Part shown: in pieces, positions 1 through 64,000 of the stretch
Numbering within the stretch: position 1 is the stretch's first letter
How the letters are laid out: each line of letters opens with the position of its first letter
Source of the DNA: an uncultured Acidobacteriota bacterium
GTDB taxonomy: Bacteria; Acidobacteriota; Thermoanaerobaculia; UBA5066; Gp7-AA6
DNA length: 64,000 nt
Direction: 5' to 3'
Assembly: GCA_963763535.1 (NCBI GenBank)
Contig: CAVXOX010000005.1
Coordinates: 27,605-91,604 of the forward strand
Program-made: the position numbers and the translations under genes
Notes under the pieces: model-generated
Database searches by the model: none
What the model was told of the DNA's origin: nothing
Seen by the model: the letters and a program-made list of their open reading frames with translations, nothing else

Positions 1-18
1 TCGGCGCTTCCGACGGCG

Positions 19-498
19 ATGGCGGCGCCGACGGCCGCGTCCACCCCTCCGCCGGGCTCCGTCTCGCCGCCGCTCGCCGTGCCCCCCGCGCCTCCGGAGG
101 CGGATCGCGCCGAGGCCGAGGATGCGGCGGCGCCCCCGCTGTCACCGATGGCGATGCGCCAGGCGCTCGACCGCTGGAAGGCGAGCCCCGACGAGGGCCG
201 CTCGCGCCGGGCGCCCGCGATCGGCCGCGCCGCCAACCGGTTCGTCGCGTCGCACCCCGCCGCCCCCTTGTCCCGCGAGATCGAGACGTCGCTTCCCGGG
301 TACCTGAAGCGGCAGGCGACCGCCTCGCTCGATCACGCCCAGCCGGTGCCCGCACATCTCTACTTCCGCGCCTACCAGCAGCTGCAGTTCGCGCCGCCCG
401 ACGCGGAGCTCGAGAGCCGATTCGGGGGATCGCCGGGTCTCGCCGCGACACCGCGCGCGCGGCCCCCCGCGACGCCCGCCGGGACGGACGGCCGTTGA
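19..498 (+). CDS. Pro/Ala-rich hypothetical protein. The reading frame is open to the window edge, so it may be the 3' part of a longer gene.
   Basis: ORF with no recognisable domain and a low-complexity proline-rich N-terminus. It converges on the cyclase gene and no stop precedes position 19 in this frame. Confidence 0.35.
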   Translation: MAAPTAASTPPPGSVSPPLAVPPAPPEADRAEAEDAAAPPLSPMAMRQALDRWKASPDEGRSRRAPAIGRAANRFVASHPAAPLSREIETSLPGYLKRQATASLDHAQPVPAHLYFRAYQQLQFAPPDAELESRFGGSPGLAATPRARPPATPAGTDGR

Positions 499-505
499 AC
501 CCCGT

Positions 506-2119
506 CTACTTGTTTCCGATCACCTTGTAGAGCGGCACCTGGGTCGAGAGGCCCTTCAGCGAGAAGTAGCCGAGCTGGGCGCAATCGTAGCGCGACTCGA
601 TCGCCCGGTAGGTGTCCGGCCCGATCACGATGTCGCCGGGCTGCGCGACGAACTCCTCGAGGCGCGCGGCGACGTTGACCGCGTTGCCGAGCACCGTGTA
701 GTCCACGCGCCGCTCGGACCCGATGTCGCCGACGATCGCGTCGCCGGTGTTGACGGCGACCCGCACCTCGATCGGGATCTCGCCCTTCGCGGTCCGCTCG
801 TGGTTCCACGCAGCGACCTCGGCGCGAATCTTCAGGGCGGCGGCGACGGCCCGCTCCGCATGGTCCGGCTGGTCGAAGGGCGCGCCGAAGAAGGCCATCA
901 CCGCATCCCCGATGAACTTGTCGATCGTGCCGCCGCAGGCGAACACCGCATCGGACGCGAGCGTGAAGAACTCCGTGAGCATGCGGGCGAGCGTCTCGGC
1001 CGGCATCTTCTCGGACCAGGTCGTGAAGCCGACGAGGTCCGCGAACATGATCGTGACGACCTTCGTCCGCGCCGGCTTGATGCCGCCGGTCTCGCTGACG
1101 TCGACGTCGGCGATGATCTCCTCGACGACCTGCGGCGAGTGGTACCGCTCGAGCCGGCCCCGGATCCGCTTCTGCTCGAGGACGTGCTCGTGGAGGCGGG
1201 CGCGCTCGATGGCGACCGCCGCGAAGTTGGCGAGCGCCGTCAGGAGGTCGAGGTCCTGGCCGGAATACGTGCCGGCGTGGAGCGGCGAGTCGATGTAGAT
1301 GACGCCGATGACGGCGTCGCGGCTCCAGAGGGGCGCGCACATCGCCGACCGGATCTGCTGCATCCGGATCGACTCGCCGGCCTCGAAGCGCTGGTCGGCC
1401 TGCGCGTCGGACGTCAGCACCGCGGCCTTCTGGCGGACGACCATGTCGACGATCGTGCGCGAGTAGGGCGTCGCGCCGTCCGCCGTCGAGCGCTTGCTCG
1501 AACCGAAGCGCGAGATGCGCAGCTGCAGCGCCCCGCCCTCCTCGAGAAGGAGGAAGCCGCGGTCGGCGGGAAGGAACTCGAAGATGAGGTCCATGACCTT
1601 GTCGAGCACCGTCGCGAGGTCGTCGGCGGAGATCAGCGCCTTCGCGACCTGGACGAGGATCTCGAAGACCTTGTTCTTGTAGGCGAGGTCGAGAACGACC
1701 CGCTTCCGCTCCGCCGTCGAGTCCTCGACGGGCGCGCTTCCGGGCTCGAGCCCGAAGTCCTGGTTGAACTCCGAGATCGGCCGGATGCAGGTGGAGGTCG
1801 CGTCGAAGAGGGGCTCGGGCCCCGGCACGACGGTCGGCTCGTCGCGGAAGCGGAGCACGAAGGTGCCGATGACCGCCGCGTCTCCGCCGTGCACCGCCGC
1901 CGACGGCACCGGCTTGTCGTTGACGCGCACGCCGTTCGTCGACTGGTTGTCGTGGATGCTCCAGGTCCCCCGCTCCTTCTTCAGGTACGCATGGCGGCGC
2001 GACACCGAGAAGTCGTTCAGGACGATGTCGTTGTCGTTGGCGCGGCCGATCGACAGCACGTCCTTGCGAGCGGTGTACACCTGCTCCCGCCCTTCCGCTT
2101 CGTACACGACCTGGAACAT
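506..2119 (-). CDS. FHA domain - GAF domain - class III adenylate/guanylate cyclase, a multidomain signalling protein
   Basis: N-terminus has an FHA-like segment (ARKDVLSIGRANDNDIVLNDFSVSRRHAYL...NGVRVNDKPV). The middle is a GAF-like region. The C-terminus is a cyclase homology domain (VVTIMFADLVGFTTWSE...FIGDAVMAFFGAP...GDIGS...VLGNAVNVAARLE). Confidence 0.85.
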   Translation of the reverse strand: MFQVVYEAEGREQVYTARKDVLSIGRANDNDIVLNDFSVSRRHAYLKKERGTWSIHDNQSTNGVRVNDKPVPSAAVHGGDAAVIGTFVLRFRDEPTVVPGPEPLFDATSTCIRPISEFNQDFGLEPGSAPVEDSTAERKRVVLDLAYKNKVFEILVQVAKALISADDLATVLDKVMDLIFEFLPADRGFLLLEEGGALQLRISRFGSSKRSTADGATPYSRTIVDMVVRQKAAVLTSDAQADQRFEAGESIRMQQIRSAMCAPLWSRDAVIGVIYIDSPLHAGTYSGQDLDLLTALANFAAVAIERARLHEHVLEQKRIRGRLERYHSPQVVEEIIADVDVSETGGIKPARTKVVTIMFADLVGFTTWSEKMPAETLARMLTEFFTLASDAVFACGGTIDKFIGDAVMAFFGAPFDQPDHAERAVAAALKIRAEVAAWNHERTAKGEIPIEVRVAVNTGDAIVGDIGSERRVDYTVLGNAVNVAARLEEFVAQPGDIVIGPDTYRAIESRYDCAQLGYFSLKGLSTQVPLYKVIGNK

Positions 2120-2131
2120 CGAGAGACTGGA

Positions 2132-2137
2132 ATTATA
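2132..2137 (-). promoter_or_regulatory. Candidate -10 hexamer TATAAT located 12 nt upstream of the cyclase ATG, implying a very short leader
   Basis: The minus-strand sequence reads gcTATAATtccagtctctcgATG. It is an AT-rich island in a 70% GC background. No strong -35 element is present. Confidence 0.35.
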
Positions 2138-2150
2138 GCGATCGCGCGGA

Positions 2151-2258
2151 AAAAGATCAGCGGCGGGGGGACGCCGCGTCGGAATCCGGGCCGCGCGCCA
2201 GTGCGGGTCGGGTTCCGAAAAGATCAGCGGCGAGAGAACGCCGCGAGAAAGATCAGTG
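2151..2258. repeat. Three direct copies of AAAGATCAGCGGCG (the third is degenerate: AAAGATCAGTG) in the cyclase upstream region
   Basis: The copies lie at 2151-2165, 2217-2232 and 2247-2258, with spacings of about 67 and 30 bp. They overlap the putative promoter and the 3' end of the TonB-like gene. Confidence 0.5.
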
Positions 2259-3404
2259 CTCCTCTTCGGGATGGAGCAGGAATCGGATCCGAACGGTCTT
2301 GCGCGACGCGGCGGGGCCCGACGCCGTGCGCGCCGGGCGCCACGTCCACCGCCGCACGGATTCCGCGGCGGACTCCGACAGGCCGAGCGGGAGACCGCGC
2401 ACGACCTCGACGTCGGTGACCTTCCCGCTCGCGTCGATCGCGACCTCGAGCTCGACCGTTCCCTCGATGCCGGCGCGCCGCGCCGCCTCCGGATAGGGAG
2501 GATCCGTCCGCGTCATCACCGCCGCCGGATCGAGGAGCCCGGGCGCCGGCTCGGCGGGCACGGCGGGCGCGGGCGCGGAAGGCGGCCGGGCTGCCGCCTC
2601 GCCTTCGACGGGAAGCTCCTCCTCGGGCGGCGGCTCCGCGGAAAGGTCGACCACCGTCAGATCCTTCAGCGGCCGCACCTTCTCGGGCGCGATCGCCGGC
2701 TCGCGGGGATCGGGCGGAACGAGGTCGATGCGCGAGGAGTCCACGTACGCGATGCCCCACTTCTTGTCCGCGTACGCGAAGTACGAATGGTCCACGGAGT
2801 GGATCGCGATCACCGTGCCCCGTGGCAGGGTGCCTCCGCGCGCGGCGAGCGGATACGGCGCGAGCGCCACCTCGGCGTCCTCGGCGACGACGCCGTACAC
2901 CGGCGCGAGCGCGAGGAGTGTCTTCGCGCGCCGCTGCCGCGCGTCGCGGTCCGCGTCGCGCTCGACGCCCGAGGCGGGAAGGAAACCCGATCCGGCGTCC
3001 GTCGCGACCTCGAGCCACGGAGGCGTCTCGGCGCGGACGCGCACGCGCTGTCCCTGCGGCAGCGTCGCGATCGCCGCGGAGCGGGCCGAGGGCTCGCGCT
3101 GGAGGACCAGCTCCTCCGCCGTGACCGTGGCGGGCACCCCCTCCTCGCCGGAAGGCGTGGCCGCGTGGCGGGGATGGAGCAGCGAGAAAACGGCGAGAAG
3201 CGTGGCCGCGACGAGCGCCCCCGCCGCCCAGATCGGCCACGCGCCGCCGCGGTGCGGGCGCCGGGGCGACGGCGCGGGCGGCGTCGATTCCGCGGGCAGG
3301 AAGGGCGCGGGCGCCTCGGACTCGGGCGAACCGGCGTCCGTCGCCGGGGACTCCGGCGTCCGCGGGGGATCGAGCGGCCCGTCCGGGGGCTCGGCCGCGC
3401 TCAT
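2253..3404 (-). CDS. TonB-family protein with a C-terminal TonB domain, a single transmembrane segment, a Pro-rich linker and an SH3-like segment
   Basis: The C-terminus (DPPYPEAARRAGIEGTVELEVAIDASGKVTDVEVVRGLP) is TonB_C-like. The N-terminus has a transmembrane helix (WPIWAAGALVAATLLAVFSLL). Its start overlaps the arcC stop by 4 nt. Confidence 0.7.
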   Translation of the reverse strand: MSAAEPPDGPLDPPRTPESPATDAGSPESEAPAPFLPAESTPPAPSPRRPHRGGAWPIWAAGALVAATLLAVFSLLHPRHAATPSGEEGVPATVTAEELVLQREPSARSAAIATLPQGQRVRVRAETPPWLEVATDAGSGFLPASGVERDADRDARQRRAKTLLALAPVYGVVAEDAEVALAPYPLAARGGTLPRGTVIAIHSVDHSYFAYADKKWGIAYVDSSRIDLVPPDPREPAIAPEKVRPLKDLTVVDLSAEPPPEEELPVEGEAAARPPSAPAPAVPAEPAPGLLDPAAVMTRTDPPYPEAARRAGIEGTVELEVAIDASGKVTDVEVVRGLPLGLSESAAESVRRWTWRPARTASGPAASRKTVRIRFLLHPEEEH

Positions 3405-4375
3405 CGCCCCGGGCGGATGAAGGTTCCGGTCCGACCCTCGAGGGCGTCCGCGAGCGACTCCGCCCGCGTCACGAGCACCTCGTGCCCGCCGGCCTCGATG
3501 AACCGAATGGCGGCATCGATCTTCGGACCCATGCTCCCTGGCGGAAACTGGCCTTCCGCGAGGAGCGCCTTCGCGGCGGGAACGTCGATCGTCGCGAGCG
3601 CCTGCTGCGTCGGCTTTCCGAAGTCCTTCGCCACGCGGTCGACGCCCGTGAGGATGATGAAGAGGTTGGCCGAGAGCGAGGCCGCGAGCATCGAAGCGGC
3701 ATAGTCCTTGTCGATGACGGCCTCGACGCCGCGGACGTGCCCGTCGTCGGAGACGACCACCGGAATCCCGCCCCCGCCCGCCGCGATGACGATGTGCCCG
3801 CGGTTGATGAGCGCCGCCGCCACCTCGACGCCGCGGACCTCGCGCGGCCGGGGCGAGGCGACGACCTTCCGCCAGCCTCGTCCCGCGTCCTCGACCATCG
3901 TCCAGCCCGCCGTCTTCTGCATCAACGCCGCCTTCTCCGGCGAGAAGAACGGCCCGATCGGCTTGGAGGGTTTCAGGAACGCGGGATCCGCCGCATCCAC
4001 CTCGACCTGCGTCATGATCGTGACGACCTGCTTCCGGAAGCCCGCGCGCGGCAGCTCGTTGTCGAACGCGAGCTCGAGCAGGAAGCCCATCGACCCCTCG
4101 GTCTGCGCCACGCAGAAATCGAGCGTCTGCGGCGGAACCCGGTCGGCGGCCTCCTCCGCCTGCAGGAGGATGTTGCCGACCTGCGGGCCGTTGCCGTGCA
4201 CGACGATCAGCTCGTACCCCTTCCCGATGATCGGCAGGAGCATCCGCACCGCCTCGCGCGCCCGCTCGAGCTGCCGGCCGGTCGAGCCGTCGTCCTCGGG
4301 ACGCAGGAGGGCGTTGCCGCCGAACGCGACGACGGCGAGCGGCCGGACGAAGGAGAAGAAGGGGGTGGGGTTCAT
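3401..4375 (-). CDS. arcC: Carbamate kinase
   Basis: Full-length match to the carbamate kinase family (AFGGNALL...VVHGNGPQVG...IAAGGGGIPVV). Confidence 0.9.
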   Translation of the reverse strand: MNPTPFFSFVRPLAVVAFGGNALLRPEDDGSTGRQLERAREAVRMLLPIIGKGYELIVVHGNGPQVGNILLQAEEAADRVPPQTLDFCVAQTEGSMGFLLELAFDNELPRAGFRKQVVTIMTQVEVDAADPAFLKPSKPIGPFFSPEKAALMQKTAGWTMVEDAGRGWRKVVASPRPREVRGVEVAAALINRGHIVIAAGGGGIPVVVSDDGHVRGVEAVIDKDYAASMLAASLSANLFIILTGVDRVAKDFGKPTQQALATIDVPAAKALLAEGQFPPGSMGPKIDAAIRFIEAGGHEVLVTRAESLADALEGRTGTFIRPGR

Positions 4376-4430
4376 GCCCGAAACACGGTGCGGGATCCGC
4401 GATGCGCGATGCCCGGCCCGCCGTGCGCTC

Positions 4431-5729
4431 TCACGGCTTCACGTCCTCTCTCACGAGCGGCATCGCCATGCAGCGGGGGCCGCCGCGGGCCCGGGAGAGC
4501 TCGTGGGCCGCGAGGAGGATCACGTACTTGCGCGCGGGCTTCCAGAGCTCGAGCTCCTCGCGGCCGAGGAGCAGGTCCGCCTCGTCGACGACCGTGTAGC
4601 CGCAGCGCGCGAGCTCCGCCGCGGTCGCCTCGTTGCGGTCGTACATGAGCAGGACCCCCGGGGCGAGCGCGAAGGCGTTGGCGCCGTCGGTCCACTGCTC
4701 GCGCCGCTCCGCGATCGGATCCTGGCCGCCGCAGCGGATCGGTCTCAAGTCCAGCTTCTGCGCCTTCAGCGCGGAGAGCATGTCCTTCTCCGTCGTCCAG
4801 GTGATCTCGCGCTTCGTCAGGTCGCACTCGTAGACGTCGGCCTCCTCCGCGCCGTCGGGAAGGATCATCGGGCCATACACGAGGCACTCGTCCTGCGAGA
4901 TCATCGTGAACACCGTGTCGAGGTGCATGAACGAGCGCTCGGGCGGGATCGCGACCACGAGGAGCCGCTTGATGGGGGACTTCAGCTTCTTGAAGGATTC
5001 GGCGAGGCGCTCGATCGTAGTCTTCTCGGTGCGCTCGCTGTAGCCGATCGCGAGGAGGTCCTCGCGGAGCACGAGGACGTCGCCGCCCTCCAGCGTCGGC
5101 CGCATGCGGGCGTAGGACGCCGGCTTCCCGTAGTCGGCCGAGAACTCCTGGAACCAGAACTTGCCGCCCTCCGGCGTCGCGAATCGAGGATGCAGCGACA
5201 GGACGTAGCCGGAGAGGAGCGGCTCGCGCGTGCGCGCGGCCGTGGCCATGGAGCACCGGATCGCGCGCTCACCGACGATGACGAGCGGATCGCGCTGGAA
5301 GAAATAGTTCGGAATCGGGGCGAGGTCGAAGAGCTCGGCCGCCACCGAGGCGTCGGAGCCGGGCGCCTCCTTCTCGATGCCGACGATCAGCTTGCTCGCG
5401 AGCTGCTCGGCCGTCAGGTCGCGCAGCCTCGTCTCCATCTCGGGACCCCAGCCGAGCGTCTTCGCGAGGTCGTCGATGATCGCCCCCCGCTGCTCCGGGA
5501 CCTGGAGCACCTCCTCGAGGAGATCCTGGACGTCGAGGACCTCGTCGGCGACGTAGCCGAGGACCTGCTGGAACCGGCGGTGCTCCTCGCGGGCGCGGTT
5601 GCCGTAGAGGATGTCGTCGAAGAGGAGCTCCTCCATCATCGAGGGCACCATGCGGTCGATCTCCGGCCCCGGCAGATGCACGAGGACCGACTTCAGTTTC
5701 CCGATCTCGGAGGTGACTCGGAGGCTCAT
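4431..5729 (-). CDS. arcA: Arginine deiminase
   Basis: Full-length ADI-like protein with the MHLDTVF motif and the C-terminal catalytic Cys context (CMAMPL). Confidence 0.9.
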   Translation of the reverse strand: MSLRVTSEIGKLKSVLVHLPGPEIDRMVPSMMEELLFDDILYGNRAREEHRRFQQVLGYVADEVLDVQDLLEEVLQVPEQRGAIIDDLAKTLGWGPEMETRLRDLTAEQLASKLIVGIEKEAPGSDASVAAELFDLAPIPNYFFQRDPLVIVGERAIRCSMATAARTREPLLSGYVLSLHPRFATPEGGKFWFQEFSADYGKPASYARMRPTLEGGDVLVLREDLLAIGYSERTEKTTIERLAESFKKLKSPIKRLLVVAIPPERSFMHLDTVFTMISQDECLVYGPMILPDGAEEADVYECDLTKREITWTTEKDMLSALKAQKLDLRPIRCGGQDPIAERREQWTDGANAFALAPGVLLMYDRNEATAAELARCGYTVVDEADLLLGREELELWKPARKYVILLAAHELSRARGGPRCMAMPLVREDVKP

Positions 5730-5870
5730 GATGGCTCGCGACGAGAGCGCGCATACTACCGGAACGCCGGCGGGCCGCGAAAGCGCGGCGTCCGACGGAC
5801 CCTCCTCCCTCGATGGACGAAACGGCCGCTTTTCGCGCCCGCGGCCGTACGCCTCGCCTCCGCGGAAGCG

Positions 5871-6962
5871 TCAGGAAGGCGGCAGGAGCGGTATCCCGGG
5901 AGCTTCCGCGACGGAGTCGTCGGTCTGCGCCTTCTCGGCGATCGTCTCGAGTCGGCTCGTGAACCGCTCGAACGCCCGGCTCGTCTCCTCGTACTGACGC
6001 GAGGCATTCACGAGATGGCCGCCGAGCTTCTCGAGCGGGCCGCCGACGCGTTCCCACAGCCGCGCCAGGTCGGCGAGGTTCTGATGGACCTCGCGCGCGT
6101 TCTCCTGCAGCGCAATCCCGCGGAGTCCCAGCGCGACCGTCGAGAGATACGCGTACAGGAGGCGCGGCGACACCGGAATGACGCGGTGCGCGGTCGCGTA
6201 GTCGGCCAGCGCCGTCTCCTCGCCGTCGGCCGCGATCTCGGCGTAGACGGCCTCGGCCGGCACGTACATCAGCGCGAAGTCGCAGGTGCCGGAAGCCGGC
6301 CGGATGTACTTCTCGGCAATCGCGTCCACGTGCTTCCGGACGTCGCGCCCGAACTGGGACCGGGCGCGGCGGCGCTCCCCTTCGTCCTCGACCTCGCGGG
6401 AACGCCGGTAGTTCTCGAGCGGGAACTTGCTGTCGATCGGGACGAGCCGGTCCTGCACGAAGACGACCGCGTCCACCACGACGCCGTCGCCCAGCGGATG
6501 CTGCGTCGCGAAGGACCCGGGGGGCAGCGCCTGCGCGAGGGCCTGTTCGAGGAACATCTCGCCGAGCGTCCCGCGGAGCTTCGGCGGCTTCAGGAGGTCC
6601 TCGAGCCGCGTCACCTCGCCCGCGAGGCGCTCGATCTTCTGAGAGGCCTCGTGCAGCCGCCCGAGCTTCTCGCCGACCTCCTGGAGCAGGGTGCCGGAGC
6701 GGCCGAGGTGCTCGGCGATCGAGCGCTGGCCGGTGTCGAGCCGGTGCTCGACGCCGCCGACGCGCGCCTCCACGGCGCCGCGAAGCTCGTCGAACCGGCG
6801 ATCGACCGACTGCGACGCCTCGCGCGCCCGCGCCGTCTCGGCGAGCAGCCGGTCGAGGCGCGCGGCCGACTCGCGCGACCGGGAGAGGACCAGCAGGACG
6901 GCGGCGGCCCCGACGGCCGCGGCCACGAGGGCGATCCCGACGAGGACGGTCGGAGAGCTCAT
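5871..6962 (-). CDS. rmuC: DNA recombination protein RmuC
   Basis: N-terminal transmembrane helix plus coiled-coil, with a conserved RmuC C-terminal region (ALMYVPAEAVYAEI...HRVIPVSP). Confidence 0.85.
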   Translation of the reverse strand: MSSPTVLVGIALVAAAVGAAAVLLVLSRSRESAARLDRLLAETARAREASQSVDRRFDELRGAVEARVGGVEHRLDTGQRSIAEHLGRSGTLLQEVGEKLGRLHEASQKIERLAGEVTRLEDLLKPPKLRGTLGEMFLEQALAQALPPGSFATQHPLGDGVVVDAVVFVQDRLVPIDSKFPLENYRRSREVEDEGERRRARSQFGRDVRKHVDAIAEKYIRPASGTCDFALMYVPAEAVYAEIAADGEETALADYATAHRVIPVSPRLLYAYLSTVALGLRGIALQENAREVHQNLADLARLWERVGGPLEKLGGHLVNASRQYEETSRAFERFTSRLETIAEKAQTDDSVAEAPGIPLLPPS

Positions 6963-7026
6963 GGATACAGCGTAGAGGGGCCGCGGGACAAATGATGTCC
7001 GGGCTGCGCGGCGGCTCCGCCGGTGA

Positions 7027-7314
7027 TCAGTCTCGCCTTCCGCCCGACAGCAGCAGGACGATGCCGACGAAGAGGGCGGCGCCGATCACCGACCACAGGA
7101 ACGGGAACGCGGGTCCGTTCCCGAACCGGAATTCGAGGAAGTCGGGGAGCCGGGCCTTGCGCGCGATCCACGACCCGAGCAGCGCGCCGATGAATCCGAG
7201 CACGACCGAGACGAGGCAGCCTCCCCGGGTGCCGCCGGCGATCGCGCGCCCGATGCCTCCGGCGACCGCCGCGATCAGCAGGTAGAGGAGGAGATCGACC
7301 CAGGACAGCTCCAC
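7027..7314 (-). CDS. GlsB/YeaQ/YmgE family stress-response membrane protein (transglycosylase-associated)
   Basis: A 95-aa protein with two or three transmembrane segments and glycine-zipper motifs typical of the family. Confidence 0.75.
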   Translation of the reverse strand: MELSWVDLLLYLLIAAVAGGIGRAIAGGTRGGCLVSVVLGFIGALLGSWIARKARLPDFLEFRFGNGPAFPFLWSVIGAALFVGIVLLLSGGRRD

Positions 7315-7358
7315 CCCGTCAGGATCGCACAGATCGGCCGCGCCCGCGCCTCGCCCGC

Positions 7359-7595
7359 GTGCCGTCCCTGTGCGACAATTCCGGAATGGCTCTCGACGGC
7401 CCGGCGCAGCCTCCCAGGAAGAAGCCCGACGAGTACCGGGAGATCGACTACCTCATGTGCTCGCAGTGCGGCACGCCCTGCTACGTGTTCGAGATGGACG
7501 GGAGCCGCATCGCCGAAGCGACCTGCCTCGTCTGCGGCAACGACGAGGTGCGTTTCTTCAACGTCGGGGAGGAAGCCGGCCCGGACGATGAATGA
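7359..7595 (+). CDS. Small zinc-ribbon protein (CxxC...CxxC). Hypothetical.
   Basis: 78-aa ORF (or 69 aa from the internal Met at 7386) containing CSQCG and CLVCG pairs. It overlaps the purB start by 8 nt. Confidence 0.4.
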   Translation: MPSLCDNSGMALDGPAQPPRKKPDEYREIDYLMCSQCGTPCYVFEMDGSRIAEATCLVCGNDEVRFFNVGEEAGPDDE

Positions 7596-9012
7596 GGCGT
7601 ACGTCAATCCTCTGACCGAGCGCTACGCCTCGGCGGAGATGTCCGCCCTCTTCTCCCCAGCCTTCAAGTTCCAGACCTGGCGGCGCCTCTGGCTCTGGCT
7701 GGCGGAGGAGGAGCGCCGGCTCGGGCTCCCGATCTCCGACGCCGCCCTTTCCGAGATGCGCTCGCATCTCTCCGACATCGACTTCGCCGCCGCCGCCGAG
7801 GAGGAGGCGAAGACGCGCCACGACGTGATGGCGCACGTGCGCGTGTACGGCGCGGCCGCTCCCTCGGCGAAGGGAATCATCCACTGGGGGGCGACGTCGG
7901 CCTACGTGACCGACAACACGGACCTCATCCAGATGCGCGACGGCCTGTCGCTCGTCGAGCGGCGCCTCGTCGCCGCCCTCGAGCACCTGCGCGCGTTCGC
8001 CCTGCGCCACCGCGCGGTGCCGGCCCTCGCGTACACGCACTTCCAGCCGGCGCAGCCGACGACGGTCGGCAAGCGCGCGGCCCTCTGGGCCTCCGACCTG
8101 CTCCTCGACCTCGAGACGGTCCGGGCGGCGCGCGCGGGGCTGCGTTTCCTCGGGGCGAAGGGCGCGACGGGCACGCAGGCGTCGTTCCTGCGTCTCTTCG
8201 ACGGCGACTCGGCAAAGGTCGAGGAGCTCGACCGCGCGCTCGCGGCGCGCGCCGGCTTCGCCGCTCGGCAGACCGTCTCCGGCCAGACCTACTCGCGCAA
8301 GCAGGACGACCGCGTCGTCCACGCGCTGTCCGGCCTCGCCCAGTCCGCGCACAAGATCGCGACGGACCTCCGGCTGCTCCAGCACGAGGGGGAGCTCGAG
8401 GAGCCGTTCGAGAAGTCGCAGATCGGATCGTCGGCGATGCCGTACAAGCGAAATCCCATGCGCGCCGAACGGATCTGCTCGCTCGCGCGGCACGTCATCG
8501 CGCTCTCGCTCGACACGGCCATGACCGCGGCGACGCAGTGGCTCGAGAGGACGCTCGACGACTCGGCGAACAAGCGCATCGCGGTGCCGGAGGCGTTCCT
8601 CGCGGCGGACGCGATCGCCATCCTCCTCGACAACGTCCTCGGCGGCCTCGTGGTCCACCCCGAGGTCGCGCGACGGCGCCTCGAGGCGGAGGCCCCGTTC
8701 CTCGCGACCGAGAACCTGATGATGGAGGCGGTGCGCCGCGGCGGCGACCGCCAGGAGCTCCACGAGCGGCTCCGCGTCCACGCGCGGGCCTCGGCGGACG
8801 CCCGCGCGGAGACGGGCGCGGCCGCCGATCTCTTCGGCCGGCTCGCCGGGGACGCCGCCTTCGGCCTCTCCCGCGCCGACCTCGAGGCGATCGCGGCTCC
8901 GGAGAAGCTCATCGGCCGGTCCGCCGAGCAGGTCGACTTCTTCGTCCGCGAGGAGCTCGACCCCGCGCTCGCGGGCGCCGAGGCCGCCGCGAGCGCGCCC
9001 GTCCGGGTGTGA
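7588..9012 (+). CDS. purB: Adenylosuccinate lyase
   Basis: Full-length fumarate-lyase fold with PurB-type N- and C-termini (HWGATSAYVTDN, ...GSSAMPYKRNP). Confidence 0.92.
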   Translation: MNEAYVNPLTERYASAEMSALFSPAFKFQTWRRLWLWLAEEERRLGLPISDAALSEMRSHLSDIDFAAAAEEEAKTRHDVMAHVRVYGAAAPSAKGIIHWGATSAYVTDNTDLIQMRDGLSLVERRLVAALEHLRAFALRHRAVPALAYTHFQPAQPTTVGKRAALWASDLLLDLETVRAARAGLRFLGAKGATGTQASFLRLFDGDSAKVEELDRALAARAGFAARQTVSGQTYSRKQDDRVVHALSGLAQSAHKIATDLRLLQHEGELEEPFEKSQIGSSAMPYKRNPMRAERICSLARHVIALSLDTAMTAATQWLERTLDDSANKRIAVPEAFLAADAIAILLDNVLGGLVVHPEVARRRLEAEAPFLATENLMMEAVRRGGDRQELHERLRVHARASADARAETGAAADLFGRLAGDAAFGLSRADLEAIAAPEKLIGRSAEQVDFFVREELDPALAGAEAAASAPVRV

Positions 9013-9689
9013 GCCGGGGGGCCCGGCTCGCCGCGGCCGCTTTCGCCGCGGCGTCCCTTCTCCTCGCCGCCGGCTGCGCGTCGAAGAAGCCGCCGCCGCC
9101 CGCCGCGCGTCCGGCCCCCCCTCCGGCGCCGGCGCCGAGCTGGAGCGAGGAGGGCGTCGCGTCGTGGTACGGCGGCGGCGACGGATTCGACGGCAAGCCG
9201 ACCGCCTCGGGCGAGATCTTCGACTCCTCCAAGCTCACGGCCGCGCACCGGGAGCTGCCGCTCGGCACGATCGTCGACGTGACGAGCCTCGATTCGAACC
9301 GCACCGTCCGCGTGCGCGTCAACGACCGCGGCCCGTTCGTGCACGGCCGCATCATCGACTTGTCGCAGGCCGCGGCGCGCGAGATCTCGATGCTCGGGCC
9401 CGGGACGGCCCGCGTGCGGCTCCTCCTCGTCGCGGAGGCCGCGGTCGTCGAGCCGTCGTCCTCGAGCGGCCTCTGGGCCGTCCAGGTCGGCTCGTTCGCC
9501 GAGAAGCCGCGCGCCGACCGGCACGCGGAACGCGTCCGTGCCGCGGGCTACACGGTGTACTTCGAGTCGTACCGCGGCCTGACGCGGGTGAAGGTCGGAC
9601 CGCTCGACTCGCGCGCCGACGCTCAGGCCGAGCTCGCGGCGCTCGAGGCCGCGGGTTTCGAAGGGATCGTGGTGGCGGCGAACAAGTAA
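9009..9689 (+). CDS. rlpA: Septal ring lytic transglycosylase RlpA-family lipoprotein (DPBB domain plus C-terminal SPOR domain)
   Basis: GTG start overlapping the purB stop. Lipoprotein signal peptide with lipobox LLLAAGC. DPBB region (GVASWYGG...TASGEIF...VRVNDRGPF) followed by a SPOR-like C-terminus. Confidence 0.85.
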   Translation: MSRGARLAAAAFAAASLLLAAGCASKKPPPPAARPAPPPAPAPSWSEEGVASWYGGGDGFDGKPTASGEIFDSSKLTAAHRELPLGTIVDVTSLDSNRTVRVRVNDRGPFVHGRIIDLSQAAAREISMLGPGTARVRLLLVAEAAVVEPSSSSGLWAVQVGSFAEKPRADRHAERVRAAGYTVYFESYRGLTRVKVGPLDSRADAQAELAALEAAGFEGIVVAANK

Positions 9690-9726
9690 GTCACTGGATG
9701 CGGGTCCACGGATCCCATCCCGCGTG

Positions 9727-9754
9727 CCCGCATCCCGCATCCCGCATCCCGCAT
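9727..9754. repeat. Perfect tandem heptamer repeat (CCCGCAT) x4
   Basis: Read directly from the sequence: cccgcat cccgcat cccgcat cccgcat. It sits in the 94-bp intergenic region between rlpA and the ABC transporter ATPase gene. Confidence 0.9.
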
Positions 9755-9783
9755 CACACCGGAAATGTAGAATCCCGCCTCCC

Positions 9784-10716
9784 ATGTCCGCTCCCCCCTC
9801 CTCGGCCATCGTCTGCCGCGGACTGAAGAAGTACTACGGCGACGTGCGCGCGGTCGACGGACTCGACCTCGAGGTGCGCGCGGGCGAGTGCTTCGGCCTG
9901 CTCGGCCCGAACGGCGCCGGCAAGACCACGACGATCGAGATCCTCGAGGGGCTGACGAAGCCCGATGCGGGCGACGTCGTCGTGCTCGGCCGCCGCTGGG
10001 GCAGCCAGGAGCGGGAGCTCCGCGAGCGCCTCGGCGTCTCGCTCCAGGAGAGCCGTCTGACGGAGAAGCTGACCGTCTTCGAGACGCTCTCGCTCTTCCG
10101 GTCGTTCTACGCGCGCGGGCGCGACCCCGAGAAGCTCCTCGAGGACCTCTCGCTCGAGGAGAAGCGCGACGCGCGGGTCGGCAAGCTCTCGGGCGGCCAG
10201 CGCCAGCGCCTCGCGGTCGCGTGCGCGCTCGCCGGCGACCCCGAGCTGCTGTTTCTCGACGAGCCCACGACGGGCCTCGACCCGCAGAGCCGGCTCCAGC
10301 TCTGGGAGCGCATCGCCGTCTACAAGGCGGCCGGCCGGACCGTGCTCCTGACGACGCACTACATGGAGGAGGCCGAGCGGCTCTGCGAGCGCGTCGCGGT
10401 CGTCGACCACGGCCGGATCATCGCGCAGGGCGCGCCATCCGACCTGATCGCGGGCCTGGGCGCGCCGCACATCCTCGAGTTCACGACCGATCCTCCGGTC
10501 GACGCCGCCGTCCTCGCGAGCGTGCGCGGCCTGCGCGACCCCCGGCAGCGCGACGGCCGGTGGCAGCTCGCCGCCGCGTCGCTGGCCGAGGCCGTGCCCG
10601 CGCTCGTCGACGCGGTCGAGGGCGCCGGCGCGAAGCTCGTCTCGCTCTCGACGCACCGCGCGACGCTCGAGGACGTCTTCATCGCACTGACCGGGCGGGA
10701 GCTGCGCGATGAGTGA
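9784..10716 (+). CDS. ABC transporter ATP-binding protein (ABC-2/DrrA-like)
   Basis: Walker A (GPNGAGKTT), ABC signature (LSGGQRQR) and Walker B (LLFLDEPTTGLD) are all present. The start was chosen at the ATG at 9784 (MSAPPSS). Confidence 0.88.
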   Translation: MSAPPSSAIVCRGLKKYYGDVRAVDGLDLEVRAGECFGLLGPNGAGKTTTIEILEGLTKPDAGDVVVLGRRWGSQERELRERLGVSLQESRLTEKLTVFETLSLFRSFYARGRDPEKLLEDLSLEEKRDARVGKLSGGQRQRLAVACALAGDPELLFLDEPTTGLDPQSRLQLWERIAVYKAAGRTVLLTTHYMEEAERLCERVAVVDHGRIIAQGAPSDLIAGLGAPHILEFTTDPPVDAAVLASVRGLRDPRQRDGRWQLAAASLAEAVPALVDAVEGAGAKLVSLSTHRATLEDVFIALTGRELRDE

Positions 10717-11749
10717 CCGGCAGCATCCCCTCGCCGCGCTGACGCGCACGCGGTTGCTCGAGTTCGTCCGGGAGCCCGAGGCGCTCTTCTGGGTCTTTCT
10801 CTTCCCGGTGCTGATGGCGCTCGTGCTCGGCTTCGCGTTCCGCGACCATCCGCCCGACCCGGTCCCCGTCGGCGTCGTTTCCGGCCCGACCGCGGCGGAG
10901 GTGTCGGCGGCGCTCGCCCGCGCCGGGACGGTCAAGCCGGCCGTCTATCCCGACGTGGCCCGCGGGCTCGAGGCGCTCCGCACCGGCAAGATCGCGCTCC
11001 TGGTCGAGGACCGGGGGGCGCTCGTCTACCACTTCGACCCCACGCGGCCCGACGCCCGCCTCGCCCGCCTCGAGGCCGACGACGCGATCCAGCGAGCGCG
11101 CGGTCGCCGCGACCCCTCGCCCGCCGCCGAGGCGGTCGTGCACGAGAAGGGTTCGCGCTACATCGACTTCCTGGTGCCCGGGATCCTCGGACTGAACCTC
11201 ATGGGCACGGGCATCTGGGGCATCGGCTTCTCGATCGTCAACGCGCGCCTGAAGAAGACGCTGAAGCTGATGACCGCGACCCCCATGCGTCACGCGGATT
11301 ACCTGCTCGCTCAGATGCTGTCGCGCTTCGTGTTCCTGATCCTCGAGGTCGCGATCATTCTCGCCTTCGGGGTCGCCGTGTTCGGCGTGCCGATCCGGGG
11401 CTCGCTGGCGCTCCTCGTCTTTCTCACGTTCCTCGGCGCGCTGTGCTTCGGCGGCCTGGGACTGCTGGTCGCCTCCCGGGCCCGGACGCTCGAGGCGGCC
11501 AACGGCCTCATGAACCTCGTCATGGTGCCGATGTGGCTCCTCTCCGGCGTCTTCTTCTCCTCGGAGCGCTTCCCGAAGGCGGTGCAGCCGCTCATCCAGG
11601 CCCTGCCGCTGACGGCCCTCAACAACGCGCTGCGGGCCGTCATGCTCGAGGGGCGCTCGCCCGCCGCGGTCGCGGGAGAGGCGGCCATCGTCGCCGCCTG
11701 GGGCCTCGTCTCCTTCGCCGCCGCGCTGAAGATCTTCCGCTGGCAGTAG
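10709..11749 (+). CDS. ABC-2 family transporter permease
   Basis: Six predicted transmembrane segments. The ORF overlaps the ATPase gene by 8 nt, consistent with translational coupling. Confidence 0.8.
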   Translation: MSDRQHPLAALTRTRLLEFVREPEALFWVFLFPVLMALVLGFAFRDHPPDPVPVGVVSGPTAAEVSAALARAGTVKPAVYPDVARGLEALRTGKIALLVEDRGALVYHFDPTRPDARLARLEADDAIQRARGRRDPSPAAEAVVHEKGSRYIDFLVPGILGLNLMGTGIWGIGFSIVNARLKKTLKLMTATPMRHADYLLAQMLSRFVFLILEVAIILAFGVAVFGVPIRGSLALLVFLTFLGALCFGGLGLLVASRARTLEAANGLMNLVMVPMWLLSGVFFSSERFPKAVQPLIQALPLTALNNALRAVMLEGRSPAAVAGEAAIVAAWGLVSFAAALKIFRWQ

Positions 11750-11802
11750 GACGCCCGCCCGCCGTATCCTTCGCCGTCGTCTCGCCTGGCTCGGAGGTCT
11801 CG

Positions 11803-12807
11803 ATGGAAACTCTCGTCGTCAACCAGAGTGAAGTCCCGCGCCTCCTGCCGATGAAGGAGTGCATCGAGGTCATGGCGCGCGCCTTCGCGGCGCTCGCCCG
11901 GGGAGAAGCCACGCTGCCGCAGCGGCAGATCGTCTGGCTCCCCGACCGGAGCGGCGCGCTCGGCCTGATGCCCGCGCACCTCGCGGGGCTCGGCGCCGTC
12001 GGCGTGAAGGCCGTGACCTTCTTCCCGCGCAACGAGGGCACCGACATCGACTCGCATCAGGGCGCCGTCCTCCTGTTCGAGACCGGCCGCGGGCGCCTCC
12101 TCGCCGTCGTCGACGCCACGTCCGTCACCGCCATTCGGACGGCCGCCGTGACCGGGCTCGCGACGCGGCTCCTCGCCCGGCCGGATGCCGGCGACCTCGC
12201 CCTCGTCGGCTCGGGCGTGCAGGCGCGCACGCACCTCGAGGCGATGCTCCTCGTCCGGACGATCCGCCGCGTGCGCGTGGCGAGCAAGACGCCCGAGCGG
12301 GCGCGCGCCTTCGCCGAGCGCGAGGCGAAGCGCCACGGCATCGTGGTCACGCCGTGCGCGACGGTCCGCGAGGCGGTCGAGGGCGCCGACATCGTGTGCG
12401 CGGCGACGTCGTCGCGCGAGCCCGTCGTGCTCGGCGAGTGGCTCTCGCCGGGGACGCACGTCAACGCGGTCGGGTCGAGCGTCCCCGCCGCCCGCGAGCT
12501 CGACACGGCCGCCGTCGCCCGCTCGCGCTTCTTCGTCGACGGGCGCGAGGCTGCCCTGGCCGAGGCGGGCGACTTCCTCCTCGCGCGGGCGGAGGGCGCG
12601 GTCGGCGACGGCCACATCGCCGGCGAGCTCGGCGAGGTCCTGGTCGGCGCCGTCGAGGGCCGCCGCGACCCGAGCGAGATCACCGCGTTCAAGTCGGTCG
12701 GCCTCGCGGTCGAGGACGTCGCGGCGGCGCAGCACGTCTACGGCAAGGCGCGCGGATCCGGCATCGGCCGGTTCCTCGAGCTCGGAGGCCACCGCGACGC
12801 CGATTGA
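11803..12807 (+). CDS. Ornithine cyclodeaminase / mu-crystallin family protein
   Basis: Ornithine cyclodeaminase/mu-crystallin family fold with a Rossmann motif (LALVGSGVQA). The long upstream extension in the ORF track is not supported and the start was set at ATG 11803. Confidence 0.85.
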   Translation: METLVVNQSEVPRLLPMKECIEVMARAFAALARGEATLPQRQIVWLPDRSGALGLMPAHLAGLGAVGVKAVTFFPRNEGTDIDSHQGAVLLFETGRGRLLAVVDATSVTAIRTAAVTGLATRLLARPDAGDLALVGSGVQARTHLEAMLLVRTIRRVRVASKTPERARAFAEREAKRHGIVVTPCATVREAVEGADIVCAATSSREPVVLGEWLSPGTHVNAVGSSVPAARELDTAAVARSRFFVDGREAALAEAGDFLLARAEGAVGDGHIAGELGEVLVGAVEGRRDPSEITAFKSVGLAVEDVAAAQHVYGKARGSGIGRFLELGGHRDAD

Positions 12808-13786
12808 GCCCCTCGCCCCCGTCTCCCTCGACGAGATCGTCGCCGCCCGGAGCCGGGTCGCCGCCTTCGCCGTCCGCACGCCGCTCGTGCGCCTCGAGGC
12901 GGAGGGGCCGGCCGAGATCCACCTGAAGCTCGAGACGCTCCAGCCGATCGGCTCCTTCAAGATGCGCGGCGCCGGCAACGCGATCGCGCTCGCCGACCCG
13001 GCGGCGCTCTCGAAGGGCGTCACCACCGCCTCCGCCGGCAACATGGCCCAGGGCGTCGCATGGAACGCGCGGCGGCTCGGCATCCCGTGCACCGTCGTCG
13101 TGCCGGACCACGCGCCGCGGGCGAAGCTCGACGCGGTCGAGCGCCTCGGCGCCCGCGTCATCCCGGTTCCGGTCGAGCGCTGGTGGCGGGTGCTCGAGGA
13201 GCACGGCTACCCGGGCGTCGAGGGACTCTTCATCCATCCGGTCGCGGACCGGGCGGTGATCGCGGGCAACGGCACGATCGGTCTCGAGATCCTCGAGGAT
13301 CTCCCCGACGTCGACACGGTGCTCGTGCCGTGGGGGGGCGGAGGGCTCTCCTGCGGGATCGCCGCGGCGCTCCGCGGCAGCGCGGCGAGGCAACGCCGCG
13401 AAAAGGATCAGCGGCCGGAGGCGCGCACGGTGGCCTGCGAGGTCGAGACCGCGGCGCCGCTGACGCCGTCGCTCGCGGCCGGCCATCCCGTCGCGATCGA
13501 GTACCGCGCGAGCTTCGTCGACGGGATCGGCGCGAAGGGCCTCCTTCCCGAGATGTGGCCGATGGCGCGGGAGCTCCTCGCCGGCTCGATCGTGGTGTCG
13601 CTCGAGGAGACGAAGGCGGCGCTGCGCGCGCTGGTTTCCCGCGCCCGCGTCGTGGCGGAGGGCGCCGGAGCGGTCCCCGTGGCCGCGGCGCTCTCCGGGC
13701 GCGCCGGCGGCGGCAAGATCGTCTGCGTCGTGTCCGGCGGCAACATCGACCGCGAGAAGCTCGCGGCGATCCTCGCGGAGGGGTGA
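12803..13786 (+). CDS. Threonine/serine dehydratase-like fold-type II PLP enzyme. The start codon is uncertain.
   Basis: PLP-lysine motif SFKMRGA and glycine loop GGGGL are present. Alignment of the N-terminus places the start near 12790-12805, but no ATG, GTG or TTG lies in frame there. An ATT at 12803 overlaps the upstream ornithine-cyclodeaminase stop (ATTGA). Confidence 0.7.
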   Translation: MEPLAPVSLDEIVAARSRVAAFAVRTPLVRLEAEGPAEIHLKLETLQPIGSFKMRGAGNAIALADPAALSKGVTTASAGNMAQGVAWNARRLGIPCTVVVPDHAPRAKLDAVERLGARVIPVPVERWWRVLEEHGYPGVEGLFIHPVADRAVIAGNGTIGLEILEDLPDVDTVLVPWGGGGLSCGIAAALRGSAARQRREKDQRPEARTVACEVETAAPLTPSLAAGHPVAIEYRASFVDGIGAKGLLPEMWPMARELLAGSIVVSLEETKAALRALVSRARVVAEGAGAVPVAAALSGRAGGGKIVCVVSGGNIDREKLAAILAEG

Positions 13787-13812
13787 GGAGACCTGGTTGG
13801 TAAACGGGAGCC

Positions 13813-13864
13813 GTAGGGGCGGGGCTCGTCCCCGCCCGCGGGCGGCCACAAGGGCCGCCCCTAC
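13813..13864. repeat. REP-like palindromic element, copy 1 (GTAGGGGCGG...CCGCCCCTAC with two internal GC hairpins)
   Basis: Lies in the convergent intergenic region between the dehydratase and the PagL-like gene. It is near-identical to the sequence at 41222-41277. Confidence 0.8.
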
Positions 13865-13876
13865 CCTGATGGTGTA

Positions 13877-14440
13877 CTAGAAGCGCCACCCCGCGAGGAA
13901 GACGAGGCAGTTCAGGCCCAGGTTCGGCAGCGCGGTGCCCGCGTTCGACACATGGGAGTACCGCGCCTCGAACGTCCACGCCTGCGTCTCGGTCACCGCG
14001 CCGCGCAGGCCGACGGAGCCTTGAATCAGGAAGTTGAAGCGGCGGTCGATCTCGTCGAGCGCCGTCAGGTCGGTCCAGCCGAGGCCGACTCCCACGTAGG
14101 CGTACGGGCGGATCGCCGTGCGGCTCGGCGCGTTGTACCGCGCCCCGAGCGGCACGACGCCGACCATGAAACCCTCCGGCGAGAAGTAGCGCGCGAAGTG
14201 CGCCTCGGCGACGTACTCGAACCGCGGCCCGAGGCGAACACCTACGTTCGGCTCGAAGAGGAACAGGTACTCGTGCGAGCGGCCGCCGTTGGGACTGAAC
14301 GAGAAGCCGTAGCCCGCCTGGAGCCCCCATTCGGGGGGACGGCCTTCGGGAATCGGCGGCGGGGCCGAATCGTCCTGCGCCGCGGCGAAAGACGGCGCGA
14401 GCCAGAGCGCGAACGCGGCGGTCGCGAGCGAACGTCTCAT
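13877..14440 (-). CDS. Outer-membrane beta-barrel protein, PagL-like lipid A deacylase / OmpW-like fold
   Basis: Signal peptide (MRRSLATAAFALWLAPSFAAAQ), alternating hydrophobic beta-strand pattern and a C-terminal ...AGWRF. The ATG overlaps the mutM stop (ATGA). Confidence 0.6.
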   Translation of the reverse strand: MRRSLATAAFALWLAPSFAAAQDDSAPPPIPEGRPPEWGLQAGYGFSFSPNGGRSHEYLFLFEPNVGVRLGPRFEYVAEAHFARYFSPEGFMVGVVPLGARYNAPSRTAIRPYAYVGVGLGWTDLTALDEIDRRFNFLIQGSVGLRGAVTETQAWTFEARYSHVSNAGTALPNLGLNCLVFLAGWRF

Positions 14441-15336
14441 CCGCGCTTTCTCTCCTCGAGCTCCTCGAGCGTCTTCGGCCAGTCTCCCCGCAGGAGCTGC
14501 GACAGCGCGCGGTCGGCGAGGAGCTTGCCGCCCGTCTGGCACGTCGGGCAGTAGTTCGCCTCGTTCTCGGCATAGACGATCCGCTGGACCGGGGTGCCGC
14601 AGTCCGGACAGGGCTTGCCGTACCGCCCGTGCACGGCCATCCCCTCCCGAAACGCCGTGACCTTCTCCGGAAAGGCCCTCTCCGCGGCGCGCCGGAAGCG
14701 ATCCGTCCACTCGCCGAGCACGGCCCGGGCGGCGTCGTGGAGACGCCCGATCTCGCCGTCGGACAGCCGGCTCGTGAGCTTCGCCGGCGAGAGCTTCGCG
14801 CGGTGCAGGATCTCGTCGGAATACGCGTTGCCGATGCCCGAGAAGAGCCGCGGATCCGTCAGCGCTCGCTTCAACGTGTGGTTTTCCCGGAGCAGGGCGG
14901 CGCGAAACGCGGCGGCGTCCGTTTCGAGGACCTCGAGCCCGCCGCGGTCGAACGCCGACAGCGCCTCCCTTCCTCCGGCGACGTGGAGCGACGCCCGCTT
15001 CTTCGGGCTCGCCTCGGAGAGGACCAGCGACCCTCCCGGAAAGTCGAAGGCGGCGAGGGCGCCCCGGCCGCCGACGCGCACGCCGCGCCGCCGCCAGTGG
15101 AGCCGCCCCGCGACCATCAGGTGCAGCACCAGGTAGAGGTCGCCCTCCAGCGCGAAGACGATGCGCTTTCCCAGCCGCTCGATCCCGACGACCCGGCGGC
15201 CTTCCGCCTCGGACAGCGGCGGCGCGATCGACCGCAGCAGGAAGGGGCTCCCGAGGCGCACGGCCTCGAGCCGTTCGCCCACGATGCGGGGTTCGAGCGC
15301 CGTCAGGTACGCGAGGATGTCCGGCAGCTCGGGCAA
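14437..15336 (-). CDS. mutM: Formamidopyrimidine-DNA glycosylase / Nei family (Fpg)
   Basis: N-terminal MPELPD catalytic Pro and a C-terminal zinc finger (CPDCGTPV...CPTCQ). Confidence 0.85.
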   Translation of the reverse strand: MPELPDILAYLTALEPRIVGERLEAVRLGSPFLLRSIAPPLSEAEGRRVVGIERLGKRIVFALEGDLYLVLHLMVAGRLHWRRRGVRVGGRGALAAFDFPGGSLVLSEASPKKRASLHVAGGREALSAFDRGGLEVLETDAAAFRAALLRENHTLKRALTDPRLFSGIGNAYSDEILHRAKLSPAKLTSRLSDGEIGRLHDAARAVLGEWTDRFRRAAERAFPEKVTAFREGMAVHGRYGKPCPDCGTPVQRIVYAENEANYCPTCQTGGKLLADRALSQLLRGDWPKTLEELEERKRG

Positions 15337-15477
15337 GGGACGAAAGCTTAGCGTTTCCGGGCGTTCCGCCCGAGCCGAGCCGGGACCACGTCGTGGACGT
15401 TCATCTCGCGCGGTGCGGTCCTTGCAACGTCCGCACCACCCCGTCGGTCGGCCCGCCGAAGCGGCCCGCTCAGAGCG

Positions 15478-16540
15478 TCAGGCGAGCTCGGCGGGGGGCC
15501 TCGTCAGCAGGCGCGCGCGGCGGTCGCTCCGCTCGAGGGCGAGGCGCACGAGCTCGTCGAGGAGCCTCGGCAGCGGCAGGCCGCTCGCCTCCCAGAGCTT
15601 CGGGTACATCGAGATGGCCGTGAAGCCGGGCAGCGTGTTGATCTCGTTGACGAGCACGCGGCCGCTTCCGCGTTCCAGGAAAAAATCGACGCGCGCCATT
15701 CCCGACACGCCGCAGACTCGGAAGACCTCGACCGCGAGGCGCCGCGTCTCCTCGGCGACGGCGGCCGGTACGTCCGCCGGGATCAGGAGCTTCGCCTTGT
15801 CGTCGCGGTACTTGTCGTCGTAGTCGTAGAACTCGTGGCCCGGAACGACCTCGCCCGGGATCGACGCCCGCGGCTCGGCGTTGCCGAGCACCGCGCACTC
15901 GAGCTCGCGGGCGTCGATCCCCTCCTCGACGAGGACGCGCTCGTCGTAGCGGAACGCGGTCGCGGCGGCCGCGGCGAGTTCGTCCCGTCGTCGGACCTTC
16001 GTGACGCCGACGGAGGATCCCCCATTTGCCGGCTTGACGAAGAGCGGCAGCGGGAGGGCGTCGGCGCGCGCGAGGTCGCCCGGGTCCCGCAGCACGACGG
16101 CGCGGGGCGTGGGGATCCCCGCGTCGCGCAGGATCGCCTTGAAGACCCCCTTGTCCATCCCGACGGCCGACGCGGTCACGCCGGCGCCGACGTACGGCAC
16201 GCCGACCGTCTCGAGAAAGCCCTGGAGCGCGCCGTCCTCGCCCGTCGTGCCGTGGACGATCGGGAACACGACGTCGACGCGGCCGGGAGCGACCTCCGCG
16301 GGCACGACCGCCGTTCCCGTCGGATCGGCGGTGCGGAAGCGCTCCGGCACCGGGCCGGACGCGAGGAGCGCCCGCGATTCCGGGGGCGGGAGAAACCGGC
16401 CGGCCTCGCTGACCGCGATCGGGACGACGTCGTAACGCTCGGGGTCGAAGGCCGCCGCGATCGTGCGCGCGGAGACGCGGGAGACCTCCCGCTCGACCGA
16501 CTTGCCCCCGAACAGGACGGCGACGCGGAGCCGCGTCACC
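15478..16540 (-). CDS. ddl: D-alanine--D-alanine ligase
   Basis: ATP-grasp fold with Ddl motifs (VLFGGKSVEREVS, HGTTGEDGALQG, LPGFTAISMYPKLWEASG). The GTG start overlaps the serA stop (GTGA). The ORF track fuses it to serA into an 886-aa artefact. Confidence 0.9.
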
Positions 16541-18113
16541 AGCTCACCACCCGCACCTCCTCGACGGCGGGGATGCCGCGCAGGCGGGCGAGCGCCTGCT
16601 CCGGCGGCGGCGAGTCGACCGTGATCACGGCGGCCGCGCCCTCGCTCTTCCCGCGCGCGAGCGAGAAGTTGGCGATGTTGACGCGCGCCTCCCCCAGCAC
16701 GGTGCCGACGCTGCCGACGACTCCGGGCACGTCGCGGTTGCGCAGGAAGACGACCGTCCCCTCGGGCCGGAACTCGAGCGGCAGGCCGTCGACCTGGACG
16801 ACCCGCGCGTCGCGGCCCGAGTACATGGTCGCGTCGCCGCTCGCCGTCTTCCCCGCGCCCGAAACCGAGAGGCGGATCGAGCGGGCGTAGGTGCCGGCGT
16901 CCTCGTGGCGCGTCTCGGAGACGGCGAGGCCGCGGTCCTGCGCGAGGTACAGCGCGTTGACGTAGTTGACCGTCTCCGGCGTGCGTTTCTCGAGCGCGCC
17001 CTTGACCGCGGCGACCGCGATCGGCCGCAGCAGGTCCTCCGGCAGCCCCCACGTCTCGACCGCGAGGCGCTGCAGGTGCCCGCCGACGAGGCTCGCGAGA
17101 AAGTGCGCCGTGCGCTCGGCGAGCCGCATCCAGCCGGATGCGCCGTCGGCGTCCTTGGGCCCGCGAAACGGCAGGTTCACGGCGGGCACGTAGGCGGCGC
17201 CCGCGAGCGCCTCGAGCAGCGCCTCGACCGTCTGGATCGAGACGCGCTCCTGCGCCTCGACCGTGGAAGCGCCGAGGTGCGGCGTCGCGACGACGTTCGG
17301 GAGCTTCGGCAGCGGATCCGCCGGATCGGGCGGCTCGGGGTCGAACACGTCGAGCGCCGCTCCGGAGAGGCGGCCCTCGACGAGCGCGGCGCGCAGGGCC
17401 TCGCGATCGACGAGGCTCCCCCGCGCCACGTTGACGAGCACCGCGCCGCGCTTCATGCGCCCGATCTCCGTGGCGCCGAGGAGCGGCTTGCCCGCCCCCG
17501 TCGCGGTCGAGTGCAGCGTGACGACGTCCGACTGCTCGAGCAGCTCGTCGAGGGCGACGAGCGGCACGCCCATCTCGCGGGCCTTCTCGGCCGGCAGGTA
17601 CGGGTCGTGGCCGAGGAGGCGCGCCTCGAAGGCGCGGGCGCGCGCCGCGACCCGGGAGCCGACCTGCCCGAGGCCGACGATGCCGACGGTCTTGCCGGCG
17701 AGCTCCGTGCCGACGAACTTCGATTTCTCCCACTTGCCCTGGGCCATGGATGCGGCGGCCTCGGGGATGCGGCGCAGCAGGGCGAGCAGCACCGCGAACG
17801 TGTGCTCGACCGCCGACACGACGTTGCCGGTCGGCGAGTTGAGGACGAGCACGCCGCGGGCGGAGGCCGCCGGGACGTCCACGTTGTCGACGCCGACGCC
17901 CGCCCGCCCGACGACCGTCAGCCTCGGCGCCGCCGCGAGCAGGGCGGCATCGACCTTCGTCGCGCTCCGCACGAGCAGCGCGTCGGCGTCGGCGAGCGCG
18001 GCGAGGAGCGTCTCCCGGGGCGCGCCGGCGAGGTCCACGACCTCGTGTCCCGCCTTCCTGAGCAGGTCGAGCCCGGCCGGCGAGATCTTCTCGGCGACGA
18101 GGACGCGGCTCAC
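16536..18113 (-). CDS. serA: D-3-phosphoglycerate dehydrogenase with a C-terminal ACT domain
   Basis: 2-hydroxyacid dehydrogenase NAD-binding motif (GIVGLGQVGSRVA), catalytic region and an ACT-like C-terminus. Confidence 0.92.
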   Translation of the reverse strand: MSRVLVAEKISPAGLDLLRKAGHEVVDLAGAPRETLLAALADADALLVRSATKVDAALLAAAPRLTVVGRAGVGVDNVDVPAASARGVLVLNSPTGNVVSAVEHTFAVLLALLRRIPEAAASMAQGKWEKSKFVGTELAGKTVGIVGLGQVGSRVAARARAFEARLLGHDPYLPAEKAREMGVPLVALDELLEQSDVVTLHSTATGAGKPLLGATEIGRMKRGAVLVNVARGSLVDREALRAALVEGRLSGAALDVFDPEPPDPADPLPKLPNVVATPHLGASTVEAQERVSIQTVEALLEALAGAAYVPAVNLPFRGPKDADGASGWMRLAERTAHFLASLVGGHLQRLAVETWGLPEDLLRPIAVAAVKGALEKRTPETVNYVNALYLAQDRGLAVSETRHEDAGTYARSIRLSVSGAGKTASGDATMYSGRDARVVQVDGLPLEFRPEGTVVFLRNRDVPGVVGSVGTVLGEARVNIANFSLARGKSEGAAAVITVDSPPPEQALARLRGIPAVEEVRVVSW

Positions 18114-19219
18114 GCCGCCGCCTCGGCCGCGCTCTCATCGAGAGCGGCGAGGAGGGCCTCGAGCGACGCGAGATCCACGTCTCCCATGTGCCCGATGCGG
18201 AAGGTGGACGCCTTCCACTTCCCGTAGCCGCCGCCGATCGTGAAGCCGCGCTCCTTGACCCGCGCCACGAGCGCTTCGGCCGACACGCCCGTGACCGGCT
18301 TCAGGCACGAGACCGTCCACGGCCGGAAGCCCTTCGGCGCGACGGGAGCGTGGCCGCGCGCCGCCGCCCAGGCCTCGACACGCGTCCGCAGCGCGTCGTG
18401 CCGCGCCCAGCGGCCCTCGATCGTCTCCGCGAGGATGTGGTCGAGCTGCACGTCCAGCGCGAAGAGGTGCGGCGTCGACGGCGTGTACGGCGTCTGGTGC
18501 TTCGCGGCGAAGGACTCGGCCTCCGAGATCCGCAGGTAGTGGGCGCGGGACCGCTCCTTCGCGCGGGCCCGGTAGCGCCCGGACGCGAACGCGACGCCGA
18601 GGCCCGGGGGCAGCGCGAGCGCCTTCTGCGAGCCCGAGAGGGCGAAGTCGAGACCCCACGCATCGCACTCGACGGGCGAACCCGCGAGCGAGGTCACGAC
18701 GTCGGCGAGCACGAATGCGTCCGAAGCCTCGCGCACGGTCCGCGCGATCGCGGCCAGGTCGTTGAGCGTCCCCGTGGACGTCTCCGAGTGGACCACGGTG
18801 ACGGCGTCGTAACGCGCCTTCGCGAGCGCGCGGCGCACGTCGTCCGGATCGACCGGCGTCCCCCAGGGCGCCTCGAGCACGTCCGTCGCGTAACCGAGGT
18901 CCCGCGCGCAGGCCGCCCACCGCTCCGAGAAGGCGCCACACGTGACGGCGAGGACTCGCTCGGGCGCGAGATTCAGCAGCGCCGCCTCCCAGAGACCCGT
19001 CGCGGCCGAGGTCGCGGTGAAGACGAATCCGTCGGTCCGGAAGACCTGCGCGAGGCGCGGCGGGATGTCGGCGTAGAGGTCCGCGAAGGCCTTGCCGCGG
19101 TGGCCGATCGCCTCGTGCGCCATCGCCTGCCGCACGGCGTCGCGCACCCACACCGGTCCCGGCAGGAAGAAGCGCACCTGTCCCGGCCTGCCTCCGGTCG
19201 AATCGAACGCCGTCGTCAT
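18110..19219 (-). CDS. Class V aminotransferase (serine-pyruvate / phosphoserine aminotransferase type), probably the SerC-equivalent of this serine operon
   Basis: AGT/SerC-type class V fold with the PLP lysine in ...SGSQKALALPPG. The stop overlaps the serA start. Confidence 0.8.
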   Translation of the reverse strand: MTTAFDSTGGRPGQVRFFLPGPVWVRDAVRQAMAHEAIGHRGKAFADLYADIPPRLAQVFRTDGFVFTATSAATGLWEAALLNLAPERVLAVTCGAFSERWAACARDLGYATDVLEAPWGTPVDPDDVRRALAKARYDAVTVVHSETSTGTLNDLAAIARTVREASDAFVLADVVTSLAGSPVECDAWGLDFALSGSQKALALPPGLGVAFASGRYRARAKERSRAHYLRISEAESFAAKHQTPYTPSTPHLFALDVQLDHILAETIEGRWARHDALRTRVEAWAAARGHAPVAPKGFRPWTVSCLKPVTGVSAEALVARVKERGFTIGGGYGKWKASTFRIGHMGDVDLASLEALLAALDESAAEAAA

Positions 19220-19231
19220 GCGAGCCGGATT

Positions 19232-19891
19232 CTACTTGCGGCCGGCGTAGTCCGCGAGAAAGGCGGAAAGCTCCGTGATCCGATCGAGCAGAGCGTCCGG
19301 CGCGAGCGCTTCGAGCGCTTCGCGCGGCCGCGAGCCGCCCGGCACCAGGACGATCGCGCAGCCGCCCGCCCGGGCGAACTCGAAGTCGACCTCCATGTCG
19401 CCGACGACCACGGTCTCCTCCGGCCGCGCGCCCGCGTCGGCGAGGAGGCGCCGGAGCATCGTCGGATCCGGCTTCGGCGGCGTCGCGTCGTCCGGTCCCC
19501 CGATGCCGCGGAAATGATGCGCGACCCCCTTCGCGTCGAGGATCAGGCGCGAGAAGCGCGGGGGTTTGTTCGAGGCGAGGGCCATCGCGTGACCCGACGC
19601 GGCGAGCGCCTCCAGGGTCTCGCGCGCGCCCGGCAGGAGATGCGATCGCTCGACGGCGACCTCGGGATACCGCTCGCGGAAGAGCCGCACGCCCTCCGTC
19701 GCGCGCGCGGGTCCGACCGCCTGCTCGAGGAGCCGCTCGAGGCCGTGGCCGACCATCGCGCGCACGGCGTCCGGCGTCGGCGCCGGCTCGCCGAGCCGCG
19801 CCATCGCGTACGCGAGCGCGTCGCCGATCGCCGCGTATCCGTCGATCAGGGTCCCGTCGAGATCGAAGACGACGAAGGGCGGCCGGCTCAA
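19232..19891 (-). CDS. HAD-superfamily hydrolase (phosphoglycolate-phosphatase-like)
   Basis: Motif I (FDLDGTL) and motif III (VVVGDMEVD) are present. A TTG start was chosen that overlaps the upstream stop. The long N-terminal extension in the ORF track is unsupported. Confidence 0.7.
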   Translation of the reverse strand: MSRPPFVVFDLDGTLIDGYAAIGDALAYAMARLGEPAPTPDAVRAMVGHGLERLLEQAVGPARATEGVRLFRERYPEVAVERSHLLPGARETLEALAASGHAMALASNKPPRFSRLILDAKGVAHHFRGIGGPDDATPPKPDPTMLRRLLADAGARPEETVVVGDMEVDFEFARAGGCAIVLVPGGSRPREALEALAPDALLDRITELSAFLADYAGRK

Positions 19892-21585
19892 GCCGTCTTC
19901 CGGCTCCCGCGCCCGCTCTCGCGGCTCTCGCGATCGAGGCCCGCCGCCCGCAGCACCGTCTCGACGATCGCCTCCCAGTCGCCGAACGACACGGTCGGCA
20001 CCGAGCCCTGGAAGGGCCCGTCGGAGATGCGCGCGACCGGCTCGACGACCTCGGGCCGCGAGACGCCCGTCCTCACGACCTCGATCTTCGGCATCGCGAG
20101 CGACTTGTACCCCTCGATCAGGACGAGGTCGCAGCCGCGGAACTCGCGGCGCAGGATCTCCGCGAGCGCCTCCTCCTCGCCGAAGCGCCGCGCCGTGGTC
20201 CGCGCCGGAGTCACGAGCGCGGCGACCCCGGCGCCGGCGGCGGCATGGCGCTGCGAGTCCTTCCCGGGCGTGTCGTCCTCGACGTCGCGGGTCGTGTGCT
20301 TGAGCGTCCCCACGACGAGCCCGCGCTCCTTCAGGCGCGGCACGAGCTCGACGAGGATCGACGTCTTCCCGGAGTCGTGGCCGCCCACGAAGGCGACGAC
20401 GGCGGGACGGCGGTCCGGATACAGCAGGTGCGGCTCGCGGCGCGGCCCGAAGTGACGGGCCGCCTCGAAGTGGCGGGCGATCTCGCCGCGCAGGCCCTCG
20501 CCCTCCTCGACCGCGCGGCGGAAGTCGGCCGAGCCCGTCAGCAGATCGATCGCCGGCCGCTCGTCGTACTCGTAGGGCTCCTTGCGCCAGCGGAAGTCGA
20601 GCGGCCCCGCCTTGCGAGCCGCCTCGATGACCCGCAGCCCGGTCTGGAACGGCCGGAAGGCGGCGCGGTCCGTCACGTGGAGGCGCGCGCCGCCGCAGGC
20701 CTTTCCGGCGTGCTTGTCGAACATCGGACGGAACTGCGCCGGGGCGAAGCGCACGCCCGCCAGCGCCAGCCCGTTCAGCGCGTCCGAGAAGGCGAACGCG
20801 TCGAGCCACGGCGCGCCGAAGACCTCGAAGGGCCGCGTCGTGCCGCGCCCCTCGGAGAGGTTCGTGCCCTCGAGGAGGCACATGCCCGGATAGGCGAGAG
20901 CCGTGTCGGTCGTCGGCATGTTCGGCGAGGGCGGCGTCCACGGCAGCCCGGCCTCCTCGTACGTGACGTCCCGGGCCCAGCCGGCGGCGGGCATCACGAC
21001 GAGATCGAGATCGAGCCGCCGCTCCGCCGCGAAGAGCCGCGCGAGCTCGCCCGCGGTCATGCCGTGGCGCACCGGGATCGGGTGGAGACCCACGAACGTG
21101 AGGTAGCCCGCCGAGGCGGGCGCGCCCTCGACCTCGCCGCCGATCGGGTTCGGCCGGTCGCACACGACGAAGCGCAGGCGCGCGGCGGCGCAGACCTCCA
21201 TCGCGAGGAGCATCGTCCACACGTAGGTGTAGTAGCGGCTCCCGACGTCGGCGACGTCGAACACGATCGCCTCGAGATCGGCGACGTGCTCGCGCTTCGG
21301 CTTGAGGCTCTCGGCCGTGGGCCCGTAGAGCGACACGACGGGCAGGCCCGACGGCGCGTGGACCGAGCCCTGCACCGCCTCCATGTACACCGCGCCGCCC
21401 TCGAGCCCGTGCTCGGGCCCGAAGAGCCGCACGAGCCGAACGTTCGGCGCCGCGCGGAGCGCCTTCCAGGTGGGCACTCCGGACGACGTCATCCCCGAGC
21501 CGTTGGTGATCAGGCCGACACGCTTGCCCGCGACGGGCCAGAGCCTCTCCAAGAGGACGTCGATGCCGAAACGCACGTCGGGCAT
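19888..21585 (-). CDS. In-frame fusion of DUF1343 (NamZ-type exo-beta-N-acetylmuramidase family, about 395 aa) with a molybdopterin-guanine dinucleotide biosynthesis MobB-like P-loop domain (about 165 aa)
   Basis: The N-terminal DUF1343 part has conserved blocks (GLITNGSG, CDRPNPIGG). The C-terminal part has a MobB-type Walker A (VGGHDSGKTSIL) and LIEGYK. No stop codon or plausible internal start separates the two parts. Confidence 0.75.
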   Translation of the reverse strand: MPDVRFGIDVLLERLWPVAGKRVGLITNGSGMTSSGVPTWKALRAAPNVRLVRLFGPEHGLEGGAVYMEAVQGSVHAPSGLPVVSLYGPTAESLKPKREHVADLEAIVFDVADVGSRYYTYVWTMLLAMEVCAAARLRFVVCDRPNPIGGEVEGAPASAGYLTFVGLHPIPVRHGMTAGELARLFAAERRLDLDLVVMPAAGWARDVTYEEAGLPWTPPSPNMPTTDTALAYPGMCLLEGTNLSEGRGTTRPFEVFGAPWLDAFAFSDALNGLALAGVRFAPAQFRPMFDKHAGKACGGARLHVTDRAAFRPFQTGLRVIEAARKAGPLDFRWRKEPYEYDERPAIDLLTGSADFRRAVEEGEGLRGEIARHFEAARHFGPRREPHLLYPDRRPAVVAFVGGHDSGKTSILVELVPRLKERGLVVGTLKHTTRDVEDDTPGKDSQRHAAAGAGVAALVTPARTTARRFGEEEALAEILRREFRGCDLVLIEGYKSLAMPKIEVVRTGVSRPEVVEPVARISDGPFQGSVPTVSFGDWEAIVETVLRAAGLDRESRESGRGSRKTA

Positions 21586-21598
21586 TGTCCGAAGGATA

Positions 21599-22105
21599 TT
21601 AGCCCGAAGCGCCGGGATGGTCGGGCCGCTCGCCCCGCGCGAGCGCCACGGCGTGCGGGAGGAGCGGCAGGATCGCCGTCAGGCAGTCCGCCGCGCCCTT
21701 CGGCGAGCCGGGCAGCGCGACGACGAGCGTCCGCCGCGCGACGCCGACGACCTGCCGCGAGAGGTACGCGGCCGGAAATCCTCGTCCCGTGTCCGAGCGC
21801 ATCTTCTCCGCGAGGCCGGGCACCTCGAAGTCGAGCACGGCGCGCACGCCCTCGGGGGTACGGTCCCGCGGCGCGACGCCGGTGCCGCCGGTCAGGACGA
21901 TCAAATCCGCGTCGTCCGCCTCGACGCGCTCGCGGAGCGCGCGCGAAACCTCGGCGGCGCCGTCGGGGATGGTCGCCCGGTGGACGACCCGGTGCGCCAC
22001 GCCCGAACGGGCGAGCGCCTCCTCGCAGGCCGGTCCGCCGCGGTCCTCGCGTGCGCCCGCCGAGACGCCGTCCGAGACCGTCAGGATCGCGACCCGCAGC
22101 GACAC
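21599..22105 (-). CDS. moaB: Molybdenum cofactor biosynthesis protein MoaB/MogA family
   Basis: MoCF_biosynth domain (ILTVSDG...LIVLTGGTG...ALPGSP). Confidence 0.85.
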   Translation of the reverse strand: MSLRVAILTVSDGVSAGAREDRGGPACEEALARSGVAHRVVHRATIPDGAAEVSRALRERVEADDADLIVLTGGTGVAPRDRTPEGVRAVLDFEVPGLAEKMRSDTGRGFPAAYLSRQVVGVARRTLVVALPGSPKGAADCLTAILPLLPHAVALARGERPDHPGASG

Positions 22106-22125
22106 ACCGTTAATATAGACCGCCC

Positions 22126-23148
22126 ATGGCCACGCTCGACCGCTTCGGCCGCCGGCCCGGCAACCTGCGCCTCTCGGTGACCGACCGCTGCAACCTCCGC
22201 TGTGCGTACTGCATGCCCGAGCGCGAGTACGTCTGGCTGCCGCGCAAGGACATCCTCGACTTCGAGGAGATCGGCCGGCTCGCCGACGTCTTCGGGTCGC
22301 TCGGCACGGACCGGATCCGGCTGACGGGCGGCGAGCCGCTCGTGCGACACGACCTGCCCCGGCTCGTGGAGCTCCTGGCCGCGAAACCGTGGCTGCGCGA
22401 CCTCGCCATGACGACCAATGGCGTGCTCCTCGCCGACCATGCCGCCGCGCTCTTCCGGGCCGGCCTCCACCGGGTCACCGTCAGCCTCGACACGCTCCGG
22501 CCGGACCGGTTCCGCGAGCTCGCGCGGTTCGACGAGCTGCCCCGCGTGCTGCGCGGCATCGAGGCCGCCCGGGACGCGGGGTTCCGGTCGCTGAAGCTCG
22601 ACACGGTCGTCATCCGCGGCGTCAACGACGACGAAATCGTGCCGCTGCTCTCCCGCGCGCGGGAGTGGGGCGCGGAGATCCGCTTCATCGAGTACATGGA
22701 CGTCGGCGGTGCGACCCACTGGTCGCGCGAGCGTGTCTTCCCGCGGGCCGAGATCCTGCGGACGATCGCCGCGGCGTTCGGCGAGGCCGCCCCCGTCGCG
22801 GAGACCACGACCGCGCCCGCGGAGCGCTTCCGCCTGCCCGACGGGACGACGTTCGGCGTCATCGCGTCGACGACGGCGCCGTTCTGCGCGTCCTGCGACC
22901 GCAGCCGGCTCACCGCCGACGGCCTCTGGTACCTCTGCCTCTACGCGCCGCGGGGACTCGATCTCCGCAAGCCGCTCCGGGAGGGCGCGTCCGAGGCGGA
23001 CCTGCGCGCGCTGATCGCCGGGACGTGGAGGGCGCGTGAAGACCGCGGCGCGGAAGAGCGGCTGGGTCTCCGCTCGCGCGCGCCGCTCGTGCCGCTCGTC
23101 GAGCTGAAGAAGGACCCGCACCTGGAGATGCACACCCGGGGCGGGTAG
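22126..23148 (+). CDS. moaA: GTP 3',8-cyclase MoaA (radical SAM)
   Basis: CNLRCAYC radical-SAM cluster motif, GGEPL, and a C-terminal second-cluster CASC motif. Confidence 0.92.
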
Positions 23149-23152
23149 CGCC

Positions 23153-24053
23153 TCAGGGCACCTCCATCCACCCCTCGGCGACGAGGACGCTCGTGCCGCC
23201 GATCCGCGCCTCGACGACCGCGCCTCCCCGCTTCTCGACCCGCGCCTCGAGCACGCTCGGGCGGCCCATCTCGACGCCCTGGGCGATGCGCCACCGGAAC
23301 GCGCCGTCCGGCTTCGCGTCGAAGTGCGCGAGCGCCGCGGCGAGCGCCACGTTGGCGCTGCCGGTCGCCGGATCCTCCGGGACGCCGTCCTTCGGCGCGA
23401 ACATCCGCGTGCGGAGGTCGAAGTCGTCGCCGCTCCGGACGTAGAGGTGCACGTCCGCCGGCACGCCGGCGGCCACCAGGGCGTCGACCCCGGCCGGGTC
23501 CGAGCGGGCGCGCTCGAGGGCGTCGCGGGAGACGAGCTCCGCGAAGAGAAACGGCAGACCGACCGAGAACGCCGTCGGCGCGTGGACGGCCGTCCGCACG
23601 TCCCGCGCCTCGAGCGAGACCGCCGCCGCGAGCGTCTCCGGCGAGACGCTCTTTCCTATCGACAGCGGCTCGGGCGCGGACAGCTCGCAGGCGATCGCCC
23701 CGCCGGCGCGCCGCTCGATCGTGATCGGGGACGAGCCCCGCCTTCTCCTCGAAGACGACCGTCCGCACGCCGGCGAGCGGACCGAGCTCTCCCGAGACCG
23801 CCAGCGCGAACGCGGTCCCGACGTTCGGGTGGCCGGCGAACGGCACCTCGATCGAGGGCGTGAAGATGCGTACGCGCCGGGTGTTCCCGAGCTCCGGCGG
23901 CAGCACGAACGAGGTCTCGGAGAAGTTGAACTCCCGCGCGATGCGCTGCATCTGCGCGTCCGAGAGCCCGCGGGCGTCGGGCAGGACCGCCAGCGGGTTG
24001 CCGCCGAAGATCGCGTCGGTGAAGACGTCGCAGTGCAGGTAGCGAAGGCGCAT
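23153..24053 (-). pseudogene. PhzF-family (phenazine biosynthesis-like, DAP-epimerase fold) gene disrupted by a +1 frameshift
   Basis: The N-terminal half ([13 protein letters not shown]...PFAGHPNVG) is in one frame from 24053. The C-terminal half (...[26 protein letters not shown]...) is in another frame. The junction is at the homopolymer GGGG at 23727-23730. Confidence 0.7.
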
Positions 24054-24061
24054 GGCGCCGC

Positions 24062-24613
24062 CTAGGACCGGCGGTACGGGCCCGAGCGGCCGCCGCTCTT
24101 CTCGACCAGCACGATCTCGCGGATCGTGGCGCCGCGGTCGAGCGCCTTGACCATGTCGTAGAGCGCGAGGCACGCGGCGGCGACCGCGGTCAGCGCCTCC
24201 ATCTCGACGCCGGTCTTGCCGGTGATGCGCGCGGTCGCCGTCACGACCGCCTCCCGCCTGGGCCTCGAGAGCGCGACGTCGACCTCCACGGACTCGAGCG
24301 CGAGCGGGTGGCACAGCGGCACGATCTCCGACGTGCGCTTGGCCGCCTGGATGCCGGCGACCCGGGCCACCGCGAGCGCGTCGCCCTTCGCGAGCCGTCC
24401 GCCGGCGAGCGCCTCGAAGGCCGCCGCGCCGAGCCCGACGACGCCGCGCGCAACCGCGACGCGGCGCGTCGCTCCCTTCTTTCCGACGTCGACCATGCGC
24501 GCGCGGCCGCGGGCGTCCACGTGCAGGACGCTCCGGCGGAGCGGCTCCGTGCGCCTCGGCCGCGCGGGCCGCTCGCGGCGGCGGGGCTTCTCGGGCTCGT
24601 CCGAGTCGCTCAT
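24062..24613 (-). CDS. moaC: Cyclic pyranopterin monophosphate synthase MoaC
   Basis: MoaC fold ([15 protein letters not shown]...VPLCHPL...[11 protein letters not shown]). Confidence 0.9.
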
Positions 24614-25200
24614 GCCCGCTCCCGCAGCGCCGCCCAGTCCTCGAGCGTGTTCAGGTTCGCGAACGCGGTGCCCGAGGGGTCGATGGCCGCCCACTCGGCT
24701 TCGTCGAAGATCTCCGCCCCGACCGCCTCGGCCAGCCCATACAGCGACAGGTCGCCGCGCGCGATCCGCCGGGCGGCCTCGTCCGCCGCGGCCCTCCGCC
24801 AGACGCCGGCGAGGGGCTGAAGCCGGCCGTCCGCCCGCGGGAGCACGGCCGCGGCGTCCGAGGAGAGCCCGCGCCGGGCGATCGCGGCGAGGAGCGCCGG
24901 CGTGACGGCCGGCAGGTCCACCGCGAGCACGAAGATGCGGTCGCGCGCCTCCGCGAGGGCGCGGACCAGCCCATGGATCGCCGCGTGCTCGGGCGCCGCG
25001 TCGGTGACGACGCGGGCGGGACCGACCGGGAACGCCGGCCGTTCCTTCGCGACGACGAGGACCTCCTCGAAGAGCGCCGCGAGGCGGGTCGTCTGGAACT
25101 CGAGGAGCGTCGTCGCGCCATACGGCAGCGCGGCCTTCGGGCGCCCCATTCTCCGCGAGGCGCCGCCCGCGAGCACGGCGGCCGGCATCGGCAGCGTCAT
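24610..25200 (-). CDS. mobA: Molybdenum cofactor guanylyltransferase MobA
   Basis: N-terminal [10 protein letters not shown] nucleotide-binding motif. The stop overlaps the moaC start (ATGA). Confidence 0.85.
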
Positions 25201-25263
25201 TCGAAGCGGATGCTACATCCCCCGGCAGGCTCGCGCGCGAGGACGACGGCGAAGGCGACCCGG

Positions 25264-26109
25264 CTACTTCTCCGATCCGCCGCCGAGGATGATCGGGAGC
25301 CCGGTCTTCGGGTTGCCGACGACGACGACCTTCGCGTTCGGGCTCATCGCGAGCTTCTCCGTCGCCTCGATGCCTTTCCACTCGAGCAGCTGCGGCGAGA
25401 TCCCCTGGGCCACGATCTTCTGGAAATCGGCGATGCCCTGGGCTTCGATGCGCTTGCGCTCGGCCTCCTGCTGCTCCTTGGCGAGGACGAACTTCATCTG
25501 CTCGGACTCCTGCTCGCGCTTCAGCTTCTCCTGGATCGCGTTGGCCACGATCGCCGGCAGGCCGATCTTCCGGAGCAGGACGGAGTCGATGATGACGCCG
25601 CGGCCGTCGGTCATCTTCTTGACGAGGTCCTGGGTCTCCCGCGCCACCTTTTCGCGCTCGGAGGAGTACAGCGCCTTGGCGTCGTAGGACGCCGTGATCT
25701 CCCGGATGGCCGAGCGCACCTGCGGAATGACGATGATCTCGGCGAAGTTGGCGCCCACCGTCTTGTAGACCTCGGCGGCCTTCGCCGGGTCGAGGCGATA
25801 GAGGACCGAGCCCTCGAGGTCCATCATGAGGCCCTCCTTGGACGGGACCTCCGCCGTCTCCTTCAGCTCCTCCGTCCGGATCGACATCTTGTGGACGCGG
25901 GTGAACGGCACGATCAGGTGGACGCCGGGCGGCAGGACGTTCGGGGAGACGCTGCCGAAGAAGTCCTTCACGCCCACGTGGCCGGCCGGGACGACCGTGA
26001 TCGGACCGCCGATCGCGACCAGCACGACGACGATGAGGAGGAGGATCGCGTTGCGCGCGAGGCGCGGGTTGGTGCCCGCGTTGGGAACGATCTCGAAGGT
26101 CTTGGCCAT
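25264..26109 (-). CDS. SPFH / band-7 (prohibitin/HflC-like) membrane protein
   Basis: N-terminal transmembrane helix, SPFH domain and a C-terminal coiled-coil (EQQEAERKRIEAQ). Confidence 0.85.
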   Translation of the reverse strand: MAKTFEIVPNAGTNPRLARNAILLLIVVVLVAIGGPITVVPAGHVGVKDFFGSVSPNVLPPGVHLIVPFTRVHKMSIRTEELKETAEVPSKEGLMMDLEGSVLYRLDPAKAAEVYKTVGANFAEIIVIPQVRSAIREITASYDAKALYSSEREKVARETQDLVKKMTDGRGVIIDSVLLRKIGLPAIVANAIQEKLKREQESEQMKFVLAKEQQEAERKRIEAQGIADFQKIVAQGISPQLLEWKGIEATEKLAMSPNAKVVVVGNPKTGLPIILGGGSEK

Positions 26110-26163
26110 GTGTCCTCCTAGGGTCGAGACGGACGGCGGGAAGAGGGGAACGGGGACTCCGGC

Positions 26164-27384
26164 CTAGACGAGCTTCAGCAGGTGCCCCATCTTGTTCTTC
26201 TTCGCCTCGAGGTACTTGCGGGAGCGGTCGGTCGGATGGACTTCGAGCGGCACGCGCTCGATGATCTCGAGGCCGTAGCCGTCGATCGCGACGTACTTCG
26301 ACGGGTTGTTCGTCATCAGGCGCATCTTGCGGACGCCGAGGTCGCGCAGGATCTGACAACCCACGCCGTAGTTGCGGATGTCCGGCGGGAAGCCGAGCTT
26401 CTCGTTGGCCGAGACCGTGTCGTGGCCCTGGTCCTGGAGCTCGTACGCCTTCAGCTTGTTCAGGAGCCCGATGCCCCGCCCCTCCTGCAGGAGGTACAGG
26501 AACACGCCGCGACCCGCCTCGACGATCTTCTCCATCGCGAGCTCGAGCTGCTCGCCGCAGTCGCAGCGCGCGGAGCCGAAGACGTCCCCGGTCAGGCACT
26601 GCGAGTGGACGCGCACGAGCGTCGGCTCGTCCTCCCGGATCTCGCCGTGGACGAGCGCGAGGTGCTCCTCGTGCGTGACGTCGCTGCGGTACGCGAAGAG
26701 GCGGAATTCGCCGAGGCGCGTCGGCAGGTGCGGCGCCGCGATCCGCTCGACCAGCCGCTCGGTCTTCATGCGGTAGCGGATCAGGTCGGCGACCGTGACC
26801 ATCCGGAGGCCGTGACGCGCGCAGAACTTCGCGAGGTCGGGCACACGCGCCATCGTGCCGTCCTCGTTCATGACCTCGCAGAGGACCGCGGAGGGATTCA
26901 GCCCGGCGATCCGCGCGAGATCGACCGAGGCCTCGGTCTGGCCCGCCCGCTTCAACACGCCGCCGCGCTGGGCGCGGAGCGGGAACATGTGGCCGGGACG
27001 GTTCAGGTCGGACGGCCCGGTCGCGGGATCGATCGCGGTCTTCACCGTCGCCGCGCGATCGGCCGCCGAGATCCCGGTCGTCGTCCGGCCGCGGGCCTCG
27101 ATCGAGACGGTGAAGGCGGTGCCGAAGTTCGACGTGTTCTCCGAGACCATCGGAGGCAGTTCGAGCGCGTCGCAGCGCTCCTCGGTCAGCGCGAGGCAGA
27201 TCAGGCCGCGGCCCTCGCGGGCCATGAAGTTGATCGCCTCGGCGGTCACCTTCTCGGCCGGGAGCACGAGATCGCCCTCGTTCTCGCGGTCCTCGTCGTC
27301 GACGACGACGACGAACTTTCCCGCCTTCAGGTCCTCGATCGCCTGCGCGATGGAGGCGAAGGGGGAATCCGGTGAATTCGGCAT
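26164..27384 (-). CDS. ribBA: Bifunctional 3,4-dihydroxy-2-butanone-4-phosphate synthase / GTP cyclohydrolase II
   Basis: RibB half (DDEDRENEGDL) and RibA half with zinc-ligand cysteines (CLTGDVFGSARCDCG). Confidence 0.92.
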   Translation of the reverse strand: MPNSPDSPFASIAQAIEDLKAGKFVVVVDDEDRENEGDLVLPAEKVTAEAINFMAREGRGLICLALTEERCDALELPPMVSENTSNFGTAFTVSIEARGRTTTGISAADRAATVKTAIDPATGPSDLNRPGHMFPLRAQRGGVLKRAGQTEASVDLARIAGLNPSAVLCEVMNEDGTMARVPDLAKFCARHGLRMVTVADLIRYRMKTERLVERIAAPHLPTRLGEFRLFAYRSDVTHEEHLALVHGEIREDEPTLVRVHSQCLTGDVFGSARCDCGEQLELAMEKIVEAGRGVFLYLLQEGRGIGLLNKLKAYELQDQGHDTVSANEKLGFPPDIRNYGVGCQILRDLGVRKMRLMTNNPSKYVAIDGYGLEIIERVPLEVHPTDRSRKYLEAKKNKMGHLLKLV

Positions 27385-27496
27385 CCCGTCATCTTCTCAC
27401 GAGAGGCACAAACTGCTGATTTTGAGAGCCATTGCCTGCTCTCAGCGCGGCGTCCGGGGAACGCGGACGACGGCGATGCGCTCCGCTCTGAATTCC

Positions 27497-27614
27497 CTCT
27501 CCCCCCGCACCGCGGGGGGAGAGGGTGAGGGTGAGGGGGGCGACACGATCCGCCGTGCGGCTCGAGGAAGGGTTGGGGCTCCCCTCACCCCGTCCCTCTC
27601 CCGCCGGGAGAGGG
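27497..27614. repeat. Two GC-only perfect hairpins and a G-tract run between the methylmalonyl-CoA mutase stop and the ribBA start
   Basis: Hairpin 1 is CTCTCCCCCCGC-acc-GCGGGGGGAGAG at 27497-27523 (12-bp stem). It is followed by GGGTGAGGGTGAGGGGGG, four or more G-tracts with G4 potential, through 27540. Hairpin 2 is CCCTCTCCC-gcc-GGGAGAGGG at 27594-27614. Confidence 0.6.
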
Positions 27615-27665
27615 AGCCCTATTGGATGCCCGCGGCTGAGAGAGCTCTGCCGGACGCGGCCCGCC

Positions 27666-29351
27666 TCAGAAAACCGCCGGCTCCTCGTAGGTCGCGAAGA
27701 CCTCGCGCATGACGTCCGAGATCTCGCCCACGGTCGCGTAGGTCTTGACCGCCTCGACGAGCGGGGGCATGACGTTCTTCCCGTCCGCGCATGCCTGCCG
27801 GAGCGTGGACAGCGCCGACGTCACCGCCCGCCCGTCGCGGGACCGGCGGAGGGCCGAAACCGCCGCCTTCTGCTCGCCCTCGACCGCATCGTCGATGTAG
27901 AGCGTCTCGAGCGGGTGCTCGTCGTCGTTGTCCACGAAGTCGTTGACGCCGACGATGACCTTCTGTCCCCTGTCGACCGCGCGCTGGTAGGCGTACGCGG
28001 CGTCCATGATCTCCCGCTGCGGGAAGCCCGCCTCGATCGCCTCGACCATGCCGCCGAGCTCGTCGATGCGGCGGAAGTAGTCGAAGCAGCCGCGCTCCAT
28101 CTTCGACGTCAGGTCCTCCATGAAGTAGGACCCGCCGAAGGGGTCGATCGTGTTGGCGACGCCGGACTCGTGCGCGAGGATCTGCTGCGTCCGCAACGCG
28201 ATCTTCACCGCGAAGTCCGTCGGCAGCGCGAGCGTCTCGTCGAGCGAGTTCGTGTGGAGGGAGTTCGTCCCGCCGAGCACGCCGGCGAGCGCCTGGATCG
28301 CCGTGCGCACGACGTTGTTGAACGGCTGCTGCGCCGTCAGCGAGCAGCCGGCGGTCTGCGTGTGGAAGCGGCACATCCACGAGCGCGGATCCTTGGCGCC
28401 GAAGCGCTCGCGCATCGTCTTCGCCCACACGCGCCGCGCGGCGCGGAACTTGGCGATCTCCTCGTAGAAGTCGTTGTGCGAGTTGAAGAAGAAAGAGAGC
28501 CGCGGCGCGAACTCGTCGACCGGAAGCCCGGCGTCGATGCCGTACTGCACGTACTCGACGCCGTCGCGCAGCGTGAACGCGAGCTCCTGGAGCGCCGTCG
28601 AGCCCGCCTCGCGGATGTGGTATCCGGAGATCGAGATCGTGTTCCACTTCGGCACGTGCTTCGCGCAGAACGAGAACTGGTCCGTGATCAGCCGCATCGA
28701 GGGCCGCGGCGGGAAGATGTATTCCTTCTGCGCGATGTACTCCTTCAGGATGTCGTTCTGGAGGGTGCCGCCGACCTTCTCCCACGGCGTGCCGTGCTTC
28801 TCGGCGACGGCGAGGTACATCGCGAGCGCGATCGGCGCGGTCGAGTTGATCGTCATCGACGTCGTGACGCGGCCGAGGTCGATCCCGTCGAAGAGGACCT
28901 CCATGTCGCGGAGCGAGTCGATCGCGACGCCGCACTTGCCGACCTCGCCCTTCGCCATCTCGTGGTCCGAGTCGTAGCCGTACAAGGTCGGCAGGTGGAA
29001 CGCGGTCGAGAGCCCCGTCTGGCCGTGCTCGAGGAGGTAATGGAACCGCGCGTTGGTCTGCTTCGCCGTGCCGAAGCCGGCGAACTGGCGCATCGTCCAG
29101 AGCTTGCCGCGGTAGCCGGTCGGGTGGACCCCGCGGGTGAAGGGGTACTCGCCCGGCCAGCCGAGGTCCCGCTCGAAATCGAAGCCGGGCCGCGTGTCCG
29201 GGCCCGCGAGCGGCTCGACCGGCGCTCCGGAGACCGTCGTCCAGTCCTTCTTCCAGGCCTCGGCCTTCGAAAGTGACTTCTCCGACGCCTTCTTCCAGCG
29301 ATCGCGTCCCGCGGCGACCGACTCCGGGACGAGGGGATCTTTTTCGCTCAT
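27666..29351 (-). CDS. Methylmalonyl-CoA mutase family protein, catalytic (alpha, N-terminal) subunit with no fused B12-binding domain
   Basis: Full MM_CoA_mutase TIM-barrel domain. It ends before the cobalamin-binding module. No partner B12-binding subunit gene is adjacent. Confidence 0.88.
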
Positions 29352-29426
29352 AGGACTCGAATGATACGTCGTGGCCGGCCCTCGCGGCGCGGGGCCTCAT
29401 ATAAACTGAAGACCGGAGCCGTTCCG

Positions 29427-30431
29427 ATGGATTTATCCCGCGACCAGAAGCTCGAGCTGTACCGCTACATGCGGCTGAACCGCGTCGTCGAGGAGCGGCT
29501 CGTCAACCTCTACCGGCAGGGCAAGGTCGTCGGCGGGCTCTACCGCTCGCTCGGGCAGGAGGCGACGTCCGTCGGCACCGCGTACGCCCTCGCGCAGGGC
29601 GACATCGTCGGGCCGCTGATCCGCAATCTCGGGGTCGTGCTCGTGATGGGCTACACGCCGCGCGACGTCATGACCCAGTACATGGCCCGCGCGACGTCGC
29701 CCTCCGGGGGCAAGGACTGCAACCTCCACTTCGGCAAGCCGGAGAGGGGCGTCATCTCCCCCATCTCGATGCTCGGGGCCCTGATCCCGGTCATGGCCGG
29801 CATCGCGCTCGGCGCCCGCCTGCAGAAGAAGAGCCTCGTGGCGATGACCTGGATCGGCGACGGGGGAACCTCGACGGGCGCGTTCCACGAGGGGATCAAT
29901 TTCGCCGCGGTGCAGAAGCTGCCGCTCGTCGTGGTCGCGGAGAACAACGGCTGGGCCTACTCGACGCCGTTCCGCAAGCAGACCGCGGCCCCGAACCTCG
30001 TGGCGAAGGCGGCGGCATACGGCATTCCGGGCGAGTCGATGGACGGCAACGACGTCTTCGCGGTCTACGACGCCGCGAAGCGCGCCGTCGACCGCGCGCG
30101 TTCGGGCGGCGGACCCACGCTCCTCGAGTCGCTGACCTATCGCATGAAGGGCCACGCCGAGCACGACGCGCAGGCGTACGTGCCGAAGCCGGAGCTCGAG
30201 GAGTGGCGCGGCCGCGACCCGCTCGAGCGCTGCGCGCGCACCCTGGTCGCGACCGCGGCGGCGACGGCGGCGGACCTCGAGGCGATCGACCGCGCCGTTT
30301 CCGAGGAGGTGGATCGCGAGGTCGAGTCCGCCGAGAAGGCGCCGCTCCCCTCTCCCGACGCCGCGCTGCAGAACGTGTACGCGCCGCGCGCCGAGGAGAC
30401 TCAGCCGGTGCTGCTGCGGAGGCGCTCATGA
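29427..30431 (+). CDS. 2-oxoacid dehydrogenase E1 component alpha subunit (TPP-dependent; pyruvate, acetoin or branched-chain type)
   Basis: TPP-binding fold (GDGGTSTGAFHEGINFAA...VVAENNGWAY). The ATG at 29427 (MDLSRDQ) was chosen. Confidence 0.88.
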   Translation: MDLSRDQKLELYRYMRLNRVVEERLVNLYRQGKVVGGLYRSLGQEATSVGTAYALAQGDIVGPLIRNLGVVLVMGYTPRDVMTQYMARATSPSGGKDCNLHFGKPERGVISPISMLGALIPVMAGIALGARLQKKSLVAMTWIGDGGTSTGAFHEGINFAAVQKLPLVVVAENNGWAYSTPFRKQTAAPNLVAKAAAYGIPGESMDGNDVFAVYDAAKRAVDRARSGGGPTLLESLTYRMKGHAEHDAQAYVPKPELEEWRGRDPLERCARTLVATAAATAADLEAIDRAVSEEVDREVESAEKAPLPSPDAALQNVYAPRAEETQPVLLRRRS

Positions 30432-31459
30432 GCGCCAGCGGCGCCGCCCCGCACCTCGGCGGTGAGGGCGCCACCCCCGCGGCGAAGGGCCAGACGACCT
30501 ACGTCGACGCGATCCGCGAGGGCCTGCGCGAGGAGATGGCGCGCGACGAGCGCGTGTTCCTCCTCGGCGAGGACATCGGCGCCTACGGCGGCGCGTTCAA
30601 GGTCACGGACGGGCTCATGCAGGAGTTCGGCGAGGAGCGCGTCATCGACACGCCGATCGCGGAGACCGCGATCGTCGGCGCGGCGGTCGGGGCGGCGATG
30701 ATGGGCCTGCGGCCGGTCGCCGAGATGCAGTTCATCGACTTCATCTCGTGCGCCTTCGACATGATCACGAACTTCGCCGCGAAGTCGCGGTACCGCACCG
30801 GCGTCGGCGTGCCGCTCGTGATCCGCGGCCCGTCCGGCGGCGGCGTCCACGGCGGACCCTTTCACTCCCAGAACCCCGAGGCGTACTTCGCGCACACGCC
30901 GGGCCTCAAGATCGTGCAGCCCGCGACCGCCTACGACGCCAAGGGCCTGATCAAGGCGGCGATCCGCGACGACGACCCGGTCCTCTTCTTCGAGCACAAG
31001 TTCCTCTACCGGCGCATCAAGGAGGAGCTGCCGGCGGAGGACTACGTCGTGCCGATCGGCAAGGCGGCCGTGCGGCGCGCGGGGCGCGATCTGACGGTCG
31101 TCACCTACGGCGCCATGGTGTGGACGGCGCTCGAGGCGGCGAAGACGCTCGAGGCCGAGGGCATCGACGTCGAGATCGTCGACCTGCGCACGCTCTTCCC
31201 CATGGACGAGGAGACGGTGCTCGAGTCGGTCGCGAAGACCAACAAGGCGATCCTGCTCCACGAGGCGACGCGCACGGGCGGCATCGGCGCGGAGATCGCC
31301 GCGGTCCTGTCGGAGCGCTGCTTCGAGTATCTCGACGGTCCGCTCGTCCGCGTCACCGCGCCGGACACGCCGGTCCCCTACTCCCCGCCGCTCGAGGAGG
31401 CGTTCCTGCCGAACGCCGAGAAGGTCTGCCGCGCGGCGCGGGCGCTCGCGGCGTACTGA
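30428..31459 (+). CDS. 2-oxoacid dehydrogenase E1 component beta subunit
   Basis: Transketolase-like pyrimidine-binding and C-terminal domains. The start ATG overlaps the E1 alpha stop (ATGA). Confidence 0.9.
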   Translation: MSASGAAPHLGGEGATPAAKGQTTYVDAIREGLREEMARDERVFLLGEDIGAYGGAFKVTDGLMQEFGEERVIDTPIAETAIVGAAVGAAMMGLRPVAEMQFIDFISCAFDMITNFAAKSRYRTGVGVPLVIRGPSGGGVHGGPFHSQNPEAYFAHTPGLKIVQPATAYDAKGLIKAAIRDDDPVLFFEHKFLYRRIKEELPAEDYVVPIGKAAVRRAGRDLTVVTYGAMVWTALEAAKTLEAEGIDVEIVDLRTLFPMDEETVLESVAKTNKAILLHEATRTGGIGAEIAAVLSERCFEYLDGPLVRVTAPDTPVPYSPPLEEAFLPNAEKVCRAARALAAY

Positions 31460-31495
31460 AGGCCTCGAACAGCGCGGGACTTCCCGCCCGCGCTC

Positions 31496-31593
31496 AAAGG
31501 GATCCCTCGCTGCACTCGGGATGACAATTTGTTTTTCGGTTCCGCAGATGCGGCTTGTCATCCCGCAGGAGCGCAGCGACGAGGGATCCCTTT
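31496..31593. repeat. 98-bp imperfect palindrome: outer arms AAAGGGATCCCTCGCTGC / GCAGCGACGAGGGATCCCTTT, inner perfect 10-bp arms GGGATGACAA / TTGTCATCCC, and a T-rich 27-nt centre
   Basis: Read directly from the sequence. It lies between the E1 beta stop (31459) and the coxG start (31633) and is a candidate terminator or regulatory RNA structure. Confidence 0.7.
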
Positions 31594-31632
31594 GAAGTCT
31601 CGCTGCCGCTCGCCTGCGATATAACGCCCTCC

Positions 31633-32082
31633 ATGCGCTTCGAGGGCACCGTCTCGATCAAGGCGTCGCGCAAGAAGGTCTGGGACTTCCTCACCGATCC
31701 GAACAAGGTCGCCGGCTGCGCGCCGGGACTCGAGAAGCTCGAGATCCTCGAGCCGGGCAAGCGCTTCCGCGCGACGACGTCGATCGGGTTCGGCGCCGTG
31801 AAGGCGCGGTTCGTCAACGACGTCGAGTGGGTGGAGATGGACGCGCCCGACTTCGCGCGCATGAAGGCGCACGGCACCGCGCCCGGGTCCGGCGTCGACG
31901 CGGAGAGCTCGATGCGTCTGACCGATGGTCAGGACGGCGCGACCGATCTCGCATGGAGCGCCGACGTCACGATCGTCGGCACGATCGCGAGTCTCGCCGC
32001 GCGGTTGATGGGCGGCGTGACGAAGAAGCTCACGGCGGCGTTCTTCGACTCGGTCCGCGAGGAGATCGAAGCGGACGCCTGA
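31633..32082 (+). CDS. coxG: CoxG-like SRPBCC family protein (carbon monoxide dehydrogenase subunit G)
   Basis: SRPBCC/CoxG fold, sitting at the head of the cox-like cluster. The start was set at ATG 31633. Confidence 0.75.
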   Translation: MRFEGTVSIKASRKKVWDFLTDPNKVAGCAPGLEKLEILEPGKRFRATTSIGFGAVKARFVNDVEWVEMDAPDFARMKAHGTAPGSGVDAESSMRLTDGQDGATDLAWSADVTIVGTIASLAARLMGGVTKKLTAAFFDSVREEIEADA

Positions 32083-32121
32083 GCGGTGTAGACTCCCGCC
32101 CGTTCGCACGGGAGGTTTTCC

Positions 32122-32586
<465 letters not shown>

Positions 32587-32596
32587 AGGAGGCGCC

Positions 32597-34950
32597 ATGG
32601 CCTCGAAGGTCTTCGGATCCTCCGTCAAGCGCAAGGAGGATCCCCGCCTCCTGACGGGACAGGCGAAGTTCACGGACGATTTCACGCTGCCGGGCATGGC
32701 CCATCTCGCCGTCGTGCGCTCGCCCGTACGCGCACGCGCGCATCAAGGCCATCCGGACGAAGAAGGCCGCCGGGATCGAGGGCGTCCTCGGCGTCTTCAC
32801 CGGCAAGGACATGAAGGAGGCCGGCTTCGGCCCGATCCCCTGCGCGTGGGTCGTCCCCGGCTCCGACGCGAAGACGCCGCCGTATCCGCCGATCGCGATC
32901 GACGTCGTCCGCTACGTGGGCAACGCCGTCGCGATCGTCGTGGCGACCGATCGCTACGTGGCGCGCGACGCCGCCGAGGCCGTCGAGGTCGACTACGAGC
33001 CGCTGCCGGTCGTCGTCGACGCGAAGAAGGCGACCGAGAAGGGACGCCCGCAGCTCCACCCGGACGTGCCGAACAACCTCGCCTTCACGTGGAAGGTCGA
33101 GGGCGGCAACGTGGATGCCGCCTTCAAGTCGGCCGACGTGGTCGTCTCCGAGCGGATCATCAACCAGCGCCTGATCCCGAACGCGATGGAGACGCGCGCG
33201 GCGCTCGCCGAGTACCGGTCGGCGACCGGCGAGGTCACGCTCTGGGTGACGTCCCAGAACCCGCACATCGTCCGCTTCCTGCTCTCGCTCGACACCGGCA
33301 TCCCCGAGAACAAGATCCGCGTCATCGCGCCCGAGGTGGGCGGCGGCTTCGGCAGCAAGATCCCGCACTACCCCGAGGACACGATGGTGATCTTCGCGTC
33401 GAAGCAGTGCGGCTGCCCGGTCAAGTGGGCCGAGACGCGGTCCGAGAACTACCGCGGCACGATCCACGGCCGCGACCACATCCAGGACGTCGAGATGGCC
33501 GCGAAGAAGGACGGCACCATCGTCGGCATCCGCGCCACGGTGTGGGCCAACATGGGCGCGTACCTCTCGACCGCGTCGACCGGCATTCCGACGATCCTGC
33601 ACGGCCTGATGCTCTCGGGCGCGTACGACATCCCGAACATCCGGCGAGGTCGTCCACGGGGTCTTCACGAACACGACGCCGACGGACGCCTACCGTGGCG
33701 CCGGGCGGCCCGAGGCGACCTTCATGGTCGAGCGGCTGGTCGATCTCGTCGCAGGGAAGCTGAAGATGGATCCGGTCGAGATCCGCAAGAAGAACTTCAT
33801 TCCCCCGTTCACCGACGGCCACGCGGTCGCGACCGGCATCACCTACGACTCCGGCAACTACATCGGCGCCCTCGAGAAGGCCCTGAAGATGCTGGACTAC
33901 CCCGCGCTGCGCGCCAAGCAGAAGGAGCTCCGCAAGAAGGGCGAGCACATCGGCGTCGGCTTCTCCACATACGCCGAGATCTGCGGGCTCGGCCCGTCGG
34001 CGGTTGCCGGCGCGGTCGGGTTCGGCGGCGGCCTGTGGGAGAGCGCGATCGTGCGCTTCCACCCTTCCGGCAAGGTCAACGTCTTCGTCGGCATCTCTCC
34101 GCACGGCCAGGGCGAGGAGACGACGTTCGCCCAGATCGTGTCGAGCGAGCTCGGCGTACCGGTGGAGGACGTCGAGGTCTTCCACGGCGACACGGGGCAG
34201 ACGCCGATGGGCTGGGGCAGCTACGGCAGCCGCTCGACGCCCGTCGGCAGCGGCGCCCTGATGGGCGCGATCGTAAAGATCCGCGACAAGGCGAAGATCG
34301 TCGCCGCGCACCTCCTCGAGGCGTCGGTCGACGACATCGAGTACTCGGACGGCAAGTTCGCGATCAAGGGCGCACCCTCGAAGGCGAAGACGATCCAGGA
34401 CATCGCGCTGATGGCGAACGTCGCGTGGAACTACCCGAAGGGACTCGAGCCGGGGCTCGAGGCGGCGGCGTTCTTCGACCCGGCGAACTTCGTCTACCCG
34501 TTCGGCGCCCATGCGGCCGTCGTGCGGGTCGACGTCGAGACCGGCGAGGTCAAGCTCGAGCGCTACGTCGCGGTGGACGACTGCGGCCGCGTCATCAATC
34601 CGATGATCGTCGAGGGCCAGATCCATGGCGGCGTCGTCCAGGGGATCGGCCAGGCGCTCTGGGAGGGCGCGGCCTACGACGAGGCCGGCCAGCTCCTGAC
34701 CGGCACGATGATGGACTACGCGGTGCCGAAGGCGGATGCGTTCCCGAACTTCGAGCTCGCGATGACCGAGACGCCCACGAACGTCAATCCGCTCGGCGTC
34801 AAGGGCATCGGCGAGACGGGGACGATCGCGTCGACGGCGGCCGTCTACAACGCGGTCATGGACGCGCTCGCGCCTCTCGGCGTGACGCAGATCGACATGC
34901 CGCTCACGCCCGAGCGCGTCTGGCGGGCGGTGCGGGACGCGCGGAGGTAG
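32597..34950 (+). pseudogene. coxL: Molybdopterin-binding large subunit (CoxL-like; active-site loop AYRGAGR, i.e. form-II-type) interrupted by two +1 frameshifts
   Basis: The N-terminus (MASKVFGSSVKRKEDPRLLTGQAKFTDD...VVRSP) runs in frame A to about 32725. Frame B (ARIKAIRT...AYDIPNI) runs from 32727 to 33641. Frame C (GEVVHGVFTNTTPTDAYRGAGRPEATFMVE...) runs from 33643 to 34950. The junctions are at CCCG 32723-32726 and CCGGC 33641-33646. Confidence 0.8.
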
Positions 34951-34953
34951 CAC

Positions 34954-35822
34954 ATGTATTCGGAGAGCTTCGATTACTTCCGCCCGAAGACCCTCGCCGA
35001 GGCATCGGCGCTGCTGAAGAAGCACAGGGGCGCGCGTCTCCTGGCCGGCGGCCACAGCCTGCTCCCCGCGATGAAGTTCCGCCTCGCGACCCCGAAGGCG
35101 CTCGTCGACATCGGCGCGATCAAGGGCCTGTCGGGCATCGCCCCGCGCGGCAAGTCGACGTGGATCGGCGCGATGACCGTCCACGCGGAGGTGGCGGGGT
35201 CGAAGCTGCTCCGGAAGTCCTGTCCGCTCCTGCCGGAAGCGGCGGCGCAGATCGGCGACCCGCAGGTGAGAAACCGCGGCACGATCGGCGGCTCGATCGC
35301 CCACGCGGATCCCGCCGCGGACTACCCGACGGCGCTCGTGGCGCTCGGCGCGACGGTTCTGGCGCGCGGCCCCCGCGGCGAGCGCAAGATCCCGGCCGAG
35401 GATTTCTTCGTCGACCTCTTCACGACGGCGCTGAAGCCGGGCGAGATCGTCACGGGCGTTCTCGTTCCCGTGTTCGGCAAGGGCACCGGCGCCGCGTACC
35501 TGAAGCACCCCCACCCCGCCTCGCGTTACGCCGTCGCGGCGGCCGCCGCCATCGTCGACGTCGCGAACGGCGTCTGCACGCGCGCGATCCTGGTGATCGG
35601 CGGCGTCTCCGCGACGCCGGTGCGCGTCCTGCGCGCCCAGGAGGCGCTCGTCGGCAGGAAGCCCGACGCCGCCCCCATCCAGTCGGCCGCCGCGCAGGTG
35701 GAGGCGCTGGTCCCCGACCCATGGGCGACGTCTATGCCTCGGGCGAGTTCCGGATCCACCTCGCGTCGGTCCTCGCGAAGCGGGCGCTGACGGCGGCCTT
35801 CGAGCGGGCGAAGAAGGCCTAG
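34954..35822 (+). pseudogene. coxM: FAD-binding medium subunit (CoxM-like) with a -1 frameshift near the C-terminus
   Basis: FAD-binding fold (LAGGHSLLP...GTIGGSIAHAD). The frame changes at the CCC run 35718-35720. The authentic C-terminus (PMGDVYASGEFRIHLASVLAKRALTAAFERAKKA) continues in the 0-frame to 35822. Confidence 0.75.
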
Positions 35823-35875
35823 CGCGGCGCCCCCGGCGCGATCGGGGTCACCGAACCGGACGATAATCGCTTTCC

Positions 35876-36901
35876 ATGCGCGACGTTCTCGACGACATCG
35901 AGCGGTGGCGCTCCGAGGGAAAGCCCGTGGCGCTCGCGACCGTGGTCGCGACATGGGGTTCGGCGCCGCGCGCGGTCGGCGGGAAGATGGCCGTGGCCGA
36001 TGGGAGGCACATCGCGGGCTCGGTCTCCGGCGGCTGCGTCGAGAACGCGGTGGCCGAGGCGGCCAGCGAGGTTCTCAAGACCGGTAAGCCGAGGCTCCTG
36101 AGGTTCGGCGTCTCCGACGATACGGCCTGGAGCGTCGGGCTCGCCTGCGGCGGCGCGATCGAGGTGTTCGTCGAGCGGCTCGCCGACTCGGCCTACGGCC
36201 TCGTCCGGGATGCGCTAAGGGCGGAGCGCTCTGTGGCCGTGACGACCGTCATCAACGGACCCGCGGACGCCGTGGGGCGCAAACTCGCGATCTCCGCCGA
36301 CGGGCGCACCGCCGGCGATCTCGGCGACCCGATCGATCGCGAGACGCGGGCCGCGCTCGCCGACGGTCGCAGCCGCCGGGTCACGATCGGAGAAGACGAG
36401 ATCTTCGTCGACGTGCTCCTCCCCTCCCCTCGCCTCGTGGTCGTCGGCGGCGTGCACATCGCGGTCGCGCTCGTGAAGCTCGCGCAGGCGCTCGGCTGGC
36501 GGACTGTGCTCGTCGATCCGCGGGAGGCGTTCGGCAACCGCTCGCGCTTTCCCGACGTGGACGACATCGTCTGGGACTGGCCGGACGCCGCCCTCGCGAA
36601 GCTCTCCCTGAACGAAGACACCGCGGTCGCCGTGCTGACCCACGACCCGAAGCTCGACGACCCCGCGGTCTCGGCCGCGCTCGCGAGCCCCGCCTTCTAC
36701 GTCGGCGCGCTCGGGAGCAGCCGGACGCAGGAGAAGCGCCGCAAACGCCTCCTCGCCGCCGGGCCTGACGGAAGGAGAGCTCTGGCGCGCCTCCACGCGC
36801 CGATCGGCCTCGACCTCGGCGGCCGCGCGCCGGAGGAGATCGCGCTCTCGGTCATGGCCCAGATCGTGGCGGCGCGCCACGGGAAGGCGAACGCTCCGTG
36901 A
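35876..36901 (+). CDS. xdhC: XdhC/CoxI family molybdoenzyme maturation (Mo-cofactor insertion) protein
   Basis: XdhC_CoxI N-terminal domain and XdhC_C Rossmann-like domain (VVVGGVHIAVAL). Confidence 0.85.
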   Translation: MRDVLDDIERWRSEGKPVALATVVATWGSAPRAVGGKMAVADGRHIAGSVSGGCVENAVAEAASEVLKTGKPRLLRFGVSDDTAWSVGLACGGAIEVFVERLADSAYGLVRDALRAERSVAVTTVINGPADAVGRKLAISADGRTAGDLGDPIDRETRAALADGRSRRVTIGEDEIFVDVLLPSPRLVVVGGVHIAVALVKLAQALGWRTVLVDPREAFGNRSRFPDVDDIVWDWPDAALAKLSLNEDTAVAVLTHDPKLDDPAVSAALASPAFYVGALGSSRTQEKRRKRLLAAGPDGRRALARLHAPIGLDLGGRAPEEIALSVMAQIVAARHGKANAP

Positions 36902-36904
36902 GCG

Positions 36905-37228
36905 TCAGTGGCCCTTCGGCTCCGGCTTGCCGTAGAGCTTGCGCAACTCCGACTTCGCCCGCATCAGCCGGTTCTTCTGGGTCTTCGGGAGGCCCCTGCC
37001 CGCGCGGTTGACGTAGAAAGTCAGCATCGACATCGCCGACGCGAACGGACCGGCCTTGCGGCGGCCGCTCTTCTCGGCGGAGCGCTTGAGCGACTTCGCG
37101 ATCTCCTTCGGGTCCGTGAGCGTGAAGACGCGATTCTCCAGATCGAGCGCGTTGCTCTCGCGGGTCACGCGCTGCGACCAGCGTCCATCCCCGGCCCGTT
37201 TCGCGGCCGTCCGTTTCGTTGCGGGCAT
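36905..37228 (-). CDS. DUF3175-domain protein
   Basis: Family-typical sequence (RWSQRVT...ALDLE...FT...SAMSMLTFYVNRAG...KLYGK). The ATG overlaps the stop of the upstream quinone oxidoreductase gene. Confidence 0.7.
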   Translation of the reverse strand: MPATKRTAAKRAGDGRWSQRVTRESNALDLENRVFTLTDPKEIAKSLKRSAEKSGRRKAGPFASAMSMLTFYVNRAGRGLPKTQKNRLMRAKSELRKLYGKPEPKGH

Positions 37229-38148
37229 CAGGCCACCCTCAGCACGACCTTGCCGTGCGAGCGTCCGTGTTCGTTGAGGTCCATGGCGCGGGAGGCGCGG
37301 GAGAGCGGCAGGACCTTCGTGATGTGGGGCCGAACGACGCCCTTCTCGACGAGCCGCGCGATCTGTCGCAGGTCCCGGGTGTCGTAGCGCATCGCGAACT
37401 CGACCGCACGGACCCCGGCCCGGCGCGCCGCAGCCCGATCGATCTCGCCGATCAGGTTGATCAGCATGCCGCCCTTCTTCAGCACGCCCCAGGAGCGCTT
37501 CTGCGTGGCGCCGCCGATCGGGTCGATCACGACGTCCACGCCCGCGACCAGCTTCTCGAAGCGCTGGCGGTGGTAGTCGATGACGACGTCGACGCCGATC
37601 CGCTTCAGGAACGCGAAGCTCGACCGGCTCGCCGTCCCGATCACCCGGGCGCCCTTCCACAGCGCGAACTGCGCCGCGAAGGAGCCGACGCCGCCGCTCA
37701 CGCCGTGGATGAGGAAGACCTTCTTCGGAGACGCGCGCGCGGTGTCGACGACCATCTGCCAGGCCGTCAACGCCGGCATGGGAATGGAGGCGGCAACCAC
37801 GAAGTCGAGCGACCGGGGCATCCGCACGAGGTGGCGCAGCGGCACGACCGCGAATTCCGCGAAGCTGCCCCACGTCTCGCCGAAGACCCGGTCTCCCTCG
37901 CGGAAGCGGGACCGGGATCCGGGACCCGTCTCCTCGATGATCCCGGCAAAGTCCTGGCCGAGCGTGAGGGGCACGCGGTCGGCGCCCTTCGGGTTGTAGA
38001 TCTTCCGGACGACCATCCAGTCCACCGGATTGACGGCCGCGGCGCGCACCCGAACGAGCGCGGCGCCTTTCCTCGGGCGGGGCACGGAAGTGTCCTCGAC
38101 GCGGACCTTCGCGGAAGGCCCAAAAGCGTGGATGCGGGCGGCTCTCAT
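37228..38148 (-). CDS. NADPH:quinone reductase / zinc-type alcohol dehydrogenase (MDR superfamily)
   Basis: Medium-chain dehydrogenase/reductase (MDR) fold with the Rossmann motif GVSGGVGSFAAQFA. The true start is the ATG at 38148 (MRAARIHAFGP), not the longer ORF in the track. Confidence 0.85.
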   Translation of the reverse strand: MRAARIHAFGPSAKVRVEDTSVPRPRKGAALVRVRAAAVNPVDWMVVRKIYNPKGADRVPLTLGQDFAGIIEETGPGSRSRFREGDRVFGETWGSFAEFAVVPLRHLVRMPRSLDFVVAASIPMPALTAWQMVVDTARASPKKVFLIHGVSGGVGSFAAQFALWKGARVIGTASRSSFAFLKRIGVDVVIDYHRQRFEKLVAGVDVVIDPIGGATQKRSWGVLKKGGMLINLIGEIDRAAARRAGVRAVEFAMRYDTRDLRQIARLVEKGVVRPHITKVLPLSRASRAMDLNEHGRSHGKVVLRVA

Positions 38149-38229
38149 GCGCGACGACCTCCCGCGAAAGAGCGCTGCAAGGCGAATGCCGGGCACCCGG
38201 TTTGCAGCCTGGAGCGAGGGAGGTTTTCG

Positions 38230-38475
38230 ATGCCGAGAGGCGACAAGAGCAAGTACACGGACAAGGAGAAGCGGCAGGCCGACCACATCGAGGAGGGCTA
38301 CGAGGAGCGCGGCGTGCCGGAGAAGGAGGCCGAGCGGCGCGCGTGGGCGACCGTGAACAAGGTCCACGGCGGCGGCGAGAAGCCGGGCGGCGGCGGCTAC
38401 GGCAAGGCCGAGGACCGCGAGCCGATGCGCAAGGGCGGCCGAATCGGCGGAAAGAGCCACGGCGATGGCCAGTGA
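38230..38475 (+). CDS. Small hydrophilic stress-type protein (Gly/Lys-rich, KGG-like)
   Basis: 81-aa ORF preceded by a GGGAGG ribosome-binding site. The sequence is MPRGDKSKYTDKEKRQADHIEEGYEERGV...RKGGRIGGKSHGDGQ. Confidence 0.55.
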   Translation: MPRGDKSKYTDKEKRQADHIEEGYEERGVPEKEAERRAWATVNKVHGGGEKPGGGGYGKAEDREPMRKGGRIGGKSHGDGQ

Positions 38476-38614
38476 GCGTCAGCGGGCCGCGGCCCGCCGC
38501 AACATCAAGAAGGCGGCTTCGGCCGCGCGGAAGAAACGTACGATCGCGCACCTGCCGAAGAAGACCCGCACAGCCCTGGGGAAAAAGGGCGCGTCGGTGA
38601 GAAAGAAGAAGTAA
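38465..38614 (+). CDS. Candidate 49-aa highly basic small protein (MASERQRAAARRNIKKAASAARKKRTIAHLPKKTRTALGKKGASVRKKK). It is not in the supplied ORF track.
   Basis: An ATG overlaps the preceding stop (ATGGCCAGTGA). The open frame of 49 codons ends at a TAA. About 45% of residues are Lys/Arg. Confidence 0.3.
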   Translation: MASERQRAAARRNIKKAASAARKKRTIAHLPKKTRTALGKKGASVRKKK

Positions 38615-38617
38615 GGC

Positions 38618-40321
38618 TCAGCGCGAGCCGAGCGCGATGAGCGCCCGGCGCAGGCGAGGGTGCGCGGCGAGAGCGCGGAGGTAGCTCGTTTCGGACCGCG
38701 CCGACTTCGCGTGGACCACGTCGAGCAGGCCCTCTTTCTCCTCCCGAGTCCAGCGACCCAGGCCGGGCACGAGGTCGAGCGCCAGCGCGAAGTCCTCGAA
38801 CGCCTTCGCGTCGCGCCGCGGAATCCGCGAGGCGGACCGACCCAGCGCGGCCGCGACGCGGCGGACGGCCCGCTCGCGGTGCCGCGCCGCGTCGCCGGCG
38901 GAGCGCTCGCGCATCGCCCGGTTGACCGCGAGCCCGATGCGCCGGACGTGGAAGCGGTCCCAGTCTCCGTGCGGCGCGCCGGGCGCCTCGTAGAGCAGGT
39001 TGTGCGTCACGAGCCGCTCGAGCGTGCGCCGCGAGGACCGGTACGTCGGTTCGGCCGCGATGCGGCGCTCCTCGCGCGCGAGCCGCGCGGCGACGCCGCG
39101 GTCGGTCGGCCGGAAGCCGAGCTTCCGGTAGAACCAGAACGCGCCCGAGTCGATCGCCTCGGCGTTCTCGAAGCCGAGCTGGTAGGGATCGATCGAGAAG
39201 GACGTCACGCCGAGCGCGTCGCGGTGGAGCTTCAGGACCTGGGCGTAGATCCAGGCCGACTCACCCTCGCGGAACGTGTAATACATGTTGAAGCCGATCT
39301 CGAGGCGGTCGAAGAACGCAAGCCCCTCGATGTAGCCGATCGGCACGGCGTTCTTGACGACGAATCCGCCGTACGCCGCGCGGAGCGGCAGCCGCCGCCC
39401 GGGCAGGACGCCGACGAGGAAGAGCTCGACGCCGCGGCCGGGGCGCGCCGAGACGACCGTCGCGGGATCCGCGTGGGTGAACGTGTAGAACTCGCGGTAG
39501 CGGGCCGCCGTCGTCTCGCGCACCATGTCGCAGACCCGCTCGCCCTCGCGCTGCGAGAGCCGGCGCAGCGGCAGGTGCGGCGCGGACAGGACGGCGTCCA
39601 GCGACACGTCCCGGCGCGCGAGCAGCGGCGCGTCGTGGAAGAACGGCCGCGGTCCCGGCCGGCGCATCTTCGTCCGCGAGGCGCGGCCTCCCCCCAGCCG
39701 CCAGGCGATCGGAAGCCCGAGCGAGTCGAATCGCTCGGCCCGCGCGTCGCGCGGCTGCGGGAGGCGCTCGTACCGCTCGAGCAGCCAGCGCAGATCCGCG
39801 CGCCGGGATCCCGCCGCGGCGCCCAGCCACTCGAGATACGGCACGTTGGCGTCGGCGAGCGCCTCCTCCTCGAGAAGCGGCACGAAGGCGGGCCAGGTCG
39901 CGCGCATCCGGTCGCCCTCGTCCGCGGCGTCCCAGTCGATCCAGACGCTCCGGGGGTGTCGCCGCGCGAGCCAGCGCGCGAGATCGAAGGAGAAGTCCGT
40001 GCCGAGCGTCGTGCCGGCGACGCCGGCGGCCTCCGGCGCGTCGAAGACGGAGAGGTCCTCGCCGGCCTCCTCGAGACGCGCCACGCGCCGCTCGAAGGCC
40101 GACAGCAGGCGCTCGGCGAGCGCGAGCACGCGCGCGTCGTGCGGGTACGCGCGGAGGAAAAGCACGGCCTCGTGGAGGCGCAGGAGGCGCTCGGCGTCGG
40201 GCGCGGCCACGCGCGCGGCCTGTCGCAGCCAGCGCGCCGCGTCGCGCGCGCCCGGCCGCCGGTGGCGCGCCGCCTCGAGACGTTCGAGGACCGTGTCGAA
40301 GCGGCCCGGCACGGCGCGCAT
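38618..40321 (-). CDS. Conserved hypothetical protein (567 aa); family not recognised
   Basis: Start chosen at ATG 40321 (MRAVPGRFDTVLERLE). The upstream part of the 734-aa ORF overlaps the divergent LolA-like gene. The composition is non-repetitive. Confidence 0.5.
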   Translation of the reverse strand: MRAVPGRFDTVLERLEAARHRRPGARDAARWLRQAARVAAPDAERLLRLHEAVLFLRAYPHDARVLALAERLLSAFERRVARLEEAGEDLSVFDAPEAAGVAGTTLGTDFSFDLARWLARRHPRSVWIDWDAADEGDRMRATWPAFVPLLEEEALADANVPYLEWLGAAAGSRRADLRWLLERYERLPQPRDARAERFDSLGLPIAWRLGGGRASRTKMRRPGPRPFFHDAPLLARRDVSLDAVLSAPHLPLRRLSQREGERVCDMVRETTAARYREFYTFTHADPATVVSARPGRGVELFLVGVLPGRRLPLRAAYGGFVVKNAVPIGYIEGLAFFDRLEIGFNMYYTFREGESAWIYAQVLKLHRDALGVTSFSIDPYQLGFENAEAIDSGAFWFYRKLGFRPTDRGVAARLAREERRIAAEPTYRSSRRTLERLVTHNLLYEAPGAPHGDWDRFHVRRIGLAVNRAMRERSAGDAARHRERAVRRVAAALGRSASRIPRRDAKAFEDFALALDLVPGLGRWTREEKEGLLDVVHAKSARSETSYLRALAAHPRLRRALIALGSR

Positions 40322-40358
40322 GCTACTCGATGTAAGCTTCCGCGCTCGGAGGAAATGC

Positions 40359-41225
40359 ATGTCCGCTCGAAAGTTCCCGCTCCTCCTCGGCTTGGCGGCC
40401 GCCCTCGCTCTCGCGCCCCGCGCGGACGCGCAGACTCCCGCCCCGGCGCCCGCCGCGACGGCTCCGGCGCCGACGCCCGCGCCTCCGAAGCCGACCCCGA
40501 CGCCCTCCGCGCAGGCGCTGAAGGAGGGCAAGGAGCTCTTCGCGAAGTTCGTGCAGGCTCTCGGCGGACCGGAGAAGGTCCGCAAGGTCCACGACGTGTG
40601 GACGCGCGGGCTCGTCACGGCCAAGACGCCGGAAGGCGACATGAGCATGGACGTGCAGACGTCGATGGTCTTCCCCGACCGGATCTCGCAGCAGGTCGAC
40701 GCGCCGTTCGGCCGGATGGCGATGGTCGCGACGCCCTCCGGCGCGTTCATCGTCGGGCCGAACGCGGTGCAGGACCTTCCGCCCGGGATGAAGGAGGAGC
40801 TGTTGCGCCAGGTGCGGCGCATCCCCCTCCTCCTCGCGCAGAAAAAGGACGATCCGAAGCTCGTGGTCGCGGCCGCCGGAACGGAGAAGATCGGCGACGT
40901 CTCCGCGCGGATCCTCGACGTCTCCTACGAGGGCGCCTCCGTGCGCTGGTATCTCGACCCGACCACGTACCGGATCGTGCGCTCCCAGCACACCTCGGTC
41001 GGCCCTCAGGGGGAGGCGGTCATCGTCTCGGACTACTCGGACTACAAGATCGTCGACGGCTACCCGGTCGCGTTCCACCTCGAGGTCGCGACCAACGGCC
41101 AGAAGGACCAGACGCTCGCCCTCGAGGAGTGCAAGATCAACCCGGGCGTCGAGCCGAAGCTCTTCGAGAAGCCGGTGATGCCGACTCCGGTTCCCACGTC
41201 GGCGCCGGCGCCGGGCGCCAGGTAG
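40359..41225 (+). CDS. Secreted LolA-like / outer-membrane lipoprotein-sorting-fold protein (DUF4292-like)
   Basis: Signal peptide (MSARKFPLLLGLAAALALAPRADA) followed by a Pro/Thr/Ala linker and a beta-rich domain. The stop codon TAG lies inside REP-like element copy 2. Confidence 0.55.
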   Translation: MSARKFPLLLGLAAALALAPRADAQTPAPAPAATAPAPTPAPPKPTPTPSAQALKEGKELFAKFVQALGGPEKVRKVHDVWTRGLVTAKTPEGDMSMDVQTSMVFPDRISQQVDAPFGRMAMVATPSGAFIVGPNAVQDLPPGMKEELLRQVRRIPLLLAQKKDDPKLVVAAAGTEKIGDVSARILDVSYEGASVRWYLDPTTYRIVRSQHTSVGPQGEAVIVSDYSDYKIVDGYPVAFHLEVATNGQKDQTLALEECKINPGVEPKLFEKPVMPTPVPTSAPAPGAR

Positions 41226-41277
41226 GGGCGGGGCTCGTCCCCGCCCGCGGACGGGCGGCCGCAAGGGCCGCCCCTAC
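41222..41277. repeat. REP-like palindromic element, copy 2
   Basis: GTAGGGGCGGGGCTCGTCCCCGCCCGCGGACGGGCGGCCGCAAGGGCCGCCCCTAC. It is about 90% identical to the copy at 13813-13864 and again sits between convergent genes. Confidence 0.8.
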
Positions 41278-41300
41278 GGGTTGGAGGATGGCGGAACTCC

Positions 41301-42515
41301 TCAGAACGGCGGGCAAGTGTTGGGGGGCGGATCTCCGTCGAAGCGCGCCTTCATCCACTGGATCGCGGCGGTCGCGGACACGCGGCCGATGCGCGCGTGG
41401 CCGGCCCCGGTGAACGTCTCGTATCGCACCACCGCGCCGGACCGGCAGAGTCCCCCGACGAAGTCCGCCGTGAGCGACGCGCGCACGATCGGGTCGTCCG
41501 TCCCCTGCGCCACGTAGAGCGGCGCGCCCGAGGGCGTCCGCCCGGGCCGGTTCTCGTCGAGGAGCCGGTTCCACGGCGGGCTCGTCGCGATCGAGGCCGA
41601 GAGCGCGTCCGCGGCGACCCTGGCGCCGCCCGCCGGCGCCTCTTCCCCGCCCGGATCCACGCATTCACCGGCGGCCGCCGACACGAGCTGCAGCAGCTCC
41701 GGCGACGCGTAGGGCTCGAGCGGCGCCCGGTAGATCCGCGACCACGCCCAGAGCGAATCGACGACCATCACGCGCCCGAACGGCTCGTCGAGCCCGTCTC
41801 CCCAGAGGCGGCCGACGTCGGTGACCGGAGAGATCGCGGCCACGCCGACGAGCGTCAGCTCGGGCGCGTAAGTGTGCGCGAGCTGGCCGGCGAAGAGGGC
41901 GGCGTGCCCGCCCTGCGAGGCCCCCCAGACGGCGAACCGGTTCGACGCCCCGATCTTCGGGATCTGCCGCGCCGCCCGCACGCCGTCGAGCACGGCGCGC
42001 CCCTCGATCTCCCCCACGAGGTACGGGACCGGCCCCGGCGTGCCGAGACCCGGGTAGTCGGTCGCCACGAGGACGGCGTCGAGCACCATGAGCGTGGGTA
42101 CGTGCGGAATCGCGTCGAGCGGATCCCTGCGCATCGAGGGCGCGCAGTTTTCGCCGACACCCGCGGTCGGATGCGCCCAGGCCACCACGTTGCGTCCGTT
42201 GACCGGGGCCGGGAGCGTCGGGGCGATGACGAGGGCCGACACCTCGACCGGCTCGCCGTCCCGTCCGGTCGACCCGTAGAGGATGCGCCAGGCCTGGCTG
42301 CCGGGCACTCCCGTCTTGAACGGCTCGGAGCGAAGGAGCTTCCCGGGCCGCCGGTCCTCCGCCGCGCGGGGCGCCTCGCCCGAGGACGGCTTCCGCGTCG
42401 GCGCGACGTAGAAGCCATCGCGCCGAGTGGGGGGCGGTCCGCAGCCGCCGGCGAGGAGCGCGAGAGCGAGCGCGAAGAGCGCACCGCCGCGAGATGCTCC
42501 GAGGGACCGCCTCAC
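41301..42515 (-). CDS. Secretory lipase (LIP family) alpha/beta-hydrolase lipoprotein
   Basis: GTG start at 42515 gives a lipoprotein signal (VRRSLGASRGGALFALALALLAGGC). Nucleophile elbow GASQGG. Confidence 0.65.
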   Translation of the reverse strand: MRRSLGASRGGALFALALALLAGGCGPPPTRRDGFYVAPTRKPSSGEAPRAAEDRRPGKLLRSEPFKTGVPGSQAWRILYGSTGRDGEPVEVSALVIAPTLPAPVNGRNVVAWAHPTAGVGENCAPSMRRDPLDAIPHVPTLMVLDAVLVATDYPGLGTPGPVPYLVGEIEGRAVLDGVRAARQIPKIGASNRFAVWGASQGGHAALFAGQLAHTYAPELTLVGVAAISPVTDVGRLWGDGLDEPFGRVMVVDSLWAWSRIYRAPLEPYASPELLQLVSAAAGECVDPGGEEAPAGGARVAADALSASIATSPPWNRLLDENRPGRTPSGAPLYVAQGTDDPIVRASLTADFVGGLCRSGAVVRYETFTGAGHARIGRVSATAAIQWMKARFDGDPPPNTCPPF

Positions 42516-42758
42516 GCGCCGCGAGTCTAGCGCGCCGCGATGGGGAACGCCGCCGGTGAAGCTACAAACTCGGGGCGTCATGTCGCCGGCTCGACGGCGC
42601 CGGTTCGTGTGCGGGCGTGGTCTCGGTGCAGCTGCCACCAGGTGGACCACTTGCCGACTCGGCAGCGTCACGGACCCCCGCGCGAGGTGCGAGGGAACGC
42701 ACCGGCCGGTACGGTGCGACGCCTCGGGCTACAATCGTCGCGCGGCCCAGGCCCAGCC

Positions 42759-45700
42759 ATGATCTGTCCGCAGTGTCAGACGCCCAACCCCGACGGCATC
42801 GCGTCGTGTTCTCACTGCAGCAGTGTCTTCCCCGCCGCCGACCCGACGCGGAAGTTCGTGCCTGACGACGCTCCCGAAATGCCCACCATGGCGAGCCCCA
42901 CGTCGCTCGAGGAATGGGTGAAGAGCCGGCCGACGGGCGGCATTCCCGTCGCCTCCGTCCTGCCCGAAGGGCTCGAGATCGCCGACCGCTACCGGGTTCG
43001 CAAGCTCCTCGGCATGGGTGGCATGGGCGCCGTCTACCTCGTTCACGACAGCGAGCTCGATCGGGACGTGGCGCTGAAGCTCATCCGGTCGGACATCGGC
43101 GAGAACCCCGAGGCGCTCGAACGTTTCAAGCGGGAGATCCAGCTCTCGAGCAAGGTCACGCACAAGAACGTCCTGCGGGTCTACGACCTCGGGGCCTCCG
43201 GCGGCATCAAGTACCTGACCATGCAGTTCGTCGAGGGCGAAGATCTCTCGACGGTTCTCAAACGTGTCGGGAGGCTGGAAACCCCGCGTCTCACGCGCAT
43301 CTTCCGGCAGATCGTCGAGGGGCTGCGGGCCGCCCACGAGCAGGGCGTCATCCACCGCGACCTGAAGCCTCAGAACATCATGCTCGACGCCTCCGACAAC
43401 GTCTACGTCACGGATTTCGGCCTGGCGAAGTCGCTCGAGCAGTCGGGCATGACGCAGACCGGGGCCATCGTCGGTACGCCGTACTACATGTCGCCGGAAC
43501 AGGTGAAGGGTTCGGCGATCGATCACCGATCCGACATCTACTCGCTCGGCGTGATCCTCTACGAGATGTCGACGGGCCGTCTCCCCTTCACCGGCTCGTC
43601 GCCCTACGAGGTGATGGCCCAGCGCCTGCAGCGCGTGCCGGAGCCGGCGAGCAGGATCAACCCGGATCTGCCGTCCTACCTGTCGAAGATCCTCGAGCGC
43701 TGCCTGATGATCGACACGGCCGCGCGTTACCAGTCGGTCGAGGAGATCCTAAGGGATCTCGACGCCGGCGGCTTCCGGACGACGATGCGCTTCGAGGTCG
43801 CGAAGAGGCCGTGGCTTCGGCCCGCGCTGGCCGTCCTCCTTGCCGCCGTCGTCCTGGGGGGCGCGGCCATCGCCTTCCGAGGCCGACGGGCCGGGCCGAC
43901 GGCACCGCAGCCGAGCCAGCCAGGCGCCGCGAACCAGCCCGTGTCACTGGCGATCCTGCCCTTCCGCAACGCCTCGGGCGACTCTTCCCTCGACTGGCTC
44001 GGACCGAGCCTGGCCGAGATGCTGCGGACCGACGTGGGACGCTCGGCGTCGCTGCGGACCGTTCCGTCGGACAGGCTTCATCAGATCCTGGGGGACCTGC
44101 GGATCTCCGCCGACTCGACGTTCGACCCGCCCACGCTCCGAAAGCTCGCGAAGTTCAGCAACGCGGACACCGTCATCTGGGGGCAGTACCTCAAGTTCGG
44201 CAATGAGATCCGGATCGACGCCACGCTCGAAGACGTCAAACGGCAGCGGTCCATCGCGCTGAAGGCGCAGGCTCCCAGCCAGAGCGGCCTCCAGGCCGCC
44301 ATCGATCAGCTCGCCCAGTCGATCCGCGACGGTCTTTCGCTTTCCTCGGACGCGCTCGAGGAACTGAAGGCCACGGCCTTCAAGCCGTCCACGAAATCGC
44401 TCGAGGCGCTGCGCGCCTACAACGAAGGGCTCCAGCTCGCCCGCCAGGGCAAGAATTCCGAGGCCCTGAAGAAGTTCCAGGAGTCGATCCAGGCCGATCC
44501 GGAGTTCGCTCTCGCGTACGCGAAGCTCGGCCAGACCTACGCGAGCCTGGGGTACGACACCGAGGCCGAACAGAGCTCGCGCCACGCCGTGGAGCTGTCC
44601 GAAAAGCTCCCCGCGCCCGAGAAATTCCTCATCAATGCCAGCCACGCGCGGATCGTCAACGACACCGACAAGGCGATCGCGGCCTACGAGGCCCTGGCCA
44701 GGGCGTCACCGGAGGATTCCGAGGTCAACTTCGAGCTGGCCGCCCTCTACGAGGCCTCGGGCGCCTTCGACCAGGCGCGCGCCCACTACAAAAAGGTCCT
44801 CGAGCGCGATCCGAAGTACGTCGCCGCGCTTCTGGCGTCGGGCCGTGTCGAGATCAAGGCCGGAAACCCTCAGGGATCGCTCGACTTCCTGAACCAGGCT
44901 CTGAGCCTGGCCATCCAGCTCGGGCAGGACGAGGAGAAGGCCGACGTGCTCCACGCCATCGGGGCCGCCTACCAGGGCCTCGACAAGCCGAGCGAGGCGC
45001 ACCGTTACTACCAGGAATCGCTCGAGATCAAGCGCCGGATCGGCCAGAAGCGCGGCATCGCCGTGACCCTCGGGCGAATCGCCCAGGTCCAGGAGCAGCT
45101 GGGCAATCTGGATGCCGCTCTGGCCAGCTACAAGGAGGCACTGCAGATCCAGCGCGAGATCGGCGACAAGAAAGGAACCGGCCTGACCCTCATCGACCTC
45201 GGCGACTTCCTCTCGAACCGCGGGAACTACGACCAGGCGCTGCAGGATTACAAGGAGTCGCTTCAGATCCAGCGCGATGTCGGCAACCAGGATGCAGAGG
45301 GCCTCTGCCTGAACAACATCGGCAACGTCTACCTCTTCAAGACGCAATACGACGACGCCCAGACGTACTTCGAGAGAGCGCTCCAGATCCGTGAGAAGAC
45401 CAAGAACCCCCTTGACATCGCCGACACTCTGCACAACCTCGCCGAGACCGCGACGAACAAGGGGCAGTACGATCTGGCGCTGAAGCACTACCTGCGCTCC
45501 CTCGAGCTGCGGCGGGAGGCCGGCGACAAGCGGGGCGCGGCCATCGAGTCGTACAGCATGGGGACCCTGTTCGAGTACGAGGGGAAGTACGGAGCGGCGG
45601 TCGGCGCGAAGGAGGATGCGCTCAAGACCTTCCGCGAGCTCCAGGACAGCGGCTTCTGGATGGGCGAAATCCTGAGCGGAACCGGGCATTCCCAGGCCAT

Positions 45701-46316
45701 GCTCGGACGATCGGACGCGGCACAGACGCAGCTCGCGGAGGCGTTGAAAGTCGCCGACACGCTCCAGAACAAGGCCCTGACGGCTCAGATCCTGAACTTT
45801 CAGGGCGACCGGCTCTTCTACGTCGGCGACGCCAGGGCCGCGCGACCCCTCTACGAGCAGGCGCTCCAGACCGCGTCGAAGACCGGCGACAAGCGCCTCG
45901 AGCTGCTCTCGAAGGTCAATCTCGCGAAGACCGCGATCGCCGAGGGGCGCGCCCAGTCGGCGATCGAGGGGCTCAAGAAGCTGGCCGAGGAATCCGACTC
46001 GCTCGGCCTGAAGTACCTGTCGGTCGAGAGCACCGTCCTGCTGGGCCAGGCGCTCGTCCAGGCGAGGCGCTACCCTCAGGCCCGCCAGGAGCTCGAGCGC
46101 GCTCTCGCGAGAAGCGAAAAGCTCGGCCTGAGCGCCCTGCTGGCGCGCAGCCACTACCTGCTTGCTTCGGCGCTGCGGTCCACCGGCAACGGCGCAGAGG
46201 CCTCCCGGCACCTCGGCGAGGCCCGCCGGATCCTCGACGAGATCCGGAAGGAAGCGAAGACCGACGACGTCGTGAAGCGGGCCGACCTCTCTCCGATCCT
46301 CGCCGAAGCGGGCTGA
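42759..46316 (+). CDS. Serine/threonine protein kinase with an N-terminal zinc ribbon, a transmembrane segment and a long TPR array (1185 aa)
   Basis: The N-terminus has a zinc ribbon (MICPQCQTP...CSHC). The kinase domain carries the Hanks motifs (GMGGMGAVY, VALK, HRDLKPQN, DFGLAK, GTPYYMSPE). A transmembrane helix (ALAVLLAAVVLGGAAIA) is followed by a TPR array of at least 12 repeats. Confidence 0.88.
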   Translation: MICPQCQTPNPDGIASCSHCSSVFPAADPTRKFVPDDAPEMPTMASPTSLEEWVKSRPTGGIPVASVLPEGLEIADRYRVRKLLGMGGMGAVYLVHDSELDRDVALKLIRSDIGENPEALERFKREIQLSSKVTHKNVLRVYDLGASGGIKYLTMQFVEGEDLSTVLKRVGRLETPRLTRIFRQIVEGLRAAHEQGVIHRDLKPQNIMLDASDNVYVTDFGLAKSLEQSGMTQTGAIVGTPYYMSPEQVKGSAIDHRSDIYSLGVILYEMSTGRLPFTGSSPYEVMAQRLQRVPEPASRINPDLPSYLSKILERCLMIDTAARYQSVEEILRDLDAGGFRTTMRFEVAKRPWLRPALAVLLAAVVLGGAAIAFRGRRAGPTAPQPSQPGAANQPVSLAILPFRNASGDSSLDWLGPSLAEMLRTDVGRSASLRTVPSDRLHQILGDLRISADSTFDPPTLRKLAKFSNADTVIWGQYLKFGNEIRIDATLEDVKRQRSIALKAQAPSQSGLQAAIDQLAQSIRDGLSLSSDALEELKATAFKPSTKSLEALRAYNEGLQLARQGKNSEALKKFQESIQADPEFALAYAKLGQTYASLGYDTEAEQSSRHAVELSEKLPAPEKFLINASHARIVNDTDKAIAAYEALARASPEDSEVNFELAALYEASGAFDQARAHYKKVLERDPKYVAALLASGRVEIKAGNPQGSLDFLNQALSLAIQLGQDEEKADVLHAIGAAYQGLDKPSEAHRYYQESLEIKRRIGQKRGIAVTLGRIAQVQEQLGNLDAALASYKEALQIQREIGDKKGTGLTLIDLGDFLSNRGNYDQALQDYKESLQIQRDVGNQDAEGLCLNNIGNVYLFKTQYDDAQTYFERALQIREKTKNPLDIADTLHNLAETATNKGQYDLALKHYLRSLELRREAGDKRGAAIESYSMGTLFEYEGKYGAAVGAKEDALKTFRELQDSGFWMGEILSGTGHSQAMLGRSDAAQTQLAEALKVADTLQNKALTAQILNFQGDRLFYVGDARAARPLYEQALQTASKTGDKRLELLSKVNLAKTAIAEGRAQSAIEGLKKLAEESDSLGLKYLSVESTVLLGQALVQARRYPQARQELERALARSEKLGLSALLARSHYLLASALRSTGNGAEASRHLGEARRILDEIRKEAKTDDVVKRADLSPILAEAG

Positions 46317-46334
46317 TCGGGCCGGAGTGGACAG

Positions 46335-46364
46335 AAAAAAGCCGGGCTCAGCGGCCCGGCTTTT
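46335..46364. terminator. Bidirectional intrinsic terminator (AAAAAA-GCCGGGC-tcagcg-GCCCGGC-TTTT)
   Basis: Perfect 7-bp GC stem flanked by an A-run and a T-run. It lies between the convergent kinase gene and the Cys-rich pseudogene. Confidence 0.75.
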
Positions 46365-46386
46365 CGACGTTCGAATCTTCCGACGT

Positions 46387-47582
46387 TCAGTGCGGAACCG
46401 TCCCGTCCCACTTCCCGAACGATTTGTACGGGCCGTCGCACGAGAGAACCGGCGCGTGCACCTTCAGGTTCTTCTTCTTCTTCGGCCCGTTACCGGGGTT
46501 CATGCTCAGATCGGCCGAATTGTCGCCGTGGTCGTCGCACTCCCACTCTCCGTCGTCGTCGCCTCGCACCAGATAGAGGGTCGGGGCACCCGGCTCGTCG
46601 AATCGGCTGTTGGCGGCGGCGTCGTTGTACCAGAGTCTCGCGGTGCCGGAGTTCTCGGGGCTATGAGGCAGGAGTTGCGCACGAACAGCTTGATGCTGAC
46701 GTTGTCGCCCGGGCAGAACGCCTCCGTCGGGAACGACAGCGGGATGGTGAGGAGGTTCGCGTTGTTGAACCCCTTGCCGCCTCCCGGCGCGCCGAGAAGC
46801 TCTCCGGAGCTGACCTCGGCGCCGTTCTTCTTCACCACGGCCTTCAGGTCGAACAGGATTCCTGCATCGTTGTCCTTCTTCAGCCCGATCCAGATTCTCG
46901 CCGCCGGAGAGTTGGAACTGGTCAGATCGACCACTTCGTAGTCCGAGAAGCCCTTGCTCTTCCCGCCCACGCCGGGATCGCCGGAACCGGAGTCCCCGAT
47001 GGCGTAGACGGTTCCGGTGATGTCCTGCGTGTAGCACTCGACATACGGGGTACCCGAGCAGTTCTGGGGGTCCTCCTCGGGGATGGGAGCCCGATAGAGG
47101 CGGACGTTGTGGAGCTGGTCGAGCGTGGGAAAGTCCCAGAACACCTTGTAGAGGACATCACCCGAGTAGTCGCAGTCCGTGCAACCGGGGTCGCCCTTTT
47201 GTGGCAGCGGTTCGACGACGTGGTAGAAGCCGCACTCGCCCGCCGGATCGCCGTTGAAGGTGGCCCCGTCGTACGGGATGCAGTTGGCGGGAGCCAGCGA
47301 AGGGATTGAGCCGGGCGGTCCAGCTGGCTGTCATCGGTGAAGAAGAACTGAACTGCCAGAGTGAACGGCCGTTCAACGTTTGCCGTGATCTTGATGAAGT
47401 GCCCGGTCCCGAAATCGAATTTTTGAGTCGACACGCAGGGGTACGAGTCCTCCTGGGCAGGAGAAGTCGTTTCCCTGCAGGGATAGTCGCCTCCTTCAGA
47501 GCAGTGAGACTCGCGGCAATCGACCCTCGCAGAAGTCCTGAGCCCAGGCCGGGCGCGCGAAAAGCAGCGCCGCGAGCACCAC
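46387..47582 (-). pseudogene. Cys-rich secreted protein of unknown family carrying at least three frameshifts, in a lower-GC islet
   Basis: A signal peptide (VVLAALLFARPAWA|QDFCEG) runs straight into a TGA. The protein-like sequence then continues in a second frame (CRESHCSEGGDYPC...FDFGTGHFIKITANVERP...) and a third (GSIPSLAPANCIPYDGATFNGDPAGECGFYHVVEP...KLFVRNSC). After a further shift near 46690 the C-terminus (ARLWYNDAAANSRFDEPGAP...SCDGPYKSFGKWDGTVPH) ends at 46387. The region has markedly lower GC than its neighbours. Confidence 0.5.
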
Positions 47583-47900
47583 ACCGCATCATGATTGCCT
47601 TGAGCTGGATCCTCTTTTCCATGATCCGTCCCTCCTTGAGAGAGTCGACGCGTCAACGGTTTTTGCGGCGGGGCTCGGATTCTCGTGCGGCCCCACGTGA
47701 GCAAGGTCCGGGCGCCCGGGTCCAATGCCCGCGAGCGCGGCAGAAGGCATCAACCACCTCCTTCCTTCAATCAATGGCAGGCGAATCGATCTCTCGCGCC
47801 CGTGCGCCGAGAGGCGGTACGTCTACCTTTTTGTTTGAAGCCGCGAAGTATATCGTCGAACCGACGGCAGGGTTCGAGGCGCCCCGGTGGCTCCAGCCAT

Positions 47901-48713
47901 CTAAGTGTCAGAAAGCAAGGGGCCTCGTCGCCTCTCCTGTCGCCCTAACCCAGCAGCTCCTTCAGGCGCGCGTGCCCCTCGCGGCTGACCGGGACCCGCG
48001 GCTACCGTCCGGCGAGGATCGCGACATGGCTCCCCCTCCCGTAGGCCTCGAGGCGAGCGAGGGCATCGAGGCGCACCAGGTGCGAGCGGTGAACCCGTAC
48101 GAACCGACCCGGATCGAGCGCGGCGGCGAGGCTCGAAAGCGTCTGCTGTCTTCAGGTAGGTCTTGCCCTCGCTCTTCAGGGCGACGTAATCGTCCTGGGC
48201 CTCCGCGGTGTCGAGCTTCTCCACGGGGATGATGTGCACCCGGCTGCCGTCCCGGACGACGATCCGCGTGAGATACGCGCCCTCGGGCCGGGCCGCGGCG
48301 TGCAGTTCGGCGGCGCGGACCGTCGCGCTGTCGGACAGGCGCGCCCGTGCCCGCTCGACCGCGGTCGCGATGCGCGACGCCTCGAAGGGCTTGAGCACGT
48401 AGTCGACGGCGTGGACCTCGAAGGCCTTGACGGCGTAGGCGTCGTAGGCCGTCACGAAGATCGCCGCGATCGCCGGGTCGAGCAGCTCGAGCACCTCGAA
48501 GCCGTCGAGCTTGGGCATCTCGATGTCGAGGAACACGATGCGCGGGGAGAGCTCGGCGGCGGCCCTCAGCGCCTCGAACCCGTTGGCGCACTCGCCGACG
48601 ACGCGCACGCCCGCGATGCCGGAAACGTGCTGCCTCAGGATCGCGCGCGCGGGCTCCTCGTCGTCCACGATGAGGACACCGATCTCCTCCCGGAGGGCGC
48701 CCGTCCCGGTCAC
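47901..48713 (-). pseudogene. LytTR-family response regulator (REC plus LytTR DNA-binding domain) with two frameshifts in the LytTR domain
   Basis: The receiver domain is intact (VLIVDDEEP...FLDIEMPKLDGFEVL...DYVLKPF). The LytTR domain reads ...DYVALKSEGKTYLK in frame 1, QTLSSLAAALDPGRFVRVHRSHLVRLDALARLEAYGRGSHVAILA in frame 2 and RVPVSREGHARLKELLG-stop in frame 3. The junctions are near 48141-48160 and 48001-48020. The GTG start overlaps the kinase gene stop. Confidence 0.7.
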
Positions 48714-49789
48714 ACCGGCATCTCCGCCGGGACCGAGATCACGACGAGGTAGTGGTCGGCCAGGCGCTTGGCGGCGAAGAGCGCCTCCTCTCCGTAGCGG
48801 GCGTAGAGGCGCTGACGCACGTTGGCGAGGCCGCGCCCTCCTCCCGGCCGCGAGGGACTCTCCGGGTCGAAGGGATTCTCGATCATGATCCGGAGCCGCC
48901 CCGCGCCGCACGCGACCCCGACGCGCACCGTGCCCCCCTCGATCCGCGTCGCGATGCCGTGGCGGACGGCGTTCTCCACGAGGGGCTGGAGCAGAAGCGG
49001 CGGGACGAGGCAGCGATTCCCCCGCTCGTCGAGCTCCTCCTCGACTTCCAGGCGCGCTCCGAAGCGCAGCTCCTCGACGGCGAGATAGGCCCGCGACAGC
49101 TCGAGCTCCTCGCCGACGGAGATGCTCGTCTTCTCGCCCAGGGCGAGGCTCCGGCGGAGAAAGTCGCCGAGCCGGACGCACATCTGCTGCGCGCGCGGCG
49201 GATCGGTCGCCGCGAGCGACGCGATCGAGTTCAGGCTGTTGAAGAGGAAGTGAGGCCGGATCTGGGCCTTCAGCGCGGCGAGCTCGGCCTCGCGCGCGAG
49301 GATCTGGAGCTCGGCCTCGCGCCGCTCCGCCTCGGCCGCGGTCTCAAGCGCGAGCAGGACGTAGTTCAGCGCGGCGGCGAGGAGGTACAGGAGCACGCCG
49401 GCCGCGAAGAGCGTGATCGACTGCGCCGCGAACCGCTCGGTCAGACCGGAAAACGCCGGGTGTCCCTGGACGAGAGGCAGCGCCCCGTAGGCGCCGGCAA
49501 GGAGGGCCGCGAGGCCCACCCAGATGCCGGAGATCAGCCCGGCCGCGGCGGCGTGCGTCAGCACCAGCGGCAGTGCCCGCGACCGCGTCAGCGGAAGCTG
49601 CCGGCAGGGATACCAGGCCGAGAGGCCCATGAAGGCGTACGCGAAGGTCAGCGGGATCGCCATCGCCACGGCCTCGCCGAGGAAGAGTCCGCCCGGCCGG
49701 GCGAGGAGCGCCGTCAGGATCGCGGCGATCGGCGCGCACGCCGCGAGGTACGGAAGCAGCCGGCCGCGGTGCGCGAGGATCGGGTGCAT
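48710..49789 (-). CDS. Sensor histidine kinase, LytS/YehU (His_kinase, pfam06580-type) family
   Basis: Five or six transmembrane segments, a coiled-coil, the His-box region (RPHFLFNSLNSIASL) and HATPase_c motifs (PLLLQPLVENAVRHG, GGRGLANVRQRL). Confidence 0.85.
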   Translation of the reverse strand: MHPILAHRGRLLPYLAACAPIAAILTALLARPGGLFLGEAVAMAIPLTFAYAFMGLSAWYPCRQLPLTRSRALPLVLTHAAAAGLISGIWVGLAALLAGAYGALPLVQGHPAFSGLTERFAAQSITLFAAGVLLYLLAAALNYVLLALETAAEAERREAELQILAREAELAALKAQIRPHFLFNSLNSIASLAATDPPRAQQMCVRLGDFLRRSLALGEKTSISVGEELELSRAYLAVEELRFGARLEVEEELDERGNRCLVPPLLLQPLVENAVRHGIATRIEGGTVRVGVACGAGRLRIMIENPFDPESPSRPGGGRGLANVRQRLYARYGEEALFAAKRLADHYLVVISVPAEMPV

Positions 49790-49884
49790 GGGTTACCTCG
49801 TGTGAGGACGTCGGGGCCTGGTGCGCACGAGATCCCTCGTCGCTGCGCTCCTCGGGATGAAAAACTGAACCATGCTTCGCATGG

Positions 49885-50679
49885 TCAGTTTTTCACTTCG
49901 ATGCCGCCCATGAGGATGAACCCGTTCAGCACGAGCGTGCGGACGCGGCCGTCGGCGGGCGGGACCGTGCGGGCCTTGACGTCCGCGCCGCCGAGAAGCG
50001 GCGTCACGTTGACGATCACCTTCCAGCCCTCGGGCACCCGAAAGACGACGCCTCCCATCATGACGAAGATCTCCACGGCGACCTCGTCGCGCGTCAGCGC
50101 GGCCTCCCGCAGGTCGATGTCGAAGCCTCCCGCGATGACCGTGATCGTGCCGCCCCGGAAGTCCGGCGTCTGCACGAGGCGGTGACCGCCGCCGCACAGG
50201 GCGAATTCGTTCAACTCGACGACCGTGCCGCGCCCCGCGAAGGACTCGGTCGCGGCGAGGCCGGCACGCGCGCCCTCGAACGCGCGCTCTCCGGGGTTCG
50301 CGGCGACGCCCGGGGAAGGGCCGCTCATCACGGCCTCGCCCGCGCGCGGCGTCGTCGTCTGCCAGATCAGATACGCGCCGAGCACGACGAGCAGGAACGG
50401 CCACAGGCGATGGAACGGCACCCACAGGAAGCCGAGGTTGCGCAGGATCAGGAGCCCGCCGACGCCGACGAGGATCGCCCCCCAGACGCGCTGACCCGGC
50501 CGCGTCGGATTCAAGAGGCGCGCGAGACCCGGCGCGACGAGGAGGAGCGGCCAGTAGTCCCAGAGCGAGCCCGCGTCGACGAGGCGCAGGTTGTCCAGGA
50601 TGAACAGCGCGCCGAGGAGAACGAGAAACGCGCCGGCGATCACCTTCTCGGTCAGACGGAAGCGCGGTGTGTCACTCAT
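49885..50679 (-). CDS. LiaF-like / DUF2154 membrane protein (cell-envelope stress module partner)
   Basis: N-terminal transmembrane segments, and a C-terminal beta-rich domain with repeated GG(I/V) motifs typical of LiaF_C. Confidence 0.65.
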   Translation of the reverse strand: MSDTPRFRLTEKVIAGAFLVLLGALFILDNLRLVDAGSLWDYWPLLLVAPGLARLLNPTRPGQRVWGAILVGVGGLLILRNLGFLWVPFHRLWPFLLVVLGAYLIWQTTTPRAGEAVMSGPSPGVAANPGERAFEGARAGLAATESFAGRGTVVELNEFALCGGGHRLVQTPDFRGGTITVIAGGFDIDLREAALTRDEVAVEIFVMMGGVVFRVPEGWKVIVNVTPLLGGADVKARTVPPADGRVRTLVLNGFILMGGIEVKN

Positions 50680-50846
50680 GGCCGACCTCCGAAGGAAACG
50701 TACGCGGGAGCGCGCGCGTTGGCTCGGGCTTTTCGGCGAAGGAACGCCGGCGACCGGCGAACGGATGTTATCCTTCGGCCGTCGGTTCGGGTCGAGCGAG
50801 CGCCTCCGCCTCGCGCCCCGCGCCGGCGGTGGAGGAGGAACGAGGA

Positions 50847-52289
50847 ATGGCCACCGACATCATCATGCCGCAGATGGGCGAGTCGATCGCCGAGGGCACC
50901 ATCACCAAGTGGTTGAAGAAGGTCGGCGATCCGATCAAGCGCGACGAGCCGATCTTCGAGATCTCCACGGACAAGGTCGACGCCGAGATCCCGTCGCCGG
51001 TCGCCGGCACCCTGCTCGAGATCAAGGTCCCGGAGGGCGCGACCGTCGCCATCAACACCGTCGTCGGCTCGGTCGGCGAGGCCTCCGAGAAGCCGGCCAC
51101 GGCGAGCCCGCAACCCGCGGCGGCCCCGCCGGCCGCGCCTCCCCCGCCGGCTCCGGTCTCCACGGCCCCCGCTCCGGCGCCGCCCCAGGCGAAGGCACCC
51201 GAGCCGCGTCCCGCGGCGGCGCCTTCCCCGCGTCCGGCCGAGCCCGCTCCTGCTCCGCGGCCCGCGCCCCCCCTGGCGCCGACGCCTGTCGCGGAGCCCG
51301 CCGGCGGCCAGGTCGAGTCGATCGAGGAGCGCATCCGCCGCCGGTCCTCGCCGCTCGTCCGCAAGATCGCACAGGAGAACGCGATCGAGATCGGCGAGGT
51401 CGAGGGCACGGGGATCCACAACCGCGTGACGAAGAACGACATCCTCTCGTACCTCGAGAACCGCAAGGTGGCCGCCGTGCCCTCGCGCGCCGCGACGGCG
51501 CCCTCGGCGGCGCCGCAGATGGGCCGGGCGGAGCCCGCCGAGGCCCCGGCGCCGCGCCCGGCCGCCGCGTCGATCGCCGGCGACCGCGACGAGGTCGTCG
51601 CGATGACGAAGATCCGCCGGATCACCGCCGAGAACATGATCCTCTCGAAGCGGACCTCGGCGCACGTGACGACGGTCTTCCAGATCGACTACACGAACGT
51701 CAGCCGGATCCGCCAGAAGCACAAGGACGAGTTCCTCGCGAAGAACGGCGTCAAGCTGACCTACCTGCCGTTCATCTTCCGCTCGACGATCCAGGCGCTG
51801 CGCCAGTTCCCGCAGGTCAACGCGTCGATCGACGGCGACAGCATCGTCTACCACAAGGACATTCACCTCGGCATGGCGGTCGCGCTCGACTGGGGCCTCA
51901 TCGTCCCCGTCATCCGGAACGCGGACGAGAAGTCGATCCTCGGCCTCGCGCGCGCCACGCAGGACCTCGCCGAGCGGGCGCGCACGAAGCGGCTGAAGCC
52001 CGAGGAGATCCAGGGCGGCACCTTCACCGTGACGAACCCCGGAATGTATGGCTCGCTCTTCGGCACGCCGATCATCCCGCAGCCTCAGGTGGCGATCCTC
52101 GGGGTCGGCACGATCGAGAAGCGGCCCGTCGTCGTCGAGGACGAGGACGGCCAGGACGCGCTCGGCATCCGGACGGTCGGCTATCTCGCCCTCTCGTTCG
52201 ACCACCGGCTGATCGACGGCGCCGACGCGGACAAGTTCATGGCGTCGCTCAAGACCACTCTCGAGTCGGGAGAGTTCGACCTCGGATAG
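50847..52289 (+). CDS. 2-oxoacid dehydrogenase E2 component (dihydrolipoamide acyltransferase): lipoyl domain, E3-binding domain and catalytic domain
   Basis: Lipoyl-lysine motif (EISTDKVDAEIPSP), an Ala/Pro linker, a PSBD segment (SPLVRKIAQE) and the catalytic DHRLIDGA. A GGAGGA ribosome-binding site precedes the ATG at 50847. Confidence 0.9.
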   Translation: MATDIIMPQMGESIAEGTITKWLKKVGDPIKRDEPIFEISTDKVDAEIPSPVAGTLLEIKVPEGATVAINTVVGSVGEASEKPATASPQPAAAPPAAPPPPAPVSTAPAPAPPQAKAPEPRPAAAPSPRPAEPAPAPRPAPPLAPTPVAEPAGGQVESIEERIRRRSSPLVRKIAQENAIEIGEVEGTGIHNRVTKNDILSYLENRKVAAVPSRAATAPSAAPQMGRAEPAEAPAPRPAAASIAGDRDEVVAMTKIRRITAENMILSKRTSAHVTTVFQIDYTNVSRIRQKHKDEFLAKNGVKLTYLPFIFRSTIQALRQFPQVNASIDGDSIVYHKDIHLGMAVALDWGLIVPVIRNADEKSILGLARATQDLAERARTKRLKPEEIQGGTFTVTNPGMYGSLFGTPIIPQPQVAILGVGTIEKRPVVVEDEDGQDALGIRTVGYLALSFDHRLIDGADADKFMASLKTTLESGEFDLG

Positions 52290-52350
52290 GACTGCGGCGG
52301 GAGAACGCCGCATCGGAGGTCGGGCCGGCGAAGCCGGGCCGAGTTCCGAA

Positions 52351-53610
52351 ATGAAGCCCGTTCCGCCCGTTCCCCGGCTGGGAGGACCGGCGTGCGCGGC
52401 GCTCTTCGCCGCGGCCTTCGCCGTGCGCGTGGCGGCCACCCTGGTGTCGGGAAATTTCGGGGACGCCGGCGCCTACCAGCTCGCGGCGCGAACGCTCTGG
52501 CAGACGGGGGCCTATCCGCTCCGGGCCGACGCGCTCTTCTTCCGGCCGCCCGCCTACTCGGCCTTCCTCGCCGCGGTCACGCTCGGCCATCCCGAGCGCG
52601 TCCAGGCGGCTCGCGTGGCCAACGCCGCTCTCGGCGCTCTCGTCCCTCTCCTGCTCGCCGCGCTGTCGGCCCGGGTCTTCGGGAGCCGCCGGCTCGCCCT
52701 CGCGACCGGAGCGCTCGCGGCCGTGCACCCCGCCTTCGTTCTCGCGGCCTCGAGGCTCCAGACGGAGCCGCTCTATCTCGTCCTGCTCCTGGCGGCGGCG
52801 CACCTGCTGCTCGCGGCCTCCGACCGGCCCTCCTCGAATCTCGCGCTCCTCTCCGGCGTCCTCCTCGCGCTCGCGGCGTTGACGCGCTCGGTCGGCCTGG
52901 CGTTCGTTCCCTTCCTGCTCGCGCCGCTCCGAGACGGCCGCTATCCGTTTCGCGCGCGCTGGCATCTCGCCATGTCCGCCCTTCTCGGGTTCGTCCTCGC
53001 GCTCGCCCCGTGGACGGCGAGAAACGCGCTCGTCTTTCACGAGTTCCTCCTCGTCAACGACGCCGCGGGCTATGCCTTCTACGGCGGGAACTCCGACGCC
53101 TCTCTCGGCCTCATCGACGCGCGCAACCGCGCCGAGCTCTCGCAGGCCGTCGATGCCCTCGAGCGCGCGCGCGCCGCGAGGGTCGCCGCCCTGCCGGACC
53201 GAGTCCGGCGCTCTCCGACACTCCTGTCGCGCGCCCTGACCGAGTCGGCGATCGCCGAGCGTCGGGCGAACCCGCGCGGCACCGCCCGCCTGCTCGCCGC
53301 GAAGGTCCTGGACTGGCTCCGCCCCTTTCCCGACCCGCGCTTCTGGCCGAGGGGCGTCGTCTGGACGGTCGGCGTCTTCACCGTCGCGCTGTTCGGCCTC
53401 GCGGCCGTCGGCCTCGCCGTCGCGGCGCGCCGGGGCGTCGTCGCCTTCTGCCTCGCCTTCCTGGCCGTCTCGATGTCGGTCCACGTCGCCCTGGAGGTGA
53501 ACTGGCGCTACCGCAGCGCGGCGTGGGATCCGATCCTCCTTCTCTATGCCGCACCCGGCGCGGCCGCCCTCGCGTCGCGGCGCGCGGCAACAACGCGAGT
53601 CGCGTCGTGA
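52351..53610 (+). CDS. Polytopic membrane glycosyltransferase, GT39/ArnT/PMT-like (putative)
   Basis: About ten predicted transmembrane segments with a GT-C-like topology. There is no soluble catalytic domain. Confidence 0.55.
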   Translation: MKPVPPVPRLGGPACAALFAAAFAVRVAATLVSGNFGDAGAYQLAARTLWQTGAYPLRADALFFRPPAYSAFLAAVTLGHPERVQAARVANAALGALVPLLLAALSARVFGSRRLALATGALAAVHPAFVLAASRLQTEPLYLVLLLAAAHLLLAASDRPSSNLALLSGVLLALAALTRSVGLAFVPFLLAPLRDGRYPFRARWHLAMSALLGFVLALAPWTARNALVFHEFLLVNDAAGYAFYGGNSDASLGLIDARNRAELSQAVDALERARAARVAALPDRVRRSPTLLSRALTESAIAERRANPRGTARLLAAKVLDWLRPFPDPRFWPRGVVWTVGVFTVALFGLAAVGLAVAARRGVVAFCLAFLAVSMSVHVALEVNWRYRSAAWDPILLLYAAPGAAALASRRAATTRVAS

Positions 53611-54404
53611 TCCTCGAAGCGCTGCGCCGAGCGCGCGAGGCCGCCTACCGCGCCGCGAGCCCCTTCGAGGCGGCGTGGCGCCGCGTGACCGGCCGGGGGG
53701 CGTTGCCCCCGCTCTGGCTCCGCCGCCACGCGGGCGCGGTTTCGCGCTTCGAACCCGCCGCCCGCGACGCGGGCGCTTTCCTGGATCGCCTCGGTCTCGT
53801 CGCGCCGGATTGCCGCGTGCTGGACGTGGGCTGCGGAGCCGGTGCGCTCGTGCCGGAATTCGCGCGGCGTCTCGGTTCGGGCGGACAGTACGTGGGATTC
53901 GACGTGCACGCGCCCTCGATCCGCTGGTGCCGCACCGCGTACGCGGCCGACTCCCGGTTCCGGTTCGAGATCGCCGACGTCGCCTCTCCGTACGGGCACG
54001 CCACGGGCCCGTCCGCGCGGACCTACCGCTTCCCCGCCGAGGACGCCACCTGCGACCTCGTCATCGCCAAGTCGGTGTTCACGCACCTTCTCGCGGAGGA
54101 CGCCACGCACTACCTCGGCGAGATTCGCCGGGTGCTCCGGCCCGGGAAGGCCGCGGTCGTGACGGCTTTCCTGTTCGCACCCGACCGCCTCGTCCGCGTG
54201 CAGCGGGCCTTCCCCTTCGGCGATCCCTCGGGGTTCGTCCGCTGGCGCTTGCGGTCGCGCCCGACGGCGGCCGTCGCGTACGCGCGGGAGTTCTTCGAGG
54301 GAATGATCGCGAGGGCGGGCCTTCGCCTCCAGTGGCTGTCGGAGGGCTACCATCCGGGCGAGGAGCGCCTCACCGGCCAGGACACCCTCCTGCTCGGTCT
54401 CTGA
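53607..54404 (+). CDS. Class I SAM-dependent methyltransferase
   Basis: Motif I (VLDVGCGAG) and a post-I acidic residue. The GTG start overlaps the GT39 stop (GTGA). Confidence 0.75.
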   Translation: MILEALRRAREAAYRAASPFEAAWRRVTGRGALPPLWLRRHAGAVSRFEPAARDAGAFLDRLGLVAPDCRVLDVGCGAGALVPEFARRLGSGGQYVGFDVHAPSIRWCRTAYAADSRFRFEIADVASPYGHATGPSARTYRFPAEDATCDLVIAKSVFTHLLAEDATHYLGEIRRVLRPGKAAVVTAFLFAPDRLVRVQRAFPFGDPSGFVRWRLRSRPTAAVAYAREFFEGMIARAGLRLQWLSEGYHPGEERLTGQDTLLLGL

Positions 54405-54421
54405 GCGTTAGACTCGAACGG

Positions 54422-55108
54422 ATGGAGAGCGCCACCGCCCCGGCTGCCGCCCCGCCGCTCGCCGTCGAGTGGCTGGGCCGCCTCGCCTACGACGACGCGC
54501 TCGCGATCCAGCGCGACGCGGCCGCGCGCGTGGCGGCGGGAGAGGGCGACCGGCTGCTGCTGCTCGAGCACGAACCGGTCTTCACGCTCGGCCGCAACGC
54601 GAGCGCCGAGGACGTCCTGTTTTCCGCCGAGCGCTGCCGCGCGCTCGGCATCGCGATCCGAGAGACGAATCGCGGCGGCAAGGTCACGTACCACGGACCC
54701 GGGCAGATCGTCGGCTATCCGATCGTGAACCTCTCGCCCGACCGCCGCGACGTGAAGCGCTACGTCACGGACCTCGAGGAGGTCGTCCTCCGCGCCCTCG
54801 CCGGTCTCGGCATCGAGGCGTCGCGCTCCGACCGCCGGGAGCGCGTCACCTCCGTCTGGGTCGGCAACGACAAGATCGCGGCGATCGGGGTCCATCTCTC
54901 GCGATGGATCACGACCCACGGCTTCGCCTTGAACGTCACGGACGAGCCGCTCCCCCATTTCGCGGGCATCGTGCCCTGCGGCATCACCGACGGGGGCGTC
55001 ACCTCGATCGAGCGCTGCACCGGGAGGCGGCTCCGTCCGGAGGACCTCGCGGGAACCGTCGCGGCGCATTTCGGCGAGGTCTTCGGCCGCGAGATAATCG
55101 CCCCGTGA
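54422..55108 (+). CDS. lipB: Lipoyl(octanoyl) transferase
   Basis: LipB motifs ([25 protein letters not shown], catalytic CG in GIVPCGI). Confidence 0.9.
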
Positions 55109-56022
55109 AGACGGAGCTTCCCGTGCACGACGCGGCGCCGCGCGCGACGCGCCTCGACCGGCCCGAGTGGCTGAAGGTGCGCCTCTCGACGACCGGCGAG
55201 TACGAGGACGTGCGCCGGATGATGCGTCGCCTCTCGCTCGTGACGGTGTGCGAGGAGGCCCGCTGTCCCAACATCCACGAGTGCTGGGCGCGCGAGCGCA
55301 CGGCGACGTTCATGCTGATGGGCGACGTCTGCACCCGCCACTGTGGCTTCTGCGCCGTCGGCAAGGGGCGCCCCGGCGCGCTCGATCCGGAGGAGCCCGG
55401 GCGCGTCGCCGAGGCCGCGGCCGAGCTCGGCCTCTCGCACGCCGTCGTCACGTCCGTCAACCGCGACGATCTTCCGGACGGCGGGGCCGCCCACTTCGCG
55501 GAGACGATCCGGGCGATCCGCTCGCGCAATCCGCGGACCACCGTCGAGGTCCTGATCCCCGACTTCCAGGGCGATCCGGACGCGCTCGAGACGGTGCTCG
55601 ACGCCGCGCCGGAGATCCTCAACCACAACATGGAGACCGTCGAGCGGCTCTACCGCCGCGTCCGTCCCGACGCGGGCTACGCGCAGTCGCTCACACTGCT
55701 CCGGCAGGCCGCCGGGCGCCGCGACCGCGACGGCCTCGCGCTGCGCACGAAGTCCGGCCTGATGGTGGGACTCGGCGAGACGCTCGACGAGGTCGTCCGG
55801 CTGCTCGAGGACCTCCGGGCCGCCGGCTGCGACATCGCGACGATCGGGCAGTACCTTCAGCCCCACGCCCGGCGGCTGCCGATCGAGCGCTACTACGCGC
55901 CCGAGGAGTTCGACCGTCTGCGCCGCGCCGGGGAGGCGATGGGCTTTCTCCGCGTCGAGTCGGGACCGCTCGTGCGCTCCTCGTATCACGCCCGCCGCGC
56001 CCTCGAGGGCCCGGCGGCGTGA
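55105..56022 (+). CDS. lipA: Lipoyl synthase
   Basis: [12 protein letters not shown] auxiliary-cluster motif and CTRHCGFC radical-SAM motif. The GTG start overlaps the lipB stop. Confidence 0.92.
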
Positions 56023-56780
56023 CGGATCGCCGCCGAACCTTCCGCCGGCTCGCCGCCTTCTTCGCGCTGCTCCTCTCGGGCGGACTCGCGGCGCTCGCGC
56101 AGACGCATGGGGCCATCCAGGTGAAACAGCAGCCGCCCGCCTATCCCGACGACCTCTGGAAGACGCAGCAGCAGGGCAACGTATTGCTGATCGGGCGGAT
56201 CGACGCGCACGGCCGCGTCCAGGACGTCGTCGTCGTCGGCGCCTCGCAGAAGGACTTCGAGCAGCCGGCGCTGCAGGCGGTGCGCGCGTGGGAGTTCAAG
56301 CCCGCCTCGCGCGACGGGAAGCCGATCGAGGTCTTCCTGAATGCCGCCGTGCGCTTCCGCATCCCGGGCGATCATCGCGGAGAGATCCCGCAGCCGATCC
56401 TCGGCGACCTCGCGATCCTTCCCGCCGACGCGTCGGGCAAGGCGACGGCGCCCGAGGGCTTCCCGCTCCGGCTCGGCAAGGACCCGGCGCTCCGGGCCGA
56501 GGCCGTGCTCGACATTGCGCCGAATCCCGCCGCGCGGACGCTCGCGGTGCGGGTCGAGGCGCGATCGCCCTCGGGAAAGATCTATCCCGTCTTCCAGCCG
56601 CCCGTCCTCGTCCCGGCCCAGGCGGCCGAGGTCCGGATCCCCTCCGTCGTGAAGATCGGCGACGATTGGGAGGAGGGCGTCTGGGGACTCCTCTTCACCG
56701 TCGATGGAAAGGGAGCGGGCGGCGGGCAGTTCTGGCTCGCGCGCGACCCGGCGCGCTTCCCGTTCGTCCCGAAGGCGTGA
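56019..56780 (+). CDS. TonB C-terminal-domain protein (TonB family)
   Basis: Signal/transmembrane N-terminus followed by a TonB_C-like block ([37 protein letters not shown]...[10 protein letters not shown]). The GTG start overlaps the lipA stop. Confidence 0.6.
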
Positions 56781-57637
56781 GCCGCTTCGCCGCCGTGTCT
56801 TTGTTCGAAACCGAACCCTCGCTTCGCTCGGCTCCCGCTTCGACGCGGCGTTTCCTCGCCGCGCTCGCCGCGCTGGCCGCCATGGCTCTCGCCCTCGGGT
56901 GTGCGACCGCGCCGTCGGCCTCGGTCGCCGGGCCGAGCTGCCCGGGCTTCGCGCCGCCGCGCATCGTGGCCGCCGGACCGGCGTCGCTGCCGCCGACGTG
57001 GACGGCGGCGCGGCTCGGATGCGAGGTGACCGAGGAGATCGTCGTCGAGAAGACGGGCGCCGTGCGGGAGACGCGCCTCGTCGCCGCCGCCGTCGCGCCG
57101 CTCGCCCCCTTCGCGGAGGCCTCGCTCGAGAAGTCGCGCTTCTCGCCGGGATCGATCGAGGGCAACCCCGTCGCGGTCCGGGGCGTGATCGCGGTGCCGA
57201 TCGGCATGGTGCGCAAGCTTCCGAACGAGCCGCCCTTCGACACGGTCCGCGTCTTCGTGGCCGGCGGAGAGGCGCGGGAGGCGCGCTGGCAGCTCGCGGG
57301 CAGCGTCGACCGCCTCACGCTGGTCGCGCACGTCGGGAGCGCGGCGGCGAACGGCGGCGCGTCCATCGTCGCGATCGCGCCGGGCGGCGCGGAGAAGGTT
57401 CTGCTCACGATTCCCGCCGCGGCCCCGCCGATCGAGGTGCGCGAGACGGTCCGGACCGGACGCTTCTTCCACGAGGCCGGCGACTACGCGCTTCGGCTGC
57501 GCGCCGGCGGCAAGACGCTCGCCACGACCACGCTGACGATCGCTTCGGGATTCGAGACGGCCGTGGTCAACGCGTGCGAGCCGCTGCCGGGACCGGCGGG
57601 CGGAACGGGGTCGGAAAGAACAGGGCCGGGGCACTGA
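56777..57637 (+). CDS. Lipoprotein with a TonB_C-like / unknown domain
   Basis: Lipobox (ALAAMALALGC) and a weak TonB_C-like segment. It is the last gene of the lipB-lipA-tonB-like string and its start overlaps the upstream stop. Confidence 0.45.
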   Translation: MSRFAAVSLFETEPSLRSAPASTRRFLAALAALAAMALALGCATAPSASVAGPSCPGFAPPRIVAAGPASLPPTWTAARLGCEVTEEIVVEKTGAVRETRLVAAAVAPLAPFAEASLEKSRFSPGSIEGNPVAVRGVIAVPIGMVRKLPNEPPFDTVRVFVAGGEAREARWQLAGSVDRLTLVAHVGSAAANGGASIVAIAPGGAEKVLLTIPAAAPPIEVRETVRTGRFFHEAGDYALRLRAGGKTLATTTLTIASGFETAVVNACEPLPGPAGGTGSERTGPGH

Positions 57638-57703
57638 CCCCGGCCCGCGCACGATACCTTCGCCTCCCGGCGATTCTCGAAGAGTGTACCCCGGCCGCCG
57701 CCG

Positions 57704-58714
57704 CTACCGAAAGTCCCGAACGTCGCGAAAGGGAGTCTCCCGGTCCTTGAAGTCGGGCCGGTAGTACTTGCCGGCGGTCTCGAGCTCCTGCTGGTAGCCG
57801 TTGGAGAGCCCGTTCGCCTCGAGCGCGGCGAGCGCCTCCTCCCATTCCTCGGCCGTGATGGAGCGCGAGAGCGCCGCGTACTTCTCGTTCGAGGCCGCGC
57901 GGTGGATCGGGTAGTACTGGGCCATCAGCGAGATCGCGACGCGGGGCGACAGCGTCTCGGCGATCCAGGCGAGCGTCTCACCGACGCCGGCCGCTCCGTT
58001 CGGCAGGACGAGGACGCGCACGAGGAGCCCGCCGCGCAGGAGCCCGTCGTCGTCGAGGTCGAGGCGAGAGCCCTTCTGCCGGAACATCTCGAGGAGAGCG
58101 GCGCGCGCGTGCGAGGGATAGTCGGGCACCTTCGAGTAGAGCGATCCGGCGCCGGCATCCGCGTACTTGAAGTCGGGCAGGTAGACGTCGACGATCCCTT
58201 CGAGAAGGCGCAGCACCTCGACCGAGTCGTAGGCGTTCGTGTTGTAGACGATCGGAAGGTTCAGCCCGCGTCGCGCCGCGAGGAGCACGGCCTTCGCCAT
58301 CTGCGGGGCGAAGTGCGTCGGCGAGACGAAGCCGATGTTGTGGCAGCCGCGCTCCTGGAGCTCGAGCGCCATGTCGGCGACGCGCTCGACCGAGATCTCG
58401 TTCGTCCGCTGCGTCGGGTAGTCCTGGCTGATCTGGTAGTTCTGGCAGTAGACGCAGCGCAGGTTGCAGTTGCCGAAGAAGATGTTGCCGGCTCCGCGCG
58501 TGCCCGAGAGGCAGGGCTCCTCGCCGAAGTGCGGCGTGTGGGCGGAGACGATCGGCCGCTCGCCGGAGGCGCAGGAGGCGAGAACACCGGCGAGCCGGTC
58601 GTTGCCGCAGTCGCGCGGGCAGACCGTGCAGGCGCGGAGCAGCGCGTACAGCTTCTCGACCCTCTCCTCGAGCTCCCCCGTCTCGAGGAGCCGGCGGTAA
58701 CCCGGTTCGAACAT
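57704..58714 (-). CDS. Radical SAM protein, PflX-like (homologue of pyruvate formate-lyase activating enzymes; COG1313)
   Basis: CNLRCVYCQN radical-SAM motif, and an N-terminal Cys cluster (CTVCPRDCG). Confidence 0.7.
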   Translation of the reverse strand: MFEPGYRRLLETGELEERVEKLYALLRACTVCPRDCGNDRLAGVLASCASGERPIVSAHTPHFGEEPCLSGTRGAGNIFFGNCNLRCVYCQNYQISQDYPTQRTNEISVERVADMALELQERGCHNIGFVSPTHFAPQMAKAVLLAARRGLNLPIVYNTNAYDSVEVLRLLEGIVDVYLPDFKYADAGAGSLYSKVPDYPSHARAALLEMFRQKGSRLDLDDDGLLRGGLLVRVLVLPNGAAGVGETLAWIAETLSPRVAISLMAQYYPIHRAASNEKYAALSRSITAEEWEEALAALEANGLSNGYQQELETAGKYYRPDFKDRETPFRDVRDFR

Positions 58715-58725
58715 CGCCGACCAGT

Positions 58726-59649
58726 CTAAGCGAACCGGGCGGGCAGCCGGCAGTCCGACGGCTTCTTGTCGTCGCGGAGCCCGAGGAACACGGGCTGGCG
58801 CAGCTTCCCGTCCGCGGTCCACTCCTGGAACGCGATCTGCGCGACGAGGCGCGGCGCGAGCCAGACCGCCCCCTTCTCCCGCGGCGGATTCACGAACGGG
58901 GACTTCGCGCGGACGATGGGACGAAACGTCTTCGCGAGCGCGGCGAGGGTGTCCGCCGTGAACCCCGTCCCGACCTTGCCGACGTAGACGAGCTCGCGTC
59001 CCCGGTACGCGCCGAGGAGGAGAGCGCCGAGGTTTTCGCGCGAGCCCTTCGGCGGCGTGTAGCCGCCGACGACGAGCTCCTCCTCCTGATGGACCTTGAC
59101 CTTCAGCCACCGCGTGCTGCGCCGCCCCTCGTAGCGCGAGGACTCGTCCTTGGCGACGAGCCCCTCGAAGCCGCGCCGCTTCGCCTCGCGGTAGGCGGCG
59201 AGCCCGTTTGCCGCCAGCCGACGCGAGAGGAACAGCCGCTTCGAAGCGCCGCGGAGCGCTTCGGCCGCCTCGGAGCGGCGCGCGGCGAGCGGCTCGCCGC
59301 GCAGGTCGCGGCCGTTCCGATAGAGGCAGTCGAAGACCGCGAAGTCCGTTTCGCCGCCGCGCTGGAGGAGCTGGAAGCGCGAGATGCCCTTGCGGTCGAA
59401 CACGACCGCCTCGCCGTCGAGCAGGAGCGTGCGGTCCGGGAGACCGGCGATCGCCGCCGCGACGTCGCGGAACGAGTCGGTGCGGTCCTTGTCGTTGCGC
59501 GAGAAGAGGCGCACGCGCTCCCCCTCCTTGTACGCGAGGATGCGGTAGCCGTCGTACTTCTCCTCGTAGGTCCAGCCCGCCCGGTCGAAGGGCTCGCCGA
59601 CGAGGGTCGCGAGCATCGGCGAGGCGCGGAACGGGATGCGGTCGCTCAC
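58726..59649 (-). CDS. ATP-dependent DNA ligase (LigD ligase-domain type, stand-alone)
   Basis: Motif I KYDGYR, the nucleotidyltransferase region and an OB-fold region. No Ku or polymerase domain is present in the window. Confidence 0.85.
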   Translation of the reverse strand: MSDRIPFRASPMLATLVGEPFDRAGWTYEEKYDGYRILAYKEGERVRLFSRNDKDRTDSFRDVAAAIAGLPDRTLLLDGEAVVFDRKGISRFQLLQRGGETDFAVFDCLYRNGRDLRGEPLAARRSEAAEALRGASKRLFLSRRLAANGLAAYREAKRRGFEGLVAKDESSRYEGRRSTRWLKVKVHQEEELVVGGYTPPKGSRENLGALLLGAYRGRELVYVGKVGTGFTADTLAALAKTFRPIVRAKSPFVNPPREKGAVWLAPRLVAQIAFQEWTADGKLRQPVFLGLRDDKKPSDCRLPARFA

Positions 59650-59718
59650 GCGCGGGACGCGGAAGGGCGCGCGGGACGGCGGGAAATCGGGGCCGCTCGT
59701 CTACAATGAGCCAACCGC

Positions 59719-61869
59719 ATGGCGCACATTCTGGCATGGGCACTCGCGACCGAGCTCGCGGGCCTCGCCGTTCTGCCGCCGCTGCGCGCGTTCTTCGGCA
59801 ACCGGCGCGACGCCGCGCTGCTCTCGCGGCCGATCGGCCTGGCGGCCGTCGCGTACCTGGGCTGGGTCCTCTCCCTCGCGACCACGTTCGGATTCCGGCG
59901 CGCCACGCTCCTGCTCGCGCTCGCGGCGATCGCGGCCGGCGGCCTCGTTCTGCGGCGCCGCGCCCCGGAGGGGTCCGCCGCGCGGGCCGACTGGTGGGGC
60001 GGGGAGGAGAAGCTCGCCGCGACGCTCTTCTGGGGCGCGTCGGCCGTGTTCCTGCTCATCCGCGCGTTCGGCCCCGCCATCCTCGGCGCCGAGAAGTTCA
60101 TGGACCTGGCGTTCCTGAACTCGCTCGCGCGGTACCCGGCCATGCCGCCCGCCGATCCCTGGATGAGCGGCAAGACGATCAACTACTACTACTGGGGATA
60201 TCTCCTCGCGGCCGCGCAGGCGAAGCTCTCGGGCGTGCCGCCCATGACGGCCTTCAACCTGGCGATCGCGACGTTCGCGGGCTCCTCCTTCGCCGCCGCG
60301 GCATGCCTCGGACTGCGGCTCTCCGGCGGACGGCTCGGCGTCGGCGTCGGCGCGGGCTTCGGCGCGGTCTTCGCGGGGAACCTGACCGGCGCGCTCGACG
60401 CGTGGAGCGCGCCCTTCGCCAAAGACTTCGACTACTGGCACGCCTCCCGCGTCATCGGACCGGAGAGCTTCAAGACCATCAACGAGTTTCCCTTCTTCAC
60501 CTTCTTCCACGCGGACCTGCACCCGCACCTCCTGGCGTTTCCCTATTTCATCGCCGCCTTCGCGGTCGCGCACCGCTGGATCGAGCGGGAGCGTCCGACC
60601 GGATGGCGCGGCGAGCTCCCGGCGATGCTGCTCGTCGCGCTCGTCGTCGGCACCGCGCGGGCCGCCAATTTCTGGAACCTTCCGGCGCTCGCGATCCTGC
60701 TCGTCGTCGGCGGCCTCTTTCGCGCGACGCGGGGGGCGCGGCTCCCGTCCCTCTCCGCCGCCGTCGGCGGGGCGCTCGAGGGCGCGGGGGTCCTCGTCGC
60801 CGCGCTGGTGCTCTTCCTCCCCTACACGCTGTCCTTCCAGCTCGCCCAGCGCGGCCTCGGGGCCGCCACGATGTTCTCCGGCGTTCTCGAGTTCCTGGGC
60901 ATGTGGGCCCTGCTCTTCCTCGTCCTCCTGCTGGGGCTGTGGCCGCGGAGCGCCGACGACTCCGAGGGCGCGCGCCGGCGGCGCGAGCTTTCCCTCGCGG
61001 TCGCCGCGGGCGTCTCGCTGCTCGCGGCGCTCGCGTCGGGGCGGCCCGCGATGGCGCTCGTCCTCTTCCTCGCCTTCCTCGCGGCCGGGGCGGCGTGGCG
61101 CTCGCTGCGCGGAGAGGCCGACGACCCGAACGGCGTCTTCGCCGCCTTCCTCGTGCTGCTCGGTCTCGGCATGGTCGGCGGCTGCGAGTTCATCTACTTC
61201 AAGGACACCTACGGCCAGGACCTGCAGCGGATGAACACGATCTTCAAGTTCTACCACCAGGCCTGGCCGCTCCTCGCGATCGGGGGCGCCGTCTTCGCCG
61301 GGCGGGCCCTCGACACCGCCCGGAGGAGCCGCTTCCTCCGCGCCGCGCTCGCCGCGGCGGTGCTTCTCTCCTGCCTCTGGCCGATCAACGTCGCGGTCTC
61401 CCGCTTCCGCCAGAAGGACGGGCCCCTCTCCCTGGACGCCCACGGCCCGCTCGTGCGCCGGAACAAGGGCGACGCCGCCGCGATCGACTGGCTGCTCAAG
61501 AACGCCCCGATGGGCTCCGTCCTCCTCGAGGCCTCGGGCGATCCGTACTCCGAGTTCGCGCGGATGTCGGCGCACACCGGCATCCCGACGGTGCTCGGCT
61601 GGGCGAATCACGAGGGCCTCTGGCGGGCGCGCGTGGGCGCCGAGGACCCGGAAGTGGCCGAGCGCCTGGCGGCGGTCAAGCTCTTCTACACGACGCCCGA
61701 CGCGCGGGTCGCGTGGCAGGTGGTCCAGAAGTACGGCGTCACCCACGTCGTGATCGGCGACATGGAACGGCGCACCTATGGGAACCCGGCGACCGCCGGC
61801 TTCTCCTTCCTCTACCCGGTCTTCATCTCCGAGGGCACCGCCGTCTACGCCGTCGCCCGGCCGAAATGA
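59719..61869 (+). CDS. DUF2298 / Chlor_Arch_YYY-domain polytopic membrane protein (716 aa)
   Basis: Signature KTINYYYWGY, more than 12 transmembrane segments and a C-terminal soluble domain. The stop overlaps the GT4 start (ATGA). Confidence 0.8.
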   Translation: MAHILAWALATELAGLAVLPPLRAFFGNRRDAALLSRPIGLAAVAYLGWVLSLATTFGFRRATLLLALAAIAAGGLVLRRRAPEGSAARADWWGGEEKLAATLFWGASAVFLLIRAFGPAILGAEKFMDLAFLNSLARYPAMPPADPWMSGKTINYYYWGYLLAAAQAKLSGVPPMTAFNLAIATFAGSSFAAAACLGLRLSGGRLGVGVGAGFGAVFAGNLTGALDAWSAPFAKDFDYWHASRVIGPESFKTINEFPFFTFFHADLHPHLLAFPYFIAAFAVAHRWIERERPTGWRGELPAMLLVALVVGTARAANFWNLPALAILLVVGGLFRATRGARLPSLSAAVGGALEGAGVLVAALVLFLPYTLSFQLAQRGLGAATMFSGVLEFLGMWALLFLVLLLGLWPRSADDSEGARRRRELSLAVAAGVSLLAALASGRPAMALVLFLAFLAAGAAWRSLRGEADDPNGVFAAFLVLLGLGMVGGCEFIYFKDTYGQDLQRMNTIFKFYHQAWPLLAIGGAVFAGRALDTARRSRFLRAALAAAVLLSCLWPINVAVSRFRQKDGPLSLDAHGPLVRRNKGDAAAIDWLLKNAPMGSVLLEASGDPYSEFARMSAHTGIPTVLGWANHEGLWRARVGAEDPEVAERLAAVKLFYTTPDARVAWQVVQKYGVTHVVIGDMERRTYGNPATAGFSFLYPVFISEGTAVYAVARPK

Positions 61870-63013
61870 AGATCCTGATGGCGATCGACTACTACCGGCC
61901 GCACGTGTCGGGGCTGACGCTCTACGCCGAGCACCTGGCGGAGGGCCTCGCGCGGCGCGGCCACGCGGTGCGCGTGCTGACCCACCGGCACGTCCCCGAC
62001 CTTCCGGTCGAGTCCGAGGAGAACGGCGTCGGCGTCGTGCGGGCGCCGGTCGCCGTCCGCTTCGGCAAGGCGCTCGTCTCGCCGGCGATGCTCGCCGACG
62101 CGCTCGCGGAGATCCCGCGCGCCGACGTGCTGCATCTGCACGCGCCGCTCGTCAACGCGATCTCGCTCGCGACGCTCGCCACGACGCTGCGCGTCCCGAT
62201 GGTCGTCACGTTCCACTGCGACCTGCAGACGCCGGCCGGGCCGGGGCAGCGCCTCGTCGAGAGCGTGGCGCGGGTCTCGCAGGACTTCGCGCTCGAGCGC
62301 GCGGCGCGCATCGTCACCTACACCGAGGATTACGCGCGCCACACGCGTTCGCTCGCCGAAAGGATCGAGAAGGTCGGCTGGGTTCGCCCGCCGGTCCCCG
62401 ATCCGCCGGAGACCGGGCGCACCGCGGCACAGGCGCGGGAGCGCTTCGGCGTCCACGGAGAGCCCGTGCTCCTCTTCCTCGGCCGCTTCGCCGAGGAGAA
62501 GGGACTCCCGGTGCTCGTGGACGCCTTCGCGGTGGTGCGCCGCCGCTTCCCCCGCGCGGTCCTGCTGATGGCGGGCGCCCGGGACGTTCCCGGCGAGACC
62601 GTGCTCGCGCGTCTGAAACCGAAGCTGGAGGACCCCGCGTCGGGGCTCCTCGCGCCGGGGATCGTGCCGCCGGAGGAGATCGGCGATCTGTTCGAGATCG
62701 CGGACGTGCTGGTCCTGCCCTCGATCAACGCGACCGAGTCGTTCGGCCTCGTGCAGGTGGAGGCGATGCTCCGGGGCGTTCCCGCCGTCGCGTCCGATCT
62801 CCCGGGCGTGCGCCAGCCCGTGCGCCTGACCGGCATGGGCGAGATCGCGCCGATCGGCGACGCGGCGGGCCTCGCGCGCGCGATCCTGAGGGTGCTGGAG
62901 GATCCCCACGGTACCGCCGGCCGCGCAACGAGATCCGCGCCCTGTTCTCCACCGACGACACTCTCGCCTTCTACGAGGCGACGTACGCGGCGGCGCGGCG
63001 GGGCGGCCCGTGA
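61866..63013 (+). pseudogene. GT4-family glycosyltransferase with a C-terminal frameshift
   Basis: GT4 fold (...EAMLRGVPAVASDLPGV...) is intact to about 62905. The authentic tail (...RNEIRALFSTDDTLAFYEATYAAARRGGP) is in another frame and ends at 63013. The shift lies between about 62900 and 62930. Confidence 0.7.
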
Positions 63014-63822
63014 CGGGAGGCTCCTCGGAGGCCATTCTCCGCGCGCACCTGCGCGAGATGCCGCTCCACCGCGTCCTCATTCGCGCGATCGAGGCGCGGA
63101 TCCTCTCGGAGGTCTCGTTCCCGCGGCCGATCCTCGACATCGGCTGCGGCGACGGCCACTTCGCCTCGGTCCTCTTCCCCGGCGGCGCCGATGTCGGCCT
63201 CGATCCCGGCATCGCCGATCTCGCCGAGGCCCGGGCGCGCCGCGTCTACCGGCTCGTCACCGCCGCGGACTCGGGCATCATGCCGTTTCCCGACGCGCGC
63301 TTCCGCTCCGTCGTGTCGAACTGCGTCTTCGAGCACATCCCCGCCATCGACCGGACGGTCGCGGAGATCGGGCGCGTGCTCGCGCCCGGCGGCGTGTTCG
63401 CGACGACCGTGATCGGCGACCGTTTCCGCGAGCTCCTGACCGACGCGCGGGCCTGGCGGCGGCTCGGCCTCGGCGGTCTCCACCGCGCGTACGTCGACTG
63501 GTTCAACCGCAAGGCCGTGCACTTCCACTTCGACTCGCCGGAGACGTGGCGCGCGCGGTTCGAGGCGGCGGGGCTCGAGGTCGTGCGCTGGCGCTACTAC
63601 ATGTCGCCGGAGGCGACGCGCGCGTTTCACCGCAGCCACTACTGGAGCCTGCCGCACCTCGTCTCGCGCCGGCTCACCGGCCGCTGGGTCCCGGCGCCGT
63701 CGCTCATGGACAATCGTTTCTGGGTGCGGCGTCTGTCGCGCTATGTCGACGAGCCCGAGCCGGAGCTCGGATCCTGCATCGCCTTCGTGTGTAGGAGAAA
63801 ACCCGAATCTCCTGTAAAATGA
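63010..63822 (+). CDS. Class I SAM-dependent methyltransferase
   Basis: Motif I (ILDIGCGDGHF) and Methyltransf_11-like (VVSNCVFEHIP). The GTG start overlaps the GT4 stop. Confidence 0.75.
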   Translation: MTGGSSEAILRAHLREMPLHRVLIRAIEARILSEVSFPRPILDIGCGDGHFASVLFPGGADVGLDPGIADLAEARARRVYRLVTAADSGIMPFPDARFRSVVSNCVFEHIPAIDRTVAEIGRVLAPGGVFATTVIGDRFRELLTDARAWRRLGLGGLHRAYVDWFNRKAVHFHFDSPETWRARFEAAGLEVVRWRYYMSPEATRAFHRSHYWSLPHLVSRRLTGRWVPAPSLMDNRFWVRRLSRYVDEPEPELGSCIAFVCRRKPESPVK

Positions 63823-63855
63823 TCGGCTTAGACTGCCTTTTCCATTGACGAAGAC

Positions 63856-64000
63856 ATGCGCTTCCTGATCACCGGTGGGGCCGGTTTCATCGGCTCGAAC
63901 GCGGCCCGCCGGCTGCGCGCCGAGGGACACGACGTCCTCGTTCTGGACAGCTTCCTGCGCCCCGCCTCCCGGTTCAACCGGGCCTGGCTCGAGCGCCTCC
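63856..64000 (+). CDS. NAD-dependent epimerase/dehydratase (5' fragment, continues beyond the window)
   Basis: N-terminal Rossmann GxxGxxG motif ([11 protein letters not shown]). Confidence 0.8.

Follow-up and report, generated by a model that had tools for sequence, protein, structure and literature searches.

Paired GTAG-type REP hairpins in convergent gene gaps of a Thermoanaerobaculia bacterium, probable dimers of a RAYT-associated family

The REPs of Escherichia coli have rather long, bulged stems and a REP-associated tyrosine transposase (RAYT) of subclass 2.2, and in the BIMEs of this species there are gyrase or IHF sites as well as defined linker motifs. In the REPINs of Pseudomonas, two inverted REPs are said to replicate together, with a single-copy RAYT as the proposed mobiliser; REPINs reportedly have spacers of tens of bases, fold into one long hairpin and form species-specific, vertically inherited families. 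A survey of 24 families (Di Nocera, De Gregorio & Rocco 2013; PMC3733652) describes GTAG REPs as stem-loops of 20-40 bp with GTAG at one end, including sub-families with compensatory stem changes and stems with G.T pairs. According to the same survey they form head-to-head dimers with the GTAG termini outside, sometimes 1-5 bp apart, prefer convergent or unidirectional gene gaps and are associated with RAYTs. Its GTAG repeats come from Proteobacteria, Cyanobacteria, Chloroflexi and the PVC group, and in Acidobacteria it reports only TIR-flanked tyrosine transposases and no GTAG REPs. Quentin et al. (2018; PMC6006769) described the REPs that go with RAYT subclass 2.4: they have a GT[AG]G foot with three consecutive basal G-C pairs, and there are 'canonical long' REPs and a 'double foot' form, GTAG ... 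CTAC. The RAYTs have the motifs NH[ILFV]H, WQ and YIxNNP, REPs also lie in frame within tnpA_REP, and the distribution over phyla is patchy.

The window, the whole 64-kb stretch of DNA analysed here, contains two elements, copy 1 at 13813-13864 (52 nt) and copy 2 at 41222-41277 (56 nt), each of them a head-to-head inverted pair of 25-nt units bounded by GTAG ... CTAC. All four units start with GTAG and have an 8-bp stem beginning with the foot GGG/CCC and a 5-nt loop, CTYGY. In copy 1, unit A (13813-13837, plus strand; GTAG plus stem GGGCGGGG/CCCCGCCC, loop CTCGT) is separated by the 2-nt spacer GC (13838-13839) from unit B (13840-13864, minus strand, read as GTAGGGGCGGCCCTTGTGGCCGCCC), in which the inner stem pairs are swapped from GG/CC to CC/GG. 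Copy 2 has an identical unit A (41222-41246, plus strand), the 6-nt spacer GCGGAC (41247-41252) and a unit B read as GTAGGGGCGGCCCTTGCGGCCGCCC (41253-41277, minus strand). The internal hairpins are GGGCGGGG-CTCGT-CCCCGCCC and GGGCGGCC-ACAAG/GCAAG-GGCCGCCC. Self-comparison of the window gave 91.07% identity between the copies across 56 columns, with a 4-nt spacer indel and a single A/G change in the second loop as the differences, and exact GTAGGGGCGG matched four times in the window, one per strand at each end of either copy. An earlier sequence-only reading of this DNA had proposed two copies of 52 and 56 nt, about 90% identical and bounded by a 10-bp inverted repeat, and was correct on these points.

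A scan of the window with the unit pattern returned eight matches with up to three mismatches, as against 1.57 expected, and only the four real units matched with none or one. The copies are 27 kb apart and intergenic, and their flanks are unrelated and do not align to each other, so they are not part of a larger duplication, which the sequence-only reading had named as an argument against a dispersed element. The same reading had taken the elements to be the only long non-coding sequence shared within the window, and here it erred, because 31558-31588, a segment of 31 nt, has a second occurrence at 49831-49860. No family was matched anywhere in the window at Rfam gathering thresholds. An attC site, a CRISPR repeat and a riboswitch were also considered and discarded, as they had neither a supporting feature nor an Rfam match.

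With 25-nt units, a GTAG foot, covarying stems, head-to-head arrangement and positions in convergent gaps, the elements resemble the GTAG REPs of the 2013 survey; with their GGG/CCC foot and GTAG ... CTAC boundaries, they also resemble subclass 2.4. We conclude that they are, with high probability, head-to-head dimers of GTAG-superfamily REPs, of the 'canonical long REP' type of RAYT/TnpA_REP subclass 2.4, probably spread by a RAYT. Unlike the 'double foot' form, which is one long hairpin with two feet, each window element consists of two complete hairpins, 2 or 6 nt apart, and, unlike in subclass 2.4 loci with their transposase, the window has REPs only and no RAYT. The elements share with the REP/BIMEs of E. 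coli the GTAG foot and hairpin, the inverted pairs and the extragenic 3′ location, but their stems are perfect and of 8 bp rather than longer and bulged. Like Pseudomonas REPINs they are inverted REP pairs; they differ in spacers of 2-6 nt and in a unit common to many phyla. The kind is already known, and the window copies are ordinary members of the GTAG REP superfamily. The description of the element as uncharacterised stands for the lineage and fails for the kind, since PMC3733652 and PMC6006769 together already give the GGG foot, the 'double foot' and the link to subclass 2.4.

The minimum-free-energy structure was a pair of separate hairpins, as the sequence-only reading had described, in both DNA folds and in all but one of the four RNA folds; in the remaining RNA fold it was a single long hairpin. 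The exchange of inner stem pairs between units (GG/CC versus CC/GG) likewise favours two separate hairpins over the REPIN fold. Folding energies ranged from -41.6 to -44.2 kcal/mol, in a sequence of 72% G+C, and were 1.0-2.0 standard deviations better than those of dinucleotide shuffles; folding energy alone (z -1.0 to -2.0) is thus not significant, and the structural support comes from covariation.

Covariation was evaluated with 67 distinct units, of which 64 came from loci that had been selected independently of the DNA motif, and counted on units ending in CCC; some sub-families have loops of 6-7 nt, which a fixed 8-bp/5-nt scheme on GTAGGGG 25-mers places out of register. In this set, 94.6% of cells were paired, compared with 75.6% in shuffles, and all five variable stem pairs covaried. 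There were 114 double-change cells, against 33.6 expected and with none of 500 shuffles as high, and the covariation score was 0.518, against 0.150 in shuffles (0/500 equalled it). GTAG was invariant in 67/67 aligned family units, which had been selected on GTAGGGG. At the two stem pairs left unconstrained by the search pattern we counted 53 G.T wobbles versus 5 A.C mismatches, indicating that the hairpin is read on the GTAG strand. The base preceding GTAG was a pyrimidine in 93% of family units; it is G for one unit in each window copy, which does not favour our identification.

At least 120 GTDB genome stretches contained the exact unit pattern, and the hosts among the matches listed were Acidobacteriota (Thermoanaerobaculia), Chloroflexota, Bacteroidota, Clostridia, Planctomycetota, Proteobacteria, Elusimicrobia and Parcubacteria, some of the listed loci having only 27-28% G+C. 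The pattern was also present in 88 IMG/VR contigs. A head-to-head partner lay within 130 nt of 96 of 274 units; spacers ranged from 1 to more than 80 nt, that of 2 nt (as in copy 1) being the commonest and that of 6 nt (as in copy 2) recurrent, and lone units also occurred. The A-GC-B dimer of copy 1 recurs at four further loci (L033, L081, L091 and L103), which is compatible with replication of the dimer as a unit. Among the matches listed, related Acidobacteriota MAGs contributed multiple loci each, L006, L027, L033 and L046 from CAWDUQ010000002.1 and L072 and L091 from DAHUXD01. An identical 48-nt dimer is common to a Thermoanaerobaculia acidobacterium and the Firmicute Flavonifractor plautii, and the same G+C-rich 25-mer is present in genomes of 27-45% G+C. 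In Flavonifractor scaffolds, runs of N begin within the same element. Density in the lineage is low, with two dimers in the 64 kb of the window and none in 94.5 kb of control loci from relatives, and this weighs against the preferred explanation.

Units of the family are physically linked to transposase genes. The Y1_Tnp genes concerned match NCBIfam NF047646, 'REP-associated tyrosine transposase', with 81.7 bits (cut-off 80), and a search of solved structures with the family RAYT gave 4ER8, the E. coli TnpA_REP, as the only match. A RAYT gene is flanked by clusters of units at one genome locus (L007), contains units at two (L050 and L062) and has one unit just 3′ of it at a fourth (L077). Using a three-sequence C-terminal protein alignment, and selecting 80 metagenome loci by peptide motifs only, we found GTAGGGG hairpins in 50 of these 80 RAYT-centred loci, amounting to 136 units in 283 kb, mostly less than 100 nt from the gene or within it; the comparison, the 94.5 kb of relatives' control loci, had 0 units.

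The RAYTs of these family loci, as opposed to the window, carry the motifs MPNH[IVFL]H, LWQRNYY and REYIxNNP; their HUH and Tyr motifs are separated by a variable insert, with REP copies in frame. With matching RAYT motifs, in-frame REPs and a spread over many phyla, family loci agree with the description of subclass 2.4 (PMC6006769). Among the best 120 RAYT homologues, the REP-encoded peptides VGAGLVPA and ATTRVAPT were present in 80 and 99, respectively, and source names included RayT, Chloroflexus, Roseiflexus, KSB1 and Azoarcus. When a RAYT with the VGAGLVPA insert served as query, 7935 of 8000 scored candidates reached E <= 1e-20, pointing to a very large family. Several results run counter to the preferred explanation: no Thermoanaerobaculia name appeared among the best 120 homologues, all four genome loci with a RAYT belong to groups other than Acidobacteriota, and neither tblastn nor a profile HMM found a RAYT in the window (64 kb) or in the loci of relatives (about 140 kb). 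The 88 viral-catalogue loci likewise yielded no RAYT.

The perfect 10-bp terminal inverted repeat, GTAGGGGCGG/CCGCCCCTAC, and the small size of the element could also suggest a MITE of a DDE transposon. We regard this as extremely improbable, because neither copy has a target-site duplication (flanking bases GAGCC|...|CCTGA and GCCAG|...|GGGTT), lone units exist, dimer spacers vary as widely as noted above, the hairpin and not the termini is the repeat unit, and the associated gene is a HUH/Tyr transposase.

We compared both sites with the corresponding regions of relatives. In the relative L209, which is 98% identical to the window in amino acids and 91.7% in nucleotides over 13 kb, copy 2 is unchanged, being 100% identical together with the 23 nt after the element, and the 45 nt immediately 5′ of it contain 7 changes. 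The gene gap that holds copy 2 is reduced to 3 nt in L213 and filled with unrelated sequence in L210, L211, L212 and L214, and the L210 genome has the REP elsewhere (L072, L091). At the position of copy 1, L295 has a single unit, the gap is only 5 nt in L296 and the genes overlap in L297 and L298. Empty sites, a lone unit and unrelated spacers in relatives indicate that the elements are lineage-specific insertions. The occupied sites also contain extra non-REP bases absent from the empty ones, 12 + 26 nt for copy 1 and 23 nt for copy 2, so more was involved than the clean insertion of a dimer, a complication for the preferred explanation. Taken with the inverted GTAG hairpin pairs, the occurrence of units in many genomes and the RAYT linkage, these empty sites support the sequence-only proposal of a small dispersed element of REP/BIME type.

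An alternative is that the REPs are orphans or relics, the RAYT that inserted them having been lost, or never having been present if the dimers came with transferred DNA, and that the dimers are now immobile and kept only for a useful symmetrical hairpin at convergent 3′ ends. The lack of a RAYT in the window and in relatives' loci and the low density in the lineage agree with this, as does the loss of REPtrons by deletion in REP-bearing species, noted in the 2013 survey; the complete identity of copy 2 and the following 23 nt in L209, where the surrounding 13 kb differs by 8.3%, would fit purifying selection. However, the lineage sample comprises some 200 kb and a RAYT is normally single-copy in several megabases, so that its absence says little; moreover, stems are perfect and agree with the family consensus in 4/4 units, as in young or maintained copies, and occupancy varies among relatives at both sites, pointing to recent activity. 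We therefore consider relic REPs unlikely, if plausible, and favour dimers of a mobile REP family.

Codon-position G+C profiles and Pfam matches agree that both copies lie between convergent 3′ ends, as the sequence-only reading had it, 0-27 nt from the stop codons. Upstream of copy 1, a gene for a PALP-domain (pyridoxal-phosphate) enzyme has its 3′ end at 13786, with a maximal ORF on the plus strand from 12185; its true start is probably near 12900, judging from the position of the domain at aa 230-518 of this ORF and from orthologues called in relatives with 237-289 aa. The convergent gene, for a PagL-like outer-membrane protein (13877-14440, minus strand), has its stop 12 nt from copy 1. 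Copy 2 is preceded by the gene for a 288-aa secreted protein (40359-41225, plus strand), whose stop codon is the TAG at 41223-41225, within the GTAG of unit A, and faces that of a LIP-family secretory lipase (41301-42671, minus strand; start uncertain, orthologues of 399-441 aa), whose stop is 23 nt away. The TAG of GTAGGGG had indeed been recognised as the stop codon of the upstream gene; calling that gene LolA-like was not borne out, as the 288-aa protein matches neither Pfam nor NCBIfam and only some distant homologues bear the JGI name 'outer membrane lipoprotein-sorting protein'.

This location between convergent 3′ ends, and the strong G+C-rich folds on either strand, could also be expected if the hairpins had evolved in place as bidirectional terminators or mRNA stabilisers, with no mobile REP family involved. 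The dispersal data already contradict such an origin, which we judge very improbable: the 25-nt unit, and even the 48-nt dimer, is also present in other phyla and in unrelated loci, there is an association between the units and RAYT genes, and the corresponding sites of close relatives are gaps of 3-5 nt. Furthermore, neither hairpin is followed by a T-run on either strand, and terminator scans report no site at the elements, by which we also rejected an intrinsic (Rho-independent) terminator.

In the mechanism that we propose for mobile REP dimers, a RAYT, an HUH/Tyr single-strand DNA transposase present elsewhere in the genome or formerly in the lineage, would recognise the hairpin and GTAG on single-stranded DNA and cleave and rejoin there, so that units and dimers would be copied to new intergenic sites; recognition, cleavage and rejoining have been shown for E. 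coli TnpA_REP and would operate here by analogy. The comparison of sites shows that both dimers reached their present positions recently in the ancestry of the lineage, followed by stable inheritance. On transcription, a dimer in a convergent gap would become part of both mRNAs at their 3′ ends, where, as there is no U-tract, it would not be a classical intrinsic terminator and would more probably form a stable hairpin, blocking read-through or exonucleases. The hairpin of copy 2, one base past the stop codon, could also affect translation termination.

More tentatively, REP sequences may travel between phyla together with the transposase, the window dimers being offspring of such an import and not members of an ancient vertical family. 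RAYT genes of subclass 2.4 carry their own REP dimer in frame, and so one transferred gene would bring both enzyme and template substrate. We hold this to be possible, if doubtful. If true, a transferred gene of this subclass could start a REP population in a naive genome, and co-transfer would explain the shared 48-nt dimer, the G+C-rich 25-mer in genomes of low to intermediate G+C content (27-45%) and the viral-catalogue contigs.

The window thus contains an ordinary REP doublet, for which a new mechanism is unnecessary. For annotation, GTAG ... CTAC hairpin pairs are a flag that marks convergent 3′ ends, with copy 2 overlapping a stop codon, and such repeats break assemblies and create spurious ORFs. 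Unlike the 2013 survey, which lists for Acidobacteria only TIR-flanked tyrosine transposases, we find a GTAG REP in Thermoanaerobaculia and in other Acidobacteriota genomes, which adds Thermoanaerobaculia to the recorded hosts of GTAG REPs. The wider pattern of near-identical units across phyla, REPs within RAYT genes, a pyrimidine preceding GTAG and wobbles on the GTAG strand alone could help to explain the specificity of RAYTs and how horizontal transfer shapes REP families.

The two elements at 13813-13864 (copy 1, 52 nt) and 41222-41277 (copy 2, 56 nt), which a sequence-only reading had assigned to a dispersed REP/BIME type, are each a head-to-head dimer of subclass-2.4-type GTAG REPs, in support of that reading. 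Both copies were recovered as described when the sequence was re-read. Both are made up of two inverted 25-nt units, unit A (GTAG-GGGCGGGG-CTCGT-CCCCGCCC) and, on the other strand, unit B (GTAG-GGGCGGCC-CTTGT/CTTGC-GGCCGCCC); the spacer between them is GC (2 nt) in copy 1 and GCGGAC (6 nt) in copy 2. The exact sequence GTAGGGGCGG is found four times in the window, marking either end of each copy on opposite strands. Units A and B have their two innermost stem pairs exchanged, GG/CC versus CC/GG, a compensatory change. Self-comparison of the window gave 91.07% identity over 56 columns; the copies differ only in the central spacer, longer by four bases in copy 2, and at one A/G position of the second loop. 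The possibility that the pair belongs to a larger duplication was checked: the flanks could not be aligned in either orientation, indicating that the copies are not the visible part of one. A search of the window for GTAG plus a hairpin returned the four REP units and four others without match to any repeat family, compared with about 1.7 per randomised sequence (first-order Markov; range 0-6).

Gene calls based on codon-position G+C profiles and Pfam placed copy 1 between a PALP enzyme ending at 13786 (+ strand) and a PagL-like outer-membrane protein (13877-14440, - strand), and copy 2 between a secreted 288-aa protein (40359-41225, +) and a LIP lipase (from 41301, -). From the orientation of these four genes, both copies fill gaps between convergent genes, as first noticed, and the stop codon of the 288-aa protein is indeed the TAG within the first GTAG of copy 2. 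No T-run follows either element on either strand, terminator scans reported no site at either, and Rfam had no match anywhere in the window. Homologues of the proteins encoded on either side carry names that assign the window to Thermoanaerobaculia (Acidobacteriota). Each element probably now serves both convergent transcripts as a 3' hairpin. REPs reportedly stabilise upstream mRNA against 3' exonucleases, and are said to be able to reduce translation when a stop codon is no more than about 15 nt away, an effect that would apply to copy 2.

The claim that the REP doublet is the sole non-coding sequence shared within the window did not hold, because a second intergenic repeat, unrelated to REP, lies at 31494-31595. 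Spanning about 102 nt, it is an inverted repeat with imperfect arms that include perfect segments of 16 nt and 11 nt. A second copy of the right arm, TCATCCCG(C)AGGAGCGCAGCGACGAGGGATC, lies on the opposite strand at 49831-49860 (30/31 bases); the relative L209 also has both copies. Separately, three direct repeats at 45009-45329 (120-nt spacing, 64-73% identity), inside a large kinase/TPR gene (42540-46316), look like ordinary TPR-repeat coding periodicity.

Of four RNA folds, three had the two internal hairpins originally described, formed separately, as the state of lowest energy, as did both DNA folds; in RNA, a three-way structure closed by the GTAG/CTAC ends can form. Folding energies (-41.6 to -44.2 kcal/mol) were only 1-2 sd better than those of shuffles for this DNA of 72% G+C, so that thermodynamics alone do not show selection for structure. 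We examined covariation in all GTAGGGG...CCC 25-mers from loci chosen by protein motif, with no use of the DNA pattern, together with three window units. Stem cells paired in 94.6% of cases, as compared with 75.6% in column shuffles, and covariation was found at all five variable stem pairs, with 114 double-change cells against 33.6 expected; these values were approached by none of 500 shuffles and by no slid register. Units selected by the DNA motif had 484 Watson-Crick, 53 G.T and 5 A.C cells in the two stem pairs that the search pattern does not fix, indicating that wobbles are tolerated on the GTAG strand only. This bias points to a REP structure that would be read on the GTAG strand, as single-stranded DNA or RNA. 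Among the 274 units in the matches listed from genomes and viral contigs (L001-L208), a pyrimidine precedes GTAG in 253 of 271. G follows the hairpin in 176 of 271, and one unit in each window copy has the rare G before GTAG.

Scanning GTDB species genomes with GTAGGGGCGGNNCTYGYNNCCGCCC yielded at least 120 stretches, Acidobacteriota having the largest share among the matches listed. Other hosts in that list include Chloroflexota, Planctomycetota, Proteobacteria, Elusimicrobia, Parcubacteria, Bacteroidota (Hymenobacter isolates) and Clostridia (Flavonifractor plautii ATCC 29863, Pseudoflavonifractor), among others, and some unit-bearing loci have only 27-45% G+C, at which such a 25-mer cannot originate by chance. 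In the Firmicute isolate F. plautii ATCC 29863 (L103 4242-4289, NZ_JH417718.1), 48 nt are identical to copy 1, up to an N run; this match was noted together with L052 and L068. The N runs in L103 and L068 start inside the element, as if repeats break assembly or were masked. The unit is also present in 88 IMG/VR contigs (L121-L208, catalogued as viral; 150 GTAGGGG hairpins in 684 kb), none of them encoding a REP-associated tyrosine transposase (RAYT). Among the matches listed in L001-L208, 96 of 274 units have a head-to-head partner within 130 nt, most commonly with a 2-nt spacer, as in copy 1, and five times with 6 nt, as in copy 2. The consensus of partner units is GTAGGGG, a complementary but variable stem core, loop CTYGY and CCC. 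In L074 (~5070-5160), L082 (~7500-7600) and L116 (~3630-3720), the 3' half is tandemly reiterated after a complete unit (for instance, CCTTGTGGCCGCC three times), which suggests slippage or repeated partial copying.

All-against-all clustering of the ORFs of the 120 genome loci listed revealed one small cluster adjoining the units. It corresponds to Pfam Y1_Tnp and NCBIfam NF047646, 'REP-associated tyrosine transposase' (L007, 81.7 bits; cut-off 80), and its sole relative of solved structure is E. coli TnpA_REP (4ER8). The RAYT gene of L007 has head-to-head dimer clusters on both sides, and this layout is that of a classical REPtron. In L062, the HUH motif and the GxFKS/Tyr region of the RAYT gene are separated by an in-frame dimer (6855-6925); units occupy the matching position in L050 (2140-2274), where the gene appears split into two overlapping ORFs that differ in frame. 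As an independent test, 80 metagenome loci (L215-L294) were picked by two RAYT peptide motifs only, and 50 of them had GTAGGGG hairpins. The 136 units, found in 283 kb, mostly lie at most 100 nt upstream of the C-terminal domain, i.e. inside the gene. Control loci, five from relatives of the window, had no unit in 94.5 kb. Some in-frame dimers form long tandem arrays encoding GATTRD or GAPTxGAPT repeats (in-frame dimers are seen, e.g., in L217, L224, L225, L234, L248 and L262). The peptides VGAGLVPA, which unit A of the window encodes, and ATTRVAPT occur in 80 and 99 of 120 RAYT homologues, respectively. Searches by tblastn and with a profile HMM built from 80 RAYTs found no RAYT gene in the window or at the relatives' loci, no RAYT-bearing genome locus among the matches listed is acidobacterial, and the best 120 matches of the RAYT protein search include no Thermoanaerobaculia name.

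All these features, REP-inside-RAYT included, are already in two papers. Di Nocera et al. 2013 (PMC3733652) defined the GTAG-tagged REP superfamily, with 24 families in Proteobacteria, Cyanobacteria, Chloroflexi and the PVC group, compensatory sub-families, G.T pairs, head-to-head dimers sometimes just 1-5 bp apart, preferential location in convergent or unidirectional gaps, and a link with RAYTs; from Acidobacteria, it reported TIR-flanked tyrosine transposases only. Quentin et al. 2018 (PMC6006769) described TnpA_REP subclass 2.4 (motifs NH[IFV]H, WQ and YIxNNP), with 'canonical long' REPs bearing three G-C pairs at the stem foot, 'double foot' GTAG...CTAC forms, REPs in frame between the HUH and Tyr motifs, and a patchy distribution across phyla, ascribed to horizontal transfer.

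Orthologous loci were found via homologues of two less conserved flanking proteins. At the copy 2 site, L209 (98% amino-acid identity; 91.7% nucleotide identity over 13 kb) shares the identical 56-nt element and the next 23 nt, with seven differences in the 45 coding bases directly upstream. The site holds 3 nt between genes in L213 and unrelated spacers in L210, L211, L212 and L214; the source of L210, MAG DAHUXD01, has REP at L072 and L091, so that its absence at L210 is local, not genomic. At the copy 1 site, the genes lie 5 nt apart in L296 (94%) and overlap in L297 and L298, and L295 (95%) has a single unit with loop ACAAG, which may adjoin a decayed partner. Thus, both sites are polymorphic for presence/absence among close relatives. 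The secreted-protein gene ends in aagTAG in all copy 2 site relatives except L214 (...ccg TAA), including the REP-less L210-L213, indicating that the G-TAG foot of unit A pre-existed; its coincidence with the unit could reflect chance or target preference. Occupied sites hold 23-38 additional non-REP bases, and the events were therefore not clean insertions of the dimer alone.

We conclude that the elements are recent insertions in the ancestry of a Thermoanaerobaculia lineage and most probably products of RAYT activity. The E. coli TnpA_REP reportedly cleaves and rejoins REP single strands in vitro. That a RAYT and its in-frame REP were co-transferred between phyla is a speculative and rather unlikely scenario; if true, it would account for a Firmicute and an acidobacterium having identical dimers. 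The proposal that the element is uncharacterised holds for this lineage alone: its kind was known, and Thermoanaerobaculia is a new listing among the host lineages of GTAG REPs.

Follow-up and report, generated by a model that had tools for sequence, protein, structure and literature searches.

Thirteen indels, each of 1–2 nt, break the reading frames of six genes in a 64,000-nucleotide stretch of DNA (hereafter referred to as the window) from an uncultured high-GC Acidobacteriota bacterium (Thermoanaerobaculia-like; genome GC content, 72%). Judged from sequence comparisons, these frame breaks probably reflect errors in the consensus of a metagenome assembled from long reads and not dying genes, a reading to which we assign a probability of roughly 85%. 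The affected genes, which encode a PhzF-family isomerase, CoxL-like and CoxM-like subunits, a Cys-rich secreted protein, a LytTR-type response regulator and a GT4 glycosyltransferase, are most probably intact in the organism itself. The original prediction had put the number of frameshifts at ten or more, which is borne out as an undercount, and had proposed either genome decay or assembly indels as their cause. Assembly error is favoured, but the 454 type also suggested is unlikely, because many events lie outside homopolymers, a pattern that fits a noisy long-read consensus.

The frame breaks were traced by three-frame reading and a codon-usage Viterbi scan, together with frameshift-aware protein-to-DNA alignments and DNA alignments to conspecific contigs. 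All frame changes predicted in the named genes were recovered within a few bases of where they had been placed. The events number one in phzF, two in coxL, one in coxM, five in the Cys-rich secreted gene, three in the LytTR regulator gene and one in the GT4 gene, and comprise ten insertions and three deletions, in line with the expectation that most would be +1. They are G/C-rich and clustered, with 8 of the 13 falling within 1.6 kb in the densest cluster (46.4–48.2 kb), formed by the Cys-rich and LytTR genes. About half lie in runs of 2–4 nt (1–4 nt overall), which agrees in part with the proposed association with short homopolymers, and no long homopolymer or other simple-repeat tract was found at the shift sites. 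In the broken genes, no independent nonsense substitutions, large deletions or IS elements were found. When the indels are removed, Pfam, PDB and orthologue alignments run end to end again, and every corrected gene that belongs to a Pfam family matches it from end to end.

No further frame breaks were found in the window, in which six of ~57 genes are broken and 30 other genes have full or near-full-length Pfam matches. The first 23 kb had been described as clean, and this description holds: coding segments in the Viterbi scan all end close to a stop codon; Pfam matches in 1–13 kb are complete or almost complete except for a partial match to purB, a gene that three-frame reading shows to be intact; and 15.4–23.7 kb has no window-private coding indels relative to two conspecific contigs. 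A purB frameshift suspected at ~7572 proved, by three-frame reading, to be a small separate zinc-ribbon open reading frame followed by intact purB, and an extra frameshift suspected at 36.9–38.6 kb was dismissed, as the region contains two intact genes, encoding a DUF3175 protein and a zinc-type ADH. A threonine-dehydratase-like (PALP) gene (~12803–13786) had been offered as a possible eleventh case. It does lack a canonical start codon, with no in-frame ATG, GTG or TTG at 12600–12887, upstream of its conserved N terminus, but a missing start codon is not a frameshift, and the gene lies outside the 23153–63013 range to which the prediction referred.

In phzF (23153..24053, minus strand; 299 residues when corrected), the predicted break exists, but not within the G4 run at 23727–23730: an extra T at 23725 (GA[T]CGGGG) adjoins this run from outside and divides the gene between two frames. 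The corrected protein aligns with PDB PhzF over its full length, free of gaps at the junction, and covers positions 2–281 of the 281 positions of Pfam PhzC-PhzF, and both conspecific contigs encode an intact 299-residue PhzF with 99% identity. The gene for the CoxL-like molybdopterin subunit (coxL; 32597..34950, plus strand), which carries the form-II motif AYRGAGR, contains the two predicted frameshifts, an extra C at 32723 (CCC versus CC) and an extra G at 33643 (GG versus G). After correction it encodes 783 residues, the uniform length of CoxL orthologues in related genomes, and the protein aligns with PDB 8UEM_A along its entire length, gap-free at the first junction, and is 97.4% identical to a conspecific copy. 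The single frameshift predicted in the CoxM-like FAD subunit gene (coxM; 34954..35822, plus strand; 289 residues when corrected) is a T missing between 35717 and 35718 (CCCCGA^CCC). Corrected CoxM covers positions 2–101 of 102 of Pfam CO_deh_flav_C, and one conspecific contig (L002) encodes an intact 289-residue CoxM with 98% identity. Beyond the 13 events, the XdhC/CoxI gene xdhC (35876..36901, plus strand) contains a compensated pair, +1 at 36761 and +2 at 36775–36776, that keeps the reading frame and silently alters five residues, giving GPDGRRAL in place of GLTEG(A/T)L. The GT4 gene (61866..63013, plus strand; 382 residues when corrected) has the one frameshift foreseen, a T missing between 62906 and 62907 (GATCCC^CACGG). 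Correction restores the two GT4 Pfam domains in full, and a 97% identical copy (L086) has a frameshift of its own at a different site.

The Cys-rich secreted protein gene (46387..47622, minus strand), which has no Pfam family and in which at least three frameshifts had been predicted, contains five single-base events: +1 at ~47589, ~47522, 47317 and 47305, and −1 at 46661. A single-frame orthologue is found in L003, and the N-terminal part is single-frame on the L002 contig. The LytTR-type regulator gene (47945..48713, minus strand) is frameshifted as predicted, but three times rather than twice, by +1 at 48146, +1 at ~48009 and +2 at ~47993. The latter two bracket four out-of-frame codons, which results in an in-frame TAG at 48002–48004. 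A nonsense substitution at this position would favour decay, and this interpretation was rejected, as the orthologues reveal a +1/+2 indel pair; the L002 contig encodes an intact 247-residue regulator that reads ...TDGSRVPVSREG. The corrected regulator matches Pfam Response_reg and LytTR at full length. LytTR and xdhC thus each carry a '+1 then +2' pair confined to ~15 nt.

The contigs used for comparison come from ENA metagenome assemblies (L001/L084 and L002/L083/L085/L086), have Flye-style names and are ~97% identical to the window. At 13 of 13 sites, the conspecific contig or contigs covering the site have the frame-preserving state, and the comparison with orthologous loci that had been proposed as a check yields intact, single-frame copies at all sites. 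The private indels of these contigs consist of 193 insertions versus 28 deletions (~87% insertions), are ~80% G/C and are clustered, with clean stretches as long as 9.5 kb between them. Genes called as fragments in these contigs and intact in the window include ddl, ribBA, methylmalonyl-CoA mutase, moaA and E1-beta, and further private breaks affect coxL, DUF2298 and GT4. The number of coxL frameshifts differs by assembly, with two in the window, five in L002 and one in the Nanopore MAG L069, and the L001 copy is fragmented; the CoxL proteins reconstructed from L002 and L069 share 83–97% identity with the window protein. A search for an intact conspecific CoxL from short-read data returned nothing nearer than 93%. 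The two ENA contigs share frame-breaking insertions (window positions 25407 and 32773) that the window lacks, indicating that the systematic errors acting on it were not quite identical to theirs. Three of the window events touch a C/G run next to GATC, a very common motif (600 sites). A role for GATC as a methylation motif was considered and rejected, as 6–7% of the private indels of the ENA contigs lie near GATC versus 10% expected, with no enrichment.

Collectively, several features favour an assembly artefact. Only 1–2-nt indels are involved, the lone in-frame stop being a by-product of a +1/+2 pair; correction yields conserved genes of full length; the intact state occurs at every site in conspecific contigs; the sister long-read contigs carry the same type of insertion-biased, clustered noise in other genes, even essential ones; and coxL is broken at different places in different assemblies. 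Moreover, +1/+2 pairs within ~15 nt are hard to obtain by independent mutation and easy to obtain from a locally garbled consensus.

It is unlikely that the lesions are genuine recent pseudogenes, in a strain truly frameshifted in phzF, coxL, coxM and the Cys-rich, LytTR and GT4 genes and in the course of losing accessory functions. Such a history would account for the confinement of the breaks to accessory genes, with the housekeeping genes of the window intact, for the several lesions per gene, as expected in a gene that is already dead, and for the absence from the window of the errors common to the two ENA contigs; the hypervariable, strain-specific character of the Cys-rich/LytTR segment is also in keeping with it. 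In addition, window-private substitutions in coxL are non-synonymous in 18 of 33 cases (0.55) versus 66 of 247 (0.27) for pooled intact genes, an elevation that relaxed selection and substitution errors in badly polished sequence would explain equally. The restriction to accessory genes is not significant, because, by a rough estimate, ~15–20% of the coding length of the window is clearly essential. Against true gene death, up to five indels have accumulated per gene, yet nonsense codons, deletions and IS elements are absent and the proteins are full-length and conserved after correction. Bacterial pseudogenes usually have a deletion-biased indel spectrum, whereas the 10:3 excess here is of insertions and matches the noise in the sister long-read contigs. 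None of the lesions is common to the conspecific contigs, and coxL would have to have been inactivated separately in each of the window, L002, L069 and L001 despite the high identity of the reconstructed proteins (L002 and L069). Furthermore, a density of six broken genes in ~57 would suit a symbiont with a degrading genome and not a soil bacterium that lives freely. Where genomes decay, as in Mycobacterium leprae and Sodalis, frameshifts are accompanied by nonsense codons, deletions, IS expansion and genome-wide relaxed constraint. The window resembles these genomes in its high density of frameshifted genes and its several lesions per gene, but differs in having small indels only, conserved corrected proteins and conspecifics that are intact at the sites. 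The suggested ongoing loss of CO/xanthine-dehydrogenase-type metabolism, of the LytTR circuit and of PhzF is unsupported.

The clustering of the events is far above that of a uniform error model, and a local-quality model and a dead-gene model both explain it. Divergence from related contigs is strongest at 46.4–53.6 kb (~90% DNA identity versus 97–98% in the flanks), and the Cys-rich/LytTR segment shares 61–72% amino acid identity with the conspecific copy, versus 97–98% in the flanks. A restricted form of decay, in which only the eight Cys-rich and LytTR events (46.4–48.2 kb) are real and a hypervariable secreted-protein locus and its regulator were inactivated in one strain while the cognate LytS-type kinase stayed intact, is improbable. 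A possible but tentative explanation is that alleles from several co-existing strains were piled onto one contig at 46.4–53.6 kb and polished into a garbled consensus with extra bases. In its favour, 8 of the 13 events fall inside the most divergent segment, and L001 is itself a mosaic, identical to L002 in xdhC–DUF3175 and ~9% divergent from it in coxL. The phzF, coxL, coxM and GT4 events, in contrast, are isolated in cleanly aligned sequence with no nearby mismatches, so that strain mixing is unnecessary for them. Strain mixing is a sub-type of assembly artefact and may work jointly with consensus error.

Programmed recoding (ribosomal frameshifting or transcriptional slippage) and phase variation by repeat-tract slippage are effectively refuted. 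Some events touch short G/C runs and a Cys-rich secreted protein is a plausible phase-variable target, but the runs are only 1–4 nt long, without a long or simple-repeat tract, six unrelated genes are hit, and several events in the same gene go in the same direction. The decisive point against this explanation is that, at all of the sites, both the orthologues and the conspecific copies read in one frame. Programmed frameshifts, as in prfB, dnaX and IS3-family transposases, likewise change frame by +1 or −1 inside a functional gene, and their sites are conserved in orthologues and marked by slippery or stimulatory signals, whereas no such signals are present here.

Under the favoured reading of consensus error, single bases, mostly G/C, would have been inserted or occasionally dropped during consensus calling, with the errors falling in local clusters, and the extra or missing bases would lack support in the reads behind the window. 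In the 46.4–48.2 kb cluster, reads from co-existing strains may have been hardest to reconcile. The closest GTDB genome among the matches listed is a Microflora Danica (MFD) MAG (kinase, 81% amino acid identity), and many other GTDB matches are likewise MFD MAGs. The proteins of the window, truncated CoxM among them, trace to one contig of 1,299,824 bp deposited at NCBI and ENA, and proteins of MFD MAGs are recorded likewise. The MFD MAGs are Nanopore-only assemblies made with Flye and polished once with Medaka to bring indel errors down, and their authors, who checked them for Nanopore-associated sequencing errors, saw that coding density was lowered in a small number of MAGs, mostly those of lower coverage (PMC12313526). 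We infer that the window contig most probably stems from a comparable pipeline, Nanopore-only with Flye and Medaka. Background on indels in Nanopore assemblies is given in PMC9262707, and the window resembles long-read-only (Nanopore or PacBio CLR) assemblies and MAGs (PMC9262707 and PMC12313526) in its single-base indels that split conserved genes. Further likenesses are break sites that differ between assemblies of one organism, fragments returned by gene callers and an error density set by local coverage and polishing. The errors classically associated with Nanopore sequencing are deletions within long homopolymers, whereas the window and its sister contigs have mostly G/C insertions outside long homopolymers.

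The relevance of these findings lies in annotation rather than biology, as a warning for annotators, and errors in long-read assemblies reportedly affect protein prediction, a point attributed to Watson and Warr in 2019. The downstream consequences anticipated in the original prediction do apply, in that the genes must be treated as frameshift-corrupted. Gene callers return truncated or split products for them, such as the 278-residue truncated CoxM of the window, which a public protein collection already includes, and compensated +1/+2 pairs such as that in xdhC escape frame checks alone. Bias is to be expected in metabolic reconstructions, pseudogene counts and dN/dS estimates that draw on this MAG or on its sister assemblies. 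Read literally, the window would describe an organism in which the CoxLMS-type molybdenum hydroxylase, the PhzF isomerase, the LytTR two-component circuit and one glycosyltransferase have been lost; as the frame breaks are most likely consensus errors, the six genes should be read as intact.

Because the window has a GC content of 72%, long spurious open reading frames (ORFs) occur in all frames; coding frames were therefore called in two ways, by third-position GC and by a Viterbi scan with codon usage trained on the window's long ORFs. The scan scores the distance from the end of each coding segment to the in-frame stop, a genuine gene end being one that coincides with a stop codon. Within the window, segments ended 70–2,200 nt before a stop only in phzF, coxL, coxM, the gene for a Cys-rich secreted protein, the LytTR regulator gene and the GT4 glycosyltransferase gene. 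Reading in three frames confirmed every gene on the frameshift list of the original prediction, and its count of at least ten frame changes proved to be an undercount: the total is 13 frame-breaking events, comprising 10 insertions and 3 deletions.

These events were placed more precisely by frameshift-aware alignment of orthologous proteins to the DNA. In phzF, the break is real, but it consists of an extra T at 23725 that adjoins the G4 run in which it had been placed. coxL has two surplus bases, C at 32723 and G at 33643, coxM lacks a T between 35717 and 35718, and the GT4 gene lacks a T between 62906 and 62907. The Cys-rich gene carries five events (+1 at ~47589, ~47522, 47317 and 47305, and −1 at 46661) and the LytTR gene carries three (+1 at 48146, +1 at ~48009 and +2 at ~47993). 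The LytTR indels at ~48009 and ~47993 bracket four out-of-frame codons, giving an in-frame TAG at 48002–48004. The shifted frame reads DGSRVPVSR, the same as in the conspecific copy; the TAG is therefore a by-product of the indels and not a nonsense mutation. In xdhC, a compensated pair (+1 at 36761 and +2 at 36775–36776) keeps the frame and rewrites five residues, changing GLTEG(A/T)L to GPDGRRAL. Such '+1 then +2 within ~15 nt' pairs, in LytTR and xdhC, look like local garbling of the consensus and not like independent pairs of mutations. Compensated indels of the xdhC type are invisible to frame-based checks, and further silent errors may exist. The window's events are G/C-rich, and 8 of the 13 lie inside 1.6 kb, with clean stretches of 9–23 kb elsewhere. 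At 23725, 35717/8 and 62906/7, the change is the gain or loss of an A or T at a GATC immediately beside a C/G run (contexts CCCCG[A]TC, CCCCGA^CCC and GATCCC^C, respectively). In the ENA sister contigs, indels are not generally enriched around GATC, and a link between methylation and these three window events is unproven.

Outside the affected genes, 30 genes spread over the window have full or near-full-length Pfam matches, and the opening 23 kb is free of frame breaks, as had been claimed. Two further candidate frame changes were rejected on reading: 36.9–38.6 kb contains two intact genes, and ~7.57 kb contains a small zinc-ribbon ORF followed by an intact purB. For the PALP (threonine-dehydratase/serine-racemase-like) gene at 12803–13786, the stretch between positions 12600 and 12887, upstream of its conserved N terminus, lacks any in-frame ATG, GTG or TTG. 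Only two start candidates lie nearby, an ATT at 12803–12805, which overlaps the stop codon (TGA) of the ornithine-cyclodeaminase-like gene upstream, and a GTG at 12887, which would drop the conserved RTPL motif.

An exact-protein match of the neighbouring DUF3175 gene led to two conspecific contigs from ENA metagenome assemblies, both named in the Flye style: ERZ25039558 contig_63427 (66.8 kb) and ERZ25039551 contig_18998 (2.22 Mb). We extended the comparison over window positions 13.2–64 kb, most of which they match at ~97% identity. At all 13 sites, whichever ENA contig or contigs cover the site have the frame-preserving state, and PhzF (299 residues, 99% identical), CoxM (289 residues) and the LytTR regulator (247 residues) are called intact there. 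Compared with the 2.22-Mb contig, the 66.8-kb contig is a mosaic, being identical to it over xdhC–DUF3175, near-identical in the kinase and ~9% divergent across E1–coxLM; this could reflect strain recombination or chimeric assembly.

Removal of the indels restores complete domain matches for all affected genes that have a Pfam family. The corrected PhzF aligns with crystallized PhzF proteins across a gap-free junction, and the corrected CoxL matches PDB 8UEM_A from end to end and has the length found uniformly among CoxL orthologues in related Thermoanaerobaculia (783 residues). The six affected genes are free of independent stops, larger deletions and insertion elements. The active-site motif of CoxL (32597–34950) is AYRGAGR, which is that of form-II CoxL-like enzymes and not of bona fide form-I CO dehydrogenase, whose motif is AYXCSFR, as in 8UEM; from sequence alone, a CO dehydrogenase label for this locus is not justified.

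The sister assemblies have breaks of their own. coxL has five frameshifts in the 2.22-Mb contig and is fragmented in the 66.8-kb contig, and the coxL of a more distant Nanopore metagenome-assembled genome (MAG), MFD02134.bin.2.168 (84% amino acid identity), has one, again at a different place. Since the copies reconstructed from the 2.22-Mb contig and this MAG are still 83–97% identical to the window protein, independent inactivation of coxL across lineages is not credible, and the differing breaks are simply explained by random assembly error. Likewise, GT4 on the 2.22-Mb contig has one frameshift at a site different from that in the window, and the ENA gene tables contain fragmented ddl, ribBA, methylmalonyl-CoA mutase, moaA, E1-beta, fpg and DUF2298 genes, none of which is broken in the window. 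One-base indels found only in the ENA contigs comprise 193 insertions and 28 deletions, ~80% of them G or C and few in homopolymers, and are strongly clustered (for example, 14 in 1.1 kb beside 9.5 kb with none). The window events have the same insertion-rich (10:3), G/C-rich and clustered character.

Real bacterial pseudogenes tend towards deletion bias, with which this insertion excess contrasts. That the breaks are genuine recent pseudogenes is improbable, the Cys-rich/LytTR island being the most plausible place for them. Two insertions, at 25407 (breaking the SPFH gene) and 32773 (breaking coxL), are common to both ENA contigs, which come from different assemblies and are ~3% apart in places. 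They look like systematic, context-specific consensus errors of the ENA assemblies; conservation of the residues downstream of the insertion, checked at the SPFH site, is complete there. Both are missing from the window, which was therefore not exposed to identical systematic errors, a point in favour of pseudogenes. Window-private substitutions in coxL are also more often non-synonymous than those in intact genes (18/33 versus 66/247). However, the same excess would arise if a poorly polished stretch contained substitution errors, and the CoxL amino acid differences, polarized by eye with the MFD02134.bin.2.168 copy, split about evenly between the window and the 2.22-Mb contig, with the window's changes being conservative. 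Only accessory genes are affected, as pseudogenization would predict, but this is unremarkable when clearly essential genes make up, by rough estimate, ~15–20% of the coding length and the events form ~5 independent clusters.

The densest cluster of events falls in the segment in which the window and the related contigs diverge most. DNA identity there is ~90%, compared with 97–98% in the flanks, and the Cys-rich and LytTR proteins are 61% and 72% identical, respectively, to the copies on the 2.22-Mb contig. Reconciling the reads of co-existing strains would be most difficult in such a segment, and a strain-mixture consensus is likely to contribute to the 46–48 kb cluster. The Cys-rich secreted protein (46387–47622) has no Pfam family, and its copy in the Nanopore MAG MFD04944.bin.1.1 (locus positions 13634–15370) has a duplicated N-terminal module; the gene seems to form a hypervariable locus for a secreted protein beside a LytS/LytTR/LiaF-like module.

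Other strain differences were observed along the window. A 669-bp stretch (37364–38032) within a zinc-type alcohol dehydrogenase/quinone oxidoreductase gene is absent from both ENA contigs with identical breakpoints, and a short Logan contig (ERR12037362) has the same fragments of this gene; the absence looks like a genuine deletion at strain level, leaving the gene truncated in the other strains. The SAM-dependent methyltransferase gene at 53629–54406 (Pfam Methyltransf_25/11) is absent from the 2.22-Mb contig, in which lipB follows almost directly after PMT_2 at this place, and is a strain-specific insertion or deletion. At 15439, in intergenic sequence upstream of fpg (mutM), ~91 nt of both ENA contigs are missing in the window.

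For an uncultured soil bacterium, a contig of megabase length indicates long-read sequencing, and we infer such technology for the window's own contig. Its proteins, including the truncated 278-residue CoxM product, are already in a public protein collection, where all of them map to a single contig of 1,299,824 bp. Among the matches listed, the closest GTDB genome (kinase, 81% amino acid identity) is a Microflora Danica long-read MAG, as are many other matches. These MAGs are Nanopore-only, assembled with Flye and given one round of Medaka to cut indel errors, and their authors, who checked the catalogue for Nanopore-associated sequencing errors, noted that coding density was lowered in a small number of MAGs, chiefly those of lower coverage (PMC12313526). 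According to the same paper, Microflora Danica also includes a short-read set.

Of the two readings offered originally, genome decay is not supported, whereas assembly indels are favoured by the intact state of 13/13 sites in conspecifics and by the shared indel signature of the sister contigs. Assembly indel error is the best explanation of the frame breaks, with a probability of roughly 85%. The pattern is not a real biological feature of this bacterium, and it is useful as a caution when this MAG and related MAGs are annotated.
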